Source: a virus
Virus record (IMG/VR): IMGVR_UViG_3300042397_000787
Direction: 5' to 3' (one strand)
DNA: 64,000 nucleotides
Below the pieces are notes generated by a model. That model was not told where the DNA came from. It did not search any database and saw only the letters and a program-made list of their open reading frames with translations. Below, piece by piece: positions 1 through 64,000 of this stretch; position 1 is the stretch's first letter, and each line of letters starts with the position of its first letter. The translations under genes and the position numbers were made by a program.

Positions 1-538
1 TGCTCGTTCACATAGATTTGAAGTGCAAATAATTCCACCAGCAGAGTTGATGGGCGACGACGGTAAAAGAGTGCCAGGCGGACAAAGAATGGCCACACAC
101 TTAACATCTGCCGGTCGTTCAGCCAATCATCTGTCTCTATTTGTAGAAGATGCTATGATTCCAGGAATACTCCTTGGAACTAGACCAGTTAGAATCAACA
201 ATTTAAATGAACAACGTGCCAGCGCAATTGATTTTGGTGGAGACTCAATTACCTTTACGTTTTTAGTTGATGCGACATGGGCAGCAAAAGACTTTTTCGG
301 AGATTGGATGCGCGGAATTATCAATAAGAGAACCCGTGAAATTGCTTTCCCGAACAAATATTATGGCGGCATGATAGTAACTGCCTTGAATAATAAAGAT
401 GAAGTCGTTGCCAAATGGGAAATAGAAGATGTATTTCCAAGATCGATTGCACCCATTCAAATGTCTAATAGTAACACACAGCCTATTAGATTACCAGTGA
501 CATTTACATATAAAAGATGGTTTGTAATACCAGTTTAA
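1..538 (+). CDS. gp54: T4 gp54-like baseplate-tail tube initiator (5'-truncated by window edge)
   Basis: Frame is open from base 2 (ARSHRFEVQII...). Tail-tube-like C-terminus 'FPRSIAPIQMS...LPVTFTYKRW'. Lies next to gp26/gp51. Confidence 0.7.
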   Translation, partial: ARSHRFEVQIIPPAELMGDDGKRVPGGQRMATHLTSAGRSANHLSLFVEDAMIPGILLGTRPVRINNLNEQRASAIDFGGDSITFTFLVDATWAAKDFFGDWMRGIINKRTREIAFPNKYYGGMIVTALNNKDEVVAKWEIEDVFPRSIAPIQMSNSNTQPIRLPVTFTYKRWFVIPV

Positions 539-556
539 TTAATGAAGGACTAAATT

Positions 557-1243
557 ATGCCGTTGCCAACTATGACTACTCCGACTTTCAGAGTAAAGTT
601 GCATTCTTTATCAAATGAAATTGAGTTTCGCCCCTTTCTCGTAAAAGAGGAAAAGATACTTATCTTGGCTCAAGAATCCAACGAGCCAAAAGAGATGATA
701 AAGGCTATGCAAGATATTGTTACATCTTGCTCTAATGGAAATGTGCAGGGCAGAGACTTGCCGTTTTTTGATCTACAGTATGCATTTATTCAATTACGCT
801 CCCAGTCTATTGGCAGTGTCACTGATTTCGTTTTGATTTGCGGTGAATGTGGACACAAGACTGAGACTACATTAGATTTGAATTCGTTGACAATCGATTT
901 TCCCGAAAATCATACGAATAAGATAATGCTTTCAGATGCCGTTGGCGTGATTATGAAATATCCAAAGGCAGAAATTTTAGTCGATGATGAAACTCCAGCA
1001 TTCAATCTTGTCGTAGCGTGTATAGATAAAATCTTCGACCAAGACGAAATCTACAACGCAGAGGATGAAGGTCCAGAAGAAGTAGAAAAGTTTATTAACA
1101 GTCTTTCGACACAGCAGTTTGAAAAGATAGTAGAATTTTTCCAGACTTCACCAAGACTTGAAAAGACAATTGATTATACATGTGTTAAATGTGAAACAGA
1201 AAATACGGTATTAATAGACGGTGTAGAAAATTTTTTCGAATAA
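557..1243 (+). CDS. gp26: T4 gp26-like baseplate hub assembly protein
   Basis: MPLP..., FRPFLVKEEKILILA, LRSQSIG, two CxxC pairs, terminal 'GVENFF' typical of gp26. Confidence 0.9.
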   Translation: MPLPTMTTPTFRVKLHSLSNEIEFRPFLVKEEKILILAQESNEPKEMIKAMQDIVTSCSNGNVQGRDLPFFDLQYAFIQLRSQSIGSVTDFVLICGECGHKTETTLDLNSLTIDFPENHTNKIMLSDAVGVIMKYPKAEILVDDETPAFNLVVACIDKIFDQDEIYNAEDEGPEEVEKFINSLSTQQFEKIVEFFQTSPRLEKTIDYTCVKCETENTVLIDGVENFFE

Positions 1244-1263
1244 CCCTTTCTCATGATAATTTG

Positions 1264-1419
1264 ATGAATCATTATAAGACAAACTTTATTTTAATGCAAG
1301 AACACAAATACAGTCTGTCAGAACTTGAAAATATGATGCCATGGGAAAGGGAAGTTTACATTGGATTGTTGATGACCCACTTGAAGAAAAAAGCAGAACA
1401 GAACCAACAGGATTATTAA
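1264..1419 (+). CDS. gp51: T4 gp51-like baseplate hub assembly catalyst (not in ORF track, 51 aa)
   Basis: Hand translation MNHYKTNFILMQEHKYSLSELENMMPWEREVYIGLL...; LENMMPWERE is the gp51 signature. Confidence 0.85.
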   Translation: MNHYKTNFILMQEHKYSLSELENMMPWEREVYIGLLMTHLKKKAEQNQQDY

Positions 1420-1422
1420 GAA

Positions 1423-3792
1423 ATGGCCAGTAACTTACAAGGACTATCAGATAGACTACAGACTGCCCCTAATAATGGGCCAGATCCTGTTGTCGACCGT
1501 CTGGATGAGGTTATAGGTCAAGCAAAAGACATCAAAAAATTATTGAGTTCGTCTGGTTCTGGCGTGGGGAAAGAAACTCAATTAGAAAAAATTAAGGAAA
1601 CTACGAATCCTTTTTCAGTGACTACTGTGGATGGCGAAAAAGCTGCTAAGATTTTATCCGCTGCCACAGAAAACATAAGCAAAGACTTAGAACAGTATAC
1701 CGACGAAGAACGTAAAATGCTGACCGAACTTGTCAAAGAAATTGGTAAGTTGACAGAAAAGAATCTAGAAGGATTCAATAAAGGTATCAAAGAGGTGCTT
1801 GCTCTTGCTAAAAAGGGACAAGCCGTTGCACAGGCTTCAGGTAATACAGACGCCGCAACTAGATTTGCGAATGCCGGAAAGGCAGCTAAAGAGCAATATT
1901 TTCAAGCAAATGATATGGGTCTTAAAGGAAAAGAAGACACATTTAGAAATCGCTTGAAGCGTGCCGTTAGTGGCAAAGACACGACAACGGGTACTGCAAT
2001 TCCAAAAGGATTTGTAAAAACTCAGCTTGAAGGTGCAAAAAGAGTCTTCACCGGAAAGCCCGGTGATATGAGATATGACCTGTTCACTTCTGATAAAAAG
2101 AAAAGAGCCGAAGCCAGAGATAGTATGGGATTGGCCCAAGAAGCGGAAAAATTAACTGATCTGACTACAGAACAGAAGAAACTACTGGCCGATAGAGGAA
2201 TAGCGCCTGCTTCTGAAAAAGATATATCATATCGTAGAGAGGGGAAACCAGTATCAAAAGATACTATTAATGCCGAACTTCAAAAAGATTACGATGAGAA
2301 AAAGGGTGCATCGGTTATTCTACCAGATAAACCAACTACAGGAGCAGTAGCGGCTGGCATCGAATCTAATGTAGCACAACCTACAAGCGAACTACAAGAA
2401 GATGCGGCTGGAATGTCAGAGAGCCCGGTTGTAGATGCTATCCAAGAAAATACGAAAAAGCTAGACGAAATATCTGATACATTCAAAGAAGCAAATGAAT
2501 TATTCTCTGCAATAAAAGATACGATAGAAAAGATTGCTCAATCGATTGAGAATTCTGGTGGCTCAGATGGACCAGGTGGCGGTGGACCCGTAATCGATAT
2601 CGATTTACCTAGCCGTAGAAATCGCGGCGGAAATATTCCTAATGCTCCAGATGGTAGCAAGAAGTCTAGATCAGAAAGAGCTAGAAGTCAACCGAGAGAT
2701 GCCAAGGGTAGATTTGTTAGAAAAACACCAGCAGTTTCTCCCGGTAGAACGCCTGGTAGGGGCAGAGGTATGCTTGGTGCATTAGCATTAGGCGCTGGTG
2801 CTCTCGGCGCGGGGGCATTGTTTGCGGGTAACGATAATGATGGCGGTGAAAACTTAGCCGGAAATAATGCCACAAATATTGCTGCCAACACTGCAATGGT
2901 GGCAGCCGATCTTGCTCCTATGTCCGGAGATACAGCAAAGCCTGTTACTAAAGCGGGTGAAAAGGCTGCTACTAAAGCGGGTGAAAAGGCTGCTACTAAA
3001 GCGGGAGAAAAGACTGCTACTAAAGCGGGTGAAAAGGCTGCTACTAAAGCTGGTCAAAAGGGTGCAGTTAAAGCCGGAGAAAAAGTTGCGTCTAAGGGTG
3101 TAGCTAAAGTTGGCGCGAAAGCAGTTGGCAAATCGCTATTGAAGAAAATCCCAGGTGTTGGTCTTGTTGCTGGTGGTGTATTTGCTGCCCAACGAGCTAT
3201 GGCTGGTGACTGGACAGGCGCAGGCCTAGAATTAGCATCGGGTGCAGCGGGAACTATTCCTGGTGTTGGAACAGCCGCTTCTGTCGGCTTAGATGCTGCA
3301 CTGGCTGCTAGAGATATGGGCGCCTTGGGTGGCACACCAGAAACACGTGCCGCAGAAGCCGCACAAAGTGGCCAAGCACCAAAGGCGGCAACACAACCAA
3401 AACAAACAGCTAAAGTCCAGGGTAAGCCAGGCGGCGGCATATTCAGCAAAGCAGCTGGATTTATGAAAAGAAATCCACTAATGACTGCGGTTGGTTTAGG
3501 TGGAGTCGGCCTTGCCGCTGTTGGTGCAAAGAAGGCTTACGATTACATGAGCGGTGGCGGAGAAGAAGCTAAAGTCCAGTCAGGACAAAATCCTGATAGC
3601 GGCATCTTAGAAAAGGGGTCGGAACAGGCTAAAGACCAAATGAAAGTCAATGTTCCGCCTCCAACAATCATCAATCAAGGTGGTGGCGGGGGCGGCGCAT
3701 CGCAAAGCTCCCCGGTACCAAATACTAAAACTTATGTTAGAGATGATGAGAGCAGTTGGATGAGATTTGCTCTAAAACGAGCAATGGCATAA
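1423..3792 (+). CDS. Probable tape-measure / baseplate hub protein
   Basis: 789 aa, helical and Ala/Gly-rich, with hydrophobic segments (KKIPGVGLVAGG...); directly follows gp26/gp51. Confidence 0.55.
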   Translation: MASNLQGLSDRLQTAPNNGPDPVVDRLDEVIGQAKDIKKLLSSSGSGVGKETQLEKIKETTNPFSVTTVDGEKAAKILSAATENISKDLEQYTDEERKMLTELVKEIGKLTEKNLEGFNKGIKEVLALAKKGQAVAQASGNTDAATRFANAGKAAKEQYFQANDMGLKGKEDTFRNRLKRAVSGKDTTTGTAIPKGFVKTQLEGAKRVFTGKPGDMRYDLFTSDKKKRAEARDSMGLAQEAEKLTDLTTEQKKLLADRGIAPASEKDISYRREGKPVSKDTINAELQKDYDEKKGASVILPDKPTTGAVAAGIESNVAQPTSELQEDAAGMSESPVVDAIQENTKKLDEISDTFKEANELFSAIKDTIEKIAQSIENSGGSDGPGGGGPVIDIDLPSRRNRGGNIPNAPDGSKKSRSERARSQPRDAKGRFVRKTPAVSPGRTPGRGRGMLGALALGAGALGAGALFAGNDNDGGENLAGNNATNIAANTAMVAADLAPMSGDTAKPVTKAGEKAATKAGEKAATKAGEKTATKAGEKAATKAGQKGAVKAGEKVASKGVAKVGAKAVGKSLLKKIPGVGLVAGGVFAAQRAMAGDWTGAGLELASGAAGTIPGVGTAASVGLDAALAARDMGALGGTPETRAAEAAQSGQAPKAATQPKQTAKVQGKPGGGIFSKAAGFMKRNPLMTAVGLGGVGLAAVGAKKAYDYMSGGGEEAKVQSGQNPDSGILEKGSEQAKDQMKVNVPPPTIINQGGGGGGASQSSPVPNTKTYVRDDESSWMRFALKRAMA
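2947..3084 (+). repeat. 24-bp coding tandem repeat (TKAGEKAA, ~5-6 copies)
   Basis: Unit actaaagcgggtgaaaaggctgct repeated, degenerating towards the 3' end. Confidence 0.9.
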
Positions 3793-3825
3793 AAAAGGGG
3801 CGCTTAGAGCGCCCCTTTCTCTTTT
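3791..3825. terminator. Bidirectional intrinsic terminator
   Basis: aaaaaa-ggggcgc-ttaga-gcgcccc-tttctctttt between convergent genes. Confidence 0.85.
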
Positions 3826-4741
3826 AGTCGTCCGCAAGACTTGCGAAGTAACTCATATTATCATCACTCTTTTCATCATTCCAAGGTGGAGTTTCTTCGG
3901 TTGCCTTAGCAGCCGTCTTCATCTTGGTTTCAACGAAGAGTTCATCCTCTGCATCAAGCGGATTTACCTTCTCTGCGGTAGGCACACGAGTACCACTACC
4001 AAGAACAGTATTCAGCTTGGTCTTGAGTTCATCATAAGACTTGAAGTTTGAGGGATCAAGAAAAGCGGCAAGTGAATGCGTCTGCTTCCAGATTGCTTCT
4101 AGCTTATCCTCATTTTCATCAAGTGGCGTATTACCATCAAATTCTGACTTATCGTAGTTACGATAGCCTTCTACCTGACGAATACGGAGCTTGAAGTTGG
4201 CACCTTCCCAAAGATCAAACGGATTAACCGGCTTCTCATCTTCAAAAGTAGGCTGCATTACGTCCTTGATCTTGTCGAAAATCTTCTTACCATACTTATA
4301 GAGAAAGACTTTACCTTCGTTCTCAGGGTTCGATGGGTCCTTAACAACAAGAACGTTAGAGATATAAGACAAGCGGCGCTTCTGCTTACGAGCGATTTCC
4401 TTATTGGCTTCGATACCCGAATTCCAGAGTTCTGAATTGAGTTCACCAAGAGGATCTGGCTTGTTAATAGTGGTCAACGAGTTTTCGATGTACCACTTTC
4501 CGGTCGGACCTTGAAAGCCGTGATCATACACGCGAACCCAGGGAAGTTCTTCGCCTGGAGGAGCAGGAAGAAAACGAAGAACAGCCTGGCCATTGCCAGC
4601 CTTATCTACTGAAGGCTTCCATAAGCGATCATCATCGCCGCGCTTTTCGTTTGTGGGATTTGCAATCTTTTCGACTTCTTTCATAAGTGAGTCGAAGTTG
4701 CCACGGTTCTTACGGAGTTCCGAGAGAGAATTAAAAGACAT
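3824..4741 (-). CDS. gp32: Single-stranded DNA-binding protein gp32
   Basis: DKAGNGQAVLRFLPAP, HGFQGPTGKWYIENS, YKYGKKIFDKI, NYDKSEF, acidic tail. Confidence 0.97.
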   Translation of the reverse strand: MSFNSLSELRKNRGNFDSLMKEVEKIANPTNEKRGDDDRLWKPSVDKAGNGQAVLRFLPAPPGEELPWVRVYDHGFQGPTGKWYIENSLTTINKPDPLGELNSELWNSGIEANKEIARKQKRRLSYISNVLVVKDPSNPENEGKVFLYKYGKKIFDKIKDVMQPTFEDEKPVNPFDLWEGANFKLRIRQVEGYRNYDKSEFDGNTPLDENEDKLEAIWKQTHSLAAFLDPSNFKSYDELKTKLNTVLGSGTRVPTAEKVNPLDAEDELFVETKMKTAAKATEETPPWNDEKSDDNMSYFASLADD

Positions 4742-4800
4742 ATTTGTATTCCTTACTTTGCGTTATATTGCGTTGTATTGCGTTAATATTTGCGTTGTGT
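4742..4800 (-). promoter_or_regulatory. Unstructured repeated leader upstream of gp32 (candidate autogenous translational operator)
   Basis: Four AACGCAA repeats in A-rich sequence before the AAGGA RBS. Confidence 0.55.
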
Positions 4801-4950
4801 ATCATAATCATCATAGTCATCGAAATCTTCTTCTTGACTACCAGAGTATTTATACAGGTTTTTGCGGTGCTTACTGGATTTGTCCACACCTTTACGAACT
4901 TCTTTGACACGAGGTTCGTAATCGAAGTCTCTACGCTTAGAATGACTCAT
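4783..4950 (-). CDS. Small hypothetical protein (55 aa, basic N-terminus, acidic C-terminus; not in ORF track)
   Basis: MSHSKRRDFDYEPRVKEV...DDYDDYDTQRKY; ATG abuts the gp59 stop. Confidence 0.6.
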   Translation of the reverse strand: MSHSKRRDFDYEPRVKEVRKGVDKSSKHRKNLYKYSGSQEEDFDDYDDYDTQRKY

Positions 4951-5541
4951 TTAACAGACCACTTGGCCTTTCTCCTTGATCCATAGTTGAGAGAATTTGT
5001 CTTTATCAAACTTGACAAAGACGCGGTACTTTGTTATCAAACGAGATACATCTTTCCATATAAAATCATTTGCTAACACAGTATTATTACTATACACGAA
5101 ATTAAACAATTTGTCAAGAATAATTAGGGTTTCAAGACTAATTTTTTTACCAAGGTATAGTTTTAATGCTAAGGGATGTTGGCCATCACTAATCAATGGA
5201 TCAACATTTGCTTTTTCAGCCTCTAACATAAGTGTAGAAATATCTTGGGTGAACAGATATGTCAACTTCTCTTTTCTAGCCTTCCAGTCCCGATATACGT
5301 TATCACTTTCGGCATCAAATAAACCATTATGTCCATTGACAAAGTTAGCAACGAAATAATCTACCATCTCAGTAAAGATAAATCGTTTCGCCAACTTGCG
5401 AAACAATAGAACATCCTTACGTTTAAGAAATGTTTCTCTCTTACACCTGACACCCGATTTCGTTTTTGTGATATCGTAATCATCAGAAGTAAAATGAAGT
5501 TTGAGTGACATGTAGACACGATAAACTTCGAAAGAGTCCAT
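4951..5541 (-). CDS. gp59: Helicase loader gp59
   Basis: YMSLKLHFTS..YD, FLKRKD, YFVANF, ISLETLIILD; synteny gp33-gp59-gp32. Confidence 0.93.
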   Translation of the reverse strand: MDSFEVYRVYMSLKLHFTSDDYDITKTKSGVRCKRETFLKRKDVLLFRKLAKRFIFTEMVDYFVANFVNGHNGLFDAESDNVYRDWKARKEKLTYLFTQDISTLMLEAEKANVDPLISDGQHPLALKLYLGKKISLETLIILDKLFNFVYSNNTVLANDFIWKDVSRLITKYRVFVKFDKDKFSQLWIKEKGQVVC

Positions 5542-5831
5542 TAGAAGGGTAGCTTTCCATCCTTGCGCTTCAACATATTTAGTTCTTCTGCTTCCGCACG
5601 AATCTTTTCCTTAAGTGAAGTTGTCAATAGAACCGATGCCGATTCCATTTCAATATCATTCTTCACGCAATAATCAACTAGCAAGTCCATACACGGTAGA
5701 CCTGTTGTCGATGCTTGCTTCTCAATAAATTGAGAAAACTCAGTAGAAGTTCTAAACTTCTTCGTAATCAGAAATTCGTTGCTGACTTCATCTACCACTT
5801 GAAAATCCTCGACCATAAAATTGTGTTCCAC
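5541..5831 (-). CDS. gp33: Late transcription coactivator gp33 (start may be 5816)
   Basis: DYCVKNDIEMES..L...LKEKIRAEAEELNML...KLPF. Confidence 0.9.
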   Translation of the reverse strand: MEHNFMVEDFQVVDEVSNEFLITKKFRTSTEFSQFIEKQASTTGLPCMDLLVDYCVKNDIEMESASVLLTTSLKEKIRAEAEELNMLKRKDGKLPF

Positions 5832-6333
5832 TCATTTCATTTTTATCAAAAAGATACCAACAAGCATTGTCCTTGCCAGTAAACTTACTATCTTCAATCC
5901 ACTTTACTCTACCTATGGCCACAACCTTACTACAATATTGTAGATAGGGTATTGCTTGTTTAGTATGCATCCAATCAGCATCAAAGAGAAGCCATGTAGG
6001 ACGAATACTAGCAAACCTATCAATCAATGGATGAAGTATCCATCGCGACCAAGGCGGATTAGTTATAATATAGCTGGTATTTGCGGGAATGTCAACAGTT
6101 AATGCATCATATTTTTCAATAGACGGGTCTTTAGGATCAATATCAGAAACCAAAGTAGCTACTGCATTACTATCTGTTAAGGTGTCTATATGCCTACAGA
6201 GTCTACCGTCGCCGGCACAAGGCTCAGCGAAGGTAAACTCCGAGGGAAGAAAGGGTAAGAGAGGCTTTACTGCATCCAACGGAGTCGGATAGAAGTCGTT
6301 CTTACGATGTTCAAAGTTACTTCTCTTACCCAT
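5788..6333 (-). CDS. DNA amino-methyltransferase (N6-adenine type)
   Basis: DFYPTP, EPCAGDG SAM-binding motif, ITNPPW catalytic motif. Confidence 0.8.
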   Translation of the reverse strand: MGKRSNFEHRKNDFYPTPLDAVKPLLPFLPSEFTFAEPCAGDGRLCRHIDTLTDSNAVATLVSDIDPKDPSIEKYDALTVDIPANTSYIITNPPWSRWILHPLIDRFASIRPTWLLFDADWMHTKQAIPYLQYCSKVVAIGRVKWIEDSKFTGKDNACWYLFDKNEMSGTQFYGRGFSSGR

Positions 6334-6336
6334 TCT

Positions 6337-6942
6337 TTATCCTGCATAAAATATATGATCACCAATTTTAGCTACTCTACGAAGATTCCAACCTGGACTT
6401 ACATAGTCGGCATGATAGAATAGAACATTTTTTCCTAATACGCCATGATTAGCCCCAGCGAACAATACCTTCTCAGCAACTTTCTTTGACTCAGCATATT
6501 GTTGCGCACTGCGGACACTCTTCTTTCCTTCGCATACCCATGAGAACTGACACACACGTTTTGTTCTCTGGTATACAACGGAGCATACGGATTTAGGAAA
6601 CTTGGGGCTATTTACCCGATTGATAGTGACAGCAGCAACGGCCAATTTGCCTTGAGTAGACTGGTTACCAGCCTCATAATAGATATTGTCTGCGAGACAC
6701 TTCAATTCTCTGTTATTTGCCAGACGAATATTTTGTGTCTGGATTCTTTGTTGTGTTACTTTACGTTGTTGTTCTTGGGCATCTTCTTTGATGTCCTGAA
6801 TTACTTCTCCGACGCCGAGGGAATATTCCCTTGCTTCTCTTTCGATGGCAGTTTCAGCATATGAATTAATTCCATATAAACTATAACTTAATAGTGTAAT
6901 AATCGAAAGAAACTTGAAAAACTTCTTATTAAAGGAAGTCAT
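6337..6942 (-). CDS. Cell wall hydrolase (SleB/Hydrolase_2 family) with N-terminal signal/TM segment
   Basis: CLADNIYYEA, AVAAVTINRV..FPKSVCSVVYQ, CQFSW, IGDHIFY. Confidence 0.92.
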   Translation of the reverse strand: MTSFNKKFFKFLSIITLLSYSLYGINSYAETAIEREAREYSLGVGEVIQDIKEDAQEQQRKVTQQRIQTQNIRLANNRELKCLADNIYYEAGNQSTQGKLAVAAVTINRVNSPKFPKSVCSVVYQRTKRVCQFSWVCEGKKSVRSAQQYAESKKVAEKVLFAGANHGVLGKNVLFYHADYVSPGWNLRRVAKIGDHIFYAG

Positions 6943-7012
6943 CTTATTTCCATTTTTTTGTTATACTTGAGAGGGTATTAACCAGTGACTCCCCACACTG
7001 ATTGTCCGAAGA

Positions 7013-7062
7013 CAAAAAATAACCCACTGTGCTTGCTGGTGTCAGGTCGCACAATGGGTCAT
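7013..7062 (-). terminator. Hairpin plus U-tract downstream of tmRNA
   Basis: TGACCCATTGTGC...GCACAGTGGGTTA followed by TTTTTT on the minus strand. Confidence 0.6.
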
Positions 7063-7064
7063 AC

Positions 7065-7493
7065 AACTATTTAGCATCCGTAGATTCTTACATCACTCAT
7101 TTCATCGTATAAACCAAACAGGTGATAGTTTTATTCTGTTTCGAGGGAAAACTATCAAAAACCCAATGAGATTATGCGGCTAGCGCATATCCTGCAAAGG
7201 CAACGTTATCGTTTGCATTTACGTTTAGTGGCACTTTGCCAAGCAATCAGTCTCGAACCGCCCTATTACACGAAAATCGAATTCCAAGGTCACCCCCATC
7301 AACAAGAAACTCATCTAGGCAAGTACCGCAGCAAAAATCATCTTCTATTATACGCGCTCTTAAATCTTCTAGGTTAGTATACTGAGAGTCACGTATGTCA
7401 CGACAACTGCAAATTACCATAATTTCCTCTTGGTGGAGGTGCGGGGAGTCGAACCCCGGTCTTTCCGCCTTTATTGTTGATTGTCAACAACTG
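7065..7493 (-). ncRNA. ssrA: tmRNA, circularly permuted two-piece (alphaproteobacterial type); outer ends approximate
   Basis: Acceptor piece with T-arm GGTTCGACTCC and CACCTCCACCA ends at 7431. It lies upstream of the 5' end GGGGGTG (7297), which pairs with CACCTCC including the G3:U Ala determinant. Tag ORF ANDNVAFAGYALAA* at 7216-7172. Confidence 0.93.
7247..7420 (-). CDS. Bfd-like [2Fe-2S] small protein (57 aa) starting in the tmRNA intervening segment (not in ORF track)
   Basis: AGAGGA RBS; MVICSCRDIRD...FCCGTCLDEF matches the C-x-C...C-x2-C pattern of bacterioferritin-associated ferredoxins. Confidence 0.6.
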   Translation of the reverse strand: MVICSCRDIRDSQYTNLEDLRARIIEDDFCCGTCLDEFLVDGGDLGIRFSCNRAVRD

Positions 7494-7499
7494 ATAATC

Positions 7500-7507
7500 T
7501 ATTTATA
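7500..7507 (-). promoter_or_regulatory. T4-type late promoter upstream of tmRNA
   Basis: TATAAATA on the minus strand. Confidence 0.7.
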
Positions 7508-7546
7508 CACTAGTTTGCTTTGGAAGTCAACAGTTTTTTATATTCT

Positions 7547-8113
7547 TCACGCCGCAGCATCGATTACAAATGACCAGAATGATGTGCCAGGGTAGAACGT
7601 AGCAGGTTTACCGAGTTGTTGCTCTAGTCGTTTTACGTTCTCAACTACGTCTGGCCAACCGGGTGGCCACACGACTTCTGGCCAGCCCTCCACATAGTCA
7701 TGGCCGCACAGTAGACCACCACTTTTTAGATTTCTCAGTCCATATTGAATGATATGCCAGTCATTTGGATTAGTGTGTGCGGCATCGACAAAGAATATAT
7801 CTGCAGGGTTGTTTACATATTCCGAGTATTTAAAATACGGACAGGCAGCGCGGATGCTATGAATATTTGGTATATCCTTAGTGTTCTTGTGGAACTCACC
7901 ATGGAAATCTGTGTCTGTCTGCGGGGCATAAAATGTGTCTACACAATATACATTTACAGAGGGATGGCAGGACTTTGCCCATGTATATGCGCTACGTCCG
8001 TAGAGACTGCCGATCTCCATGATGACTCCATTCTCTGGAACCTCATTCGCCCATTTCTCGATTTGATGAAGTTCTTGCTCGGTCATCCAACCGGGAATTT
8101 CTAAATTAACCAT
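7547..8113 (-). CDS. Class I SAM-dependent methyltransferase (Methyltransf_24-like)
   Basis: MEIGSLYGRS, FFVDAAH, GGLLCGHDY. Confidence 0.85.
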   Translation of the reverse strand: MVNLEIPGWMTEQELHQIEKWANEVPENGVIMEIGSLYGRSAYTWAKSCHPSVNVYCVDTFYAPQTDTDFHGEFHKNTKDIPNIHSIRAACPYFKYSEYVNNPADIFFVDAAHTNPNDWHIIQYGLRNLKSGGLLCGHDYVEGWPEVVWPPGWPDVVENVKRLEQQLGKPATFYPGTSFWSFVIDAAA

Positions 8114-8122
8114 TATATTATC

Positions 8123-8467
8123 CTATAGATTAAAATTGATACTCTCTCCGCAGCCGCAGCTACTAGAAGCAAGCGGTGCTTGTATTTCAATGACGCTACC
8201 AATAATATCAACTTTTTTATTAACGGTGCTACCTATAAGATATAGTTCCGACGGTCTATCCAGCCAGAACGTCCAATCATCATACTCTTGTGGAAAGTCA
8301 TCTTCTACGAGTTCGTCAGCACTCTTTACCAAATCCCACTTGTAACTGAACCCGGCACATCCACCTCCTGCGAGAGATAGTCGAACACCTAGTGCGTTAT
8401 TTGAAACTGAGACATTACGAAAATGCTCAAGTGCGGATTCCGTAAACTGTATGCGGTCTTTTATCAT
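8123..8467 (-). CDS. iscA: IscA/HesB family Fe-S cluster carrier
   Basis: GGGCAGFSY and C-terminal SSCGCGES motifs. Confidence 0.9.
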   Translation of the reverse strand: MIKDRIQFTESALEHFRNVSVSNNALGVRLSLAGGGCAGFSYKWDLVKSADELVEDDFPQEYDDWTFWLDRPSELYLIGSTVNKKVDIIGSVIEIQAPLASSSCGCGESINFNL

Positions 8468-8471
8468 CAAA

Positions 8472-9140
8472 CTATTTATTACGACTCGCTTCGAATAAAT
8501 CACGAGTTTCGATAAGTTTTTTGGCCCAGTTGTCGCGCTTTTCTACAAACACCTGAGGCTCATCGCCATCTACAGCAATCAAGATAACAAGAAAGGGAAC
8601 AGGAATACCAGTTCGTTCTTCATACATGATTGCATATGCAGCGGTCTGCATAAAGTAGGAACTGATATATTCCTTCTTCTTGGGCCGATTAGAAGTCTTA
8701 AAGTCGATTACGGCGCGAATACCATTGTATTCTCCGATACAGTCAACGCGACCAGCCATACGCAGGAAGTCGCTGTATAATGCCAGCTCTTGGCAGTGAA
8801 TGTTATCGATAGGTTCAAGAATTGACTTAAACTTAGTAAACATTTCCTTGTCGAGCAAGGACGCTCTCACGCTATCAAAATCGACTTCTTCATTCTTTAA
8901 ATATGCTTCGGTAAGTGTGTGTATTTTAGTACCGCGAGTAGAAGCCTGCTTAGAAATGCGGTCGGCTTCTTCTTCACCAACGCGCTCACGCCACTTGTTG
9001 ATGCCATCTTTATTCAGAACACCGAGAACAGTGGTAGCAGAGGGATATCCAACACCCGAGGCATTGACATAAACTCTGCTACCATCTTCTCTTGTTTCAT
9101 CTTGGGCGAAATCAGTATAATCATAGATCGTTTTAAACAT
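8472..9140 (-). CDS. PD-(D/E)XK exonuclease
   Basis: YPSATTVL, RGTKIH, AGRVDCI, IDFKTS, Q..AYA. Confidence 0.88.
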   Translation of the reverse strand: MFKTIYDYTDFAQDETREDGSRVYVNASGVGYPSATTVLGVLNKDGINKWRERVGEEEADRISKQASTRGTKIHTLTEAYLKNEEVDFDSVRASLLDKEMFTKFKSILEPIDNIHCQELALYSDFLRMAGRVDCIGEYNGIRAVIDFKTSNRPKKKEYISSYFMQTAAYAIMYEERTGIPVPFLVILIAVDGDEPQVFVEKRDNWAKKLIETRDLFEASRNK

Positions 9141-9146
9141 ATACTC

Positions 9147-9174
9147 TTATAACATGATTCGCATAGTTTGTCAA
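9147..9174 (-). promoter_or_regulatory. Early promoter with GANTC spacer
   Basis: TTGACA-AACTATGC-GAATC-ATG-TTATAA. Confidence 0.65.
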
Positions 9175-9179
9175 GTCTT

Positions 9180-9935
9180 TTATGCGTATCTCTCCTCATA
9201 TTCTAATCTGGCCAGAATATATTCTTTAACCAATTTGGACCTTACTATATCATGAACAGAAAACTCTACAGTTTTGAACGAGGGCATTAGTTCGGCGATA
9301 GCGATGAACTTTTGAAGTCCAGACATATCGGTCTTTTTATATAGATCAGTCTGTCGGAAATCTCCGCAGAATATGATCTTTGAGTTTCTGCCAATTCTGG
9401 TCATAATTGAATTTAATTCCATATCCGTCATATTCTGACATTCATCAACGATGACGATGGAATTATCTAGAGTGATACCACGAACAAATGAAGTGATCAT
9501 AAAGTTCACTGACTTTTGTTCTTGCAATCGCTGAAATGGCTGGATATGATTAAACAAATCCTCGCAGATTTCTACATAAGGTAACTGATAAACTTCTGTC
9601 TTTTCTTTTTCATCACCAGGTAGGTGACCAATTTCTCTTGATGGAACAGCAGAGCGGACTATTACTACTCGCTCAAATACTGTTTCTGGATCTAGTGCTT
9701 CTTCTAGTGCCTTAAAAAGCGCGATGTATGTTTTCCCTGTTCCTGCTACACCGTGAAGTAATATTGCTGCGGACTGTTGATTATAAAGTTCAAAAAATTG
9801 TCTCTGATTAAAGGTTTTTGGTTGAATATTTTTTAGGTCTTCGTATTTTACTTTGCATAGCTTACTCTTCTCTAGGGTTACGGGCGAGTCATTATTTGAG
9901 ACAACTTGTAAGGCGTTTTGTTTTCTTCTTGACAT
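9180..9935 (-). CDS. phoH: PhoH-like ATPase
   Basis: GVAGTGKT, IGHLPGD, RGITLD, VDECQN, TRIG, GD..QTD. Confidence 0.95.
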   Translation of the reverse strand: MSRRKQNALQVVSNNDSPVTLEKSKLCKVKYEDLKNIQPKTFNQRQFFELYNQQSAAILLHGVAGTGKTYIALFKALEEALDPETVFERVVIVRSAVPSREIGHLPGDEKEKTEVYQLPYVEICEDLFNHIQPFQRLQEQKSVNFMITSFVRGITLDNSIVIVDECQNMTDMELNSIMTRIGRNSKIIFCGDFRQTDLYKKTDMSGLQKFIAIAELMPSFKTVEFSVHDIVRSKLVKEYILARLEYEERYA

Positions 9936-9964
9936 AACAGTCCTTTGAGGTTTGAGGTTGATAC

Positions 9965-9997
9965 AAAAAAGGCGACACTGCAATAGCAGAGTCGCCT
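9965..9997 (-). terminator. Intrinsic terminator-like hairpin upstream of phoH
   Basis: AGGCGAC TCTGCTATTGCAGT GTCGCCT TTTTT. Confidence 0.6.
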
Positions 9998-10061
9998 AGT
10001 GCCGAGGGAGGCACGATGGATTCGGGAAGAGAAATCGGTATAACTGTCTTCATGTAGTTAT

Positions 10062-10610
10062 TTATTGTGTATCATCTTTCCACCAGCAAGGAATTTCACG
10101 ATTTTTCCATTTTGCCATAGTTTTTTTTGCGCCGATATAATAGTTACGATATGATTGTAAGGAATCACCTTGTACCTTGTATTCATCTGGCATCGCAGGC
10201 GTCGGCTGTGTTAGATAACTTACCGGAATATTTTTGGGTGGCTTGCGAAGAAAATAAACTAATCGGTCGGTCGCATGAATTTTACCATACCGATAAGTGT
10301 ATTCTGCCAGTAGGGATTGGAATAGACATACAAGCCAGTTATAATTATTGTTAGACTGGCGAACCCAGATAGCACTCGGATGATTGATATGTGTTGCTTT
10401 GTAGAGAACTGTTTCAAGGGTGTTGTCTTCCATACGCCAACGCTTGATTGAACGGCCATTCGCAGTTTTGTCTAGGTATTGTTCACCGTCGATTACGCGA
10501 TGTGCAGTAGATAACAGTTGTGCATATTCTAAGATCATCTTAACGACATGCTTGTCATTATGATATTCAGCACATTTGGAAACGTCACGATCCAAATAAA
10601 AGATATTCAT
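10062..10610 (-). CDS. Pyrimidine-dimer DNA glycosylase / DenV-like protein
   Basis: MNIFYLD, DKHVVKMILEYAQLLSTAH, HINHPS..W, EYTYRYGKIH, YRNYY. Confidence 0.8.
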   Translation of the reverse strand: MNIFYLDRDVSKCAEYHNDKHVVKMILEYAQLLSTAHRVIDGEQYLDKTANGRSIKRWRMEDNTLETVLYKATHINHPSAIWVRQSNNNYNWLVCLFQSLLAEYTYRYGKIHATDRLVYFLRKPPKNIPVSYLTQPTPAMPDEYKVQGDSLQSYRNYYIGAKKTMAKWKNREIPCWWKDDTQ

Positions 10611-10616
10611 GATATA

Positions 10617-10886
10617 TTAACTTTCTTCGATAGATTCACGTATGCAGCGTATATGCTCTTTTGCTACACTTGATATTATATCAGATTCCCTCGCAATGTC
10701 AAGACATTCTATAACTTCAATTGGGTCCATTTCTAATAAATCGTCCATCATGTTTCTTTCTGGTGTAACTCCGAAAGCATTGACGCAAAATAAAACAAGC
10801 TCCACATCGGCATCCGTATATAACGGTATGCGATAGCGTCTAGGTTCCTTACGAAATCTATCTGGAAACTGGAGGATGTTATTCAT
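10617..10886 (-). CDS. Hypothetical protein
   Basis: ORF in operon orientation. Confidence 0.6.
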   Translation of the reverse strand: MNNILQFPDRFRKEPRRYRIPLYTDADVELVLFCVNAFGVTPERNMMDDLLEMDPIEVIECLDIARESDIISSVAKEHIRCIRESIEES

Positions 10887-10897
10887 GTTAATATTTA

Positions 10898-12331
10898 TTA
10901 GGAAAAGACTTTTACCATGTATTTCGCCTCGAAATCATCCGCGTCTTTGAAGTTATTCACCATGGGCATACCCTTGATATTAAGACTAGTATTCAATAGC
11001 ATTGGACAGCCGGTTTCTTCATACCACCTACTAAGAAGTTCATACAGTCCAGAGTGTTGCTCTTTTGTCACAGTTTGGACGCGACTTGTACCATCAGCAT
11101 GGACAATAGCAGGAAACTGATCAGGATATTTACATCTTGAAGTATATTGCATATAAGGGGAGTCTTCCCATGACATCTCAAAGTAGTCTCTCGCATGTTC
11201 TGCCAAAATAACTGGAGCGAATGGCCGAAATTTTTGACGCTTTTTAATGGCATTTACTTTATCCTTAATGTCATGTCCTCTTGGATCAGCTAGAAGGCTG
11301 CGATTACCTAATGCTCTAGGACCAAATTCAGCTTGACCATTTGCAACTCCTACTATACTAGCCTTATGCAATTCTGTCAAGAGTTTTTCTACTGGATATT
11401 CTCCTCCCATATCTGCACCTAGATATGGACCCTTCCAGTTCAATTTTTGTCTGTTGTTAGCTGCAATCGCACCCAAAGAACTACCCGAATCTCCAGGATT
11501 AGGCATAATCCAGACATTATCAAAATACTTTCGTGCAATATGATTTGCACTACAGTTTAACGCACAACCACCCATAAGAACGAGATTATTTTGTCCGGGG
11601 TCTTTCATTTTTGCTCGTATCAGAAGTTTTTCGAATTCTTCTTCATAGACTTTTTGAGTTGCCGCAGCGACACTATAAATGTCCAGGTCTCCATCATCTG
11701 GCCTCCACCAGCGACATCCACGATGCAGGTTCTCAGATTTCCAAAGATTTTTTACTTCATCATAATACTTTCCAGGATCACCATATGCTACCATTCCCAT
11801 TAAGATATATTCGTCTTCATTGGGCTTTAACCCAATTCTATCTGTCATAGCAGAATAGAACAGGCCCAAAGACTTGGGATAGTCCATAGACCATTTCTTT
11901 TTGAGTTTACTACCAGAACATTTCCAGATTGATGCAGTATCGAATTCCCCAATAGCATCAATAACAAGAGCGGTTGCATCATCATATGGCGAAGTGTAAA
12001 AGCCAGCAGCGGCATGTGACTCGTGGTGATAAGCAAACTCTACCGGAATATCTTTTAGACCAAAATGTTCAAGATACTGCCTGACACTAAATCGAATCAG
12101 TCCCTGACCGGCTAACAGTCTTCTCATTGCCCTAAGTTTAGGCTTTTCATACCAGTGAATTTTTTCTGGTTTGCCAAATTTCAAAGCAGCATGAATTAAA
12201 TCATCATTTAAGTCTTTGTCGTTTTTGATACCAGAATATCTTTCTGCATGGGAAGCAAACAAAATTTCATTGCCAGAAACAACAGTCAAAGACGCATCGT
12301 GTGCGGCCGCAGATATACCCCATTCAATCAT
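10898..12331 (-). CDS. Carbamoyltransferase (NodU/CmcH family)
   Basis: HDAS, HHESHAA, DAIGE, GGCALN, EFGPRALGNRS, RPFAP, LLNTSLN. Confidence 0.95.
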   Translation of the reverse strand: MIEWGISAAAHDASLTVVSGNEILFASHAERYSGIKNDKDLNDDLIHAALKFGKPEKIHWYEKPKLRAMRRLLAGQGLIRFSVRQYLEHFGLKDIPVEFAYHHESHAAAGFYTSPYDDATALVIDAIGEFDTASIWKCSGSKLKKKWSMDYPKSLGLFYSAMTDRIGLKPNEDEYILMGMVAYGDPGKYYDEVKNLWKSENLHRGCRWWRPDDGDLDIYSVAAATQKVYEEEFEKLLIRAKMKDPGQNNLVLMGGCALNCSANHIARKYFDNVWIMPNPGDSGSSLGAIAANNRQKLNWKGPYLGADMGGEYPVEKLLTELHKASIVGVANGQAEFGPRALGNRSLLADPRGHDIKDKVNAIKKRQKFRPFAPVILAEHARDYFEMSWEDSPYMQYTSRCKYPDQFPAIVHADGTSRVQTVTKEQHSGLYELLSRWYEETGCPMLLNTSLNIKGMPMVNNFKDADDFEAKYMVKVFS

Positions 12332-12339
12332 AAAGAATC

Positions 12340-13215
12340 CTATTTTGGTTTTATCAAATAATCATATATTTCGGTAGCAAACATTTTGTGGGCTTCGATG
12401 CCAGCATGTCCATAAGCACATCTTTCACCCTTATATTTATACATTGAGCCAACAGGTACAAAATTCAATCTATCAAATGTATCTTTATAAATCGTTTTTA
12501 GACGTTTAATTAAATCAATGTCTGTTTTTGTTTTTAAGAATTTTAAATTAGAATGCTGACTAGATGGATCATCAGGATAAGGAATGTAGGGATGCGTTTC
12601 TATAAAAATATGTGGTATATTTTCTTGGTGTAAAGCAGTTTGTATTGACCGTAAAATAATCATATTGTTCAGGGCCACTTGATATTCGTTATTAATTTGT
12701 ATCAGTGCATCATATAAGGTCTCTAGTTTATTTAATGTATGTCTATGAGACATAATAAAGTTGTGTAAATTACCTTCTTCATCTATGATCATATCTCTTA
12801 CAGGAGATGTCGCTCCTATAAATACCACATCTCCATCTTTGTAATAACCATTTGCTATATCCGACAGTATATTAAACAATATCTTTTTTTGAGAAGTGCC
12901 TGGTTCAGCAAAGTTCACATATTCCGTGGATAACATATCACTAAGATGTTTTGCGTATGAATATTGATTGCACAATTTCACATATCGGTCATTAGCTGAT
13001 TCCGAACACCTTGGATCTAACATGGCATAAACTTTACTGTATAGTTGTGCGTTCCAGTTGCTGCGCCCATATCTCATTTTCAAAGTATTGACTTCTTTGA
13101 GCGACATATCGAATATATCCGCATCTGCCAATTCGGACCCAGCAGTATTGGAACAGCCATAAAAAATTGTTCTTTTTATGTTGCATTCTTCAATATTATG
13201 GTATCGGATCGACAC
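12340..13215 (-). CDS. SGNH/GDSL-like hydrolase or acyltransferase
   Basis: FYGCSNTAG, NFAEPGTS, C-terminal GHAGIEAH. Confidence 0.5.
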   Translation of the reverse strand: MSIRYHNIEECNIKRTIFYGCSNTAGSELADADIFDMSLKEVNTLKMRYGRSNWNAQLYSKVYAMLDPRCSESANDRYVKLCNQYSYAKHLSDMLSTEYVNFAEPGTSQKKILFNILSDIANGYYKDGDVVFIGATSPVRDMIIDEEGNLHNFIMSHRHTLNKLETLYDALIQINNEYQVALNNMIILRSIQTALHQENIPHIFIETHPYIPYPDDPSSQHSNLKFLKTKTDIDLIKRLKTIYKDTFDRLNFVPVGSMYKYKGERCAYGHAGIEAHKMFATEIYDYLIKPK

Positions 13216-14329
13216 TTAGCTCATTCCACAAGTTATAAAATTTTATGTCTTTTTTAAGAAATTTTGTTTCTAATTCTTCAATCCAAGAATCTAATTGTAT
13301 CGTTTCATCTCTAACATTTGTAACTTCATTGTCGTCAACATGAGATAGAAGACTTTCTCTGATATTTACCAATTGAATGATATCAGAAGAAAAGTAGGAT
13401 TCATATTTGTCGATGCATATATCTAACTGATCTATTGCTAATTTTTTTATTTCAGGCGTAGCAGCAAAAATATTAAGTGAACGAGGAGAAGTCAATAGCT
13501 GAAATGTAATACCGTCATAATAGTCGCTGTAGTAAACATAATCACAGAATTCCACTAAACTTAAAGCACTGGGCAAACAATAGGTTGCATGAATAGTAAG
13601 TTTACTATCACTAAAATTTCTAATATATTTTACATTTTCCTCAAATGCATTCCATTTTGCACCATGTCTAATATATTCGAATTTGTCCTTAATAGTTTCA
13701 AAGCTAACTGCCCACTTAACTTTTTTTCCTAGAGTTAATAGCTTTTTAGCAACGTCATTGTTTTTAACATCTACCGCCATATTAGATAGGACATAGTAAA
13801 ACTTGTCAGGTAAAATATCAATTAAATCCAAATTTTGCTTCTGTAGTAGAGGCTCACCCCCTAGAAGTTGCACACTAAAAACGTCATCTGCATTCTGTTT
13901 TATAAACTCAAGCAATTGAGCATCGGTATCTTTCGAGTTCTTTTCAAAATTGTCTTGGAGTATAGATGCCCACTTAGAACTAAATTGTGAGTTACAGTAA
14001 ATACAACTTAGGTTACATGTGTTGTCCCATCTTAGATCCAGGGATGTCAATTGAAAATCTGTTGGTTCAGAGAAGTTTTTAGGATTAGTAATCTTTCGTT
14101 GTGATATACTTCCTCCTTTTTCTGCCAAATCACAATAAGAACAATAACTTTCTGGTTGGCCAAGTAGAATATTTTCACGAATTTTATTAGCCTTTTTCCC
14201 TAGTAACATCTCAGAAGGATTGTCTTTTTTTATGTTACCCAAAGGAAAAGAGCCAGCACAACAGAACTTAATATCTCCGTTGGTGTTGAGAAATAATCCA
14301 GTAAAAGGATATTCACAGAATTTATTCAT
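13196..14329 (-). CDS. Radical SAM protein with N-terminal SPASM/twitch-like Cys domain
   Basis: CNLSCIYC, GGEPL; N-terminal C..P...CC...CxxC. Confidence 0.92.
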   Translation of the reverse strand: MNKFCEYPFTGLFLNTNGDIKFCCAGSFPLGNIKKDNPSEMLLGKKANKIRENILLGQPESYCSYCDLAEKGGSISQRKITNPKNFSEPTDFQLTSLDLRWDNTCNLSCIYCNSQFSSKWASILQDNFEKNSKDTDAQLLEFIKQNADDVFSVQLLGGEPLLQKQNLDLIDILPDKFYYVLSNMAVDVKNNDVAKKLLTLGKKVKWAVSFETIKDKFEYIRHGAKWNAFEENVKYIRNFSDSKLTIHATYCLPSALSLVEFCDYVYYSDYYDGITFQLLTSPRSLNIFAATPEIKKLAIDQLDICIDKYESYFSSDIIQLVNIRESLLSHVDDNEVTNVRDETIQLDSWIEELETKFLKKDIKFYNLWNELSVDPIP

Positions 14330-15191
14330 TAATCAAATACTTATATAGTTCTTCTGCCATCACTTGGTGTTCAGAAATTTTAGGATGACCGAAACCACAA
14401 TATTTTGGATGAGGCTCTAATGCATTCCAATTTCTACCATATTCATAACTCTTAAAATAATAATCAAGTTTCATGATGGAGGGCAAATCTTTACTTTTTT
14501 CTGCTATACGATACATATTTGATTGATAGAAAGTCGGATCTGAAATCCCTTTGAAAATATTATTGTAGTTAGTGGTGACATGAAAACTTTTTACTCTACC
14601 ATTTGTTCGATGGTAGAGATTATCAATATATTGAATTTGCCAGTAGGCATCCCAGCATATTTGATATGTGTTTCCCACGGTAGCTACATAATCTTTGTGA
14701 AATTTCGGCGAGGGCCAATCCGCATGATATGACAATAACGGCTTCTTCGTTATTCCATTCTCATTTAACCAAAACCATCTATTAGCACTTGTTAATCCAA
14801 ATAGAACTAAGTCTTTATCTCCGATTTTCCCAGTGGCCAGGTCTTCCTCATAGCAGTATATTGAATACTCCATGCCTGCTCCACCAAGCCCTCTGTTTAT
14901 CCAAGGAACGCCAAACTTATCTGCCAGCCAACGCGGCCATGCCACTTCTTTGGTACGGCGTATCTGTTCGCCCCAATCCCATCTGCCGTTCTCATCGAAT
15001 AAAGTTTTATCGGAACAATACTTCGGATTATAATATTTTGTATTCCACTCAGGACAGTATAATCCGCCCAAGTCAATTTTTGTTTTATCAACTTCGTATT
15101 CCGTTAACGCATCAACAAAAACATGATCTAGCGTTTCATCACCGGCAGTCATACTACAACCATAAGCAATGATTCTATCGAATTCAATCAT
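14322..15191 (-). CDS. SGNH/GDSL-like hydrolase or acyltransferase
   Basis: AYGCSMTAG, NRGLGG, GHPKISEH. Confidence 0.5.
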   Translation of the reverse strand: MIEFDRIIAYGCSMTAGDETLDHVFVDALTEYEVDKTKIDLGGLYCPEWNTKYYNPKYCSDKTLFDENGRWDWGEQIRRTKEVAWPRWLADKFGVPWINRGLGGAGMEYSIYCYEEDLATGKIGDKDLVLFGLTSANRWFWLNENGITKKPLLSYHADWPSPKFHKDYVATVGNTYQICWDAYWQIQYIDNLYHRTNGRVKSFHVTTNYNNIFKGISDPTFYQSNMYRIAEKSKDLPSIMKLDYYFKSYEYGRNWNALEPHPKYCGFGHPKISEHQVMAEELYKYLINE

Positions 15192-15291
15192 AAATGAACG
15201 GGTCCTGCTTTCGGATCTCAGCCAGTCTCTTTTTATACTTTTGCTTTAGAACATATGAATTATATAATCTTTGAATCCATTTAAACAACAT
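15184..15291 (-). CDS. 35-aa basic peptide ending DPFIYD (not in ORF track)
   Basis: MLFKWIQRLYNSYVLKQKYKKRLAEIRKQDPFIYD*; overlaps both neighbours, suggesting translational coupling. Confidence 0.65.
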   Translation of the reverse strand: MLFKWIQRLYNSYVLKQKYKKRLAEIRKQDPFIYD

Positions 15292-16453
15292 AAATTTCGT
15301 CCCTATTATTATTTTTACCACATGCTTCTGAGCAAACATAAAGTTTACCGTCAGAGCAGCTTTTCTTCTTCCATGTATCTTTCAGATTTTGATAGTAAAG
15401 ACCATCGACAATTGTTTGAAAGTTGCTAGTATTTAGATTGATGGAGGAAGTTCTTGTTTGAGAATAATGCCATTTTTTAAATTGATATTCATCAATTCTA
15501 TGATAGCTATTATTAATCGCACTATCAAACCAACAACATGGTAGTAAATCGCCACTAGAATTGACATAAAATGTTTTCTTGTTATTAGAATTGCATTTAG
15601 GTTCGATTTCAGTATGCTCTAGTTCACTGGTATATTCTTTTGGACTTCTGAATATCTTTTTAAAATCTTCATGTTCGTCTTCTATGCTCATAAAGATATC
15701 TCTTACATCAACAGCCGTTTTATCCATTCGCTCTACATCATAGTTTCTAAAAACGATGTTTCTTTCGTTGTCATATTGAAAAGACACTCTATATTTTTCA
15801 GATGGTGCCTGAATTGCATATTCAAACTTACCGGTAGCATCATGAACTGGAATACTACTAACACTCTCAAATCCTAGCGGTCGTTTCGCAATAAATTTTG
15901 CTCCAACACTCTCGGCCAAACTTTTAGCGTAATTAACCTGATGTTCATTGTGGGCAAATACTAAAAATTCCCAGACAATATTCGCACCAGTGGTAGTAGC
16001 GGCAATAAAATTATTAAATGCCGTATCCCATTTGACATTTCTACGATATATATGGTTGGTGTCTTCAAGCCCATCTATACTAAAGACGATATCTCCCTTG
16101 TATAATTCTGGATTGAATAACGCGCCCATTTTTTGCCAGAAATCTTCATTTCTAGTGCCACCGTTTGTGTGAAGTCTTATCGCTGATTTAGGCGACACTT
16201 CTCGAATATAGGAAACAATTTCGTGTAGATCCCTACACAATGAGGGATCACCAGAACTTCCGCATAAAATCCACACTTCAACTTTTTCACATACTTCCGG
16301 CGTGAACCAAGTTTTAAATTTTTCTAGACTAATCTGAGATAATTCAATCGTGCTTTTAGTTTTCCCACCCATCCAGTTACGTGTGCATCCGGGGCATGCC
16401 GCATTACAGTTATTGGTGAGTTCGATGTGTAACTCGTAAATATTAGGAATCAT
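15281..16453 (-). CDS. Radical SAM protein with C-terminal SPASM-like domain
   Basis: HIELTNNCNAACPGC, FSIDGL, LPCC...C...C. Confidence 0.92.
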   Translation of the reverse strand: MIPNIYELHIELTNNCNAACPGCTRNWMGGKTKSTIELSQISLEKFKTWFTPEVCEKVEVWILCGSSGDPSLCRDLHEIVSYIREVSPKSAIRLHTNGGTRNEDFWQKMGALFNPELYKGDIVFSIDGLEDTNHIYRRNVKWDTAFNNFIAATTTGANIVWEFLVFAHNEHQVNYAKSLAESVGAKFIAKRPLGFESVSSIPVHDATGKFEYAIQAPSEKYRVSFQYDNERNIVFRNYDVERMDKTAVDVRDIFMSIEDEHEDFKKIFRSPKEYTSELEHTEIEPKCNSNNKKTFYVNSSGDLLPCCWFDSAINNSYHRIDEYQFKKWHYSQTRTSSINLNTSNFQTIVDGLYYQNLKDTWKKKSCSDGKLYVCSEACGKNNNRDEIYVV

Positions 16454-17694
16454 CTATATGCTTCCAATTTTTTTGCCCAGTCTGGAAAGTATTCAGAAAA
16501 CTTTTGATTTTTATACTTATCATGTTTTTCTGAAATAACATAGAAATTGCTGAAATGTCTTTCCGAAGGCCTCTCTGACATTAAATGCGTAGTCACATTT
16601 CTTAGCGTATCAAAATTCCATTCATTAGCCTCTTTATATTCAGAAATATAAGATGTGATTTTTTGGATTAGCTCTAGCTTAATTTCTCTGGGCAAATTGG
16701 TTATCTTATAATGATCTGGCTTGTATAACATGTTATACCATATACCAGAATTCACTCCATATCTATTACGTATGAATCTATCAAACTCTGTGATGTGGTC
16801 AATATTAGCTATGCTTATAGTATAACAAAAACTAATCTTTATTGACGGATGTTTCCGACTTAACTCATGAAACTTGTCAATATTTGCAAGAACCACATCC
16901 CATTTTGCAGGATGTCTCATGTATTCAAATACCTGTTCTATTCCATCGATACTTAGTGCAATATCAGAGGTTTGAAACTGAGTGAAAACATCAATCTGTT
17001 TTTGACTAGGAAAAATTGTGCCATTTGTATTACAATGCAGGTACTGGGACTTACTTACCCCAGCTTCAATACACTTATGTAACATTTTCCATGGCTTAGT
17101 AATTAATAACGGTTCACCGCCATAAAAGTCAATTCTTTTAGATTGTAGAATCCATTGTTCAAATTCTTCCCACAATAATGGATTGTCATCCGAGTAACTT
17201 ATTCTCGCGGGCTCGAAGCGGGCAAGAAATTTTCTTTTATCTGCATATTCTTTTAAATATACATCATATTCTTCTGTTTGCCAAGCACTACTGCTATTTG
17301 AGTTGCACGTTCTACACCTTAAATTGCATGTATTACCAAACTTCATGTCAATATAGAACGGCGTTTCTGGGCCCATAACATCAGGATAATCCTGTTCATA
17401 TTTTTCCCACAAATGTTGCTCTCTCAGGCGCTTACTAATTTTTCCTCCAGCATTTTCTTCTTCCCAACAAGCAATACAATTGGGATGCTGAATGCCAGCA
17501 TCTAATGCTTCCAAAATTTCTCGTCTGTGATTGCTTTTCCAAAACTGACTAGGCTTATGCGTATTGAACCGCATCTCCTTGCCATCATCGTCTAATAATA
17601 CGTCTCTTGCCATGCAGCATGTTTTAGCATTGCCCATAGTCTCGGTTGCAATTCCATATTTGGCAGTCAGACAAGTTAATTTTTTGGTAGACAT
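16450..17694 (-). CDS. Radical SAM protein (twitch-type N-terminal Cys domain)
   Basis: CNLRCRTC, YGGEPL, NTNG, SIDG. Confidence 0.92.
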   Translation of the reverse strand: MSTKKLTCLTAKYGIATETMGNAKTCCMARDVLLDDDGKEMRFNTHKPSQFWKSNHRREILEALDAGIQHPNCIACWEEENAGGKISKRLREQHLWEKYEQDYPDVMGPETPFYIDMKFGNTCNLRCRTCNSNSSSAWQTEEYDVYLKEYADKRKFLARFEPARISYSDDNPLLWEEFEQWILQSKRIDFYGGEPLLITKPWKMLHKCIEAGVSKSQYLHCNTNGTIFPSQKQIDVFTQFQTSDIALSIDGIEQVFEYMRHPAKWDVVLANIDKFHELSRKHPSIKISFCYTISIANIDHITEFDRFIRNRYGVNSGIWYNMLYKPDHYKITNLPREIKLELIQKITSYISEYKEANEWNFDTLRNVTTHLMSERPSERHFSNFYVISEKHDKYKNQKFSEYFPDWAKKLEAYR

Positions 17695-18887
17695 TTTTCA
17701 GCCCAAGGATAGGTTTCAAACACATTCTGTTTTCTGATCTTATCAAGTAACTGTTGTTTCATAACAAAATTATTTTGAATAATAGGATTATGTAGATTAT
17801 CGGTTCTGGATTCCAGGTATTTGATGATAAATTCTACTGCTTGTTTATTTAAAGCATTAGTATTTTTCTGAACCTCAAAATATTCCCGCAATTCGTTCAA
17901 TCTAAGATTATAATTATCTTCGGGCATAACATCAGGCTGCAAAAAATCTGGACTATTAACAGGAATAACGGAACAGTGAATTCCAACCGTATCAAAGAAA
18001 CGAATCAAGTCTGCCATTGTATCCAAAGATAAGTTTTGTAATGTTGTGCTTATGGTAGCATGAATGTTTTGATGTTCTTGCATAATGGTTTTGTAAGTCA
18101 ATAAGTTCTTTTCGATTTTTTTCCACCTACCAGGAAATCTAATATATTCAAACGTTGACTTATAACCATCAATACTAAGGCCGAGATGAACTTCTCTAAA
18201 CTGTTTCCAGTAGTCGATAAATTCATACGGGTTGTTCATTCCGTTGGTATTATAGTGTAGCGCAATGTTTTTTGCCGCACCAGTCTCGCATAAAAATTGT
18301 AGTAGCTTAAGGTTTTCATCAATGATTAGCGGTTCACCGCCTATCAAATAAATTTGTTTGATAGTATGAATATGTTGTGACAATACCTCATTGATATCTA
18401 CGGCATCAATCCACTTTGTATCCGACCAACTAGACTGATAATATTGTTTTGCTTCCGGGTGTTCATCTACTTCCTTACGAATCAGAGAACTACTGAACGG
18501 CCCACACATTCTGCATTTAAGATTGCACTTGGCATCCAAATCAAATTCAACTTTTACAATACCAATAGGCTCTGGACTTTTTTCAGCCACAATCCTATCA
18601 TATTCTTTACGAAAGACTGAATTCGCATAATCTCTAAAACTCTTATTACCAGAGTCTTCGATATTCCAGCATCGTGAGCAAAGTTCTGGCTTATTCCCCT
18701 TTAACATTTCATCTCGCAGATACGACATGGTTTTTGTTTTCAGTAATGTATTCACATCATAGTTTTCTTTGTCTTTGATGTTTTCTTGAACTTGTTTTGA
18801 GCCAATCGCATTGCAACAAGGCCTAAATTCCCCGTGTGAGCCAATGCTCAAATTCATCCAGGGATATACGCAAATAGTATCTGACAT
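17676..18887 (-). CDS. Radical SAM protein (twitch-type N-terminal Cys domain)
   Basis: CVYPW..RPCC, CNLKCRMC, GGEPL, SIDG. Confidence 0.92.
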   Translation of the reverse strand: MSDTICVYPWMNLSIGSHGEFRPCCNAIGSKQVQENIKDKENYDVNTLLKTKTMSYLRDEMLKGNKPELCSRCWNIEDSGNKSFRDYANSVFRKEYDRIVAEKSPEPIGIVKVEFDLDAKCNLKCRMCGPFSSSLIRKEVDEHPEAKQYYQSSWSDTKWIDAVDINEVLSQHIHTIKQIYLIGGEPLIIDENLKLLQFLCETGAAKNIALHYNTNGMNNPYEFIDYWKQFREVHLGLSIDGYKSTFEYIRFPGRWKKIEKNLLTYKTIMQEHQNIHATISTTLQNLSLDTMADLIRFFDTVGIHCSVIPVNSPDFLQPDVMPEDNYNLRLNELREYFEVQKNTNALNKQAVEFIIKYLESRTDNLHNPIIQNNFVMKQQLLDKIRKQNVFETYPWAEKCLPKN

Positions 18888-20137
18888 TATTGTACCTCGT
18901 TTACGTGATTTCTATTATTACCCAATTCACCCTGATCCAGTTTATTGAATTCTAAACCACAACAAGAACTGCATTGATGACTGCGCATCGAACTACCACG
19001 CTCGAAACTCATCGGTAGATATCTTTGAAAATATGCAGTATTAATAATTTCTTCTAAAGTATGCTTATGAAGATCCAGTGAGTCCATACCACCATTAAGT
19101 TCGATCATTTTAAGCGAGTTATCATTAGGATTTGACCATTGCGCACCAAATCTCCATGGTTCTCCGCCTAGAAAACAACAAGGGAAAACATGACCTGTGG
19201 CAGACAAGAACACTTCGTTGTTTTTCTGGTGTTCATTAATCTTTGCTCGACACATAATACCCAAAGAGTTGTGTTTAATCTTAATTGTTTCGTTGGAGTC
19301 GGGATCATGATTTACTAAAAACTCTTCTGTGTTTTCAGGCATCAATCTACCAAATTCTTCATTTGTGATATATTGTGGAATAAGATTCTTTATTGCTTTT
19401 GCAAAAACAACATCATTTTGATGCTTTAGTCTCTCTTCTTCCGGTTGCTTGATGTAGTATGAGGAACCATCTGGATTTCTAACTCTGTAGTACCCTCTTC
19501 CGGCTGCATCATATCCTTGCCATCTAGTTGTTCTTTTAATATTGAAAGTTCTAAAATTCAATTCTTTTGCGATGGCCTTGGCTTCGTCAATTTGATGCTC
19601 ATTAAAATCAAACGCGATAAAGTCCCATTTAGCTATGCCGCCTGCGGCAGTAAATGCTTTCATATTAGCATGAATTTTAGCAAAATTGGTATTTCTTCTG
19701 TATAGGTGATTTGTGTCCCATAAGCCATCAACAGAAAAAGTTACACCATCATCTCGTTGATTTTCTCCGTTGAGAATTTGACCTAGTTCTTTCCACCAAC
19801 CTTCCGATCTAGCACTAGCATTTGTGTGCATTACTAATGAGAGATATGGGTTATTTTCTCGCAAATACTTGAATATTGGCAAAGTATCTTTAGCAGTAAT
19901 AGGATCTCCATAATTCCCACATGCATACACCCGTCTAAGTTGTGAAACAAACGGAATAGGAAACCATTCTTTGAATTGTTCTAGAGAAATATCTGTTAGA
20001 TTTAGAAGAGGATTGATTTCTTTACCCTGATTGATATAACGAGGACACATAGGACATCCTGCATTACATTTATTAGATAATTCAATGTGCATCGCAGTAA
20101 TATTGCGCCACGATTTGTATAGTGGTTCAACTTGCAT
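18887..20137 (-). CDS. Radical SAM protein with C-terminal SPASM-like domain
   Basis: HIELSNKCNAGCPMC, CGNYGDP, FSVDGL, FPCC. Confidence 0.92.
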   Translation of the reverse strand: MQVEPLYKSWRNITAMHIELSNKCNAGCPMCPRYINQGKEINPLLNLTDISLEQFKEWFPIPFVSQLRRVYACGNYGDPITAKDTLPIFKYLRENNPYLSLVMHTNASARSEGWWKELGQILNGENQRDDGVTFSVDGLWDTNHLYRRNTNFAKIHANMKAFTAAGGIAKWDFIAFDFNEHQIDEAKAIAKELNFRTFNIKRTTRWQGYDAAGRGYYRVRNPDGSSYYIKQPEEERLKHQNDVVFAKAIKNLIPQYITNEEFGRLMPENTEEFLVNHDPDSNETIKIKHNSLGIMCRAKINEHQKNNEVFLSATGHVFPCCFLGGEPWRFGAQWSNPNDNSLKMIELNGGMDSLDLHKHTLEEIINTAYFQRYLPMSFERGSSMRSHQCSSCCGLEFNKLDQGELGNNRNHVNEVQ

Positions 20138-21533
20138 TTTCAGTTAATTCCTTGCACATGTGGTAAAAATCCTTGTATTCAGGAAAAGTTTCTATTAGAT
20201 TAAGCCCAGGAGAACGTTTGTCATATTCGGAAAAGAACTTATAGAAGTCCTTGCGACCGGTTTCGATTAATTCAGGAGTAATCCTAGGTCCACCAGTCAC
20301 AAAGTAATTTCTTACTCGCTTTAGCTTTTCCCATTCATGTTCATTGAATCCAAACTCCATTCCGTATGGAGTAATACGCTGCTTGATGAAATCAAGGTCC
20401 TCATCGATATATGATACCCATTCTGGCGGAAGAAGATTAATCATCCAATGTGGTGGTTCTTTTAGATACGGCGTATCAAATCCAATACGCTCTTTACCCC
20501 ACTTATCGCGAAGTTCTAATATCTTTTCTAAGAATGGACGGAAAGAAGCAACACACAGAATGTTGTAGGTACACATAAAACTAATGTTTGCTTTTGGAAC
20601 AATTCTTAGATATGTTTCTACGTTCTGCAAGAAAAGATCCTGATCCAGACCTCTGCGCATATATTCTGCCTTCGGTCCCCACGATTCTAGACTTGTGTAA
20701 AGTTTGAAATCCTTAATTTTCTTATTTTCGATCATCGACTTTACTGTTTCAGCAAACTTTGTCACTCGATTATTCGAAACGCCAAGATTACTATTCAAAT
20801 TCAATTCAAGATGCTGAGTACCATCACCCTCTTCAATCAATTTAAACAACTTCATTGTGTTTGAGTTGATAAGTGCTTCGCCGCCCGTCAGGCGAAGAAC
20901 ACGGAGATCCTTCTTTAGGTCAGGCCACCACTTCCAAAATGCCTCGATGTAGGGATTGTATTCGTCATCTCTATACACCTTACTAGTTTCTAGATATTCA
21001 ATCCCATACTGATTATAACTAATGTCATAATTACCATGCTTGCGGATTTCATCTTCCCATAGTGAAGATGCTTGTGGACAGCAATAACCACACTTAAAAT
21101 TACAACCTGCACCAAAACTAACTTCAAGGAAGTAAGGATTGTAGTCTGCATCCCATGCCGTATTCTTAATCATTTCAGTTTCAGCGGCGGCATCTATCCA
21201 ATGACTTGCATTATGAAACATTCTATCGCTAAAATTTTCGCCAGGAAGATTTTCTACGTTCCAGCAGTAGTAACATTCTTCTGGACGTCCGCCCTCAAGC
21301 ATAATTTTACGCTGTTCTTTCTTCCACTTCGTATTATGAAGTGCAGAAGGATTTTCAGCAATTTCTTCTAAAGGAATATGACGAGGGCGAGGATGATAAC
21401 AACTGTGATTGTCGCCCATATGAAGATACAGAGTCTCGTGGCGCCATTTTTGCAGACAAAATCCATTACCCACTGTATTCAGTGTATCTCGGACTTTTTT
21501 TACCTTATTAATATATTCTAAATTATCACTCAT
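20127..21533 (-). CDS. Radical SAM protein (twitch domain)
   Basis: FCLQKW..HSCYHP, CNFKCGYC, TGGEA. Confidence 0.92.
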   Translation of the reverse strand: MSDNLEYINKVKKVRDTLNTVGNGFCLQKWRHETLYLHMGDNHSCYHPRPRHIPLEEIAENPSALHNTKWKKEQRKIMLEGGRPEECYYCWNVENLPGENFSDRMFHNASHWIDAAAETEMIKNTAWDADYNPYFLEVSFGAGCNFKCGYCCPQASSLWEDEIRKHGNYDISYNQYGIEYLETSKVYRDDEYNPYIEAFWKWWPDLKKDLRVLRLTGGEALINSNTMKLFKLIEEGDGTQHLELNLNSNLGVSNNRVTKFAETVKSMIENKKIKDFKLYTSLESWGPKAEYMRRGLDQDLFLQNVETYLRIVPKANISFMCTYNILCVASFRPFLEKILELRDKWGKERIGFDTPYLKEPPHWMINLLPPEWVSYIDEDLDFIKQRITPYGMEFGFNEHEWEKLKRVRNYFVTGGPRITPELIETGRKDFYKFFSEYDKRSPGLNLIETFPEYKDFYHMCKELTENAS

Positions 21534-22962
21534 TAATCAGGCCTTCGCATTCTTCAATAAATTCTATCATTTCTGGAAATGTTTCTTTGAGGTTAGTCTT
21601 ACGCCGCTTATCATGTTCTCTAAAATGCATAGTGAAGTTTTTCTTATGAAGAATTTCTTCATCTTTAGGCATTGGTTCAACTGCCCAGTCATAAAGGCGC
21701 TTTACTTTGTCAATTTCATAATCTTTGAAACCCTTAAATCGATTTGATACGGTCTCTTTGTTTTGCTCCATAAATTCGATACTATTTAGCAAAGGCTGCA
21801 ACATCTCTTTAGATGCCAACTTTAGACTCAGCCACTTAGGATCAGTAAGCATAGGAGTATCAAACCAAACCAACTGTCTATCCGTATTATACTCTTGACG
21901 CAATCTTAAAATATTTTGAAAGTATGTCATCCAATTCGGTAAACATAGAATGTTACATGTCACAATAAAGGTTAGAGAATGCTTTTCACCTTCACTCAAA
22001 AATTGTGTGATGTTTTTATAAAGAACATCAAAATCCATACCTGTCCGAATATACTCTGCCTGTTTTCCCCAACTATCGAGACTACAGAAGAGCATGAAGT
22101 GATCGATTGCATCCTGATCTGTGATTTCTTTCAAGTCATCCATAAACTTTTGCCACTGTCCTTTTGGAGGGCAACAATTGCTAGTAATACTTAGCGTCAA
22201 ATCTGGTTTTGGATTTTTCTTGACATGGTCAAAAATCTTAAAAGTATTCTTATCCATCAAAGGCTCGCCGCCTGTCATACGAAATGTCTTTAACTTGTCA
22301 TATACAGTAGGAAACCACTCCCAGAATGCAACAAGATATGGATTTACAGGAGAATTATCCGGCACCCAACCCTGTTCTTTCATCCAACCATCGTCATTAT
22401 GAGTTCTATCGAAAAGCCGATATGGACCATGCTCTTTAATTTCTTTATGCCACTCTGTAGACAAATGAGGGGAACAATATGTGCATTTTAAATTGCAGGC
22501 CTGATTAAAGTTGACTTCCAAATATTTGGGGGCAGGATTTCCTTCAAACCCAACTGCTAACGCTTCATCGATAATACCCGGCGAGTTAACATCAAAACTG
22601 CGATACGCTCTATCGCTCATATTACCAGTATCTTCGATATCCCAACAGAAAGAGCATTCCGACGGTCTTTCGCCTAGTAACATCTTCTTTCGCTGTTCTT
22701 TCTTGTATTTTGTGTTATGTAAAGCACCTGGATCTGCCGCAAGTTCCTCTAAAGGAACCTTATGGGTTCTAGGATGATAGCAACTATGAGTTCTGCCAGT
22801 AGGAATATGAATGCTGACATTAAACCACTTTGCAAGACAAAAGGAAGGACTTACTTTGTTTAAGCCTTCCAGCATATCCTTAGTGTTGTCAAAGTAAACA
22901 CTCTTGTATGCTCCATCTAGATCGGCAGTTACTTCATCACCGCGTTGATTTTCATCGTTCAT
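21526..22962 (-). CDS. Radical SAM protein (twitch domain)
   Basis: FCLAKW..HSCYHP, CNLKCTYC, TGGEPL. Confidence 0.92.
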   Translation of the reverse strand: MNDENQRGDEVTADLDGAYKSVYFDNTKDMLEGLNKVSPSFCLAKWFNVSIHIPTGRTHSCYHPRTHKVPLEELAADPGALHNTKYKKEQRKKMLLGERPSECSFCWDIEDTGNMSDRAYRSFDVNSPGIIDEALAVGFEGNPAPKYLEVNFNQACNLKCTYCSPHLSTEWHKEIKEHGPYRLFDRTHNDDGWMKEQGWVPDNSPVNPYLVAFWEWFPTVYDKLKTFRMTGGEPLMDKNTFKIFDHVKKNPKPDLTLSITSNCCPPKGQWQKFMDDLKEITDQDAIDHFMLFCSLDSWGKQAEYIRTGMDFDVLYKNITQFLSEGEKHSLTFIVTCNILCLPNWMTYFQNILRLRQEYNTDRQLVWFDTPMLTDPKWLSLKLASKEMLQPLLNSIEFMEQNKETVSNRFKGFKDYEIDKVKRLYDWAVEPMPKDEEILHKKNFTMHFREHDKRRKTNLKETFPEMIEFIEECEGLINE

Positions 22963-24296
22963 AGGGTATTACACCATTCTAAAAATTCTTTGAATTCTGG
23001 AAATACTTCCACTAGGTTGCTTTTGCTTCGTCTATCGTATTCTGGGAAAAACTTAGCAAAATCTCGTCTGGCATTTAGACGATACGTATCATCAATTGCA
23101 TGTTCATCGTTATAAAAGTAATCTCGAATACGTAACATCTTTTGACGTTCTATATCAGTAAACCATTCAGACTCCTGAATGAATTTCAAGTCAGAATCGA
23201 TATACTTACCGAAATCTTTAGTTAGAATATTGATTGTCCAGTGTGGCGGTTCTTTAAGATGTGGAATATCAACAATAATTCTATCTTTGCCCCATTTTTT
23301 TCTAAGTTCCACAATATAATCTAAGAAGTCTCTGAAATACGGTACTACAAGATTATTATACGTTACCATAAAGGACATGTAAGCAGTTGGGACCAATTCT
23401 AGAACGGTGTCAACATTCTTCTTAAACAACTCGTAGTCCAGACCACGCCGAATGTATTCAGCTTGTTTACCGGTGCATTCAATACTGGTAAAACAACGAA
23501 AATTCTTAATCTTATTGTTATCTATAAGTTCTCGAACAGTATTACTTACTTCAACAACTTTTCGATTGGTTACACCGAGATTGGTATTAATCTGCAACAT
23601 AAGGTCAGAATTACCCTCGTCACGCAACGTCTCTAACAGACGATATGTATTGGTGGTCATCAGAGGTTCACCACCAGTAATACGGAAAATCTTCAACTCT
23701 TTTTTTAGTTCTGGCCACCATTTCCAAAATGCTTCCACATAGGGATTATATTCTTTCTCAGAATATATTTTCTTTCCTCTAGTTCCATATGGACTGTCTG
23801 TTAGATCATAGTCACCAAATTCTTCAAGTTCTTGTTCCCACATAGAAGAAAAAGATGCAGTGCAATATCCACACTTGAAATTACACGCATTACTAAAACT
23901 AATTTCCATGTTGTATGGATTTACGTTCTGATCCCATGGAGTATTGCGTAGAAGTTCGGTTTCTTCATTAAGATCAAAAATAGGATTAATTTTATCAATA
24001 TTCTTCAATACGCGGTCGCTGACCTTACCAATCTTTTCAATATTCCAACAATATGAACAACCAGGCGGTTTACCACCAGAAAGCATATACTTTCTAGTGA
24101 ATTTCTCATAAAGTGTGTTGTGAAGAGCGGCTGGATCTTCCTCAATTTCTTCCAGCGGAATAATTCTAGGACTAGGATGATGGCAGCTATGCTTGTCACC
24201 CGAATGCAGATACAGCGCAAGCCATCTCCACTTCTGTGGACAAAATCCCTCGCCTACAGAATTTAGTGTGGTTAAAGCATCATCTATTTCACTCAT
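22959..24296 (-). CDS. Radical SAM protein (twitch domain)
   Basis: FCPQKW..HSCHHP, CNFKCGYC, TGGEPL. Confidence 0.92.
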   Translation of the reverse strand: MSEIDDALTTLNSVGEGFCPQKWRWLALYLHSGDKHSCHHPSPRIIPLEEIEEDPAALHNTLYEKFTRKYMLSGGKPPGCSYCWNIEKIGKVSDRVLKNIDKINPIFDLNEETELLRNTPWDQNVNPYNMEISFSNACNFKCGYCTASFSSMWEQELEEFGDYDLTDSPYGTRGKKIYSEKEYNPYVEAFWKWWPELKKELKIFRITGGEPLMTTNTYRLLETLRDEGNSDLMLQINTNLGVTNRKVVEVSNTVRELIDNNKIKNFRCFTSIECTGKQAEYIRRGLDYELFKKNVDTVLELVPTAYMSFMVTYNNLVVPYFRDFLDYIVELRKKWGKDRIIVDIPHLKEPPHWTINILTKDFGKYIDSDLKFIQESEWFTDIERQKMLRIRDYFYNDEHAIDDTYRLNARRDFAKFFPEYDRRSKSNLVEVFPEFKEFLEWCNTL

Positions 24297-24691
24297 CTAC
24301 GCATCCTTGAGATTTCTTCCATCTGATCTTGATTAATTACTGGTACTGCATTAGATTTATGCATCGTGGCAATACCCCTGATCAGAGTACCAGTATATTC
24401 ATTAGGCTTCTTAGCAAACGTCATACCACCGCTATCTACAGATTTATAACGTTCGCGATGATCGGATTTATACGCTGCTGGCATGGGAGTGCCACGCAGC
24501 TTAGGCTTATACTTACCTTGACGGTATTGCACATATTCGTCAAAGGTCTTAGTCGAAGAACCAAGACGTTTCATCTGCTTATTGTAGTCTACCCAGTCCT
24601 GAGCATACTTACCAGTGATTCCCTTATTTACAGTCTTTCTATTTTTGGTATTTGTTGTAGTATAAGCTGGGCCCAACAGATGCATTGACAT
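24293..24691 (-). CDS. Conserved phage hypothetical protein
   Basis: GAGGAG RBS before MSMHLLG; C-terminal YTG..I.GIATMHKSNAVPV motif seen in T4-like phages. Confidence 0.7.
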   Translation of the reverse strand: MSMHLLGPAYTTTNTKNRKTVNKGITGKYAQDWVDYNKQMKRLGSSTKTFDEYVQYRQGKYKPKLRGTPMPAAYKSDHRERYKSVDSGGMTFAKKPNEYTGTLIRGIATMHKSNAVPVINQDQMEEISRMRR

Positions 24692-24755
24692 AATAATCTC
24701 CTCAAGACTTTTACAATACAACATATAGCCAAGATTGTCAATAGAAAAATAATGG

Positions 24756-24785
24756 TTGACATTTGGTCGCGAATCGTCTATAACT
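24756..24785 (+). promoter_or_regulatory. Early promoter with GANTC spacer (plus strand; back-to-back with a minus-strand TTGACA at ~24741)
   Basis: TTGACA-TTTGGTCGC-GAATC-GTC-TATAAC. Confidence 0.75.
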
Positions 24786-24797
24786 AGATTATAAGTT

Positions 24798-25001
24798 ATG
24801 GAGATTGTGATGATTCTTGAGATATCTAGAAGTGAAGAGACCCTGCTTAAAGAGTTGGGTGTCACATGGAACGGTTGGCAGTATGAACATGCCGAGTTTC
24901 TTGAAATTAATTTTGAACTAGAAGCGAATGGTATTCCTACCTATTCGTCTTTTGAAGAATATCTTGAAGGCCGTGTGGCATATAAAAGGAAGGTTGCATA
25001 A
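24798..25001 (+). CDS. Hypothetical early protein (inverted relative to neighbours)
   Basis: Directly downstream of the early promoter. Confidence 0.6.
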   Translation: MEIVMILEISRSEETLLKELGVTWNGWQYEHAEFLEINFELEANGIPTYSSFEEYLEGRVAYKRKVA

Positions 25002-25064
25002 TGAACACCGAAGAACTAGAACAACACTTCCTTCAGATGGAGAAGGAACTATTCGAACAAGAAG

Positions 25065-27125
25065 TTACTTCGAAGTCGCCCGATACACGCCGTCCCAATC
25101 TTTCGGAGGCGATACCTGAAACTCTTCAATACGGCTAATCATCGAGTCGTAATAATCAGATAGTTCACCTTGCCAGCACTTCTTTAAGTCGCTGGCAAAT
25201 TTTTTGGCTATTTCCCAGTTACCTTCACGATAAAATGTAAGAAACTTCTCATGCTGTTTCTCGCCTGGATGATCGAAGGTTTCCAAGATAGTGAAAATCT
25301 TAGCTGGCAGTGTCTTACCTTTAACTGCAATCAAATCAAGTTCGACTACTTGGTATACATCCCTAACCAGTTCGGCAGTTTGCGGTCCGACGATGAGTTT
25401 GACGCCATAAGACTTGGTTTGACCTTCCAGACGAGCAGCCAGATTAACGCCATCCCCCAAGCAAGTATAGTCAAAACGCTGAGTGCTGCCCATATTACCA
25501 ACAACCACAGTGGCAGTGTTAATACCAAGACCCATCCCAAAAGCGGGAATGCCTTCTCTTTGAACTTCTTCATTGAAAGTCTCCAAATCTTTTAGCATCT
25601 GAAATGATGTTTTAACTGCATCTAGTGCATGTTGGTTATTATCGAGAGGCGCATTCCAGAATGCCATCTGTGCATCGCCGATATACTTATCAAGTGTGCC
25701 GTTATTTTCAAGAATTGCTTTTGTCATGACCGTCATATAACGATTCATGATTGAAGTCAAGCCTTGGACATCTTCACCATAATGTTCTGAGATAGTAGTG
25801 AACCCTCGAACGTCCGTAAACATAATTGAAAGTTCGCGAGACTCTCCGCCAAGTTTTAATAGTTCTGGTTCTCTTTGTAGTCTTGCTACCAAATCTGGAC
25901 TCAAGTAGGTACCAAACTGTTTCTTAATTTGTTGCTTCTGAAGGAATTCGCTAATAAACTTTACAGTGTAGATATGCATATAGATTATTGCAATTGCTAG
26001 TATGTTAAATGTTACATCAAGTAAAATACCGTGTTGCGAGAACAGATATAATGGTAGATAGAAATATCCGCCTAGTAGAACTGCGATAAATATAATCGAA
26101 AATCTAAATCTAGAGAGAATGATCAATGCCAGAGCAAGACCCAGAAACGCCGCAAGATCCGCAATTGCTGACCAATTCGGAATCGAAACAGAATCCCCAT
26201 TTATCAGAGTTTCTAGTAGACTGGCCTGAAGGACATGGGGATGTTGCGCACCTGATGGAGTCGCTACAGGATTTGCAATTCCAGCAGCAGTTACGCCAAG
26301 AATTACAATTTTCCCATCAAGACGAGGAATATCAGAACCTACTTCAACAGTCGGAAATACGTAATTGGGGTTGACAAATACTCTTCCATATTCATCAGTT
26401 TTAATAGTTTCAAAAGAAGGAATTCGTAATGCTTCAACCCCAGTCTGATTTATCTTGGCTTGATACGAAGAGTCTCCTGCAGCTACACGCAGCATCTCTA
26501 GAGCAAATGCGGGATAGTATTCGCCTGATGTTTGAGATAGAAGAGGAACTCGCCTTACAACCCCATCACTCTCGGGTAGGGTCGACGTTATCCCAACACC
26601 GACTGCGGCTTCTTGAAGAGGTGCGATATTACTTAGAACGCACGGATATTGAGGAAGAAATTCAGTTGCTTCTCCATCGCCGATTACGGCAACGCCTGTT
26701 CTCCGAATTGTCGCACTTGCCCGAGAACAAGAATCACTTACCGTCTGACTCAGAACGACTGGATGTGATCTAAGGGTATCGACAAGAACACCGTCAGTCC
26801 CCATACGATCAGGCTCAGGCATAAGTATAGTGCTGCCAACAAGAGCAGCCCCTCTGCCATAAATGTCGCTAATAATTTGAGCATGGACTTCCCTAGGGAA
26901 AGGCCACTGGCCATATTTCTCAATTGCTTTCTCCCCAATATTGATAGTTACAATTTGTTCAGATTGCGTCGGCGAACCGAGCATCAAATAATCATAAAAC
27001 TTCAATCTCGCGGATTCGACCATGTATGGGTTTGATAATTTTACTGCTAACAGCACCGCGAAAGTAATCAATGCCAACCACGGCGAAAGAAGAGCTTTCT
27101 TAGTTTTTTGTATAAGAGTATCCAT
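25065..27125 (-). CDS. CHASE2-domain class III adenylate/guanylate cyclase
   Basis: GQWPFPR and DGVVRRVP (CHASE2), TM helices, FTDVRGFT, DKYIGDAQMAFW, GINT, GDGVNLAARLE. Confidence 0.96.
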   Translation of the reverse strand: MDTLIQKTKKALLSPWLALITFAVLLAVKLSNPYMVESARLKFYDYLMLGSPTQSEQIVTINIGEKAIEKYGQWPFPREVHAQIISDIYGRGAALVGSTILMPEPDRMGTDGVLVDTLRSHPVVLSQTVSDSCSRASATIRRTGVAVIGDGEATEFLPQYPCVLSNIAPLQEAAVGVGITSTLPESDGVVRRVPLLSQTSGEYYPAFALEMLRVAAGDSSYQAKINQTGVEALRIPSFETIKTDEYGRVFVNPNYVFPTVEVGSDIPRLDGKIVILGVTAAGIANPVATPSGAQHPHVLQASLLETLINGDSVSIPNWSAIADLAAFLGLALALIILSRFRFSIIFIAVLLGGYFYLPLYLFSQHGILLDVTFNILAIAIIYMHIYTVKFISEFLQKQQIKKQFGTYLSPDLVARLQREPELLKLGGESRELSIMFTDVRGFTTISEHYGEDVQGLTSIMNRYMTVMTKAILENNGTLDKYIGDAQMAFWNAPLDNNQHALDAVKTSFQMLKDLETFNEEVQREGIPAFGMGLGINTATVVVGNMGSTQRFDYTCLGDGVNLAARLEGQTKSYGVKLIVGPQTAELVRDVYQVVELDLIAVKGKTLPAKIFTILETFDHPGEKQHEKFLTFYREGNWEIAKKFASDLKKCWQGELSDYYDSMISRIEEFQVSPPKDWDGVYRATSK

Positions 27126-28554
27126 TACATGGTCCAGTCGTGCATGTTATTTCCATTTTCGCAGAGTCGGCGGCAGTCAAGTTATTTTGTGTGACAGTTA
27201 CACCAATTCCAGGACTATTTAGTAAAAGTTGAAATTGCTTCATAGAAGAACCCAATTGAGTAACCGATGCAGTAACTCCACCAAATGGTGCGCTGATATC
27301 CAGAAAATGGTTAGCAGTTCCCTGTTGTAAGGTACTGATATTATTAGCATTTCCTAACGCATTGATAAACAACGATTTTCCTCCAGCATCTTTTTGTTGA
27401 GCCGAGATTTGATTGCCAAGTCCATTGGTGATAATCTCGGCATATTTGCTGCCTTGTTGTTGCGTCAATGACACTACGTTGTTATCACCAGTAACGGAAA
27501 CTTCTGCTAAGTTCTTGCCGATTGGTGTAGTTGCTGTTCCTTGATTAATAGTAACGCTGTTACCACTACCATTGATAGTCATTGCTTGTGCGCCATTTAC
27601 GCCACGGATTTGGTTCTGCTTAGAGGACTGTTCGATGTAAACAGAATTGCTAGAACCAGTTACATTGATGTAGATAGAGTTTTGTGTGATCGCATTAGTT
27701 TGATTAATCTTCAATGATTGGTTTGCACTGATAGAAGCGAGAGGATATGTCGGTTCAGGTGGTGCAGGTGCAGGAGGTGGCGGCGCAGAAGAACCAGCAT
27801 TCGGTTGAACTGGAGTAAATGCTGTTCCATTCAGCGAGGTACTACCTTGTAACTGATCAATAAACAAAATTGGCGATAATGAAGTATCACCGAGATTGAA
27901 TGATGCAAATCCTAGATTATAGTTACCATCAGCAGGAACAGTAAACACTGCGACTTGCCAACCTGTTGCACCATATGAGTTTGTAGAATAGTTACCTGTT
28001 CCTGGATTCGTAAACCCAAGTAGCGCATAGTTCTGCGTAAGACCATTGACAGTTGGTGTTCCTGGACCGCCAGTAAGAGTTATGATTGAACCATCATTGA
28101 ATGGAACGTAATCGGTCGAAAGATATTGCCACGCAAAGGTATATGTTACACCTGCCTGCAATGCTACGCTTCTTCTAACCCAAGATGCGTTAGTTGGAGT
28201 TGAGTTTCCACCAAGAGATGTAAGATAGGATCTGATACTAGAAATGTCGGATCCTTGTAAACCAAGCGATGTCATGGCAGGGTCGAAGTTGACTGACCCT
28301 GCTCCTGCTTGAACAGCAAGCATGTAAGAACCATATGGCGTAACTGTCCAACACTTACCGCCACCTGGACAATAGTTAGTCATTCCAGTTGTAACTTGAG
28401 AACCTGAACCGTTTGGACTCCAACTGTTTCTTAGAGTTGTTGACCCATTACTGACAGTCCATTCGGTATAGTTACCGTTTTCAAATCCAAGGTTTGTTTG
28501 TGCGAACGCTGGTATCGTAAAGAATAGTAAAAATAAAGCAATTAGTTTTTTCAT
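27100..28554 (-). CDS. Secreted protein: beta-sandwich N-domain, Pro linker, curlin-like repeat C-domain
   Basis: Signal peptide, NLGFENG, PPPPAPAPP linker, repeated 'G..N...i.Q' units. Confidence 0.6.
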   Translation of the reverse strand: MKKLIALFLLFFTIPAFAQTNLGFENGNYTEWTVSNGSTTLRNSWSPNGSGSQVTTGMTNYCPGGGKCWTVTPYGSYMLAVQAGAGSVNFDPAMTSLGLQGSDISSIRSYLTSLGGNSTPTNASWVRRSVALQAGVTYTFAWQYLSTDYVPFNDGSIITLTGGPGTPTVNGLTQNYALLGFTNPGTGNYSTNSYGATGWQVAVFTVPADGNYNLGFASFNLGDTSLSPILFIDQLQGSTSLNGTAFTPVQPNAGSSAPPPPAPAPPEPTYPLASISANQSLKINQTNAITQNSIYINVTGSSNSVYIEQSSKQNQIRGVNGAQAMTINGSGNSVTINQGTATTPIGKNLAEVSVTGDNNVVSLTQQQGSKYAEIITNGLGNQISAQQKDAGGKSLFINALGNANNISTLQQGTANHFLDISAPFGGVTASVTQLGSSMKQFQLLLNSPGIGVTVTQNNLTAADSAKMEITCTTGPCNGYSYTKN

Positions 28555-29696
28555 CTTGCACCTGTTTCTTGCATCACAGTTATATTACCCTGTGGTCTAC
28601 CAGTTCCCGATGTTGTCCACTTATCGTCCATAAAGTTATAGACATCTACTAATCCGTTTTGAACGGATACAACTTGTGCTTCGTTACCCTTCTCTAACCA
28701 GATAGTAACTGCCTGTTGTCTGTCATCTGATAGTCGAGTATACACCCAACCGACCTGAACGTTCTTCTTGAATGTCGGCGACACATTAGTATAAACTGTT
28801 TCCGCTGGTTTACTACCTTCGTTAAACTCAGCATAAACTTCTAGAAGTTCTTGTGGTGTTGCTTGGCGAAGCATGGCAACAGTAACTTGTTCTGTATTAT
28901 CATTCGTGCCTGCATCTGGATCCTTATTGTCATCCGATGCTGCTTTTGCTGGGTTAGTGAATTTCTTTAAACTATCTCTAGCAAGTTGAAGTAAACTCTG
29001 ACCATCATCTGTTTCCAACGGAACAATTTGAACGTTGTTATCTAATGTCTTAATCAAAGGATTAATGATTACTGGTGGAGCAGGAGGAGCAAAATTGTTT
29101 TCTACAACTGTTGCTTGGAATGGTTGGTTTAACGTAACTACGCCAGATGCAGTTATTACATCGATTGAACCGTTAGGACATTCGGCAGTTTGTTTTGTGA
29201 TGTCCAATTCGTTATAGCATTCGGGAACCAGCACGACCGTAGAACGACCTGCTTCATCAACCGACATAACGAAGTCTGTGCCACGAACTGCGATAGTAGC
29301 AGTCGGTGTGCGAATGTTTACGCCTCGTGGGTTTGTTTTTGCGACTTTGCCTGATGCGTATCTGACGGTGCCAAGCGCGACCCGAAGTCCAAGTTTGCCC
29401 TTCGTCTTCCCTCCCCCATCATACACAAAGTCATCCACAAGAAGGCGAGAGTTTTCTGTAATATTAACGGTAGTCGAGTCATTGAATGTAATCCTAAATC
29501 TGCCTTGACTGTTTGTTGAAACAGTGTCCATCTTTTGAACTCGTGCACCCTTAGATGCAACTGTAGTCTTGGCGCCACGCTTAATAGCACCACCTCCTCT
29601 GAAATCTGTTATCGACCCAATATCCGCAAAGGCAGGAGTCGATAACAGAAATATCAGTAGAAGATTAGTGACCAGTTTTGATATTAAACGTGCCAT
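28551..29696 (-). CDS. FecR-domain periplasmic protein
   Basis: Signal peptide; ITF.D.T.V.I.ENSRL..DDFVYD, IRTPTATIAVRGTDF. Confidence 0.88.
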   Translation of the reverse strand: MARLISKLVTNLLLIFLLSTPAFADIGSITDFRGGGAIKRGAKTTVASKGARVQKMDTVSTNSQGRFRITFNDSTTVNITENSRLLVDDFVYDGGGKTKGKLGLRVALGTVRYASGKVAKTNPRGVNIRTPTATIAVRGTDFVMSVDEAGRSTVVLVPECYNELDITKQTAECPNGSIDVITASGVVTLNQPFQATVVENNFAPPAPPVIINPLIKTLDNNVQIVPLETDDGQSLLQLARDSLKKFTNPAKAASDDNKDPDAGTNDNTEQVTVAMLRQATPQELLEVYAEFNEGSKPAETVYTNVSPTFKKNVQVGWVYTRLSDDRQQAVTIWLEKGNEAQVVSVQNGLVDVYNFMDDKWTTSGTGRPQGNITVMQETGAR

Positions 29697-30438
29697 TTGA
29701 TCCCACACTATTAATATTGATCACAGTTTCAGATGCACCATACTGTTGTGTTGTTACAGTGTTTAGCGAACCTGTCAGGTTTACATATAGTGAGTGACCG
29801 AATGTTCCACCGAGATCGGTTTGTGTAACATCAAAGTCATTGTAGTTGCCTGTCACCAGAATAGTTTGTGACGCATTTGGTGATAGTGCATCCATGTTGA
29901 TTGTGTTATTGTTACCGTTGAAATCCATCGAGTTGCGGATATTAGCACCCGAACCACGGAAAACAAAAGCATTGTTGTTACCAGTGAACTTGGCATTCAT
30001 GTCGAGTTGATTACATGAGGAGTCAGACTCTTCTGTTCCACAACGAATAGTAGCAGTGTTCAAATCGCCAATTTGACGAATTGTTACATCGGCGATTCCT
30101 TGTGCTCCTGTATCGGATACGACACCCATATAAAGTTGGTTTCCATTGCCTGTCTGTATTGCGATAACGCTCTGGTTATCACCACGTAGGTAAATAGGAT
30201 CAAGAGTAGAACCGATAACGTTAGCAGTACCAGTTTGAACGATGTTAACATCTACGTTACCCCCTTCTTGATCGATATATACCTTATTTGTTGTTGCAAC
30301 AGTATTCGCTTCTGTTTCATTTGGCGAAGTTGTTACAATTGCTGGAGGAGTTGGTGCTGTTGGCAGCACAGTTTGTGCAATCACAGATGTTCCATAACAA
30401 AGAGCAGCGCCAACGAATAAAAACTTACTTAGTTTCAT
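29665..30438 (-). CDS. Curlin-like (CsgA/CsgB-type) secreted repeat protein
   Basis: Signal peptide; NKVYIDQEG, QTGTAN, QTGNGN, QIGDLN repeats; adjacent to csgG. Confidence 0.7.
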   Translation of the reverse strand: MKLSKFLFVGAALCYGTSVIAQTVLPTAPTPPAIVTTSPNETEANTVATTNKVYIDQEGGNVDVNIVQTGTANVIGSTLDPIYLRGDNQSVIAIQTGNGNQLYMGVVSDTGAQGIADVTIRQIGDLNTATIRCGTEESDSSCNQLDMNAKFTGNNNAFVFRGSGANIRNSMDFNGNNNTINMDALSPNASQTILVTGNYNDFDVTQTDLGGTFGHSLYVNLTGSLNTVTTQQYGASETVININSVGSNGTFNIKTGH

Positions 30439-31249
30439 TTGTTGTTTCCTTTTGTTTGAATCTCCATAGATTTTTGGTTTCACCATCCTTGATTAACTCA
30501 ACAACGGCCGTTTCTATGGCAGAACGGATCGCATAACTACCTGCTTCATTACTTGTTTGTTGTCCATCAAATTCAAACGCTTTAGTTGCCATGTCGAAGA
30601 ATGTGAATGCAGTTATCCCCTCAGATGTAGAGAGAACAGTTTTCTCTACAGTAACCGAATTGAGAACTTCACCAGTCTGGACAGAAACTAGACGAAGACT
30701 AACTGTAACTTGGTCTTGTGTGTATTGCTGGTATGGACCGACGCCAAGGAATCTAGCGCCAGTACCACCAGTTTTAATGTTAGAGTTATAGTCAATGATA
30801 CCACCTTCTATGATGATACCTGCAACCTTTAGTGGTGGAAGAGGTTCGGCAGATTCACCTGAAATCTGTTCGCGCATCTGGCGAACAAGTTGACGTTCTT
30901 TAATCAGCGAATCAATACCAACACGCTCAACAGGGATAAACCACTTACCATTGCCCGTATCTTGTAAAGTCTTAATCAGATATGCATCTGCACCTTGGGT
31001 AACCGCAGTAGAGAAACTTGCGAGAGTCGAAGATGGTTTACGTTGACCAGTTCTATCAGTAAATGAATACAACGCAATAGGAATTGGTTGACCATCAAGT
31101 TCTGGTAAATTTTTAAAAAGTTTTGGATTAGCAAAACGCTTGACTTCTGCATCGTCTCTGAATAGATATGATTGGTTAGCAGTAGGATGAAGCGCACCAA
31201 CGCAACCAGAAAGAACGAGTAAAAGTGGAAGGAGAATTAACTTTTTCAT
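30425..31249 (-). CDS. csgG: Curli secretion channel CsgG (lipoprotein)
   Basis: Lipobox LSGC; FTDRTGQRKP, STAVTQG, WF..VER, KERQ, EGGIIDY, VSLRLVSVQTGEVL. Confidence 0.95.
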   Translation of the reverse strand: MKKLILLPLLLVLSGCVGALHPTANQSYLFRDDAEVKRFANPKLFKNLPELDGQPIPIALYSFTDRTGQRKPSSTLASFSTAVTQGADAYLIKTLQDTGNGKWFIPVERVGIDSLIKERQLVRQMREQISGESAEPLPPLKVAGIIIEGGIIDYNSNIKTGGTGARFLGVGPYQQYTQDQVTVSLRLVSVQTGEVLNSVTVEKTVLSTSEGITAFTFFDMATKAFEFDGQQTSNEAGSYAIRSAIETAVVELIKDGETKNLWRFKQKETTNETK

Positions 31250-31258
31250 AACGTCTCC

Positions 31259-31708
31259 TTAGAATGCAAACGTAGCAATAGGAACGACAACAACCGTAGT
31301 ATTGCCATTCTTATCAACTACTGTTAGAGTAACTTCGGTGCCAGTCTTGACATAACTTACAGAGTTACCATCGAGATTGAATGTTCCCGTGGTTGCTGTT
31401 CCGCCTTCTGCGAACAGATTGTTAGAAAGTTGTGTTGCAAGTTGTGCGTAAACCTGAGAGGTAAAGAGTGCCATGAATTTAGCAAGAGGAGTATTTGATG
31501 CCTCTGCCCTTATCAGTGCCGCTTTCGCTGCTTCGGCATCCTTAATTGCCTGCTCACGCGAACGCTCTTGCGCATCGATTGATTGCACATGCGAAGACCA
31601 CCCATAACCAGTAAAGGAAGGTGATTTAAACTGTTGAACAATTGGATCCGCGTATGCTGGACTACTTAGACTTAGTAGCGTCAGGAGCACCATCGCTCGT
31701 TTTAGCAT
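31259..31708 (-). CDS. csgF: Curli assembly protein CsgF-like
   Basis: Signal peptide followed by FKSPSF.G.G; C-terminal G..T.V.VP; immediately upstream of csgG. Confidence 0.8.
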   Translation of the reverse strand: MLKRAMVLLTLLSLSSPAYADPIVQQFKSPSFTGYGWSSHVQSIDAQERSREQAIKDAEAAKAALIRAEASNTPLAKFMALFTSQVYAQLATQLSNNLFAEGGTATTGTFNLDGNSVSYVKTGTEVTLTVVDKNGNTTVVVVPIATFAF

Positions 31709-31799
31709 CTTTCTCTTCCTTTTTGTTTTTGTTGTCAGAAGAAAAATTTAAATCAAAGGAAAATACTTTAAGGATCTCAATCTTTAGATTTAGTGTCAT
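31662..31799 (-). CDS. Small hypothetical protein (45 aa; not in ORF track)
   Basis: MTLNLKIEILKVFSFDLNFSS...; fills the gap between neighbours. Confidence 0.4.
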   Translation of the reverse strand: MTLNLKIEILKVFSFDLNFSSDNKNKKEEKDAKTSDGAPDATKSK

Positions 31800-32043
31800 T
31801 ACTGTGATCCTCTTTTATTTGCAAAACTACACTCACCTTCTGGTTTAATCTAATCAAATCGTTGTCGAGCATACGAACACGATCAATCAACGCAATCAAA
31901 ATTACGTTTGTCTCACCAATCAACGGCATCAATTTATCAGTTACGAACTTATAAATGAACCAAACAAAATATCCCATACCGACAGATGCGACGATTGGGA
32001 ATCCATATTGTTTAACTAGTTCTGCTACAATTGATGGATCCAT
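31777..32043 (-). CDS. Small single-TM protein (GFPI motif) with coiled coil
   Basis: YGFPIVASVGMGYFVWF...IDRVRMLDNDLIRL; paralog of the next gene. Confidence 0.75.
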   Translation of the reverse strand: MDPSIVAELVKQYGFPIVASVGMGYFVWFIYKFVTDKLMPLIGETNVILIALIDRVRMLDNDLIRLNQKVSVVLQIKEDHSNDTKSKD

Positions 32044-32330
32044 TAATCTTTCCGAGCATCGTTCTTCCCGTCTGCTCGTGCGATTCTGTCTAGATCTGGT
32101 TTAAGACCCAAGGCGGAACTAACAACTGCATCAACGCGAATAATATCATGGTTCATTGTCTTGACTCGGTTGTCGAGTCCCATAATAATACCCTGCATTC
32201 CCTTGAGTGCTTTAACAACGCTCTCGAGGATGTAGTTGATAACAAAATATACGAAGACACCACCGAGCAAGGCCGCTGCAATGGGGAATCCTACATCTCC
32301 AATAAGTTTAAATATCGTATCGTATGACAT
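32043..32330 (-). CDS. Small single-TM protein (GFPI motif), paralog
   Basis: VGFPIAAALLGGVFVYF...LDNRVKTMNHDIIRVD; start follows a late promoter. Confidence 0.75.
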   Translation of the reverse strand: MSYDTIFKLIGDVGFPIAAALLGGVFVYFVINYILESVVKALKGMQGIIMGLDNRVKTMNHDIIRVDAVVSSALGLKPDLDRIARADGKNDARKD

Positions 32331-32338
32331 ATCAATTC

Positions 32339-32350
32339 TATTTATAAATA
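32339..32350. promoter_or_regulatory. Overlapping divergent T4 late promoters
   Basis: Palindrome TATTTATAAATA gives TATAAATA on both strands. Confidence 0.75.
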
Positions 32351-32373
32351 AACGTAAAGAAGGAAGACAAAAA

Positions 32374-33108
32374 ATGGCAGGTGCAGCGGCAGAAAGACAA
32401 GAAAATACTTTTGTTAAGTCAATTAATGATGCGGTCAAGAAAAATCCGGCTGGAATTAAGATAAAAGCCGGTTCTCAGACTATTTCTGGAGTAATTAAAG
32501 CGGAAAAATTCACCGGAAGACAAGTTTCTGGCTCTGAACCCTATATTGATGTCAATTTACATCTGGCTGACGGTAAAACTACAGTAGGCATCTCTATGAA
32601 AGGTGAGACTGCGCCCTCATTAGCGGGTGGCGGACTGAAAGGCATCAATTTAGCCGTCCCAGGACTTGCGAATAAGTTTATGAAAGCAGTTTTAGCGCAT
32701 CTAAAGAAAAAAATTAAGCCCGGAGACAAAGTTCCGGACTGTTATGGTAAGATTAGTGACCAACATAAAGTAACAATTGTGGTTGGTAACAAAGATATGG
32801 GTGGCCCAATTGACTACATGTATATTGGCAACATGACTCCCGTATCTAACTACAACAAAAGCACCAACACACTTTCGTTTAACAATGGAAACTTCTATGA
32901 AGCAACCAAATATGCTAAGTCACATGACCTATATTTCAGACTTCGTGCTAGAAGAGAAGACCAAGTGTTTGATCCAACTGCAAAAGACAGTATGAACGTG
33001 CCTAAAATCTATTCTAAGTCACCAAGTAAAGGGGACTCCGCCGGTAGAATAGTTGTTACCGACAAAGTCCCCAATAATGCATTACAAAATGTAGTTAATA
33101 TTGTTTAA
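32374..33108 (+). CDS. Late protein, possible PD-(D/E)XK nuclease fold
   Basis: AAGGAAG RBS; ERQE...PYID...GISMK pattern. Confidence 0.5.
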   Translation: MAGAAAERQENTFVKSINDAVKKNPAGIKIKAGSQTISGVIKAEKFTGRQVSGSEPYIDVNLHLADGKTTVGISMKGETAPSLAGGGLKGINLAVPGLANKFMKAVLAHLKKKIKPGDKVPDCYGKISDQHKVTIVVGNKDMGGPIDYMYIGNMTPVSNYNKSTNTLSFNNGNFYEATKYAKSHDLYFRLRARREDQVFDPTAKDSMNVPKIYSKSPSKGDSAGRIVVTDKVPNNALQNVVNIV

Positions 33109-34043
33109 ACGAAAACGTCTACGTCTAAATCCTTAGAATACTTTGTATCGGGCGGCAGAGTAATCAGCTTCATACCATAATTGTTGACGCCTTCGGGAAG
33201 AACAACACCCTCTTTAAGAGTTAGTGTGTTCTTCTTGAAGGGTGTATAGTCAACATAATGATGCCAACGACCATAACGCCATACAACACGCGCAACATCT
33301 GGGTGCATATCAGCCAACATCTGTGACTTGTTGATGGTGCCCTTCTCGTGGTAACGCTTACCTTCTACTTCTTCACCCTCTTCCAAGAATTCTTTGTGAT
33401 AGAACTCTGCGGTATTACCACCCTTGACGGTTTGTGTAGCAACTTTACCCTGCAAGAACGCATTGAACTGCACCGTGCAGTCACCATCTTTGAGGACGCG
33501 AAGGCAAATATCAGTATCTTCATTGTAACGACCGCGCCAGCGATGCTTACAATCGTTACGGATTAGCAATGTCGAGTAGATACGAGTGTTGGCGACATAA
33601 GGAGGATACTTCTGGTTCGGTGCAATGAAGAACCGATACTGCGGACCAGCAATGTAGAGGTTCTCATAACGGTCAAAGAAGTCTTCCATCACTTTGAAGA
33701 ACACACCAGACTCCACGCGAATACGTTCGTTGCGATACAGACGATAGAAATCTGAAATGTTATCATCTAGAACCCAGTGGGCATCTGCACCGATACTGAT
33801 AGAGTGGTCCCATGCCCAGTTTCTAGCGCGACCGGGGCCATCACCGTGATTGGAGAACGGCGCAACCAGCAGAGTGACACCAGAAAGTCCGAAATTGGTT
33901 ATCGCATCTTTGTAGGGCTGCAAATCTTGAGGTTCGATAATGATATAATGCGGCACTCTCATACGAGAAAGTGACCGCGAAGTAATCATAGTATCGGCAC
34001 GACCCTTAGAAACAATGTAAACGGGGTATTTTGGGTTAGTCAT
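33105..34043 (-). CDS. TET-associated/GREB1-like GT-A glycosyltransferase
   Basis: YPVYIVSKGRA, ARNWAWD, HWVLDDNI, RYNEDTD, KGGNT, RWHHYVDY. Confidence 0.8.
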   Translation of the reverse strand: MTNPKYPVYIVSKGRADTMITSRSLSRMRVPHYIIIEPQDLQPYKDAITNFGLSGVTLLVAPFSNHGDGPGRARNWAWDHSISIGADAHWVLDDNISDFYRLYRNERIRVESGVFFKVMEDFFDRYENLYIAGPQYRFFIAPNQKYPPYVANTRIYSTLLIRNDCKHRWRGRYNEDTDICLRVLKDGDCTVQFNAFLQGKVATQTVKGGNTAEFYHKEFLEEGEEVEGKRYHEKGTINKSQMLADMHPDVARVVWRYGRWHHYVDYTPFKKNTLTLKEGVVLPEGVNNYGMKLITLPPDTKYSKDLDVDVFV

Positions 34044-35118
34044 AAAACAAATGATCCAATGATGTTGATTTCCATCTCGCCAAACTATCAGCGAACATAT
34101 TATTTAGGTTGAGAATCCAGTTCTCTTTACTGTGCTTGGCTTTAGTTCTATTAGATATATCACACCTTTGCTCAAAAGTCAAGCCTTTCAGTGTATTAAT
34201 AACATCTTCTAGTTCTTCTTGCTTGACATTCGTAGGAACCATGATATAGTCAGTATCACTATCAGCAACAGCTTGGCTACCATGTGTACCACTACTATCT
34301 GTAACAAGCACCAGAGGTAGTCCTCTTGTCAAGGCTTCTAATGCAGTAATGCCCCATGACTCCACAGGACAAGTAGAAACGTAAACAGAACCAGTTGCCA
34401 TTACTGCCATGGTATCATGGTGCTTCAAACCGCGAATTGTATCTCTTGGTGTTTCCCAATGAGCATTCTTCTCTGCATATTCTTTCTGTGTATCACTATC
34501 AAATAGAGGAATACTTGTTAGAACACAAGACTTTAGCGCAGACACTTTAAGTTTGTTGTGAAGAAAGAATGGATTCTTAGTAGGGTCCGTGCGACCAACT
34601 GTCACCGCATCAAAGTGTTTGTTTTCAGATACTTGTTCATCGCCGTTAGCAAAGGCTGAGTTGATATAACCATAAGCATTCAAAACATCATGGCCTACGA
34701 TACGCTTAGAGATTGCATTCATCTTACTGTGTTGGTCTTTAGAGACGAAGTAAATGGAACCACCATTAGCAGCGAACTCTTCTTTGGCTTTGATGGATTC
34801 CACGTTGTAGATAGACCGAATACCAGGCGAGTGATTAAGCCACACCACCGGTAAATCAAACTGTTGAAATGCTACTGTATACGCATGACTGAAATGATTA
34901 GTGAAGATAATGTCTGGCTTATGCTCATTCACAGCCCGTTGCATGATATCACCTGTTCTACGTTCCATTCTGTCTTCGAATGTAATGTAAACGGGTATCA
35001 CGCCTTCGATGTTCTCATACACCAGCTTCTGGAATAACTCCACACCACCAAGCACAACATCCGACTCAAGTCGGACATTCTTATCTTTGTGCTGGATGAC
35101 GGGCATTAGTATTCTCAT
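34036..35118 (-). CDS. GT-B (GT4-like) glycosyltransferase
   Basis: GGVE, VGR.DP.KNP, ESWGITALEALTRGLP. Confidence 0.85.
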   Translation of the reverse strand: MRILMPVIQHKDKNVRLESDVVLGGVELFQKLVYENIEGVIPVYITFEDRMERRTGDIMQRAVNEHKPDIIFTNHFSHAYTVAFQQFDLPVVWLNHSPGIRSIYNVESIKAKEEFAANGGSIYFVSKDQHSKMNAISKRIVGHDVLNAYGYINSAFANGDEQVSENKHFDAVTVGRTDPTKNPFFLHNKLKVSALKSCVLTSIPLFDSDTQKEYAEKNAHWETPRDTIRGLKHHDTMAVMATGSVYVSTCPVESWGITALEALTRGLPLVLVTDSSGTHGSQAVADSDTDYIMVPTNVKQEELEDVINTLKGLTFEQRCDISNRTKAKHSKENWILNLNNMFADSLARWKSTSLDHLFYD

Positions 35119-35726
35119 TCGGCTTCAATCCAGCGCAGAAGATAATTCGGTGTCCGTTCTAGCTTGGGGTGCCAGATTGCTTTAGACTTATCCGTCAGCA
35201 CCTGGTCAATGCGCCGCGAGAACTCTTCATAGTCCTCAAGCCGACGAAACTTCACAATAACCGAACGAATTGGTCCGTTATCTTCTAGATACTCAAACTC
35301 TGGCATCCCCACCCAATGCTCTTTCCAAGCACTCTCTTCGGTATCATTCACTTCCACTTCAAGCGAAGCTAGATTCTTATCCGTTCGCGGAGCGCATAGG
35401 CGCCTATCCACATCCACCAATGGTGCTTGGCCATCATCAAACAGCGCAGCACGAGGGTCTGCCAAAGGGTACCAGAAGTCTTTAAGATTACTCGCTACGA
35501 TATACCCGATACGCTTAGAGAGGTCTACGATATCTTCTACGGTGCGGAAGTGGACGTAGATAGCCTTCCACAGGTCTTGGTCTACCTTCTTCTTACCAGA
35601 ATTATCCGCAAGCGGAGTATCTATCACCCCTACCAGATGCTCAAGGGACATGCGATACTCGTCTTGCATCCGCGCATTCTGGTCGAGATAGTTTTCATAA
35701 TCACCAGATTCTTTTACTTCACTCAT
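35115..35726 (-). CDS. Hypothetical protein with internal duplication, in the glycosyltransferase cluster
   Basis: IYVHFRTVED...WYP / VIVKFRRLED...WHP; HWVGMPEF. Confidence 0.7.
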   Translation of the reverse strand: MSEVKESGDYENYLDQNARMQDEYRMSLEHLVGVIDTPLADNSGKKKVDQDLWKAIYVHFRTVEDIVDLSKRIGYIVASNLKDFWYPLADPRAALFDDGQAPLVDVDRRLCAPRTDKNLASLEVEVNDTEESAWKEHWVGMPEFEYLEDNGPIRSVIVKFRRLEDYEEFSRRIDQVLTDKSKAIWHPKLERTPNYLLRWIEAE

Positions 35727-35757
35727 AACATCTCCTTATTCCACCAATATAACACTA

Positions 35758-36621
35758 TTAGCTATACAAGTCAAGCATTTTCCTAATACCTTCTCTTAAT
35801 TTCGTAGAAGGACCAAACCCAAGGTCTTTGCGCAATTTACTACCATCCATACGCTGGTAAGGTATCTCAGAAAAATCCTTCTTATTATATAGGATAGGTA
35901 ATTTGGTACCCATCTCCTCTTGGATTATATCAATAACCTCTCTCGTAGAGTAATTCTCCTCACTCGTCACGTTATAAGCGCCAGCTAGATTCTCCCTCCT
36001 CGCAAACGCCATAATAACCTCACACAGGTCGCCAATCCACAGATAGTCACGGCGCATCTCCTCAGACCCCGCCCATATCATAGGCGCCTCACCGCACCGC
36101 AGCCGCGCCACCGTACCAGGTATCAGCCGCGTAAGGTTATTATCGTGCGGCCCGTAAGTATTCGTAAGCCGCAAAGAGATTACGTCCATACCATAATAGT
36201 CACGGTAGAAATCACACAGTTCCGCAGCCAACACCTTGGACTTCTCATAAGGAGAAAAGCCATTCAATGGTGCAGTCTCCGTCAATGGTTTCAGACTTTG
36301 CGCACCATATACCTTATCAGACTCCAGCACAATCACTGGAACACCAAGACCTCGAGCGGATTCCAATACACTAGCAGTAGCAAGAGTATTACTGAGGAAC
36401 GCACCCATGGGATTAGTCGCACACACCGATACAATAGAATTGCCAGCGCAGTGGACAATCGCCTCGATATTACTCATATTATCAACGGCTACGCGAAACT
36501 CCGTGGTCGCAACATCTAGATCGGTTACAACCCATTCCACAGTGGGTTGATGGTATCTCAGAGACTTACCAATGAAGCCTTCATGCCCAGTCAATAATAT
36601 CACGGCGTCAACTCTTTCCAC
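35758..36621 (-). CDS. NAD-dependent epimerase/dehydratase (extended SDR)
   Basis: TGHEGFIG, SDKVYG, YEKSK, NTYGP. Confidence 0.92.
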   Translation of the reverse strand: MERVDAVILLTGHEGFIGKSLRYHQPTVEWVVTDLDVATTEFRVAVDNMSNIEAIVHCAGNSIVSVCATNPMGAFLSNTLATASVLESARGLGVPVIVLESDKVYGAQSLKPLTETAPLNGFSPYEKSKVLAAELCDFYRDYYGMDVISLRLTNTYGPHDNNLTRLIPGTVARLRCGEAPMIWAGSEEMRRDYLWIGDLCEVIMAFARRENLAGAYNVTSEENYSTREVIDIIQEEMGTKLPILYNKKDFSEIPYQRMDGSKLRKDLGFGPSTKLREGIRKMLDLYS

Positions 36622-37106
36622 TCTTCCGGGCTAATGACGTTACAATTTTTTCTAAAGTATCGATACTGTATCAACTCTTCTCTTAGACCCGATGAACCTT
36701 TAGCATCATGTCTATTAACATTGTTACTGTTAGATACCAGAGTACCCTCATCCATGGGTAAGTAATCACTCAAGTTTTCGAAAGGAATTATCTCAAAGTC
36801 AACATAGCGTGGAATATTGATAAGATATGGCTGTCTGTGAACCCATATCCAAAAGTCTTTATCCATACCGTTGTGAGGTTCATGATGGATAAACCAACCC
36901 GTTGTCTCGAACACCTCAGCAGACTTCCATCTGTCTATAGGGTTTCGTAGCACAAGAACTCTTCTCGTAGTAGAATTTATCCACTCGTTCCATCGGTCAT
37001 GCATACCCCTTGGCACCTCTTCGAAGCCAAAGTATTTGCGCATCGATGTATGTCCACATCTAGTGTTAGACAATACATGGACATTACCGTTGTCGTGTAT
37101 GAACAT
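36600..37106 (-). CDS. Sulfotransferase-like protein
   Basis: TRCGHTS (5'-PSB-like) and VLRNPIDRWKS (3'-PB-like) motifs. Confidence 0.55.
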   Translation of the reverse strand: MFIHDNGNVHVLSNTRCGHTSMRKYFGFEEVPRGMHDRWNEWINSTTRRVLVLRNPIDRWKSAEVFETTGWFIHHEPHNGMDKDFWIWVHRQPYLINIPRYVDFEIIPFENLSDYLPMDEGTLVSNSNNVNRHDAKGSSGLREELIQYRYFRKNCNVISPEEWKELTP

Positions 37107-37289
37107 TCAGGTAGCTGCCTCGGTGCTCCGCTGTAGTATAGTAGCATTAACTAGCTTCCACACAATCTGTTCAATGATATTGGCTTCTTCGTCCATATCC
37201 ATATCATAGAGAGCCATCTGTAGGTCACCTACGCGGCCATCTACGAGGTCATCGAAATACGGGGCATCTTGTTCTAGTAGTATATTCAT
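37107..37289 (-). CDS. Hypothetical protein
   Basis: GAGGAG RBS, 60 aa. Confidence 0.6.
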   Translation of the reverse strand: MNILLEQDAPYFDDLVDGRVGDLQMALYDMDMDEEANIIEQIVWKLVNATILQRSTEAAT

Positions 37290-37521
37290 TTACTTACTCT
37301 CCTCGACTTTATTTAGGGGTTTTTGGTGGCGCGAAAAATTCTGGTGGAGGCCATCAGCTTTTTCCTTGGTGCCAGGTGAACGACCTTAAAGCAAGCCGCG
37401 TCTAAAGTCTTGGCACCTAGCCCGGGCCCACCAGATTTCACTATGGCTTACCTGGCTCTAAGTCTGTGCAACCGCACCTTACTACAACCGTATCTTACTA
37501 CAGGTTACCGGGTTCGCCCGC

Positions 37522-37746
37522 TCACTTCATGGCCCGACGGAGCCTTGCCATATCTTTATCCATAAAGTCACCATCGGCTGACCACTGCCTAAACGCTACA
37601 CATTCGAGCATCTTAGCACCACAGTCTTCCATCATCGGACATCCATCACAGGGTACATCCCGTGCGCTCTCTGGTGTTCCAGTATCAAGCATCGATACCC
37701 GGCTGGGTTCGTGCTGATAATACATATCGAAGCCAATCATATCCAT
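37522..37746 (-). CDS. Hypothetical Cys-containing protein
   Basis: CDGC....C......C; AAGGA RBS. Confidence 0.6.
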   Translation of the reverse strand: MDMIGFDMYYQHEPSRVSMLDTGTPESARDVPCDGCPMMEDCGAKMLECVAFRQWSADGDFMDKDMARLRRAMK

Positions 37747-37764
37747 AATATATTTCCTTTTTTA

Positions 37765-38097
37765 TTAGAGGTAGTATGGTCCAGTCCACTGGATCTTATA
37801 ACCACCGTCTAGGATGTTACCACGTGCTTTGTTCTTAGTAGGTGCATTCCAACCAGCAGCTTTGAGGATATCACCCTTACGGAACCCCTTAGCGCAGTCT
37901 TCTTTCTGAATGAAGCCCCACACGCTGTTCTGTGTCACGATGCGGATATACTTGCGGCCTTCTTCGACGCGGATACCCTCTACAAACTCTTCATACATGC
38001 GGTCATTAATCTCGCTGCGGGCCTTACCACTGCATGTCTGCCATGCGAAGTAGTCGGCGTTGATATCTTGGATTAGCTGTTCAATCTGGTTCTGCAT
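37765..38097 (-). CDS. Conserved phage early protein
   Basis: GRKYIRI..SVWGFI..GDILKAAGWNAP...RGNI..WTGP; downstream of a promoter cassette. Confidence 0.75.
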   Translation of the reverse strand: MQNQIEQLIQDINADYFAWQTCSGKARSEINDRMYEEFVEGIRVEEGRKYIRIVTQNSVWGFIQKEDCAKGFRKGDILKAAGWNAPTKNKARGNILDGGYKIQWTGPYYL

Positions 38098-38156
38098 GAT
38101 GATTCTCTTTCTTTTCTCTTACTATACCAATATACACGATTCGCAGGGAATGTCAA
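38098..38156 (-). promoter_or_regulatory. Early promoter cassette
   Basis: TTGACA-TTCCCTGC-GAATC-GTG-TATATT...GAGAATC. Confidence 0.8.
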
Positions 38157-38359
38157 GCGGTATTTTGAAGAATTCTATTGCGCTTTGTGAGGCTATAACC
38201 ATCTTCGTACCATGGTGCATCGTCTGGTGTGATGAGTTCGGTATAACGAATGCCCGCTTGGACACGCATGTAATTCCAGAACTTACGAGCATCTTCGAAG
38301 TTATCGAACAGCTTGTCCTTAAGGGAATAGTTGTAATAGCGATATTGGACCTTATACAT
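38153..38359 (-). CDS. Hypothetical early protein
   Basis: Preceded by the GAGAAAGTGATTCGTT leader. Confidence 0.65.
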   Translation of the reverse strand: MYKVQYRYYNYSLKDKLFDNFEDARKFWNYMRVQAGIRYTELITPDDAPWYEDGYSLTKRNRILQNTA

Positions 38360-38418
38360 AACGAATCACTTTCTCTCTGACTTCTATTTCACTATAGCAG
38401 AACCAGTAGTAATGTCAA
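38360..38418 (-). promoter_or_regulatory. Early promoter cassette
   Basis: TTGACA...GCTATA...GTCAGAGAGAAAGTGATTCGTT-ATG. Confidence 0.8.
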
Positions 38419-38520
38419 CCATTCATTTCAGCTAACCAAGTGATTGATTCATTAGAGTTATTCTTTAGTCGCTACACTCCTTTATAACACATGGCAAGTG
38501 ATTCGTCAAGAGAAAAACAT

Positions 38521-38552
38521 AAAAAAGGTCCCCGAGTCGAAACCCGAGGACC
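38521..38552 (-). terminator. Intrinsic terminator
   Basis: GGTCCTCGGG-TTTCGA-CTCGGGGACC-TTTTTT. Confidence 0.8.
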
Positions 38553-38581
38553 AGTGTGTGACCTAGAGAAAGGAAGTAAAA

Positions 38582-38746
38582 CTAGGTCATGATGAAACGC
38601 TGTGGCATACGCTTGTTGATAAAGCTAGTGGCATATTGCTCAACCGCATGCTTGGAACCCTTTCGGTCCGCTACCCAGGAACCGTTAACGTATAGGTCCA
38701 GCAGGTAGGTACCAGGCTTTATCTTCGTAATGGTATAGTCTCGCAT
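38582..38746 (-). CDS. Hypothetical early protein
   Basis: AGGAG RBS before MRDYTITK. Confidence 0.55.
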   Translation of the reverse strand: MRDYTITKIKPGTYLLDLYVNGSWVADRKGSKHAVEQYATSFINKRMPQRFIMT

Positions 38747-38973
38747 GGTGGTTCTCCTAGTGAGGGTTACCGAACCGTTATGATTCGTATTATCTATAAT
38801 ATAACACAAAGGCACCATGGTGTCAAGTAAAAAATGCGCGGCGGTGCCGAGGAGGAGGGAATTGGCCGAGGATTAAGACCAGGTTATATGGTCGCTAATA
38901 TGCTCTGGTGGCGTGGTCTAGTTCATGGACACTGGAATCTGAATATTATACTAATAGTTAGTGGGATTTACTA

Positions 38974-39013
38974 ACCCCAGTTCAACCCAGTGTAACCCAG
39001 TGTCAACCCCAGT
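38974..39013 (+). repeat. Short tandem repeat AACCC(C)AGT x4
   Basis: aaccccagttcaacccagtgtaacccagtgtcaaccccagt. Confidence 0.7.
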
Positions 39014-39206
39014 CTAGTTGTTCTCTCACCACTGGTACAATGACTGTCTTGTCATCTTCTCTTATAGCTTTATGGGTTGCTTCTCTCTCTGTGATATACT
39101 TACCATACTGGTGATTGGTATATCCTAGTTCATTCTCTATAAGATAATTGTTACTCATTACACAAGGATGACCAATATAACGATGATTGCTACTACTAAT
39201 GACCAT
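39003..39206 (-). CDS. Hypothetical protein
   Basis: ORF track; operon orientation. Confidence 0.45.
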   Translation of the reverse strand: MVISSSNHRYIGHPCVMSNNYLIENELGYTNHQYGKYITEREATHKAIREDDKTVIVPVVREQLDWG

Positions 39207-39717
39207 TCTACTGGTCCATAGTCTTTGATGATTTCTTTAATAAATTTAATCAAAATTGATACTCCACCCAATAGTGTGCTGTTTTACCACTGGACCATGT
39301 TACCTTACTACCTCTATATCTCTTATATGGAATAAGAGGTGTTTCGGTTGGTAGTGGTAGTTTCTTCCATTCTTTCTCTGTCATACTGTTATCTCTCTAT
39401 ACAAAAATAATGAAAAATTGTTCATTTCGGCCGTGTGGTGATCATATAATTGGTACACTAATAGAGGTCTTTTGCCATTGCTCTTCACCATTATCCTCTG
39501 ACAATAGCCTGTTCTCCTGTATCTTCTTTACCACTTTACCGGTTTGTTCGTCATACCAGTATTCTATGATTTCTTCACGGATTTTCTTCATTGTCCTCGG
39601 CCTTCTTCAATGCTTTTGCTGCAATATTGGCACAGGTATATCCGTGTCCATGGCCGTGTGAATGACCGAACTTCTCGATTTCTTTGAGGGCTTGTTCATA
39701 TACCTTCAGCAGTTCGG

Positions 39718-40167
39718 TCATTTGTTGGGTACCTGGGCTAGTAGTTCAAGATAGAATTGATTATACTTGGCCAGACGGGCGATATCCTTTTCGGTAACAC
39801 CCTTGAGGCGACGGATATCGGTGTTGTGGCGAAGGTCTGACATCTTCACTCTCATGGCATCTTCGTTGGCCATTACCTCTTGCTTGTATTGGTCATAGGA
39901 TTGACCTGGCATCTTGGTGAGTGCGGAGACTGCGGCTAGAACACGTTCGGTGCAACCAATGGCGCGTAGGTCGTCCCAGGTGGTATCGGTATCTTCGATA
40001 ACGTCATGAAGCAATGCGATGCACTGGAGTTCTTCGTCTGTTGTCTTGAGGTAATGCATCACCTTCATTGGGTGAAGGATGTATGGGTTACCACCGCGGT
40101 CAAACTGACCTGCATGGGCATTCGTGGCTAGGACGAGGACTTTACCGAGTAGTTCACCTTTTTTCAT
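39718..40167 (-). CDS. HD-domain (p)ppGpp hydrolase-like protein (SpoT-HD/Mesh1)
   Basis: AHAGQ.D..G.PYI.HP, ALLHDVIEDT, VK.SD..HN. Confidence 0.85.
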   Translation of the reverse strand: MKKGELLGKVLVLATNAHAGQFDRGGNPYILHPMKVMHYLKTTDEELQCIALLHDVIEDTDTTWDDLRAIGCTERVLAAVSALTKMPGQSYDQYKQEVMANEDAMRVKMSDLRHNTDIRRLKGVTEKDIARLAKYNQFYLELLAQVPNK

Positions 40168-40222
40168 AATCAAATCTCTTTCTCTATATTATTATAGTAG
40201 ACGATTCGAGACCAAATGTCAA
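40168..40222 (-). promoter_or_regulatory. Early promoter cassette
   Basis: TTGACA-TTTGGTCTC-GAATC-GTC-TACTAT. Confidence 0.75.
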
Positions 40223-40259
40223 GTAAAAAGGTGAGAAACTTTAGTTCGATAGGAGAAAA

Positions 40260-41252
40260 TTATTTTCCATGCATAGTCCCTGAACCTTTAACACCGGAAA
40301 GGGGATCCGATTGGCTGTTATATTTCATTCTGTGTTGTGCGAACTTTTTACCTTTATAATAAAAGGAAATTGCTGCGCCAGAACGTTCTGTTTTTAAATT
40401 GATATGTTTAGGATCTGCTAGAATGTGTTCATGGTGTGCAGCAGGATCGATGGCATGTGTGGAGTGATTGCCATATGTGGTATGACGTATATGGTTGTGT
40501 CCTGCTTGCTGAAGTGGGGTGGCATGTGCATGAAGAACATGATTTCGAATATGAGTTACCAAGTCTTCATGAGTACCTGAAGTTAAGTGTTTATGCATAT
40601 GTTCTGCAATGCTGTGCAATACATGGGCATTTTGTCGCTTGATTTCCGCATGTGCTTCCGGATTAGCCTTTGCCCACTCTTTACGACTGGCCGCATTTGT
40701 TAGGTTCTTTAGTTCTGGATGTTGTTTTTTGATATTCTCACGGTGTGCAGCCAAAATCTTTTCGCCGCCATGAGTTGATTCCATACCTGGATTAGATACA
40801 GGAACGTGACCGGTGTTACTGTCCGTCACTTTTAGACTTATACCGTGATGTTTTCCATGTTTGTCTGATACCATGACATCAGAGGCGTCTTGCTTTTGAG
40901 TAGAATGAATACCAGTTGATCTATGAATGTCGCCCGGCTTCGAGGTCCAATGAACATGCTTTATTGGATGACCAATTCGCTTTTTAATATCATCAGCCGC
41001 AGCCTTTGCTCTATCATTAATTTTTTTATAGTTCTCGTGGGACATTGTAGACTTTAACTGGTCATGAGCTTCTTTAGGTGAATGTCCGTTTACATCATGG
41101 TGTTTTTCCATGTGGTTGCCGCCATTTAGATGATAGCCAGTTAATAGTTCATGCATAACACCTTTAGTGTTTGCACTAACAGTATTATGGGTCTCTGTGG
41201 CTTCTGATAGATAAAACCAATGTAAATCATTCCACTGGGCAAACGATATCAT
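40260..41252 (-). CDS. His-rich protein, probable head-internal protein; possible PD-(D/E)XK fold
   Basis: N-terminal MISF...YLSE capsid-targeting-like leader; ASDVMV...GISLK. Confidence 0.55.
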   Translation of the reverse strand: MISFAQWNDLHWFYLSEATETHNTVSANTKGVMHELLTGYHLNGGNHMEKHHDVNGHSPKEAHDQLKSTMSHENYKKINDRAKAAADDIKKRIGHPIKHVHWTSKPGDIHRSTGIHSTQKQDASDVMVSDKHGKHHGISLKVTDSNTGHVPVSNPGMESTHGGEKILAAHRENIKKQHPELKNLTNAASRKEWAKANPEAHAEIKRQNAHVLHSIAEHMHKHLTSGTHEDLVTHIRNHVLHAHATPLQQAGHNHIRHTTYGNHSTHAIDPAAHHEHILADPKHINLKTERSGAAISFYYKGKKFAQHRMKYNSQSDPLSGVKGSGTMHGK

Positions 41253-41543
41253 ATTATTCTCCTTGAATACTTATATTTATTCAAGCGAAATTCTTACGCC
41301 GAACCACCATAAATCTACACGAAAGAACCAGCGCCCGTTGTGCTTACCGAAGCCTATACGGAGCATACGGTTGTCGGCGTCAAGAGACAGGCGTGAAAAG
41401 GTCATCTAATGCTATCTTCTTGAGGTTGTTGCTTTTCATATCACGAAGAATACTCGCCGCTGGTCCAGCACCGGGCCCGGGCCACTCTCGTTCAAGCCTC
41501 TGCGCACACTCCTCAATAACGGCATCCCTGGCTTCCTTATCCA

Positions 41544-41960
41544 TTAGATTCCTGAGAATGTTACCAGTTGTTTATACCCACGCCACGAAGGGTGCACACC
41601 ATCTGGCTGCACGAATTTGGTACCGATGATGGTATCACCATAACTCTTAGCAATCTCCGTGACGGTCTTGTTCACACCGGGCTTGCAGAATTTGGCATTG
41701 CAAGGAGGCATAATCCAGACGACCTTCAGAGACTTGATACGGTACCGCACCTTGGACAGTTCTTTATAGGTGTTCACACCCTTGTGGTCATTGGTACCGA
41801 GACTGATCACTACGGTCTTAGCCGCTAGTGGTGTGGTACCCCACCGCTTGTTCCATTGCCAGGTGTTGAAGCCACCCTTGGCATAGGACACGCACTCGGT
41901 AGGTGCGAACATCTTGGTACCTACAGCGATGGAGTCACCTATAATCAAACATTCAAGCAT
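41544..41960 (-). CDS. Small SGNH/GDSL hydrolase
   Basis: IIGDSIAVG, ISLGTND, DGVHP. Confidence 0.8.
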   Translation of the reverse strand: MLECLIIGDSIAVGTKMFAPTECVSYAKGGFNTWQWNKRWGTTPLAAKTVVISLGTNDHKGVNTYKELSKVRYRIKSLKVVWIMPPCNAKFCKPGVNKTVTEIAKSYGDTIIGTKFVQPDGVHPSWRGYKQLVTFSGI

Positions 41961-42135
41961 TTTGTAGCCTTTCTAGTTCCATAATTGTTCTTTGTAATGA
42001 CTGCAATTCAGCACCCATATCCATTACACCATGTGCGTCACGGTTCTGTAGGAATACCTCAGCCATGTCCCAGCACTTCTCCTCACGCCAGCGAAGATTG
42101 GCAATCGCTTCTTGTTCTTTGGTTCTCATTGTCAT
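41953..42135 (-). CDS. Hypothetical protein
   Basis: Overlap-coupled ORF. Confidence 0.55.
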   Translation of the reverse strand: MTMRTKEQEAIANLRWREEKCWDMAEVFLQNRDAHGVMDMGAELQSLQRTIMELERLQNA

Positions 42136-43103
42136 TGTCCTAATGTTACATATGAATTAGTGGCATCAAGATATGTATAGACAACGGAAAAATCATTTAC
42201 CAGCATGGAGCCGTTACCTGCTTGCACTTCCACACCCAATTCTACACCCTTCACGTACCATTCAGGCCTAATGTCAAGATCATCATCCAATACGTCAAAT
42301 ACCTTAACCCAGTCAATTGTTCCCATGGTGATTTTTGTCTTGTTGTCCTCAGGTGTGATGATTACCATCTTCTGTCCTTCTGGATTGGTAGAGACTAGAA
42401 TATCATACAGCACACCGTTCATGGTAATCTGGTGATTATGCGACCCTGGTTGTGTACCGAAATAGTTCACGGGATCTGACCAGTATAGAATATGGTCACT
42501 AGGATGGATATTGAACGTGATTTCCGCTGCAATCTTACCAGTATCATCGAACAAAAACAGGTCCGACATGAGGTTCATATATTTCAGGTCACCCGATAGC
42601 ATAACATCAAAGGTTTCTGAAAATTTGGTAATATTCTTGACCTGTGATAGGGCATTTTCGGTATTATATCCCGTGAGACCTAGGGTGGTCTTACCAAAGG
42701 CTACCGATGGGTAGCCGTATACCACAGCACCGTTACCATATGGTTGGTCAGGATAGTCCCAAGTAAATAGAGTACCGTCTGGCATCGTTAGCTTGTTATA
42801 GGTAACAGTCTGGGTATAGTCCTTACCATATACCATACCGAACTTGTCTGCACCCCAATTGTTATTCACTGCGATATACATGCCACTCTGGTAATAATCT
42901 ACCCCATTCTGGCGCACCGATAGATTGGTGACCAGTTTCCCGGTGTTGTCAACGACGGCAGGTGTTGCAACCGCAGCGGGTGATATGGGTGCAAATGCTG
43001 GAACTTGTATGATGGCTGGCGCTTGACTATCGCTGCCTCCACCACACGCTGCCAGTCCTAAGACCATAGCACCCAGTGCAATCCCATTCAAAGCGTTACG
43101 CAT
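42132..43103 (-). CDS. Lipoprotein with GH12-like glycoside hydrolase domain
   Basis: Lipobox LAAC; NNNWG, YGYPS, D.F...AE, GVE...G.G....DFSV. Confidence 0.65.
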   Translation of the reverse strand: MRNALNGIALGAMVLGLAACGGGSDSQAPAIIQVPAFAPISPAAVATPAVVDNTGKLVTNLSVRQNGVDYYQSGMYIAVNNNWGADKFGMVYGKDYTQTVTYNKLTMPDGTLFTWDYPDQPYGNGAVVYGYPSVAFGKTTLGLTGYNTENALSQVKNITKFSETFDVMLSGDLKYMNLMSDLFLFDDTGKIAAEITFNIHPSDHILYWSDPVNYFGTQPGSHNHQITMNGVLYDILVSTNPEGQKMVIITPEDNKTKITMGTIDWVKVFDVLDDDLDIRPEWYVKGVELGVEVQAGNGSMLVNDFSVVYTYLDATNSYVTLGQ

Positions 43104-43105
43104 GG

Positions 43106-43546
43106 TCAGGCCTCGTCCCAATCCTCATACATCTCGGTAATACCCCATTGCTCGTTCAAATCATCTGGGATATTGGACAGGTCATCGGGGTCGATATCAA
43201 ACGACACCTCTTCGCCGTTGACATATTGACCAACGAAGGATGACTCGAAGTATTGGCCGTTGACGGTGAATCCCTGTTCCATGAGTTCATCATAGAAGGC
43301 ACAAGGTGGTGACCATGCGGTCTCAAATCCTACACAAACTGCCTCTGGCATCAAACGGTCGATGACCTCACCATTGGAGATATCCCACTTGGTACCCCAA
43401 GATTCGACGGCATCATCCCAGCTCCATTCAGCCAGAGGCACAAACGTCTGAAACAGATTGCCATCACGGACAGCCTGCTCAAACTTGTCAATCATTGCGG
43501 GATCCGCATGTTCTACGGTAACAGTATTTGAACACCAATTAGGCAT
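43106..43546 (-). CDS. DUF1281/YubB-like protein
   Basis: MPNWCSN, WGTKWD, FETAWSPP. Confidence 0.75.
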   Translation of the reverse strand: MPNWCSNTVTVEHADPAMIDKFEQAVRDGNLFQTFVPLAEWSWDDAVESWGTKWDISNGEVIDRLMPEAVCVGFETAWSPPCAFYDELMEQGFTVNGQYFESSFVGQYVNGEEVSFDIDPDDLSNIPDDLNEQWGITEMYEDWDEA

Positions 43547-43815
43547 TATATATCTCCATCTAAATCAATTTTTACACGTTCAACAGGTTCCCATATTGTG
43601 TTATCAGCAATCTGTCCATACTCATCATAGGTCCACATACGATATTGGAGTTCCACCTTGACAATGCGCTCAATCCCGCTGTTATCTGTTTTGGTATACT
43701 CTACCACACGTATCTCCATCTTCTCAGGAAGAGGAATATTCATTGACGGTAGAGATACCGGAGGAGAGGGCGCAATCGTCCTTACCCGTGGTGTTCTTAG
43801 CATGTTACCATTCAT
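43546..43815 (-). CDS. Hypothetical protein
   Basis: Coupled ORF. Confidence 0.55.
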   Translation of the reverse strand: MNGNMLRTPRVRTIAPSPPVSLPSMNIPLPEKMEIRVVEYTKTDNSGIERIVKVELQYRMWTYDEYGQIADNTIWEPVERVKIDLDGDI

Positions 43816-44012
43816 GCTGCTTTGTTCCAGTTGGCCATGCGGGCGCGCTCACCAATCTCTTTCCGCACTTCTGGGAAACGTGCCATCATGGACAGAAGGG
43901 TGGATTCATAGTATCCTGCTTTATAGGACATAAAAGACTCGGCGGACACATTGGCACCCTCGATAAGAGCCGAGAGTAATTCGGCATCGGTCATTTCAGT
44001 AACATCATTCAT
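43812..44012 (-). CDS. Hypothetical protein
   Basis: GAGGAG RBS before MNDVTE. Confidence 0.6.
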   Translation of the reverse strand: MNDVTEMTDAELLSALIEGANVSAESFMSYKAGYYESTLLSMMARFPEVRKEIGERARMANWNKAA

Positions 44013-44023
44013 AATAAAACTCC

Positions 44024-44194
44024 TCAATCAAAAAAATTACCAAGAGCCCAACGGTAGTTGAGTATCGAACCATTTGCCATCCAGGCACCCTGTGGCAGGC
44101 TACCGAACGTCTTGTTGGCTTTTTCCATTGCTTCACCCATACGGGCGGCTTCAACGACAATCTTCTTACCGTTTGCTTCAAATTGATATTTCAT
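44024..44194 (-). CDS. Hypothetical early protein (56 aa; not in ORF track)
   Basis: MKYQFEANGKK...; directly after the cassette leader. Confidence 0.65.
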   Translation of the reverse strand: MKYQFEANGKKIVVEAARMGEAMEKANKTFGSLPQGAWMANGSILNYRWALGNFFD

Positions 44195-44256
44195 AACGAA
44201 TCACTTTCTTTTCACTGACTACTATCTAACAATAGCAGGATTTACCAGAATGTCAA
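44195..44256 (-). promoter_or_regulatory. Early promoter cassette
   Basis: TTGACA...GCTATT...GTAGTCAGTGAAAAGAAAGTGATTCGTT-ATG. Confidence 0.8.
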
Positions 44257-44264
44257 CCCCTAAA

Positions 44265-44501
44265 TTAATAGAGGTTGCGAATATCTTCTATGTTGAAGAG
44301 GGCCTGACGAACGGCAATCTTAGCAATCGAAAACTGGTGCGTAGGAGCATCACTCGCTTTTGGGTAATATTCCATCAGAACGTTGTTTACGCAAGCGTTG
44401 ATGTCACTGGAACCAATCTCTTCGGCGTCATCAAACATCCACAGGACATGCTCGGCTACAACACGGTCAAACTTCTCAACGTTTTCTAAAATATCAATCA
44501 T
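44265..44501 (-). CDS. Hypothetical early protein
   Basis: Follows the cassette leader. Confidence 0.65.
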   Translation of the reverse strand: MIDILENVEKFDRVVAEHVLWMFDDAEEIGSSDINACVNNVLMEYYPKASDAPTHQFSIAKIAVRQALFNIEDIRNLY

Positions 44502-44563
44502 AACGAATCACTTTCTCTCTTCTGACTACTATCTAACTATAGCAGATTCTGCGGTAATGTCAA
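44502..44563 (-). promoter_or_regulatory. Early promoter cassette
   Basis: TTGACA-TTACCGCA-GAATC-TGC-TATAGT...GAAAGTGATTCGTT-ATG. Confidence 0.85.
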
Positions 44564-44570
44564 GCAATCA

Positions 44571-44777
44571 TTACACCACAGCAGGAAAGGCTTTCGCAGC
44601 AAGGGCAGCATCAGCCACTGGCATCGCCAGCACGGCTTCGTTGGCATAGAGCCGCATCAAACCATCGGGCTTCAAGAGCCATACTGCTTTCTGAGGCTCT
44701 GGGTTGTTGTACCAGACCCGAACAGGGACATCATCAAGAACGACAACTAGGTTAAGGGCAGGCTGGGCAACTATCAT
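44571..44777 (-). CDS. Hypothetical early protein
   Basis: Follows the cassette leader. Confidence 0.65.
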   Translation of the reverse strand: MIVAQPALNLVVVLDDVPVRVWYNNPEPQKAVWLLKPDGLMRLYANEAVLAMPVADAALAAKAFPAVV

Positions 44778-44839
44778 TTCGAATCACTTTCTCTCACTGA
44801 CTACATTATTAAATATAGCAGATTCGCAAGGAAAGTCAA
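44778..44839 (-). promoter_or_regulatory. Early promoter cassette
   Basis: TTGACT-TTCCTTGC-GAATC-TGC-TATATT...GAAAGTGATTCGAA-ATG. Confidence 0.85.
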
Positions 44840-44847
44840 GCGGTATT

Positions 44848-45591
44848 TTACCTCTGAGGTATTTCCGCTAAGATTTCTTCATACATACCATTTACATCGG
44901 CCTCAGGTAGAAGCTCCAGTGACGCTTCGATTTGGCGAATGACAAATGCGTCCACTTCCTTCTGGGTCATGCCATCATAGATATCACCTGCAATGGCAGT
45001 AATCTTCATTTCTTGTGTAATCTCTGACATAAAAATATTCCTGTATTGTTCTACCACATCACTCCATGTGATAGGGTTATTCGAATCATATGATGAGTCC
45101 ACTGGGCGTAAAGACATTACCCACCGCTCGGTGTCACCCACCTTTATACCGTGATATGTGGTGGTGTCCATGAGTAGCGGCCTATCGCTTGGGCATACTA
45201 CGCAATCAACCTCTACCACCTCGCGGTCTGGGTATTGGGTGACCGCTGGTGTGCCATCCGCGTTCTCATACCACATAAGCCGCGAGGACTCGCAGCCTTG
45301 TAACGTATAGTTGATTGCATAGATATACCCACGGTCTGGTGGGAAGTAGTCCTTATGCACAGGAGGCATCAATTCCTGGCTACGTGGCTCTCGCACAAAC
45401 ACAAACGAGGTGCTTGTCATAGGCACAGGAAACTTGGCTAGCCACTCCTCATTGAATACATCCGCATTATTGATAATGAATAGTCTGTAGCCATTGGTGT
45501 CCACAAATGGTTGTAGGGACTGGCAATGCGCAATAGGATCTACCTTGTATGCACCGTCCAGTGGTATATCAAGAACGTGGCTATGCTTCAT
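44848..45591 (-). CDS. Hypothetical protein, possible cupin/2OG-Fe(II)-like fold
   Basis: HKD...AINY...YHGI...RWVMSLR pattern. Confidence 0.45.
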   Translation of the reverse strand: MKHSHVLDIPLDGAYKVDPIAHCQSLQPFVDTNGYRLFIINNADVFNEEWLAKFPVPMTSTSFVFVREPRSQELMPPVHKDYFPPDRGYIYAINYTLQGCESSRLMWYENADGTPAVTQYPDREVVEVDCVVCPSDRPLLMDTTTYHGIKVGDTERWVMSLRPVDSSYDSNNPITWSDVVEQYRNIFMSEITQEMKITAIAGDIYDGMTQKEVDAFVIRQIEASLELLPEADVNGMYEEILAEIPQR

Positions 45592-45956
45592 CGCTTGTTC
45601 TTTCTCTGTTGTTCAATAAAATCTTTGTTGCCTACCCAGGTGTAGGCCTTATATCGAATCTTATTTTCTGCCATCATGTCTTGCTTCGTGAACACAATAT
45701 GTCCATCGGTAATCATCTTTTCAGCCAGCTTGACTGCCATTTCCTTCTTGAACCTGCCTTCCATTTCGTCCGGCGTACCACGTTGCATGAGCCAGTCTTT
45801 ATCATGTTCAAGGGTGTAATCAACCAAGCTACCTGGCATGCTGTAATCATACTTGATCGGAGCAGCACTGATGGTACCGTTAGAGAAGCTATCGACTGGT
45901 ATTGAAATGCTATCCCAGTCCAATGGTTTAAACGCGCCTGTGTTACCGATTGCCAT
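45588..45956 (-). CDS. Hypothetical protein
   Basis: Coupled to the ligase gene. Confidence 0.6.
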   Translation of the reverse strand: MAIGNTGAFKPLDWDSISIPVDSFSNGTISAAPIKYDYSMPGSLVDYTLEHDKDWLMQRGTPDEMEGRFKKEMAVKLAEKMITDGHIVFTKQDMMAENKIRYKAYTWVGNKDFIEQQRKNKR

Positions 45957-47257
45957 TACTTATCATCTCTCCAACGAACGAACCGTGGGAACCTCAGTGA
46001 ATAGGTGCCGTCTTGGTTCTGGGTTATTACATCGCACAAGATTTCGGCTGTCTTACCAACCACATCGCTCTTCTGATTCCAGAATAGGTCACGCTCGGTG
46101 TCACTAAAGCCACTGCCGACGTTGACTGTGATATCTTTACCGTGGTCATTACCGCTGCACACCAGAGCGCCTAGGCGACCCTTGTTGCGACCAGTGCCCT
46201 CTTCTAGTGCAATAACAGGAAGGTCAACGGTGATAACGGGCTTCCACTTCATCCAGAAGGTGTTGCGCTTACACTCATACGGTGCTTCCATGTCCTTAAT
46301 CATGATGCCTTCAAACCCAGCCGTTACCATCTCTGTTGCATACTCATGGAGCTTGGTGCGGCCTTCTTCGGTATTTAGGTCTACCACAATCTGGCTATCT
46401 ACCCGCGTAACGTTGGGCATAGCATCAAATACGCGCTGCATGTCAGTCAGGATTGCAAGCCGCTTGCGCAACTGGGCATTCCAGAAGCCACGCTTGAAGT
46501 CCTCAAGAGGTAGAATATCAAACACATTGAACACCGTGTCCTGTGTCTGGACGTTCTCCTTGCGCTGGGCCTGACGCATCAGGTCTTGAAAGGACTTGCC
46601 CATAATCTCGCCGTCAAGCACAAAGCCACCCTTTGTTTTAAGGTAAGCACGGATAGCATAGACATTGCTCAGGACCTGTTGTTCCACGTGTGGGAAGTTA
46701 TCGAACACCTTGCCATTGCGGCTGTAGCATGTGGCGGTATTATCTTCTGAAACAACCAACAACACACGGGCGCCATCCAGCTTAGGCTCAAGCCACTTGG
46801 TACCTACCATCTCTGGTCGACCTTCGCTGTTAGCAGCCAACTGGCAACCAAAGGTGGGAATCACATACTCGGTACCCTTGCATACCTTATTGATAGTTCT
46901 TTCACTAAAGCCTGCCCGCATGTCACGGCGCAAGATAGGAGCAAGGAACAGGTTCCACTCATCACTATCAAACTTTAGGGACATACCAAGAATGGCATCA
47001 CGGGCTGCGTGGCCAGTCAACTGTCGAGCGGACAGGCTGGTGAGTAGTTCATCAAACTCCTCATACGGATTAGGTGCGCCAGTGATACCCTCGGTAGCTG
47101 GAATCTGCTTGACACCAAAGGTAATGTATGGGTTGTAGCAGTTACGAATACCATTCAGGAACACATGGTCACCTGCGTCCAGCGCCCGCTTAAGGACATC
47201 TTCCTTATGCAGGCGACTATCGGACTCGGTAAGCTGTTTAATCCACTTATGCTTCAT
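45956..47257 (-). CDS. gp30: ATP-dependent DNA ligase
   Basis: EPKLDGAR, SRNGK, VLDGEI, FDIL, EGIMIK, WMKWKP, VGSGFSD, SLRFPRF. Confidence 0.96.
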   Translation of the reverse strand: MKHKWIKQLTESDSRLHKEDVLKRALDAGDHVFLNGIRNCYNPYITFGVKQIPATEGITGAPNPYEEFDELLTSLSARQLTGHAARDAILGMSLKFDSDEWNLFLAPILRRDMRAGFSERTINKVCKGTEYVIPTFGCQLAANSEGRPEMVGTKWLEPKLDGARVLLVVSEDNTATCYSRNGKVFDNFPHVEQQVLSNVYAIRAYLKTKGGFVLDGEIMGKSFQDLMRQAQRKENVQTQDTVFNVFDILPLEDFKRGFWNAQLRKRLAILTDMQRVFDAMPNVTRVDSQIVVDLNTEEGRTKLHEYATEMVTAGFEGIMIKDMEAPYECKRNTFWMKWKPVITVDLPVIALEEGTGRNKGRLGALVCSGNDHGKDITVNVGSGFSDTERDLFWNQKSDVVGKTAEILCDVITQNQDGTYSLRFPRFVRWRDDK

Positions 47258-47504
47258 TAGGAAATACCAATCCAAATTGTTCAATCATCACATCACGGAC
47301 ACCCTCACGGTCAACCGAATCCAGTGCAAGGTTCTCATAGCCAACGCGGTTGGCGTAAATGTCGAAGGCGTCAAGGATTTGACGCGAGGTCGCACCCATA
47401 TCATACACACCACCTTCGGCGTAAAAGTCACCGACATAGACTAGGAAGTTACAAATCTCACGCACAACGCCTTGAATATTCATACCAACAGGTTCGACTC
47501 GCAT
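47247..47504 (-). CDS. Hypothetical early protein
   Basis: AAGGAG RBS; DSVDRE.VRD motif. Confidence 0.65.
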   Translation of the reverse strand: MRVEPVGMNIQGVVREICNFLVYVGDFYAEGGVYDMGATSRQILDAFDIYANRVGYENLALDSVDREGVRDVMIEQFGLVFPNEA

Positions 47505-47561
47505 AACAATCTCCTTTTTCACTCTATATTCTCATAATAGCAGATTCGCTAGGAATGTCAA
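47505..47561 (-). promoter_or_regulatory. Early promoter cassette
   Basis: TTGACA-TTCCTAGC-GAATC-TGC-TATTAT. Confidence 0.8.
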
Positions 47562-47570
47562 GCATTATTT

Positions 47571-47849
47571 TTAGTCGGTAGGATAAGGCAGGCGATGAGG
47601 CTGATTGACAAAATCGCGGGCAAAATCAAGGGCGCTTTCTGGCATATAGAATGACCGAGTATCTACCCACTCATCTTTCTCCCAATAGCGGACCAGATAT
47701 GCGGTGCGCCAAGGAGCAGTGGTCGTTTTATTCTCCACTTCCTCTGACCACACGATTGCTGTGCGGTCTACTACGGACCACTCATCAATGAAATCACCCC
47801 AATCACCGAGGCTCTGAATATATTCCAATGTTTCTTTAATGGTATACAT
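47571..47849 (-). CDS. Hypothetical early protein
   Basis: Follows a promoter cassette. Confidence 0.65.
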   Translation of the reverse strand: MYTIKETLEYIQSLGDWGDFIDEWSVVDRTAIVWSEEVENKTTTAPWRTAYLVRYWEKDEWVDTRSFYMPESALDFARDFVNQPHRLPYPTD

Positions 47850-47900
47850 AACTTCTCACTTTCTATAATCACTTATAGACGATTCGCAGGCAAATGTCAA
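47850..47900 (-). promoter_or_regulatory. Early promoter cassette
   Basis: TTGACA-TTTGCCTGC-GAATC-GTC-TATAAG. Confidence 0.8.
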
Positions 47901-48937
47901 GAAAATAAATGGTCCAATGTGACAGGTACAGCCTTCTCTGGCTTTTTTGAAAATACCATAATGCTCTCATCGGTATTGATATCTACCTTCGCACTGGGTC
48001 TGGTTATATTCTTTAGCGTAATGGACTCCACATAATAGAAGCCGAGACTTTCTGCAATGGCTCTAGTATCAGCGCATAACTTATAATTCAGGAAGTCCTT
48101 GATGTTGATTAGCATCTTGCCATCATCAATCAGATATTTTTTGATGTTTTCCAGAGTGGGTCTTAGATATGTATCTAGCCATTCCTGATATGTAGTACCA
48201 GGCTTAAATGACTGGTCACCAATTTTATAATCTTCTAGACTGAAATACGGCGGACTGCTAAATGCTACACCGATGGTGTTCTCCCACTCTGGAACAAATG
48301 TTTGAGAACCATGACACCGAATGTCATACTTTGCAGAGGTGCCATTCACTGTATTGTAGTCAGTGGCCATTTGGTTGAGGCGTTCTACTAGCAGATTGTT
48401 GGGGTCAGTGCCGTAATATTCCACTCGGTTTCTTAGGGACGAAAGCATCCTAACGCCCCAACCACACGAGAAGTCATAGTATTTACCATTGATATTATAC
48501 CTGAATAGGATATCGTCAACCGACTTAATTGGATAATTAGACGGCTTCATTGCAACACCACCGCCACTAAGCCGTAATGCGGCCTCAAAGTTCTCTATAT
48601 CAGAGTTGGTCTTTGGATATACCTTGTCACTAGAAAGCACCCTACTCCAGAAGTATCGAATCAAATCCATAGATTCGAATACTTCTTCTATTGACCAACG
48701 TGGAGACTCCAGCTTCACCTTGGCCATAAGGTCTTTTACATAGTAACTAGTAATGGTGCTTATGATAGTGCTACCATCATATACTGCTTTTAGGTTTTTG
48801 TTAACCAGTTCAAAATCAGGCTTTTCGTAATATGCGGCCTTCAATTCTAAGCACTTATCTTCTGGCAAATCATACCAGTGGTCGGTATTAAGTGTCTTGC
48901 CTAAATGGGTAATTTGGTATTTTTTACTTTTTCCCAT
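47897..48937 (-). CDS. DNA amino-methyltransferase (SPPY type)
   Basis: DFSCGWGVR, YYGTDPN, FSSPPYF..E.Y. Confidence 0.85.
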   Translation of the reverse strand: MGKSKKYQITHLGKTLNTDHWYDLPEDKCLELKAAYYEKPDFELVNKNLKAVYDGSTIISTITSYYVKDLMAKVKLESPRWSIEEVFESMDLIRYFWSRVLSSDKVYPKTNSDIENFEAALRLSGGGVAMKPSNYPIKSVDDILFRYNINGKYYDFSCGWGVRMLSSLRNRVEYYGTDPNNLLVERLNQMATDYNTVNGTSAKYDIRCHGSQTFVPEWENTIGVAFSSPPYFSLEDYKIGDQSFKPGTTYQEWLDTYLRPTLENIKKYLIDDGKMLINIKDFLNYKLCADTRAIAESLGFYYVESITLKNITRPSAKVDINTDESIMVFSKKPEKAVPVTLDHLFS

Positions 48938-48952
48938 ACTAATGTCAATCCT

Positions 48953-49309
48953 TTAGGCAGCCTTCTGGTACGGTTTGTTCCACTGTCCAGCATTCACGTT
49001 AACGTACCAACCGACACAAAAGTAGTCGATTTGGGCGTTGCTGGTGTCGTGATTGCCATCATTCATGGCAGTCTTGATTTCTTCGAGGAAAGCCAGTTCC
49101 TTACCTTGATAGCTATCAGCCAACCAATACAGATTGACCTGGCTGTAGCCACGGTCATTGTTGGCAAGGTCTAGAGGACCTGACTTGAGGTTGAGAACAA
49201 GGGTGCTGTAGTTGCGAACCGCAAGACTACCCTTCATATTATATTTCTTGAGGACTGCTTTTACCTTAGGGGCAAGACGAGCCTTCTCACTTTGGTTCAT
49301 ATAAGCCAT
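48953..49309 (-). CDS. Conserved phage early protein
   Basis: MAYMNQ..., DYF.VGWY...G.WNKPY. Confidence 0.7.
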   Translation of the reverse strand: MAYMNQSEKARLAPKVKAVLKKYNMKGSLAVRNYSTLVLNLKSGPLDLANNDRGYSQVNLYWLADSYQGKELAFLEEIKTAMNDGNHDTSNAQIDYFCVGWYVNVNAGQWNKPYQKAA

Positions 49310-49371
49310 AACGAATCATTCCTTTCTCACTGACTACTTATTAAATATAGCAGATTCGTGAGGAAAGTCAA
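49310..49371 (-). promoter_or_regulatory. Early promoter cassette
   Basis: TTGACT-TTCCTCAC-GAATC-TGC-TATATT...GAATGATTCGTT-ATG. Confidence 0.85.
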
Positions 49372-49374
49372 GCA

Positions 49375-50052
49375 TTATTTTTTGTAGGCAGCATCTTCCT
49401 TCTTGCCGATAGGATTACGGACTTCGGCAGATGCTATCTTACGGATGTGCTTGTGAACCTGAGTGAGGCCATGCTCGTCGGTGTGGTCATTGTCCACAAT
49501 GTGCATATGTTCTGCGCCGAAATGCTTCTGGAAGTGGCCGATGTTGCCCTGCACTTGCTTGTGCATTCTCTCGACTTCATGGTGCGGCAGACTACGTTCG
49601 CGCTGGTCGTTGCGCTTCTTGGCTGTCTCTAGTGAGGTGTTTACGAATACCATGTGAGTATCGTAGCCTGCTTTACGTAGGCGTTCGGAGTGCTTTCTAA
49701 TCTTCTCCGGGTCTTTACCTGTGCCATCAATCACTAGACCAAGGCGACCTTTAACGTAATGGTGTTCACGCTTATGGGTTAGTTCCTTAGCATGGTCACG
49801 AATCTCTTGACCCTTCTTGGAGTAGACATTTTCAGGAGTGGCTTTCAGGCCATGCTTCTTCATACCCTTCTCGAATAGGTCATCCGAGTTGACTTGCTTG
49901 AAGCCAAGACCATGTGTGGTCTTCTTAGATACATAAGACTTACCTGAGCCGGGACCACCTGCTAGGAAGATAGCCTTACGTCTAGCTGGGTCATGGATAC
50001 CCTCATCTAGGACTTCTTCTACGAGGTTGATAAAATCGGCAAATGATAGCAT
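49375..50052 (-). CDS. Zeta-toxin-like P-loop kinase with capsid-targeting-like leader
   Basis: MLSFADF...LDEG; AGGPGSGKS, NSDD, VIDGTG, FVNTSLE.A..RN..R.R; TATAAATA at 50073-50080. Confidence 0.75.
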   Translation of the reverse strand: MLSFADFINLVEEVLDEGIHDPARRKAIFLAGGPGSGKSYVSKKTTHGLGFKQVNSDDLFEKGMKKHGLKATPENVYSKKGQEIRDHAKELTHKREHHYVKGRLGLVIDGTGKDPEKIRKHSERLRKAGYDTHMVFVNTSLETAKKRNDQRERSLPHHEVERMHKQVQGNIGHFQKHFGAEHMHIVDNDHTDEHGLTQVHKHIRKIASAEVRNPIGKKEDAAYKK

Positions 50053-50082
50053 AATAGACTCCTTATTGCGTCTATTTATATC

Positions 50083-50649
50083 TTACTTACCCTTTACCAT
50101 ATCGTAAATGTCAGCCCAGGTCTTGGCCCGGAAGCTGTCCAGAACACCCATGTTGTGTTCGTGATCGATTAGAATACCACGCAGACCAACCTTTAGACCG
50201 GCTTCAACGTTTTCTGGCTTGTCTTCAATCCAGAACAGTCCGCTGTCCTTATATGGTGCAAGGGCATCATCCTTGTCGGCACCACAGTCAAGGCAAATTA
50301 CACTCTCAATGGCATCACCAAAGAACTGCTTAAGGTTTGCTTCACGTGCCTTGACAGCCCATGGGTCCTTGCTCAGGCTGGTGATGACACGGAACTGATA
50401 TCCCTGCTCCTCATACATACGCCGAACATAGTAGACGGCATCACGGAAGGGCTTTAGGAAGCCGATGGCTGCGCTCTCGTTGAATTGCCGCACTAGTTCC
50501 TTGCTCTTCTTCTTGTCGATACCGTACCGTTCGTTGATATGGTAGACATCGGTGCGAATTTCTTTGTAGCCTTTGAGTGCCATCCACTCGGTAAACGTGG
50601 TACTCCAGTCTAATAGAACACCGTCACAATCTGTAAGAATCAATTTCAT
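50083..50649 (-). CDS. HAD-family 5'-deoxyribonucleotidase-like protein (T4 30.2-like)
   Basis: DCDGVLLDW, ITS, WIEDKPEN. Confidence 0.8.
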   Translation of the reverse strand: MKLILTDCDGVLLDWSTTFTEWMALKGYKEIRTDVYHINERYGIDKKKSKELVRQFNESAAIGFLKPFRDAVYYVRRMYEEQGYQFRVITSLSKDPWAVKAREANLKQFFGDAIESVICLDCGADKDDALAPYKDSGLFWIEDKPENVEAGLKVGLRGILIDHEHNMGVLDSFRAKTWADIYDMVKGK

Positions 50650-50663
50650 TTTTTTATTTTCTC

Positions 50664-51137
50664 TCAATTAGGTATCTTCTGCGTTGCACACCACTTGTGG
50701 TTCAACCCCACTTCGCGACCGTATGCTTCAATCTCCCAAGGAGCATCGAAATATGCATCTTCCTTACCCTTAGGCTTCCATATCTGGCCCATCCACTTGC
50801 TGTAGATTTTGAGACCACCACGAGCAGCCACCGCATGACCAGTCTGAAGTTCGTTCTTGGCATGTTGCTTGACATGGACCATTTCGTGACCGAGAACCTT
50901 GATCATCTCATCGATGTCTTGGTTCTTGAGACCAATGGTGAACCACCGTGGGTTCTTGGTGCCGTCCTCGTCAACGCACTCGCCCTCTAGGTCAAAGTTT
51001 TTCCAAACTTCGATATCAAGGGTGAGATTGCGGACCATGCGTGGGTCCATTAGTTGAGCGGCGAAGAATTCTGCTGCCTCGATCAACTTCTGCTTATCAG
51101 CGCGACGACCAATCAAACCTGTAACTGAAATATCCAT
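50664..51137 (-). CDS. Zincin-like metallopeptidase
   Basis: HEMVHVKQ, PWEIEAY; early promoter at 51165-51191. Confidence 0.7.
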   Translation of the reverse strand: MDISVTGLIGRRADKQKLIEAAEFFAAQLMDPRMVRNLTLDIEVWKNFDLEGECVDEDGTKNPRWFTIGLKNQDIDEMIKVLGHEMVHVKQHAKNELQTGHAVAARGGLKIYSKWMGQIWKPKGKEDAYFDAPWEIEAYGREVGLNHKWCATQKIPN

Positions 51138-51159
51138 AATAACCTCTTTCGCTTATAGA

Positions 51160-51191
51160 CTCACTATAAGCGATTCGTGACCAAATGTCAA
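51160..51191 (-). promoter_or_regulatory. Early promoter cassette
   Basis: TTGACA-TTTGGTCAC-GAATC-GCT-TATAGT. Confidence 0.75.
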
Positions 51192-51356
51192 GCGTTTTCT
51201 TCAAGCCATTCTATCTGGTGATTAGCTACCGTAATGGAAACTATGTTGCCGCCATCGTCCTCAAGGGTCAGGTCCACCCCAGTGGAGTTTTCTCTTGTCT
51301 TGGCCTCGTGGACGAAATAAATCTTACCAGCATGTTCCCAGCTGTCGTTGTCTATT

Positions 51357-52718
51357 CTACAGTGCATAGTGATGCTCCAAATACGCTCTTAGTTGTTCCA
51401 TACTGACTTTGGTATCTACCATAAAGTCTTCTTTATTTAGGTATACAAATGTAAACGCCTTTTCAAGATAAGTCTTACCATTTTCTATATCATATCTTTC
51501 TTGCTTGTTCCAAAGGACAATAAAATGCTTTCCATTATTAGGAACTACAAAACTATGATCGCCAAATTGTTCTTGCATCATCTGTTTAAGTTCGCCCGTG
51601 TATAACGGGTGGTCGTCATTTCTACCACCATAATAAAAACGGTCGCCTTCAACTAATAAAGCGTCTGCTACTGGTCTTGGTGCTGGCCAGAGGTCAGAGT
51701 GAACCATATCACCGTCGATCTTGTATAGGTCATCTACCAATTTACCTATATATCCTGGTTGGTATACGGAATCTGGTGTTATTCTATTTACCAGCAAAGG
51801 TACACCAGTATCGACAGAGCCGTAATGGGACATGAAATCTATTGGATATTCTTTGGTCATATCGTATATCTCTGGCCCAGCTGGAAACCCAGACATATTG
51901 ATTGTAATTCTATGACTAGGACGCCGATCGGCCTCAGGAAAACCGAGTTTCAGTGCGTCTAGCACAAAACTATTAGAGCATATCAGAGTGTCTACTTTTC
52001 TATCGGTCAAACATTCTTCGACAAATTCTTTTGGGCGCCATATTTTCTTTTGGTGATGAGGAACCCAAGCAACGCTTCCAGAATAATGAACGTCACACAC
52101 CATTAGAGTTGGAAGAAGATATGATAACATAGCAGAAGCATGGTGCATATTTACCGTCTGTTGCACCACGTTCCGCTTAGTATAACCAAAAGCAGATATA
52201 TTTCTTTGCGAAATCTTATACACCTCATCGTGGGTAAAGAAGTATGGCTTAGATACGCCTGTGGTACCACTAGTTGAAGCGAATATCAGAGCATCACTAG
52301 GAGAAACGGGTATATCTACATCTGTGTCGTTTGTTATCTCATCGATTTCATCTTCGTAACAAACCTGCTTGCTATATCGCTCAAACATTTCAGTCTGTAG
52401 GTCATTTTCATCCAACATTCTCTGAGAGATAGTTATATCAACAGGACCAAATATTGCCATCTTTGTAACATGAAGTGTTTCTTTGGCAATTGGCTTGGCA
52501 ATGATGAAAATTTTCAATCCTAATTCTGCGGCTGCAAATAGACAGGCAATATGATTTAAGTTTACATCAAAAATACCAAGGGCCATTACATCACCGCTGC
52601 GAAGTTCCTTGTATATCAGAAGTCTCTTCCAACGGTTGATGAGGCGAAATAGATCATCTCTATTCGCCCCATCGTAGTTTATGTCAGGATTGATTATATG
52701 CCTGTTAATCACGGGCAT
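51357..52718 (-). CDS. Divergent AMP-binding (ANL superfamily) enzyme
   Basis: STSGTTGVSK, MSG, HYGSVDTG, D...GR. Confidence 0.7.
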   Translation of the reverse strand: MPVINRHIINPDINYDGANRDDLFRLINRWKRLLIYKELRSGDVMALGIFDVNLNHIACLFAAAELGLKIFIIAKPIAKETLHVTKMAIFGPVDITISQRMLDENDLQTEMFERYSKQVCYEDEIDEITNDTDVDIPVSPSDALIFASTSGTTGVSKPYFFTHDEVYKISQRNISAFGYTKRNVVQQTVNMHHASAMLSYLLPTLMVCDVHYSGSVAWVPHHQKKIWRPKEFVEECLTDRKVDTLICSNSFVLDALKLGFPEADRRPSHRITINMSGFPAGPEIYDMTKEYPIDFMSHYGSVDTGVPLLVNRITPDSVYQPGYIGKLVDDLYKIDGDMVHSDLWPAPRPVADALLVEGDRFYYGGRNDDHPLYTGELKQMMQEQFGDHSFVVPNNGKHFIVLWNKQERYDIENGKTYLEKAFTFVYLNKEDFMVDTKVSMEQLRAYLEHHYAL

Positions 52719-52893
52719 AGAGCGCGGCCCTAATATCCTTGTATGCTTGGTCTAGAATGGCCTTGATACGAGCCTTCTCTGATGGCATGGCACCCTTAGC
52801 CTCAACGTAAATGTTACAATTGAGAGTGCTTTCACCAGCTTCTGTTTCCATATCGCTGGTCATGTCGTTGTAAAAGAGTTGTGTATTAATCAT
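52705..52893 (-). CDS. Hypothetical protein
   Basis: Coupled ORF. Confidence 0.5.
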   Translation of the reverse strand: MINTQLFYNDMTSDMETEAGESTLNCNIYVEAKGAMPSEKARIKAILDQAYKDIRAALYARD

Positions 52894-53110
52894 TTTTATT
52901 CATTGCCTCCATAATTATATTTACGCGGTGCATCGCTTCTAGAATGCGAGTTATTGTAATTAGTAGCACACAACCTATCCACCATCCAAAAAACATGGCC
53001 TCTCCGATATGTGTTCCGCTAACGAAAAATTTAGTGGCTGCAATAAATGCGGCCAAGACAAAGCCCTTGAAACAATTATCAATAAACCAATTAGCTAAGG
53101 TTATGTTCAC
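52886..53110 (-). CDS. Small two-TM membrane protein
   Basis: Two hydrophobic segments. Confidence 0.55.
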   Translation of the reverse strand: MNITLANWFIDNCFKGFVLAAFIAATKFFVSGTHIGEAMFFGWWIGCVLLITITRILEAMHRVNIIMEAMNKND

Positions 53111-53291
53111 TCTTTAGTCTTTCAATTTCGGTTTTGATTTTTAGTTTGCGGCGCTTAATGGTATTTACCAGCCAGTCTTGAGGCTTCGGGCGCTGCATTA
53201 GAATTTCAAGACCTTCGTCTTGTTCTCGGTGTTTTTGTTCCAAGGCTCTGATATGGTTCAATACACTTTGTTTATCCATAATATACTCCAT
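53091..53291 (-). CDS. DUF465/YdcH-like small protein
   Basis: L..KH...D......KRRKLKIK.EI. Confidence 0.6.
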   Translation of the reverse strand: MEYIMDKQSVLNHIRALEQKHREQDEGLEILMQRPKPQDWLVNTIKRRKLKIKTEIERLKSEHNLS

Positions 53292-53590
53292 TACAAATGT
53301 TTACGGATCATCTCCAAGGTAGAAGCGGCGTCTTGCTGCTTTTCTACATCCCGTAAAAACTTACCTATTATATGCCGCCAGTCACCCTTATCCATGACAG
53401 TGGTTAGAATATTCTTAGACAAGACTTGAAGGAGTGAGCCGAGGGCTATAAGGTCTTCCTCGTCGTCACAATACATGACAATTTCTTTGATATAATCATC
53501 AACGTCTTCTAGTAGAGAAACGCGCTTTTCTTGACGCTCTCTTGAGGTAAGCCTGCGCTGAGGATCATATGGATGTTCAATCATATTCAT
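53291..53590 (-). CDS. Hypothetical protein
   Basis: ORF in operon. Confidence 0.55.
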   Translation of the reverse strand: MNMIEHPYDPQRRLTSRERQEKRVSLLEDVDDYIKEIVMYCDDEEDLIALGSLLQVLSKNILTTVMDKGDWRHIIGKFLRDVEKQQDAASTLEMIRKHL

Positions 53591-53592
53591 AT

Positions 53593-54321
53593 TTATTCAA
53601 AATATTCCTTGAACCAATTGGCCACATGAACGTGGGCTTCTTCGCTTGGATGGTCGTCCCATGGGCAGAGTAGATTCTTACCCATAGACTCAAATGTCTT
53701 GCTCTTGTCAAACAGGAAAATATTTTCATCGGTTTCCAGATAATCAATGTATTCATCCATAGTCTTACGAGAGGCAATGCGTCGAGTTTGCAGGCCGCGC
53801 TTCAATGCGGTGTCAATACATGCATCACGGAACCACATCTGCACACAGGTAATATCCATAGAGTCGCATAGATTTTTAATTGTGGCAACATGGTACAATG
53901 TCTTCAACATGTCGGAATGATACGAAGACAACTGTTCGTAGTATGTGGCCAGAGCCTTCTTTGTGGCTTTGGGTATATTATCAAAGTCAACCGATGAGCC
54001 GCGTAGTTGTAGGGCATCCACATCAAAAGGATATGGTTCATCCCTGTAGTCGGTGAATTCAAAACGAGATGGGTCCGACCACACGATAATAACACGCTCT
54101 GGTTTGTGTTGTAGAATATCTATGAAGGCACGGCGGGCAATCCGAGAGTTAGAAGAGCCTGGCGTTGCCATGTTCATTTCTTCCATATCCCAGGCATCAG
54201 CCAGTAGTTTAGAGAAACGCTTGGCTTCACACTTGGCATAGACTTCTTTCATGTTACCAGGTGCATAACGCTCAATACCGATACCATATGCAAAACTACA
54301 ACCGTTTACGTATAACTTCAT
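53593..54321 (-). CDS. SGNH-like protein
   Basis: VNGCSFAYG, NMATPGSSN, WS..SR.E, DHPSEEAH. Confidence 0.6.
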   Translation of the reverse strand: MKLYVNGCSFAYGIGIERYAPGNMKEVYAKCEAKRFSKLLADAWDMEEMNMATPGSSNSRIARRAFIDILQHKPERVIIVWSDPSRFEFTDYRDEPYPFDVDALQLRGSSVDFDNIPKATKKALATYYEQLSSYHSDMLKTLYHVATIKNLCDSMDITCVQMWFRDACIDTALKRGLQTRRIASRKTMDEYIDYLETDENIFLFDKSKTFESMGKNLLCPWDDHPSEEAHVHVANWFKEYFE

Positions 54322-54509
54322 GTTCTTCTCCAGAAGGGGACATATGTTTCGCCCACCCATTTTGATTTTGGACACTTAGTATATAGTAGTTTCACTTTAG
54401 CTGGCATATGACACCCACATATACCACAGGTTTTACCGTTTAAGTGGACACATTCTAAACAAATATTCCAACGTCTCTCTTGTTCTTCTTCACTTGCTAT
54501 CATAATCAA
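54318..54509 (-). CDS. Cys-rich small protein (DUF6171-like)
   Basis: R..IC..C......C..CGC...K......CP..KW. Confidence 0.6.
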   Translation of the reverse strand: MIMIASEEEQERRWNICLECVHLNGKTCGICGCHMPAKVKLLYTKCPKSKWVGETYVPFWRRT

Positions 54510-54765
54510 TTGCGTTTACAAATGAAAATTTCTGTCCTTCGGTCCAGTCTTTTAGATACTCATTGTCTTCGTCAAACTGGCGAAGATACTCCACATCATC
54601 AATCTCACGAGCGGTGGTAATCACTTCATCAACATGGTGTTGAGAAAACTCCGCAAGTTCTCCCACATTCATGGTAACTTCATCCTTGGCATCGGCCGGG
54701 CTATTTGCTTCGATGACATACCGCATACGGAACATGGAGATTGTTTCTACAAGATACTTAGCCAT
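54490..54765 (-). CDS. Conserved phage hypothetical protein
   Basis: YLVETIS.FRMRYV.EA, EFSQ.H, FDEDN.YL..W. Confidence 0.65.
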   Translation of the reverse strand: MAKYLVETISMFRMRYVIEANSPADAKDEVTMNVGELAEFSQHHVDEVITTAREIDDVEYLRQFDEDNEYLKDWTEGQKFSFVNAIDYDSK

Positions 54766-55480
54766 TTAAAAATCCTTTCTTAAAGTCAACTTCTAGCATA
54801 CTTCTATAGTCTCCGTCAAGACATTTTAAAACATAATCACAAAAAATCTTGTGATTGTCTTCTGATATATGATTAGGTCTAGCATCAAAAATTCTATTTC
54901 TAGAGTATTCACCCTCTGTTGCAAATTCTTGATGGCTAATCTGTCTCATATAGCCGTCTAAGTGAAAATCATATGACAGAGTAAAATCGGAATAACGGGC
55001 CTCATCAAAGGCATTAATCAACAGTTTTTTGTTGCTTAATCCGTTAAGGGCTTCTCGTATCAAATTTACTTGCGCCCGATGTAACTCAGGATTATAGAAA
55101 TGAAACCAAGTTTCATAAAAACTTTTATGCTCATTATAATGTTGTTTCAATGATGGTGGAAACTTAACATTCTCAAATGAGAAGCCTTGCGTCGAAAACA
55201 GTTGTAATATGGCCGAAGATTCTGCATCAAAATCTGGATGTACCAAAGGAGAGCGTCCACTAGAAGTCACGACAAAAATAATAATATCGTCAGGAGAATA
55301 TGACTTATTCAGGTATTCATAATATTTTACGGTAGCATAGTTTAATGAACTGCCTCGGCGGGCATAGTTGTTAATACCTAACCCTAACGTCTTAGCAGTC
55401 TCTTTCCACCAAATATATTTACCATCTGTATCCGTATATTCGGCACAAAAACTATCACCGAACAATACTAAGTTAGCCAT
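54758..55480 (-). CDS. SGNH-like protein
   Basis: FGDSF, NYARRGSS, DARPNHISEDNH. Confidence 0.6.
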   Translation of the reverse strand: MANLVLFGDSFCAEYTDTDGKYIWWKETAKTLGLGINNYARRGSSLNYATVKYYEYLNKSYSPDDIIIFVVTSSGRSPLVHPDFDAESSAILQLFSTQGFSFENVKFPPSLKQHYNEHKSFYETWFHFYNPELHRAQVNLIREALNGLSNKKLLINAFDEARYSDFTLSYDFHLDGYMRQISHQEFATEGEYSRNRIFDARPNHISEDNHKIFCDYVLKCLDGDYRSMLEVDFKKGFLNG

Positions 55481-55658
55481 CGATGCGCCCAAGACGATGC
55501 AGCAAGTTTGAGATAACCGCTACATCTGGATGAGGTTCTCGTTCGCTATATCCCTCTACTCTCATAATGTCGAGTAGATACGAATGCAATGCCCGCTTGA
55601 TGACGGGAATATCGGTGGGGGCAAACGCGCCGCCCTTAGCTTCTTTTACCATTGTCAA
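55473..55658 (-). CDS. Hypothetical protein
   Basis: Coupled ORF. Confidence 0.5.
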   Translation of the reverse strand: MTMVKEAKGGAFAPTDIPVIKRALHSYLLDIMRVEGYSEREPHPDVAVISNLLHRLGRIDG

Positions 55659-56401
55659 TCTTCCTTAAAAAGGTCAGTCTTAAATTTTACGGAACTTAAC
55701 GGTGAATAATTATACTGCAAACACTCATACATGTAATCCGCTAGAATATAGTGGTTATCTTCGTGGAGATGGTTAGGTCTAGCATCCCAGCTACCAAGTT
55801 TACCTGTTCTGGTTTTTATCTTACCTCTGAAATGCTCACCGCTCTTTCCGCTTATATGCTCATTCTCACTAGCAACCATTAGATTGCCGCATGGATGACA
55901 TTCGGGTCGATTATTATCATTTGTTGGGTCAGAATCCTCGAATGCAGATAATACCAATTTCTTATTAGGCAAAGAGTTTATTGCTTTTGTAATAAAGTAA
56001 CACTGTGACTTATGAATAGCCGGATTAAAGAATTTTAGCCAGGTCTTGTAGTATTCTTCATGTTCTTTGAAGTGTTCGGTAACATATGGATTATCTAGTT
56101 TTTCCAATAGTTTATCATCACCCACGATGAATTTATATAGTGTCGACCAGGATGGATAATATGCATCGTGGACTATAGGTGCCCGGTAGCAAGATGTCAG
56201 GACAACAACTATGATATCCGTTTCTTGGTAATCATTCTCTAGATAGTCGAACAGCTTAATAGAGGTATATTCCAGATTGGTGGCAGCCAGTGAATAGTAT
56301 TTCACTGGTACATCAAATTTGGAAGACAGGAGTTTGGGCCAAGTTATTTCTTGTACCCTCTCATCTGCAAAACTATCGCCAAAAACTACTAATCTAGACA
56401 T
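55655..56401 (-). CDS. SGNH-like protein, paralog of 54758
   Basis: FGDSF, DARPNHLHEDNH. Confidence 0.6.
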   Translation of the reverse strand: MSRLVVFGDSFADERVQEITWPKLLSSKFDVPVKYYSLAATNLEYTSIKLFDYLENDYQETDIIVVVLTSCYRAPIVHDAYYPSWSTLYKFIVGDDKLLEKLDNPYVTEHFKEHEEYYKTWLKFFNPAIHKSQCYFITKAINSLPNKKLVLSAFEDSDPTNDNNRPECHPCGNLMVASENEHISGKSGEHFRGKIKTRTGKLGSWDARPNHLHEDNHYILADYMYECLQYNYSPLSSVKFKTDLFKED

Positions 56402-56952
56402 TAATCCCATAGTCCTCTATAGTAGACACCAAACAGACGGGTGCCATTGTCAATACGCTTGTTATGTGCCTTCCATCCCTCAACATCGAGGATACCATTT
56501 TTGAAGTAAATATCATCGTTGCCATCTTCCACCATCTGTTCGAATGCCCAGATCATTTCATCCATGACCCAGTCCCAACGCTTGTGCCAGTTGCTGTCAG
56601 TTTCAAACTCATGTCCTGGATCTTCGGAGGCAGCAAAGCGAAGTTCTTCTGGAACATCTTCATCTGCCACGGCAGGTGAACCATGCTTGGTTGCCTTGAG
56701 TTGCTTTAACATAGGAAGAATAATCAGAGCAAGAGTGTCGTCCATACTCCATGTGTCATATGGGTCGATACGAATCTCGACCTTCCTCTTACTGAAAAAA
56801 TATGCGGATATTTCGGTAATTGGTGTGTGTTTATCTAACCATTCCCCTAATGCGAAAACCGCATCATCGTCTTTGTCTTTCCAGAACAGAATCTTTTCTG
56901 CAATCTGGTATGGACCAAACCAACGTGGATATGGACCTATGTTAATCTTCAC
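56401..56952 (-). CDS. Conserved phage hypothetical protein
   Basis: DTWSMD.TLA.II.PML, RWDWVMDEMIWAF, LFG.YY..LWD. Confidence 0.7.
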   Translation of the reverse strand: MKINIGPYPRWFGPYQIAEKILFWKDKDDDAVFALGEWLDKHTPITEISAYFFSKRKVEIRIDPYDTWSMDDTLALIILPMLKQLKATKHGSPAVADEDVPEELRFAASEDPGHEFETDSNWHKRWDWVMDEMIWAFEQMVEDGNDDIYFKNGILDVEGWKAHNKRIDNGTRLFGVYYRGLWD

Positions 56953-57133
56953 GAGAATCTTCCGAAAGTCCAGTCAAATATTCATCATTACCAAAATCCA
57001 ACGGAAAAATATCAATTTCCTTTGCTGCTTGTGCGAGTTTAGTTACACCATAAACTGCTAGTGCCGCTACTCCGAACACTGCTAGATATGGAATGGCTTC
57101 GATTGCCTTTTCTTTTAGGTCATCCTTAGTCAT
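56942..57133 (-). CDS. Small TM protein
   Basis: One hydrophobic segment. Confidence 0.5.
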   Translation of the reverse strand: MTKDDLKEKAIEAIPYLAVFGVAALAVYGVTKLAQAAKEIDIFPLDFGNDEYLTGLSEDSRED

Positions 57134-57371
57134 CTGTAATTCCCATTTCTGCTAGTTGGTCTTTGGTAGAAAACCATTTGAGTAGAAGTTCAGCCGCATC
57201 GATATGCTTCTGAATCTCAATATCATCTGCTTCCTGGTCACCCCAAACAAATACCCATGCTTGATTACCTTTGTCGTTTTTTAGAGTTTCCCATGTGCTA
57301 CGTAATTGTTCTACAACGACACGGTCAACGGTTTCCCAATCAAGTTCTACTGTAACCTTACTCATCATCAT
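57126..57371 (-). CDS. Hypothetical protein
   Basis: Coupled ORF. Confidence 0.55.
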   Translation of the reverse strand: MMMSKVTVELDWETVDRVVVEQLRSTWETLKNDKGNQAWVFVWGDQEADDIEIQKHIDAAELLLKWFSTKDQLAEMGITDD

Positions 57372-57759
57372 TTACCTTCTTATAACGATTATAATTACCA
57401 TCTGCCTCGATGACCATAACTTCATCAAGATCCTTACTCTTCGCCATCACACGTTGTTCGCCTTCCGCGACAATATGTCCGCGCTCACGCAAAACCCGCA
57501 TCACAGCATTGGCAATACCAAACTTATTGCGCCCAGTGTCGGCAGCATTTTGCGCTGCCTCTGCACATTCTTTGTAAACATCATCAGGAAGCGACCAAGA
57601 CAAATCCATTGCATTAGTAAAGTCACCCACGCGACGGAGGTATTCTTGACCACCATCCACCCAGATTGCACCGCAAGTGCAATTTACAAAGTCATGTCGA
57701 TGCCGGGAGAAAATTTTGTCTCCACAACTCAGACATACTGCGGTATTCTCAATAATCAT
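57358..57759 (-). CDS. Zn-ribbon-like conserved phage protein
   Basis: CLSCGD.I.S.HRHDF..C.CG...VDGG..YLR. Confidence 0.65.
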   Translation of the reverse strand: MIIENTAVCLSCGDKIFSRHRHDFVNCTCGAIWVDGGQEYLRRVGDFTNAMDLSWSLPDDVYKECAEAAQNAADTGRNKFGIANAVMRVLRERGHIVAEGEQRVMAKSKDLDEVMVIEADGNYNRYKKVNDDE

Positions 57760-57989
57760 TCTGCTATCACCTTTTCATGTACCGCAACAATGTGTTTACA
57801 CTTGTTGTGGAAGTTATAACCCATGCAATTACAAACCCAACCACTAGGGGTCAACGTTGTATCATACTGCTTACCCTTAGAATTGACATAGGGCCATGTG
57901 AAGCCATTTAGAAAATGTCTCTCACCATAATTCATACCAGGCAATTGCACGGGTTTACGAAAAGCACTCACACCAGCAGGAAGAATCAT
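57756..57989 (-). CDS. SWIM zinc-finger-like protein
   Basis: CNC.......CKH. Confidence 0.6.
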   Translation of the reverse strand: MILPAGVSAFRKPVQLPGMNYGERHFLNGFTWPYVNSKGKQYDTTLTPSGWVCNCMGYNFHNKCKHIVAVHEKVIAE

Positions 57990-58159
57990 TAATTCAACTT
58001 TCCATCATAAGTTCGCAGCCAAGGCTGACCAAAGACATACTTGGCTTCTAGGTCATCAGCAACACCGTGCCAATACGCTTGAAACCATTCACTCTTAGCT
58101 TTATACGCTATTTCACGGCATTTGTCAATAGATTTAAATATCTTTGCATAATTAGTCAT
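57989..58159 (-). CDS. Hypothetical protein
   Basis: Coupled ORF (MTNYAK...). Confidence 0.45.
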   Translation of the reverse strand: MTNYAKIFKSIDKCREIAYKAKSEWFQAYWHGVADDLEAKYVFGQPWLRTYDGKLN

Positions 58160-58583
58160 TTTCTTTTGTTGCCTTATACAGCATGACATTCGCTTCTCTA
58201 AACATCAATTCGGTAATGTCCCAGTTAAACGTATCTTCTCGGTCAGATTTATAACAAATGACCTTCTTGATGCCGCGCTGGATGATGCTCTTGGCGCACT
58301 CGTTGCACGGCATCAAAGGTACATACATTGTGCAACCCTCAACCGACATGGGAGAGTTGTCTAGTGCATTGCGCTCGGCATGAGCCACAAACAGGTGCTT
58401 GGTGGGTCGGTCTTCGTAGCGTTTTGCCAGGTCCTTGACGCCACGCGGAAACCCATTGTAGCCTATTGAGATAATACGATTGCGGTCATCCACAATAACT
58501 GCACCAACTTTGGTGCGAGGATCATACGACCATTCGCCAATATGGTCGGCTAGGTCAAGAAACCTCTGACACCATTTAGACAT
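58152..58583 (-). CDS. cd: dCMP deaminase
   Basis: KVGAVIV, GYNGFPRG, HAERNA, PCNEC. Confidence 0.93.
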   Translation of the reverse strand: MSKWCQRFLDLADHIGEWSYDPRTKVGAVIVDDRNRIISIGYNGFPRGVKDLAKRYEDRPTKHLFVAHAERNALDNSPMSVEGCTMYVPLMPCNECAKSIIQRGIKKVICYKSDREDTFNWDITELMFREANVMLYKATKEND

Positions 58584-58686
58584 TCAACTGAAACTCCAAA
58601 TCACAGTTATCATGGCAATCAAAATCAGAATACCGAAACATCCTGATGCAGTCAACCCATCCCACATTGCTCGTTGTCGAGGATGA

Positions 58687-58899
58687 TTAGTCATAATCAA
58701 CACCTTCATCTTGCTTGCGACCCATATAGTGGTCGTCGCTTACGCAATGAAACTGTGCCTGGAGTTTGCTATTGATAATGGTGCGAGTGACATCACCCGC
58801 GAACTTTTCACATTGCTCCTTAGATGCAGTCTCGTAGACATCCTTGGCCACAAATTCGCCCTCTTGCGTGAACAAAAATACTATAAGCCAATAACTCAT
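58687..58899 (-). CDS. Hypothetical protein
   Basis: ORF in operon. Confidence 0.5.
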   Translation of the reverse strand: MSYWLIVFLFTQEGEFVAKDVYETASKEQCEKFAGDVTRTIINSKLQAQFHCVSDDHYMGRKQDEGVDYD

Positions 58900-59102
58900 T
58901 TCACAACTCCATACAGAAGGATGGCGGTAATGAAACCATTAACTACCATCAGAGGTTTATCTTGCATCTTATATGCTGCGTAGCCCCAAGCGGCGGCACC
59001 GATGACCGATAGGATCAGGTCTACCTGGTGAAACTCAAATGCCCGACAAGTGGCAGCAAGGATGACACACGCGGTACCGAACCATTTAATAATCTCAAGC
59101 AT
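58896..59102 (-). CDS. Small multi-TM membrane protein
   Basis: KW.GT...W.Y......D..L..VN; hydrophobic. Confidence 0.55.
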   Translation of the reverse strand: MLEIIKWFGTACVILAATCRAFEFHQVDLILSVIGAAAWGYAAYKMQDKPLMVVNGFITAILLYGVVK

Positions 59103-59244
59103 ATTTTTCTTCTTCCAACATAAGTGCAATACCAGCGATGAACATCATCATACCAAAAGCGGCTTGCAAGGCAAAACGAAGAAAACTAGCATCTTCAGGA
59201 ACACACATCACAAACAGACCGGCAAACAACAAAACATATTTCAT

Positions 59245-59305
59245 AACGAATCACTTTCTTTTCTCAGCTTATAATCTACTATAGCATATTCTGAGAAAAT
59301 GTCAA
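59245..59305 (-). promoter_or_regulatory. Early promoter cassette
   Basis: TTGACA...GCTATA...GAAAGTGATTCGTT-ATG. Confidence 0.8.
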
Positions 59306-59625
59306 GCGGTAATTTCATCAAAACCAAACGTAGCACAACGGAACAGTTTTCCGTCTACCTCGAGGATGTCGCCTACTGACATCGAGGAGCAGGGACCGAG
59401 TTTCTCAACCGTAGCACCTTCCCAAAGATTCATGGCAGCGAATGCTTCTTCCATATCATTGGTATCAACGTTAGCAACGTGGGCGTAATACTGGAAGTTC
59501 TCAGTCTTGAAGGGCGACATCGGCCACGAACGGTCAAAATACGCTTTGATGCGGTCACTGGTTTCGCCGTTATTTACAGCCGCGATTTCAGCATCGGTCA
59601 GTTGAATTTGGTACACCTTAATCAT
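59302..59625 (-). CDS. YodL-like early protein
   Basis: VYQI..., F...N, SMSVGDI...GF. Confidence 0.6.
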   Translation of the reverse strand: MIKVYQIQLTDAEIAAVNNGETSDRIKAYFDRSWPMSPFKTENFQYYAHVANVDTNDMEEAFAAMNLWEGATVEKLGPCSSMSVGDILEVDGKLFRCATFGFDEITA

Positions 59626-59687
59626 AACGAATCACTTTCTCTTTTCTGTCTACTATTACATCCTAGCAGATTCGCAGGGAAAGTCAA
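59626..59687 (-). promoter_or_regulatory. Early promoter cassette
   Basis: TTGACT-TTCCCTGC-GAATC-TGC-TAGGAT...GAAAGTGATTCGTT-ATG. Confidence 0.85.
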
Positions 59688-59844
59688 GTGCTAATTTACC
59701 AATGATGAATGACATTTGCCACAAGAAAAATGTTTGCGATAATGGCCTGACAAATCAGAAAGGTCCGAATCCATGCTATCTTGTCGGATTCGCTATTACA
59801 CGGAGAGGCTTTTTCACCTAAGGCTTTTGACCATATTCGCCACA

Positions 59845-60162
59845 TTATCCTATTAACGAGCCCCCGGCTTTCTTTCTGGCCTTATCAATGGCTTCCCTGG
59901 TCTTAACGTCTCTAATAGACTTTGAGCCATATTTTTCCGCGACCGGTGTGTTGGGGTTCTGTTCTGCAACTCGGCTCATAACTTCTTTGAAGTGGTCTGG
60001 CACCTTGCCGCCGCCATCTGAACCAGAAGCATGAGCAAAATTCATTTGAAAAATTTGATGTAATTGAGGATTATCAGCAACGAATTGCTTCATTTCCTCG
60101 TATGACATCTTGGTTTCCCATTGCTCTTCCGTTTCAGGATTATAAAACTCATATATTGGCAT
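59845..60162 (-). CDS. FmdB-like small protein
   Basis: MPIYEFYN.ET.E..., F.EV.SR; GAGG RBS. Confidence 0.6.
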   Translation of the reverse strand: MPIYEFYNPETEEQWETKMSYEEMKQFVADNPQLHQIFQMNFAHASGSDGGGKVPDHFKEVMSRVAEQNPNTPVAEKYGSKSIRDVKTREAIDKARKKAGGSLIG

Positions 60163-60177
60163 ATTAACCTCGTTTAA

Positions 60178-60260
60178 TGGTAGGCACGGCGGGACTCGAA
60201 CCCGCAAGGTTTCCCGACGAATTTTAAGTCCGTTGCGTTTACCAATTTCGCCACGCGCCC
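60178..60260 (-). tRNA. tRNA-Leu(TAA)
   Basis: Cloverleaf with long variable arm, CT-TAA-AA loop, GTTCGAG, encoded CCA. Confidence 0.93.
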
Positions 60261-61147
60261 AAATTCTGACCCCATGTGGTGTCAGTCATTTCGTAGTAGA
60301 CATAGTTATCAACTAACGTCTTATTTAGACCCAGAGAAACAAGCCAGTCTGAGTAAGTTGATTTACTATCACCCATCATTTTTCTGACTTGCCGGTGTAT
60401 ACCATGTGTAGGACTGTTTATACTCAAACAAAATTGTATTTGTTCATTTACGTATTCATCTACATTACCATCTATGCTCAAATGATCCAATACACTACAT
60501 ACAGCATACTCTGGCGAATCCAGAAGGTCATCGTCTACAAAAAAGTAATAATAATGCCATTCTGCCATTGGAATGATGCCATCATCCTGCATAAAAAGAT
60601 ATTCAAACAACGGATGCTCTATCGCAGTCTTTACATAAGACGTTGTAGCAGCAAACGGAGCCTCAAGCACCCCGGGATGTCTTCTAGGTGCAACCATACC
60701 AGTTTTAGCGGCAATAAAATTTGTCCACTTTCTTGGTAGATACATTTCACTTCGTTCTTCTGGGTAAATGTATCTGCCATTACCATGTTTAAATGGCCAC
60801 TCATCCAGATTAGTAGGACGGACAAAAATGTTTTTGCAGTCAAGCACAAGTACCGTATCATCCAGAGATTGTGCGGCTGTAGTCAACTTCAACATCTGTT
60901 GTCTGCGCCACCCAAAAGTAAACGGTTGATCAAAATGTAAATAATTCTCACGTTTAGAAAACGCTAGATTAAGTTTGTGTCGGGTATAATACGGAGCCAA
61001 AATGTTATGCCATTCTTCTGGTGTTAAGGATTCATCCTCAACTGTAATCCAATGGCGACATGGCTTCTCAATAAACTTATCAATTGAGTGGGCCTGAAGT
61101 AGAAGGTCTTGAATATCCCTCTCACAGGCAATAGTAACTATATCCAT
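60239..61147 (-). CDS. DUF6492-like (glycosyltransferase-fold) protein
   Basis: GWRRQQMLKL, VLDCKN.F.RP. Confidence 0.6.
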   Translation of the reverse strand: MDIVTIACERDIQDLLLQAHSIDKFIEKPCRHWITVEDESLTPEEWHNILAPYYTRHKLNLAFSKRENYLHFDQPFTFGWRRQQMLKLTTAAQSLDDTVLVLDCKNIFVRPTNLDEWPFKHGNGRYIYPEERSEMYLPRKWTNFIAAKTGMVAPRRHPGVLEAPFAATTSYVKTAIEHPLFEYLFMQDDGIIPMAEWHYYYFFVDDDLLDSPEYAVCSVLDHLSIDGNVDEYVNEQIQFCLSINSPTHGIHRQVRKMMGDSKSTYSDWLVSLGLNKTLVDNYVYYEMTDTTWGQNLGAWRNW

Positions 61148-62031
61148 TAGCAGTCCATATATTGTTTAACTAATTCATCATTCAGCCCAAGTGATAGAAG
61201 CCATTCTGTATAGAACATACCAGTTTTACTCGGAAGGTTTTCTCTCACGGTTTTATGTAAGCCATGAGTTGGGCTGTTAATATTCAGGCATCTTTCAACA
61301 TCGTTTCTGATACTCTGATCATACCGTCCCTCTATCATATCAAAGGGACTGATTGCATTACATATAATATCTTTTTCTTCTGGTAGTTCATCAGGATCAA
61401 CATAGAACATATACGTATGAAACTCCGAGTTTGGAGTAACATCTTGATTTAGAAAGAGTGCTTCCAAATCAAAGTCTTCTGCCATTTGCTGAACTATTTT
61501 CTTCTCAAAGACAAATGGTGTTTCTAACAAACGACCAAACTTATCTGGTATTTGTTTACCAGAAATCTCACTGAAATATAATAGCCATCCTTGTATGATA
61601 TCATGGTTAGTACCAGTGAAAATTGTATCTCTAGTCAGATATGCACCATTACCATGCTTTACTGGCCAAGAATATAGGTCAGTGGGTCTAACAAATAAAT
61701 TTTTAGAATCTAGAACTAATGCATGGTCGCTTATAACATGATCACTGGTGGTAAGAAGTTTTAAGTATTGTTGCCTTCTCCAGCCATGCCCAAATCTACC
61801 CCAATCCGCAAAGACAGCATCCAAGGTGGGGTCTCTACGATAAGTATTTAATCTAAGGGTATGCTTTGTATAATACGGCGACAAGATATCTTGCCATTGA
61901 TCAAGCGAAAGATGTGTATCTTCTACCGTGACGAAATGTGTTATAGGCTTCTCAATAAACTTATCAATTGAATGTGCTTGTAGAAGAAGGTCTTGAATGT
62001 CTCTTTTACAAGCAATAGTAACTAAATCCAC
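61147..62031 (-). CDS. DUF6492-like protein, tandem paralog
   Basis: GWRRQQYLKL, VLDSKN.F.RP; near-identical N-terminus. Confidence 0.6.
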   Translation of the reverse strand: MDLVTIACKRDIQDLLLQAHSIDKFIEKPITHFVTVEDTHLSLDQWQDILSPYYTKHTLRLNTYRRDPTLDAVFADWGRFGHGWRRQQYLKLLTTSDHVISDHALVLDSKNLFVRPTDLYSWPVKHGNGAYLTRDTIFTGTNHDIIQGWLLYFSEISGKQIPDKFGRLLETPFVFEKKIVQQMAEDFDLEALFLNQDVTPNSEFHTYMFYVDPDELPEEKDIICNAISPFDMIEGRYDQSIRNDVERCLNINSPTHGLHKTVRENLPSKTGMFYTEWLLSLGLNDELVKQYMDC

Positions 62032-62044
62032 AATTATCTCCTAA

Positions 62045-62122
62045 TGGGGTGAATGACGGGACTCGAACCCGCGACATTCGGCATCACAAGCCGACACTCT
62101 AACCAACTGAGCTACATCCACC
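62045..62122 (-). tRNA. tRNA-His(GTG) with G-1 and C73
   Basis: G-GTGGATG...TT-GTG-AT...CATTCAC-C-CCA. Confidence 0.93.
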
Positions 62123-62143
62123 ATACTCAGGAATACTTATAAC

Positions 62144-62232
62144 TGGCGGAACATCAGGGAGTCGAACCCTGTATACCCTTTAGAGGTATTACGCATTAGC
62201 AGTGCGTTGCATTACCGTCCTGCCCATGTTCC
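62144..62232 (-). tRNA. tRNA-Ser(GCT)
   Basis: CT-GCT-AA loop, long variable arm, G73-CCA. Confidence 0.92.
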
Positions 62233-62238
62233 TAAAAT

Positions 62239-62313
62239 TGGTAGCCCGAACGGGTTTCGATCCCGCTTCTCCGCCTTGAAAGGGCGGTGTCCTAGCCACT
62301 AGACGACCGGGCC
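62239..62313 (-). tRNA. tRNA-Glu(TTC)
   Basis: CT-TTC-AA loop, CCA. Confidence 0.9.
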
Positions 62314-62316
62314 ATT

Positions 62317-62391
62317 TGGAGCGGAAGAGCGGATTCGAACCGCCGACCATCTCGTTGGCAACGAGAAGCTCTACCACTGAGCTACTTCCGC
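62317..62391 (-). tRNA. tRNA-Gly(GCC)
   Basis: TT-GCC-AA loop, U73-CCA. Confidence 0.93.
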
Positions 62392-62395
62392 ATTA

Positions 62396-62473
62396 TGGAG
62401 CGCCGAGCCGGATTCGAACCGGCGGTTTTACGGATTTGCAATCCGTTGCGATGGACCACTCCGCCATCGGCGC
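62396..62473 (-). tRNA. tRNA-Cys(GCA)
   Basis: TT-GCA-AA loop, U73-CCA. Confidence 0.92.
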
Positions 62474-62474
62474 T

Positions 62475-62546
62475 TGGTACCAGCAGGTGGTAATGATCCA
62501 CCCAAACTAACCTTATGAGAGTCAGTCGAACACCTGTTCTACTGGT
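62475..62546 (-). tRNA. Atypical tRNA(CAT) with non-canonical D and T loops
   Basis: ACCAGTA/TGCTGGT acceptor stem, CT-CAT-AA loop, T-loop ATCATTA, CCA. Confidence 0.65.
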
Positions 62547-62547
62547 G

Positions 62548-62623
62548 TGGTGCGAATAACAGGAATTGAACCTGTGACCTTTCCCTTATCAGGGGAATGC
62601 TCTACCATCTGAGCTATATTCGC
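62548..62623 (-). tRNA. tRNA-Ile(GAT)
   Basis: CT-GAT-AA loop, CCA. Confidence 0.93.
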
Positions 62624-62629
62624 ATCTTA

Positions 62630-63073
62630 TCAATTAAATAACTTTTCTAAGTCCTTGAGAGGAATTATGCAGTTACTATATTGATTTGTTAAATCTGGTC
62701 CTTTTTTAAATATCAATCTTATTTTTGGAAATGATAGAATATCACATATAATATAATTCATAGTGGAGGAATGTTCTATAGCTTTTTCTTCATTAAAAAC
62801 TCTTCCGCCGCCAAAATTTATAGATTGCATAAATCTACATCCAGACTTTGTAAAACATTTCTGTTCATATTTCTGGCCGTCGGTCAAACTAACATGATCA
62901 TGACCTCTGGCATTTACATATTGCAAATCTGGAAACCATTTCTCAATCATTATTTCCAGAAATTTTGAGGCTATTCTTCCATCTTTAAACATTCTATTCA
63001 ATTCAGACTCTTGTAGTATATCAAATGATATATTTTCAAGTTCAAAATAATATGTTTTGTCAAATACTATCAT
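62630..63073 (-). CDS. AT-rich ORF within the tRNA array, possible PD-(D/E)XK endonuclease
   Basis: E...GHDH...KYEQKCF pattern; GAGG RBS. Confidence 0.5.
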   Translation of the reverse strand: MIVFDKTYYFELENISFDILQESELNRMFKDGRIASKFLEIMIEKWFPDLQYVNARGHDHVSLTDGQKYEQKCFTKSGCRFMQSINFGGGRVFNEEKAIEHSSTMNYIICDILSFPKIRLIFKKGPDLTNQYSNCIIPLKDLEKLFN

Positions 63074-63087
63074 TATAACCTCAATAT

Positions 63088-63163
63088 TGGTGGACACTTT
63101 GGGGTTCGAACCCAAGACCTACAGGTTAAAAGCCCGTTGCTCTACCTACTGAGCTAAGTGTCC
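63088..63163 (-). tRNA. tRNA-Lys(TTT)
   Basis: CT-TTT-AA loop, CCA. Confidence 0.93.
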
Positions 63164-63169
63164 GTGAAA

Positions 63170-63245
63170 TGGTAGACGATGTAGGATTCGAACCTACGAC
63201 CTAAGGATTAAGAGTCCCGCGCTCTACCGACTGAGCTAATCGTCC
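63170..63245 (-). tRNA. tRNA-Lys(CTT)
   Basis: CT-CTT-AA loop, CCA. Confidence 0.93.
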
Positions 63246-63253
63246 ATTAAATT

Positions 63254-63328
63254 TGGTAGACGAGGAGGGACTCGAACCCCCAACCTAACCGTTATGAGCG
63301 GTCGGCTCTACCATTGAGCTACTCGTCT
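63254..63328 (-). tRNA. tRNA(CAT), probably Ile2 (lysidine type) or elongator Met
   Basis: ACCG-CT-CAT-AA-CGGT anticodon arm, CCA. Confidence 0.88.
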
Positions 63329-63524
63329 ATATGTAGACCCGAACACGATCGGAATCTACAGGAGCACCGACCACTCGACGCTCTATGTAGTAATAATCTA
63401 TGAAATGATCGCCGTCACGGGTATACACACCGTGGGCAGCCCGCGCTTCATCTTCAGATGCATACACACCCAACAGCAACGAACCTTCGTAATCCCATTC
63501 ACCTAACAATGCAAAAACTTCCAT
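63327..63524 (-). CDS. Hypothetical early protein
   Basis: Follows the cassette leader; DYEG..LLGVYAS. Confidence 0.65.
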   Translation of the reverse strand: MEVFALLGEWDYEGSLLLGVYASEDEARAAHGVYTRDGDHFIDYYYIERRVVGAPVDSDRVRVYI

Positions 63525-63584
63525 GACGAATCACTTTCTCTCTGACTATATTCTCATAATAGCTGATTCGCCGGTAAATGTCAA
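63525..63584 (-). promoter_or_regulatory. Early promoter cassette (probably also drives the tRNA array)
   Basis: TTGACA-TTTACCGGC-GAATC-AGC-TATTAT...GAGAAAGTGATTCGTC-ATG. Confidence 0.85.
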
Positions 63585-63970
63585 GTGCTAAATTTTTCTA
63601 GATATCCCAAAAGTTGATAAACATTGACCTTGGTTTCGGTAGTCCATTGTTCTTTACTGAGGTAATGAACGGTCATACCAGGCACTTCAACGCCCTCACT
63701 ATCATTCCAGATGATTAGGTTGTTTCCGTAAACAGATAGGTCTTTCTTTAGCAGACGCTTACATGCCTTTTCAACGGGATCTACCTCAACACGGCCGTTA
63801 TGATACCACTTACCATTCTTCTCGGTCAACTTATCTTCTAGAACTCTACGTCCTACCCAAGGACCTTCTACTAGAATTTCATCACCCGTAATGATCTTGT
63901 AGTAATCATCAGGCTCTACGCCTAGCCAATTTTCTTGCCATTTGGAATGCTTTGTCACATGATTCAACAA
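63581..63970 (-). CDS. Hypothetical protein (start uncertain)
   Basis: ORF track. Confidence 0.5.
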   Translation of the reverse strand: MLNHVTKHSKWQENWLGVEPDDYYKIITGDEILVEGPWVGRRVLEDKLTEKNGKWYHNGRVEVDPVEKACKRLLKKDLSVYGNNLIIWNDSEGVEVPGMTVHYLSKEQWTTETKVNVYQLLGYLEKFST

Positions 63971-64000
63971 AAGGGGAATGCCCGTATCTACAGAACCGAA

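Follow-up and report, generated by a model that had tools for sequence, protein, structure and literature searches.

Strand-specific and gene-local avoidance of WCA trinucleotides in two adjacent early phage genes

Phages are known to avoid restriction and other recognition sites, one example being the orientation bias of EcoP15I sites in T7. The locus described here resembles these cases in that a short recognition word is removed, or oriented, so as to escape a nuclease. Restriction-site avoidance, however, is genome-wide, involves words of 4–8 bp and affects both strands (apart from the orientation bias of type III sites), whereas here the word is a 3-mer missing locally from one strand. 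T4 also provides a precedent in the RegB endoribonuclease (motif GGAG), which is associated with differential decay of early mRNAs. The likeness to RegB lies in the T4-type phage, the short-motif RNase and the differing lifetimes of early cistrons, but the motif differs. To our knowledge, no complete purge of a motif from particular genes has been described for T4, and we know of no interferase with exactly W-C-A specificity.

Other comparisons come from single-strand nucleases that read three bases. The E. coli interferase MazF cleaves ACA, and engineered ACA-less mRNAs are selectively translated under MazF induction (PMC13107127). The resemblance to our locus lies in the loss of a trinucleotide from the sense strand, by synonymous change and in every reading phase, and in the logic that a site-free message would survive the RNase (PMC12151602, PMC13107127). 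Unlike the engineered messages, the present case is a natural one; it is essentially complete across 1.2 kb, is confined to two genes of a dsDNA phage, includes TCA as well, and comes with no identified RNase. MazF has also been held responsible for the under-representation of ACA in ssRNA coliphages (PMC12151602), but that bias is mild (ratios of 0.64–0.92) and genome-wide. On the DNA side, T4 endonuclease IV (DenB) is a T4-family enzyme that acts on single strands in a strand-polar way, preferring 5'-TCA-3' and taking ACA less readily (PMC1635256, PMC2095790). The differences here are that DenB acts on DNA, that its preference is not strictly WCA, and that T4 shields its own DNA by replacing all C. 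In the literature we found no description of a natural, near-complete, strand-specific trinucleotide purge from particular genes of a dsDNA phage.

The locus lies in a 64-kb stretch of viral DNA, hereafter the window. It belongs to a T4-like phage of fresh water that has not been cultured; relatives encode gp23, UvsY and UvsW, and related contigs measure 130–171 kb.

A word missing from the sense strand

TGW (TGA or TGT) occurs 2148 times on the plus strand of the window, or about once per 30 nt. In a count of the whole window, the largest gap between sites measures 1242 nt and separates the TGT at 35151 from the TGA at 36393; the runners-up measure 263, 236 and 216 nt. A first-pass annotation of this DNA had reported that no TGA or TGT falls between these two positions, across two genes and an intergenic gap, and the full count agrees exactly. 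It had also supposed that several tens of sites would be expected; at the window rate the figure is 41.7, with none seen (Poisson P ~1e-18 per interval). When all 1000 IUPAC 3-mers were compared, the TGW gap was the most extreme in the window.

The genes in this region are on the minus strand, so the sense strand is the one without TCA and ACA (together, WCA). On this non-template strand the WCA-free zone runs over 1239 nt (35154..36392), with no TCA and no ACA against about 42 expected. CCA and GCA occur there sixteen and fourteen times, both as expected, and the avoided word is therefore exactly W-C-A. Inside the zone the plus strand carries WCA at its usual density of 39–52 per kb, which makes the avoidance strand-specific, as the annotation had argued from the TCA and ACA still common on that strand. 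The stretch is contained in about twenty-two lake-water metagenome runs from 2020–2024, and two independent lake-water contigs, X21 (35407–36804) and X22 (35321–36611), have no differences to the window. Because both are identical over the zone, the sequence is real and not an assembly artefact.

The zone sits within an operon of minus-strand genes ordered as follows: a 168-aa gene of unknown function (36600..37106), an NAD-dependent sugar epimerase/dehydratase (35758..36603; Pfam GDP_Man_Dehyd 8e-36, Epimerase 3e-34), a gene for a 203-aa protein (35115..35726), a GT-B glycosyltransferase (34036–35118; Pfam Glycos_transf_1) and a TET-associated glycosyltransferase, TAGT (33105–34043; Pfam TAGT). 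It covers 610 nt at the 3' end of the epimerase gene, a 31-nt spacer with a promoter, and the 203-aa gene minus its last 36 nt. WCA is not depleted in the upstream 168-aa gene (21 against 17 expected), the GT-B gene (50 against 43) or the TAGT gene (35 against 30.5). The promoter, a sigma-70-type early promoter of the 203-aa gene (35746..35774, minus strand), combines TTGACT, a 17-nt spacer and TATATT with a TG before the −10, for 10/12 matches; its −35 hexamer, TTGACT, is thus itself WCA-free.

The two edges of the zone differ in character. At the 3' side the boundary is sharp, set by the one ACA retained in the 203-aa gene (35151..35153, minus strand), which is the Thr192 codon and lies 36 nt before the stop. 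The same codon is used in all aligned clean alleles and in most normal alleles, while L013, one of the related loci (given L numbers here), has ACG. A consensus fold of nine lineages predicts this ACA to be unpaired; a protective hairpin over it was considered and is absent from that fold. At the 5' side, the listed epimerase ORF begins with the GTG at 36621, though translation probably begins at the GTG of 36603, which aligns with the MILLTG start of L011. Counted from there, the zone edge falls at codon 71, and the part of the gene upstream of it (36393..36575, minus strand) still carries WCA, visible as plus-strand TGA/TGT at 36393, 36548 and 36573. All three sites are inside the first 209 nt of the gene, and two of the three are common to the window and L015, L016 or L019, which marks them as old and tolerated.

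A gap of this kind might in principle need no selection on the word at all, arising instead from chance, base composition, codon usage, recent transfer or hyper-editing of one strand. The zone does have a G+C content of 47–51 per cent against about 41 per cent around it, and phage genomes are mosaic. We resampled synonymous codons from window-wide usage with the protein sequence held fixed (2000 simulations). The 203-aa gene has one WCA where thirteen are expected (z −4.4; simulated minimum 4), and the epimerase gene has three where 22–23 are expected (z −5.7; simulated minimum 11). Comparable depletion, which the annotation had proposed to look for under codon-shuffled nulls, was thus never reached, a result that speaks against an origin without selection. 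Even when the codons of each gene were permuted among themselves, 8.9 WCA were predicted for the 203-aa gene and 10.9 for the epimerase. By the codon-resampling nulls, two of the sixty-three ORFs in the window are depleted, and none of the remaining sixty-one departs on the low side (lowest z −2.0).

WCA is depleted in all three codon phases of both genes, and the 31-nt spacer is clean as well, so codon or tRNA usage is not the cause. In codon alignments with non-depleted relatives, the word has been removed by varied synonymous routes (e.g. GAT CAA to GAC CAG, GAA CAT to GAG CAT, GTT CAT to GTC CAC, and ACA to ACG). The single-mutation products WTA and WCG are not enriched in the zone. That many synonymous routes were taken and no product class is enriched indicates selection and not one mutational process of the deaminase type. 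Strand-coordinated hyper-editing (APOBEC/deaminase or DGR) was rejected on the same grounds, as several synonymous routes are seen instead of one dominant mutation type. As for recent transfer, ~1.06 Mb of relatives and three large genomes contain no wider WCA-free donor. With new WCA still being excluded among close relatives (see below), we reject the explanations without motif selection and give them next to no weight.

Clean and normal alleles in related phages

The annotation had suggested examining orthologous regions, and there the avoidance is retained in diverged relatives. Clean epimerases fall into four lineages (the window with L015 and L017; L016; L019; and L011) that differ by about 20–30 per cent in nucleotide sequence. 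The 3' three-quarters of the gene is WCA-free in all four, within zones of 630–1400 nt. The window and L011 epimerases share 70 per cent of their amino acids and use the same codon at only 56 per cent of the identical residues, and each has three WCA. By comparison, there are twenty-nine in the outgroup L001 (64 per cent identity) and eighteen in L018 (57 per cent). The epimerases of L015, L016, L017 and L019 are similarly clean. Avoidance has therefore outlived a large synonymous turnover between lineages and been maintained over time. In four lineages the first 100–330 nt of the ORF retain 3–6 WCA, and some of these are old sites common to more than one lineage.

Alleles of the 203-aa gene with at least 84.6 per cent identity (n = 21) are all WCA-poor, mostly with a single site; five have three to five sites, mostly in the first 123 nt. 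Every allele at or below 75 per cent identity has 16–19. The clean clade consists of seventeen distinct sequences with a mean divergence of 13 per cent and at least 286 substitutions. Since about 8.2 per cent of random changes would create a WCA, about 23.6 new sites would be expected in this clade, and six are seen (P ~1e-5). New WCA are thus far fewer than expected, and the exclusion is still enforced. The clean allele occurs in several backgrounds: some have the epimerase and others lack it, and the gene downstream is of two kinds. Neither the type of the downstream glycosyltransferase nor that of the convergent gene was found to correlate with clean alleles.

The two genes do not always go together. 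In L011, L016 and L019 the 203-aa homologue has 16–18 WCA and the epimerase alone is clean. Relative to the promoter, the clean side is upstream only in these three loci, downstream only in L002 and L006–L008, and on both sides in the window. In relatives with just one clean gene the promoter has TTGACA, and its ACA forms the zone boundary; in L006–L008, the zone starts at the ACA of this −35 hexamer of the 203-aa gene promoter.

Across ~1.06 Mb of related loci, a scan for long zones free of WCA or of TGW (at least thirteen sites expected per zone) recovered the 203-aa alleles, the epimerase zones and one further zone of 507 nt in L013. The L013 zone begins exactly at a TTGACA-17-TAGTAT promoter, covers two small genes and ends 36 nt inside the gene that follows. 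The clean stretch of L004 reaches 345 nt into a different upstream gene. No other 3-mer has a clean zone in these loci. In the complete 171.6-kb genome of a relative and in two other large contigs, the sole sense-strand zone is the one in the 203-aa gene. Two other long gaps (G001 18848–19487 and G002 59038–59792) were set aside as low-complexity protein repeats in the opposite sense. The slight WCA excess in the GT-B and TAGT genes is repeated in L011, L017 and L019. Phages that are more distant but share the partner domain described below do not avoid the word.

The positions of these zones also bear on whether the sequence is read from the other strand. An antisense RNA transcribed from the plus strand, starting near 35150 and with a fuzzy end in the epimerase gene, might have to be free of UGA and UGU, for example because of a UG-specific interferase. 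This would agree with the sharp edge at 35151 and the fuzzy far edge, and MazF homologues with UG-type motifs exist (PMC13107127). The zones in relatives, however, begin at sense-strand promoters; no acceptable plus-strand promoter lies upstream of 35151, and there is neither a conserved antisense ORF nor an Rfam family. An antisense target is consequently very improbable.

General avoidance of the word in RNA was also considered and rejected, as the phage tRNAs carry WCA at a normal level. The phage encodes its own tmRNA, in which a 216-nt stretch is clean; this is not significant by itself.

The deficit thus exceeds both composition-preserving and codon-preserving nulls, is kept in diverged relatives and is protected against new sites. 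We conclude that sustained, strand-specific, gene-local purifying selection acts against WCA in two adjacent early genes. In this respect the annotation's reading of local selection against a strand-polar 3-mer stands, strengthened by the synonymous nature of the changes, their retention and their continuing enforcement. Among the agents it listed (an ACA/UCA-cleaving RNase, or a primase, nicking, terminase or modification motif), none is singled out.

Gene products and the DNA-glycosylation context

The 203-aa protein is built from a tandemly duplicated domain of about 75 aa that carries no annotation, and it has no match in Pfam, PHROG or PDB sequence searches. The domain occurs widely: 1207 cluster representatives match it at E <= 1e-3. 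In other T4-like phages, single-domain homologues are encoded directly upstream of TAGT, and in Aeromonas phage Aeh1 the domain is fused to the TAGT N-terminus (E 1e-7). This adjacency and the Aeh1 fusion mark the 203-aa protein as a partner dedicated to the DNA glycosyltransferase. AlphaFold2 modelled the whole protein poorly (pLDDT 51). For the C-terminal domain, a model from seventy-four sequences reached a pLDDT of 83 and was mostly coil, with no match by Foldseek or VIA-align and no recognisable fold. Atlas look-ups returned unnamed viral clusters only, and neither the zone nor the 203-aa protein has relatives among cultured phages by megablast or tblastn. Between lineages, TAGT is far better conserved (86–99 per cent) than the epimerase and the 203-aa protein (62–95 per cent).

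We also searched for base-modifying enzymes. Tet_JBP had no match in the window cluster or in three relatives, one of them complete, though the control genomes gave none either; in L018, a more distant relative, Tet_JBP is present at this locus. Some phage 5mYOX enzymes are missed by Pfam (PMC13229309). A ThyA-type hydroxymethylase likewise had no match in the relatives, the complete genome included. For the convergent 290-aa gene there is a weak R-HinP1I-like lead; the counterparts of this gene in relatives are of two barely alignable types.

One could imagine that the 203-aa protein, together with TAGT, is itself the reader of WCA, so that its own transcript or gene and the neighbouring gene are purged to prevent sequestration in cis or auto-repression. 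Its adjacency or fusion to TAGT makes a role in reading DNA plausible, and in most lineages the zone is centred on its gene. Yet in L011, L016 and L019 it is the homologue of this very gene that keeps its sites, with only the epimerase clean, and distant phages with the partner domain show no avoidance. The domain model also lacks a recognisable nucleic-acid-binding fold. We therefore regard self-avoidance as improbable.

Transcripts or exposed DNA as the possible target

Our best guess, offered tentatively, is that the agent is a WCA-directed single-strand endoribonuclease that acts on mRNA and is evaded by both genes. Such an enzyme, either host-encoded or an unrecognised phage product, would cut single-stranded RNA at WCA in the infected cell, following the logic of a MazF-type interferase with a wider specificity. 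The epimerase and 203-aa segments of the mRNA would survive while the WCA-rich flanking cistrons were cut, and the outcome would be higher or longer-lasting expression of a sugar-donor enzyme and a DNA glycosyltransferase partner. What the data show is the avoidance, its strand and gene specificity, its synonymous nature and its maintenance over time; the RNA target, the nuclease and the benefit to expression are our inferences. The avoidance is confined to two of sixty-three genes, and all zones are on the sense strand of transcribed genes, some of them beginning at promoters (L006–L008 and L013); these features favour RNA as the target, as does the precedent of MazF and ACA-less mRNA. Moreover, genes of the same operon differ, with GT-B and TAGT normal or slightly enriched in four lineages, which comes more naturally from a post-transcriptional agent than from a property of a DNA region. 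Depletion in two genes of one operon is also easier to reconcile with a target in the transcript, or one tied to transcription, than with a terminus or a packaging locus.

Several observations count against an endoribonuclease. A cut at the Thr192 ACA would leave a non-stop mRNA, and under a model in which one hit kills the message this should be the most strongly selected site. With 3–6 WCA kept in its 5' part, the epimerase mRNA would not be fully immune. The other sixty-one ORFs, the tRNAs and most early genes are undepleted, so the agent cannot threaten phage transcripts in general. PemK/MazF had no match in three relatives, including the complete 171.6-kb genome with a clean allele. A Pfam search for RegB found none in the relatives, the complete genome included, and the control genomes gave none either. 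A metatranscriptome (X23) and a run labelled as cDNA (X24) yielded assembled contigs of relatives only, 85–95 per cent alike, which say nothing about RNA ends or levels. In favour of an RNase, the phage's own tmRNA would fit heavy truncation of mRNAs, although this is circumstantial.

The main rival places the target in DNA, and we consider it somewhat unlikely. Here the word would be read on the non-template strand while this is single-stranded in a transcription bubble, in an R-loop behind the strong promoter of the 203-aa gene or at a T4-type R-loop origin. The agent could resemble T4 endonuclease IV in being a dC-specific endonuclease; it could also be a primase, a frequent nickase or an enzyme that modifies bases. 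Sites would be purged where a cut, primer or adduct is costly. Primases are classic readers of trinucleotides, strict and strand-polar, which we count for a DNA target. That the phage is T4-like, with T4-type genes in its relatives and with previously noted TATAAATA sites and clamp-tail motifs, also weighs on this side. Endonuclease IV cleaves only ssDNA, 5' of dC, with a 3.6-fold preference for TCA over ACA (PMC1635256). In the zone, TCA and ACA are both at zero and GCA and CCA are normal; the enzyme also cuts some GCA and GCT (PMC1635256). PHROG scans of thirty window ORFs named no denB-like nuclease, and if virion DNA is modified at C, an enzyme like endonuclease IV should not cut it. Modification of the other strand is conceivable too: since some phage T-dioxygenases prefer NTG (PMC13229309), the T of TGW might be a modification site on the template strand. 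The relatives, however, gave no match to the Tet_JBP or ThyA-type enzymes searched for above.

The geometry of the zones can be argued both ways. Their edges ignore the limits of ORFs, being sharp before the 203-aa stop codon, fuzzy in the epimerase and, in L013, inside the next gene. Zone lengths measured from the promoter are similar (~500–620 nt), the L004 stretch enters an unrelated upstream gene, and the use of TTGACT instead of TTGACA in the window means that non-coding promoter DNA is clean as well. All of this would suit a DNA target. Against it, the gene-by-gene contrast inside one operon is hard to derive from a property of a DNA region, the placement of zones around the promoter is inconsistent between lineages, and no zone follows about fifteen other early promoters of the window. 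The G-rich sense-strand skew that makes DNA prone to R-loops is not specific to clean alleles.

Avoidance of nuclease sites and engineered ACA-less genes are both already known. What is new here is a natural, local purge, which could reveal a new enzyme specificity. Motif avoidance is usually a weak, genome-wide bias; in these genes it is essentially absolute, limited to one strand and two genes, and maintained by selection in wild phages. We tentatively suggest, with a little less assurance than for the endoribonuclease itself, that T4-like freshwater phages or their hosts use an undescribed W-C-A-specific single-strand nuclease or marking enzyme, and that both genes are the first natural interferase-proof or nuclease-proof genes. 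Recoding by selection would then keep up the synthesis of the glycosyltransferase partner and the sugar-donor enzyme even where the enzyme cuts other messages or exposed strands. If the target is DNA after all, the zone would mark a promoter-driven R-loop or a replication-origin region. If RNA is the target, natural selection would have found by itself the solution used in engineered ACA-less expression systems, and the enzyme might provide a new three-base-specific nuclease tool. The zone may thus be the footprint of an enzyme not yet described, with its W-C-A specificity on single strands readable from the sequence, and it would point to the genes that matter most under that enzyme, an accessory pair for DNA glycosylation.

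Further WCA-free stretches in the relatives and in the window

A second and independent zone free of WCA (TCA or ACA) on the sense strand lies in L013, a related phage locus, at 3580-4087, where about sixteen sites would be expected in its 507 nt. The ACA within a TTGACA-17-TAGTAT promoter marks its exact start. The zone takes in a 66-aa gene as well as a small hydrophobic ORF absent from the gene calls, and its far end lies 36 nt inside the next gene. Its small genes have no homologues among the other loci. In another relative, L004, the WCA-free stretch continues past the 203-aa gene on its upstream side for a further 345 nt (567-912) and reaches into the 3' half of the homologue to the 168-aa gene of the window. 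The window's own 168-aa gene shows no depletion.

Two RNA-coding regions of the window also contain such stretches. The permuted tmRNA gene of the phage (7172-7492, minus strand) has no WCA in the RNA sense over its 3' two-thirds, a run of 216 nt (7167-7383) where about seven would be expected; this is the fourth-longest gap in TGW (TGA or TGT) in the window and is not significant by itself. The plus strand of the tRNA cluster (Ser, Glu, Gly, Cys; 62154-62522) is WCA-free for 368 nt, which in the tRNA sense means that TGW is absent. Constraints on tRNA sequence are the probable cause.

Large gaps for many 3-mers arise from long low-complexity protein segments. Examples were found at 2895-3181 of the window (inside a plus-strand ORF, 1423-3792), at 18370-19950 of the complete 171.6-kb relative G001 (Ala/Gly-rich) and at 58269-59750 of G002, another large contig (Tyr-Thr-Gly-Ser repeats). 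These gaps are compositional in origin and have no relation to the WCA-free zone.

A tandem domain beside the glycosyltransferase genes

The 203-aa protein (35115-35726, minus strand) is built as a tandem repeat of one unannotated domain, roughly 75 aa long, with the pattern W..HW.GMPEF ... F..EDY.EF ... K.IW.P. This domain is shared by 1207 cluster representatives and also occurs at L020 6001-6348 and L102 2704-3903. Other T4-like phages encode it directly upstream of TAGT, the TET-associated glycosyltransferase, and Aeromonas phage Aeh1 has it fused to the TAGT N-terminus (Aeh1p093). The domain is a candidate for a new family of accessory domains to DNA glycosyltransferases.

The GT-B glycosyltransferase and TAGT genes (33105-35118, minus strand) lie directly downstream of the WCA-free zone. 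In each of the four lineages tested (window, L011, L017 and L019), their WCA content slightly exceeds what codon resampling predicts (z from +0.7 to +2.5).

Exchange of DNA-modification genes

Six-frame searches of G001 returned no Tet_JBP, ThyA-family or PemK match (the control genomes were likewise empty for Tet_JBP) and thus revealed no source for the chemical handle that TAGT and GT-B would glycosylate in this phage group. Genes for a dCMP deaminase (58152-58583), a zeta-toxin-like P-loop kinase (49375-50052) and an HD-domain phosphohydrolase (39718-40173), all on the minus strand of the window's early region, may belong to the metabolism of nucleotides or of DNA modification.

In the more distant relative L018, the place between the epimerase and csgF is taken by a Tet_JBP dioxygenase of 458 aa together with a DruA-like gene (6751-10092). 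The window phage instead carries the 203-aa/GT-B/TAGT set at this locus, without a recognisable dioxygenase. Together, these alternative gene sets are a swappable DNA-modification cassette.

Follow-up and report, generated by a model that had tools for sequence, protein, structure and literature searches.

What does a GANTC-containing word do at a fixed place in the early promoters of a phage? The source is an uncultured, T4-like (Kyanoviridae-like) lake phage, and the region studied is its hyperplastic early region; the window is the whole analysed stretch of 64,000 nucleotides. The early genes are fired by about 15 strong host sigma70-type promoters, with further ones elsewhere in the genome. 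The original prediction named 15 promoters and tied them to GcrA and CcrM methylation of the host. Every one of these promoters is present on the predicted strand, and 12 of them (9174, 24756(+), 38156, 40222, 44563, 44839, 47561, 47900, 49371, 51191, 59687, and 63584) fit TTGAC(A/T)-N8-9-GAATC-N3-(-10). The prediction that this box usually reads CGAATC is accurate (10 of the 12). The other three have near-misses at the box position: GGTTC (38418), AATCC (44256), and GAATA (59305). A 13th boxed promoter, 10702, had been overlooked; a further pattern match at 25760 lies inside a cyclase gene and is probably due to chance. A second site had been predicted in eight leaders, and TGATTCG was indeed found 3 nt before the ATG in eight, with AGAATCA in a ninth (38156). 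Orthologous promoters of a complete sister genome served as the reference for comparison. The promoters are:

63522..63594, minus strand: boxed cassette; -35 at 63584-63579, CGAATCA (GAATC 63569-63565), -10 TATTAT at 63561-63556, leader TGATTCG (GATTC 63532-63528), ATG at 63524; drives a 65-aa ORF, then a tRNA array (63328-62045)
59623..59697, minus strand: boxed cassette; -35 at 59687, CGAATCT (GAATC 59673-59669), TGC-TAGGAT, leader TGATTCG, ATG at 59625 (107 aa)
59242..59315, minus strand: unboxed cassette; GAATA in place of the box, leader TGATTCG retained; sister ortholog also unboxed (GGTTG)
51135..51201, minus strand: boxed cassette (51191); 17-bp spacer, CGAATCG (GAATC 51176-51172), -10 TATAGT, GAGTC immediately past the -10, ordinary Shine-Dalgarno (GAGG); drives a 157-aa ORF and, after it, nucleotidase-like and kinase-like genes
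49307..49381, minus strand: boxed cassette (49371); CGAATCT (GAATC 49357-49353), leader TGATTCG, ATG at 49309; drives a 118-aa ORF, then the SPPY DNA methylase gene
47847..47910, minus strand: boxed cassette; CGAATCG (GAATC 47885-47881), -10 TATAAG; drives a 92-aa ORF
47502..47571, minus strand: boxed cassette (47561); CGAATCT (GAATC 47547-47543), leader GGAGATTGTTATG without GANTC; drives a small ORF, then an ATP-dependent DNA ligase
44775..44849, minus strand: boxed cassette; CGAATCT (GAATC 44825-44821), leader TGATTCG, then AA and ATG; 68 aa
44499..44573, minus strand: boxed cassette (44563); AGAATCT (GAATC 44549-44545), leader TGATTCG; 78 aa; GAATC retained in the sister ortholog despite a spacer change from 16 to 17 bp
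44192..44266, minus strand: unboxed cassette; AATCC in place of the box, leader TGATTCG retained; ortholog also unboxed
40165..40232, minus strand: boxed cassette (40222); CGAATCG (GAATC 40207-40203); drives an HD-domain phosphohydrolase gene; the sister genome lacks an ortholog of its downstream gene
38744..38836, minus strand: promoter without a -20 box; CGAATCA at about +6 to +10 (GAATC 38786-38782), 40 nt before the ATG; the sister genome retains this word, with different flanks
38357..38428, minus strand: unboxed cassette; GGTTC in place of the box, leader TGATTCG retained; 68 aa
38095..38166, minus strand: boxed cassette (38156); CGAATCG (GAATC 38142-38138), leader copy flipped (AGAATCA, 3 nt before the ATG; CGAATCA in the sister genome)
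35724..35784, minus strand: comparison promoter; no box and no leader word, AGGAG Shine-Dalgarno, unboxed in both genomes; drives a sugar/DNA-glycosylation operon
24756..24800, plus strand: boxed promoter; -35 at 24756-24761, CGAATCG (GAATC 24771-24775), -10 TATAAC; drives a 67-aa ORF (24798-25001)
10608..10712, minus strand: boxed promoter (10702); GGAATCT (GAATC 10688-10684), -10 TATAAT; drives a DenV-like gene; box kept in the sister genome
9138..9184, minus strand: boxed promoter (9174); CGAATCA (GAATC 9160-9156), -10 TTATAA; drives a PD-(D/E)XK exonuclease gene, whose mRNA is probably leaderless because the ATG lies only 6 nt past the -10

The cassettes are near-identical and recombination-prone. 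Each begins with an A-rich upstream tract, continues with TTGACA, a spacer of 16-17 bp and TATAnT (in many cases preceded by TGn), and closes with some 30 nt of leader before the start codon; about two-thirds hold CGAATC at -21/-20 to -16. In other respects they resemble the mobile PeSL (promoter-early stem-loop) cassettes of T4-like phages (Arbiol 2010, PMC2839356; Comeau 2014, PMC4122927). PeSLs, too, are composite repeats that unite an AT-rich tract, an early promoter close to the sigma70 consensus, a Shine-Dalgarno, and a start codon; they are found in hyperplastic regions beside small orphan ORFs, at places where close relatives differ by indels or replacements. In PeSLs a conserved stem-loop precedes the promoter, whereas folds of the 90 nt upstream of 15 promoters gave no common hairpin here, and an additional selected spacer word has not been described for PeSLs. 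The fixed position of the sites was confirmed, TTGACW-N8-9-GAATC being seen 14 times as against 0.22 ± 0.46 in shuffles. Of 212 unique sigma70-type promoters (the window plus 74 related loci), 90 have GANTC on the upstream side of the -10 at a distance of exactly 3 bp (-20..-16), where about 0.6 would be expected from site density. GANTC overall is mildly depleted in the window, not enriched (185 vs. 251 ± 14), and the ratio in the sister genome (0.79) is similar to that of many other palindromes. The density of GAWTC is 4.9-5.4 per kb in intergenic DNA vs. 1.6-1.9 per kb in coding DNA. Grouped by their common 6-mer, the boxes read CGAATCN (67), CGATTCG (10), or AGATTCG (3). The base after GATTC is G in 14 of 16 boxes; after GAATC it is G in only 24 of 73. 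CGAATC, or GATTCG when read from the opposite strand, is the word that is recognised, in either orientation. In 89 of the 90 boxes the centre is A or T, which makes the word GAWTC, with a flanking G/C, rather than GANTC. The same word recurs at about +6 and about +20.

Between the sister genomes, orthologous promoters are 95% identical in the -35, 90% in the -10, 51% in the left spacer (the 8 bases beside the box), and 62% in the N3. GAATC is kept in 10 of 11 boxed orthologous promoters, even across a change of spacer length, while the adjoining spacer is only 51% identical; the box is thus a selected cis element and not a passenger. In boxed pairs the box is about 98% identical, and the comparison shows purifying selection on CGAATC as strong as on the -35 and -10 hexamers. 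Four unboxed promoters remain unboxed in the sister genome, and the two genomes show boxed and unboxed promoters to be stable classes. We consider it very probable that the box is a selected promoter element read by a protein.

The leader copy always lies 3 nt from the ATG; the standard copies, every one of which is TGATTCG, lie 23-26 nt from the -10, and flipped copies place CGAATC 0-3 nt before the ATG. The leader word falls within a Shine-Dalgarno-like stretch, in which GUGAUUC pairs over its full length with the 16S end GGAUCAC (with one G-U pair; the complementarity is inferred from the universal 16S 3' end). Shine-Dalgarno sequences of the AGGTGAT type were also found at genes outside the cassettes. 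Since it helps to form an extended Shine-Dalgarno, always 3 nt away from the AUG, the leader copy is conserved at least partly for translation. The flipped leader copies and the +6 copy, 40 nt from its ATG, cannot be Shine-Dalgarno sequences. T4 RegA operators (PMC3014915) offer a parallel: the leader word directly adjoins the AUG, UUCGUUAUG/AUUGUUAUG is similar to the SELEX consensus AAAAUUGUUAUGUAA, and RegA is encoded in the sister genome (E = 9e-48); however, RegA sites are A+U-rich and loosely defined (PMC3014915). The word is absent from the leader of regA itself (aaaggtggtagaaaATG), unlike in T4-type autoregulation. RegA was ruled out as the reader of the -20 and +6 copies, as these are untranscribed or distant from the AUG.

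The word and its positions agree with published GcrA preferences for TGATTCG/YGAKTCK and for site peaks at -20, -30, +8, and +18 (PMC4647560; PMC5887438). The phage positions are -20, about +6, and about +20. Like the Caulobacter crescentus promoters that GcrA activates and CcrM methylates (Haakonsen 2015, PMC4647560; Wu 2018, PMC5887438), these are sigma70-type promoters with a 7-bp asymmetric GANTC word (TGATTCG/YGAKTCG) at most 40 bp from the start site, near -20 or downstream near +8/+18, and only a subset of promoters has it. GANTC occurs within 40 bp of the start site in 12 of the 15 listed promoters and in 90 of the 212. YGAKTCK is matched by 49 of the 90 boxes and YGAKTCG by 45, and the standard leader copies all read TGATTCG, the top motif of GcrA; 33 of the 90 boxes are AGATTCG, with A for the consensus Y, which counts against GcrA. 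In contrast to the bacterial regulon, the phage box is much more strictly placed (exactly 3 bp from the -10), and its promoters are phage early promoters. The restriction of its centre to W is a further difference that counts against GcrA, since GcrA accepts G there and CcrM any base. Near-cognates that cannot be methylated also persist (GAATT in the RNA contig of a relative, AAATC, GAATA), and these too count against GcrA.

Neither gene of such a system was found in the phage. PF07750 (GcrA) is absent from the complete sister genome and from the 64 early ORFs of the window, and the sole PF01555 match has SPPY, unlike the CcrM type (DPPY, beta-class):

47897..48937, minus strand: phage DNA methylase; motif I (DFSCGWG) precedes the SPPY motif (motif IV)

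SPPY motifs are typical of N4-cytosine enzymes. A CcrM/HinfI-type identity was rejected on the basis of SPPY and of motif I lying ahead of motif IV. Relatives of the methylase are found in Twort-like staphylococcal phages, no relative was found in the PDB, and the gene lies at a different place in the sister genome. The phage also encodes a DNA-type glycosyltransferase cluster. A gcrA homologue in phiCbK and CcrM-like methylases in Sinorhizobium phages are precedents; the phage studied here has neither type of gene. Another precedent for phage expression wired to a host cell-cycle regulator is provided by the CtrA-box promoters of alphaproteobacterial phages, although both the regulator and the site (TTAA-N7-TTAA) are different (Mascolo 2022, PMC9437464). 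The same published scan of alphaproteobacterial phages found no positional bias of GcrA sites (PMC9437464). Unlike the phage studied, five cultured alphaproteobacterial phages of GcrA hosts (Cr30, phiM12, phiM9, PAU, and Atu_ph07) lack the arrangement, which counts against GcrA. In favor of GcrA, the box is absent in relatives with GcrA-less hosts, HTVC008M (SAR11) and Melnitz (OM43). Melnitz has a distinct conserved spacer palindrome (TTTGTT..AACATG) in about 15 promoters; lineage-specific spacer elements thus exist in this phage group without GcrA.

Two phage RNAs give indirect and mixed clues to the host. The first is:

62045..62122, minus strand: tRNA-His(GUG); templated G-1 (62122), G1-C72, C73, encoded CCA

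These features make up the canonical identity set. The HisRS type of Caulobacter, Rhizobiales, Rhodobacterales, and SAR11 hosts does not fit a canonical tRNA-His, and G-1, G1-C72, and C73 therefore argue against such hosts (PMC3937112; PMC3064791). The two-piece (permuted) tmRNA is a trait of the phage lineage and is not diagnostic of the host. As a sign of an alphaproteobacterial host it fails, since Melnitz, whose OM43-clade host is gammaproteobacterial, has a two-piece tmRNA of the alpha type as well as curli genes (PMC9004378). Short BLAST matches of the tmRNA are mostly in GcrA-negative Pseudomonadota (GcrA-positive: 4 of 54 matching vs. 104 of 401 searched genomes).

It is highly improbable that the box is itself functionless and is simply carried along in copies of one ancestral cassette homogenised by recombination. 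The cassettes do share about 70 nt, including non-essential positions such as TAGTCAG; however, in these same cassettes the contrast in identity between the box and its 8 flanking bases, the survival of the box through changes of spacer class, and its presence in promoters without the other cassette parts (9174, 10702, 24756, 40222, and 51191) speak against it. Very unlikely, too, is a DNA-transaction site, either a crossover or nicking site by which cassettes move (PeSL-type shuffling) or a target of the phage methylase or DNA-modification system. Cassettes do bound indels: the RNA contig of the relative joins 47518 to 47891, dropping the 92-aa ORF between two cassettes, and gene order and content differ from the sister genome at cassette borders. 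The phage does have a methylase and the glycosyltransferase cluster, but nothing ties the SPPY enzyme to GAWTC, homologous recombination between 70-bp cassettes requires no special site, and the fixed 3-bp distance to the -10 points to transcription.

Direct contact with host RNA polymerase (sigma region 3 or the beta-prime zipper), or a DNA-shape effect on it, would need no separate factor. The spacer word would then make the promoters very strong, and the leader word would simply be an extended Shine-Dalgarno. Polymerase does touch the spacer just upstream of an extended -10, the box at -20..-16 is directly upstream of TGn-TATAnT, and the 16S complementarity, the distance fixed to the ATG and not to the -10, and the AGGTGAT-type sequences elsewhere all fit. 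We nevertheless hold this to be improbable: a fixed polymerase contact could not tolerate a box in either orientation with its flank flipped, the +6 word and the flipped copies by the ATG can be explained neither by spacer contacts nor as Shine-Dalgarno sequences, and a third of equally good-looking promoters have no box. Less easily set aside, if still somewhat doubtful, is another dedicated reader: a phage early or middle protein shutting boxed early promoters off, a protein co-injected with the DNA, or a host factor other than GcrA. Such a reader would block or modulate RNA polymerase from each of the three positions (spacer, +6, and +20), and the likeness to GcrA sites would be coincidental. 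The stable, separate classes are what differential regulation predicts, Melnitz has its own spacer element on a GcrA-less host, the tRNA-His and tmRNA do not favor a GcrA host, and no AsiA/MotA-type switch is known from this group of phages. On the other hand, no DNA-binding family was detected among the 64 early ORFs at E ≤ 0.01, though most are orphans; for a classical dimeric repressor, an asymmetric site of 6-7 bp that works either way round is unusually short; and the identity with the GcrA optimum TGATTCG, together with the match in positions, would have to be chance, a random 6-mer box containing GANTC about once in 100 or less.

In our best explanation, CGAATC would be the DNA operator of a small, probably monomeric protein bound beside sigma70 region 2/3, which would have to be present already at the moment of DNA entry. 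Among known readers, a GcrA-type cofactor for CcrM-methylated GANTC would fit best. Taken as a whole, with the GcrA identity of the reader included, this explanation is a tentative one that we rate as possible rather than probable, and its link to host GcrA is unproven. The proposed wiring of early transcription to GcrA and methylation is supported only in part: the sigma70-type promoters with a fixed, selected, GANTC-containing box are there, while the missing phage gcrA and ccrM, the canonical tRNA-His, and the W centre speak against it. The proposed shut-off through hemimethylation by replication would be weak, because methylation shifts the affinity of GcrA for double-stranded DNA just 1.4- to 1.7-fold (PftsZ and PmipZ probes). 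If the explanation is true, GcrA-producing hosts would give the boxed early promoters a boost.

The word CGAATC or GAATC in the spacer of sigma70-type early promoters (the box) is far more frequent than chance allows: TTGACW-N8-9-GAATC occurs 14 times in the window against 0.22 expected. The original prediction listed 15 promoters, 12 of them with this arrangement; this holds, the other three carry one- or two-base near-misses at the equal position, and an additional boxed promoter, previously missed, was found at 10702. The repeated cassette consists of an A-rich tract, (G)CTTGACW, the spacer, CGAATC, three bases (often TGC, an extended -10), TATAnT, and about 30 nt ending in GAGAGAAAGTGATTCGTTATG. 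The window and 74 related loci were also scanned with a generic promoter definition that made no mention of GANTC. GANTC began exactly at -20 in 90 of 212 unique promoters (GAATC 73, GATTC 16, GACTC 1), and a second pile-up was observed at +18 to +21. The observation is confirmed and widened to a large group of uncultured phages. The fixed position of GANTC was borne out; over the genome as a whole, GANTC does not stand out: the ratio to expectation is 0.79, comparable to CATG or TTAA, and avoidance of GTAC, GATC, GGCC, AAGCTT, and AGCGCT is far stronger. In intergenic DNA, GANTC is 2.5 to 3.4 times denser.

Boxed promoters serve the tRNA array and small orphan ORFs, along with genes for a ligase, a methylase, an HD hydrolase, and an exonuclease, and a DenV-like gene. 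Promoters lacking the box serve a sugar/glycosylation operon (35774) and a radical-SAM operon (24741). One boxed promoter has an unusual layout:

Window 9138-9184, minus strand: boxed promoter of the PD-(D/E)XK exonuclease gene, -10 TTATAA, ATG starting 6 nt later

This short distance makes a leaderless exonuclease mRNA probable. G001, the sister genome (IMG/VR; complete, 171,566 bp, 75-89% identical, circularly permuted relative to the window), has the same layout. Four G001 promoters, at about 82517, 84808, 153707, and 156718 (plus strand), have one more GAATC, set two bases ahead of the -35 (GAATCAC/GC-TTGACA); it is missing from the orthologous window promoter 47561.

The flanks of the box are CGAATCN (67), CGATTCG (10), and AGATTCG (3). 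Of 90 boxes, 89 have A or T at the centre. The base after GATTC is G in 14 of 16 cases, as against only 24 of 73 for GAATC. The recognised unit is an asymmetric 6-mer, CGAATC, or GATTCG on the opposite strand. In most leaders it recurs about 20 nt past the start site, in the form TGATTCG (the leader copy). In a few leaders the copy is flipped, with CGAATC 0-3 nt ahead of the ATG, and promoter 38826 has CGAATCA at about +6, 40 nt from the ATG, conserved in G001 although its flanks differ. That an asymmetric 6-7 bp word is used in either orientation and on both sides of the start site suggests that its reader is a small DNA-binding protein acting as a monomer; a fixed polymerase contact, or a dimeric repressor of the classical kind, fits less well.

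The leader copy lies 3 nt from the ATG in 17 of 18 cases, but anywhere within 23-26 nt of the -10. In 16S rRNA, the 3'-end segment GGAUCAC stands immediately upstream of CCUCC; GUGAUUC would be complementary to it with one G-U pair. Variant leaders read AAAGGUGAUUC and UGGAGUGAUUC. Shine-Dalgarno sequences of the AGGTGAT type are also found at genes outside cassettes, one of which has AGGTGATTCGAAATG in full without a promoter ahead of it. The leader element UUCGUUAUG resembles the SELEX consensus of T4 RegA (PMC3014915); RegA is encoded in G001, and the leader word is absent from regA's own leader. The leader copy is at least in part a translation signal. The predicted second site is present, but its fixed spacing to the ATG and 16S complementarity make it equivocal as evidence for a site read at the DNA level, for which the flipped copies and the +6 copy argue better. 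A leader hairpin (AGUCA-UGAUU) was rejected because leaders with AGACA or AGCUG keep UGAUU, with no compensating change.

Fourteen window promoters were matched to their G001 orthologs via the downstream gene.

Identity of promoter segments between the window and G001 orthologs
10 nt upstream of the -35: 64%
-35 hexamer: 95%
Spacer, left part: 51%
Three bases separating box and -10: 62%
-10 hexamer: 90%

GAATC was kept in 10 of 11 boxed promoters, counting promoter 9174, whose G001 ortholog has the box; the single loss is a one-base change to AAATC. Several boxes were kept even where the spacer goes from 16 to 17 bp. Four promoters are unboxed in both genomes, and in these the box position diverges freely; boxed and unboxed promoters are thus stable classes. 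That the box is a neutral passenger of a repeated cassette is extremely unlikely, since it was retained beside a spacer that has diverged to about half identity. The box is very probably a selected promoter element read by a protein.

GcrA, the alphaproteobacterial cofactor that reads CcrM-methylated GANTC, is a monomeric cofactor of sigma70 region 2 with a preference for TGATTCG (YGAKTCK/YGAKTCG); a site at most 40 bp from the start site defines its regulon, and its site positions peak at -20, -30, +8, and +18 (PMC4647560, PMC5887438). The phage word and its three positions agree well with these preferences, YGAKTCG being matched by half of the boxes. Host GcrA acting on CcrM-methylated DNA is the best single candidate for the reader, although rather less likely than not. 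We know of no other described factor that recognises a 7-bp word at such promoter positions; an unrelated phage or host protein as reader is nonetheless only rather unlikely, and no DNA-binding families were detected among 64 early-region ORFs in a family search at E <= 0.01. A "DNA binding protein" PHROG match at 10062-10610 was rejected as a regulator because it is a DenV-like glycosylase. An element intrinsic to polymerase recognition, combined with a Shine-Dalgarno leader, would suit the translational features of the leader copy, but the use of the word in both orientations speaks against a fixed polymerase contact, and we consider this combination improbable. A role of the box as a DNA-transaction site is very improbable. 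It had also been proposed that hemimethylation produced by replication shuts off early genes. Methylation shifts the affinity of GcrA for double-stranded DNA just 1.4- to 1.7-fold (PftsZ and PmipZ probes), and with so modest a dependence such a shut-off, itself speculative, would be weak.

Cultured phages were searched with the pattern TTGAC-N9-11-GANTC-N3-TAnnnT.

Hits of the control pattern in cultured phages
HTVC008M (host SAR11): 0
S-RSM4 (cyanophage, host Synechococcus): 0
phiM9 (host Sinorhizobium): 0
phiM12 (host Sinorhizobium): 0
Cr30 (host Caulobacter): 0
PAU (host Sphingomonas): 0
Atu_ph07 (host Agrobacterium): 0
Melnitz (host OM43): 1

Absence of the arrangement from phages of hosts without GcrA is consistent with the GcrA hypothesis; its absence from five phages of GcrA hosts leaves that hypothesis without a positive control. 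Cr30 (NC_025422.1 1-50000, piece L090) is T4-like and infects the model GcrA host; its early promoters, also T4-like, read (A/C)TTTACTT-N16-17-TAtAgT, often with GGTT near the start codon and without a fixed GANTC; a TTGAC scan found no TTGAC promoter family. In phiM12, GAAT(T/C) words occur at a nearby but variable position, mostly as non-methylatable GGAATTT. Melnitz (MZ577097.1, piece W02) has a conserved early-promoter spacer at about 15 sites, e.g., 66590 and 73149, of the form TTGACW-TTTGTTMTNAWAACATG-TATAMT, with a TGTT/AACA inverted repeat. A related phage carries a lineage-specific spacer element that differs from the box.

Searches with an 8-kb piece and with a single cassette found no cultured-phage relatives at the nucleotide level. 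The window encodes the T4-type core proteins gp32, gp59, baseplate hub, and PhoH; its gp32 is about 57% identical to that of Methylophilales phage Melnitz, Pelagibacter phage HTVC008M, and cyanomyoviruses. Also present are a permuted tmRNA, ten tRNAs, curli-type genes, and a CHASE2 cyclase. A typical cyanophage was rejected, as psbA was not found in G001. The 36-64 kb region is a series of small minus-strand ORFs resembling the hyperplastic early region of T4-type phages. It further codes for an NT5C-type nucleotidase, a zeta-toxin/AAA_33 kinase-like protein, an AMP-binding enzyme, and the following (the first two hits were assigned to ORFs by eye):

Window 53094-53291, minus strand: DUF465-like 66-aa coiled-coil protein
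Window 58155-58583, minus strand: dCMP deaminase
Window 47897-48937, minus strand: SPPY DNA methylase; ortholog at G001 126441-127426 in a different neighbourhood

In G001 the methylase is followed by an ORF with the start region AGGTGATTCGAAATG and no promoter in front. The search for a phage-borne gcrA or ccrM came out negative: gcrA was not found in G001 or among the early ORFs of the window, and the sole DNA methylase has the motif SPPY, has relatives in staphylococcal phages, and is not CcrM-like. A loose PF01555 search missed the G001 methylase ortholog, so such family searches can yield false negatives. G001 strongly avoids AAGCTT and AGCGCT (0 observed against about 21 expected for each), as well as AGATCT, GCATGC, GCTAGC, CTGCAG, GTAC (0.35), GATC (0.47), and GGCC (0.47). 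The avoidance resembles an imprint of host restriction systems and could aid host identification.

The GcrA reading hinges on the host, and the host evidence overall is not favourable. GcrA and CcrM are absent from Pelagibacter. The two-piece tmRNA (tag ANDNVAFAGYALAA) is alphaproteobacterial in appearance. Melnitz, on gammaproteobacterial OM43, has a two-piece tmRNA of the alpha type and curli genes absent from its host (PMC9004378), which makes this tmRNA a property of the phage lineage and not a host marker. The phage also encodes a tRNA-His:

Window 62045-62122, minus strand: tRNA-His of the canonical type (templated G-1, G1-C72, C73, encoded CCA)

A tRNA-His with A73 and without G-1 is used in Rhizobiales, Rhodobacteraceae, Caulobacterales, Hyphomonadaceae, and seven of eight SAR11 strains; the HisRS of Caulobacter leaves the canonical form uncharged (PMC3937112, PMC3064791). 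The phage tRNA-His would be a poor substrate in Caulobacter-, Rhizobium-, or SAR11-type hosts; if it is used, the host would belong to Rhodospirillales, Sphingomonadales, or Rickettsiales, or would not be alphaproteobacterial. The first gene of Sinorhizobium phage phiM12 codes for a Thg1-like tRNA-His guanylyltransferase (piece L078).

BLAST against 401 Pseudomonadota labelled by GcrA presence (104 positive) gave only matches of about 30 nt for the tmRNA, to the conserved 3' end of one-piece tmRNAs in mostly GcrA-negative genomes. Results for the tRNA array were mixed, with two candidates scored per genome: best matches were GcrA-positive for tRNA-Met and GcrA-negative for the Gly-Glu tandem and tRNA-His, including G-1. 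One of the genomes tallied for GcrA (G386) is unpublished, and nothing stated here depends on it. Over about 143 nt, counting the spacer, the tRNA-Gly/tRNA-Glu tandem (window 62239-62391, minus strand) shares 79-81% identity with tandems of two GcrA-negative Pseudomonadota (G082, G074), a possible clue to a donor or host lineage. The epimerase gene had only distant Butyrivibrio and Vibrio matches among species genomes, and a protein-atlas search with the CHASE2 cyclase returned viral clusters only. Of the proposed GcrA wiring, the word and its positions stand, but the assumption of an alphaproteobacterial host is not supported by the tRNA-His, tmRNA, and BLAST results. Possibly, widespread uncultured aquatic T4-like phages have fixed a GcrA docking word in most immediate-early promoters, with as host an alphaproteobacterium that uses canonical tRNA-His, e.g., of the Sphingomonadales or Rhodospirillales.

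The cassettes share an AT-rich tract, an early promoter close to the consensus, a Shine-Dalgarno sequence, and a start codon with PeSLs, the mobile early-promoter stem-loop cassettes of T4-like phages (PMC2839356, PMC4122927); both lie in hyperplastic regions and mark indels, but the present cassettes have no stem-loop. In a relative, a freshwater metatranscriptome contig joins 47518 to 47891, which removes the 92-aa ORF that lies between two cassettes and yields a single hybrid promoter with GAATT, not GAATC, as its box. This deletion is a cassette-bounded indel of the PeSL type. The metatranscriptome data are assembled contigs that break at repeated cassettes, so start sites are not obtainable from them.

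Early promoters have to be read by host machinery that the phage has not yet modified. A further word kept in them by selection hence points to a factor, of the host or injected, on which the phage depends, or to which it listens. If GcrA reads the box, the first minutes of infection would be gated by the epigenetic and cell-cycle state of the host, this would be the first phage regulon resting on a host m6A reader, and the box would be a sequence-only host-range marker for uncultured phages. We know of no early-to-middle switch in the abundant Melnitz/pelagimyophage-like group; if another protein is the reader, the box would mark a novel early-promoter regulator in these phages.
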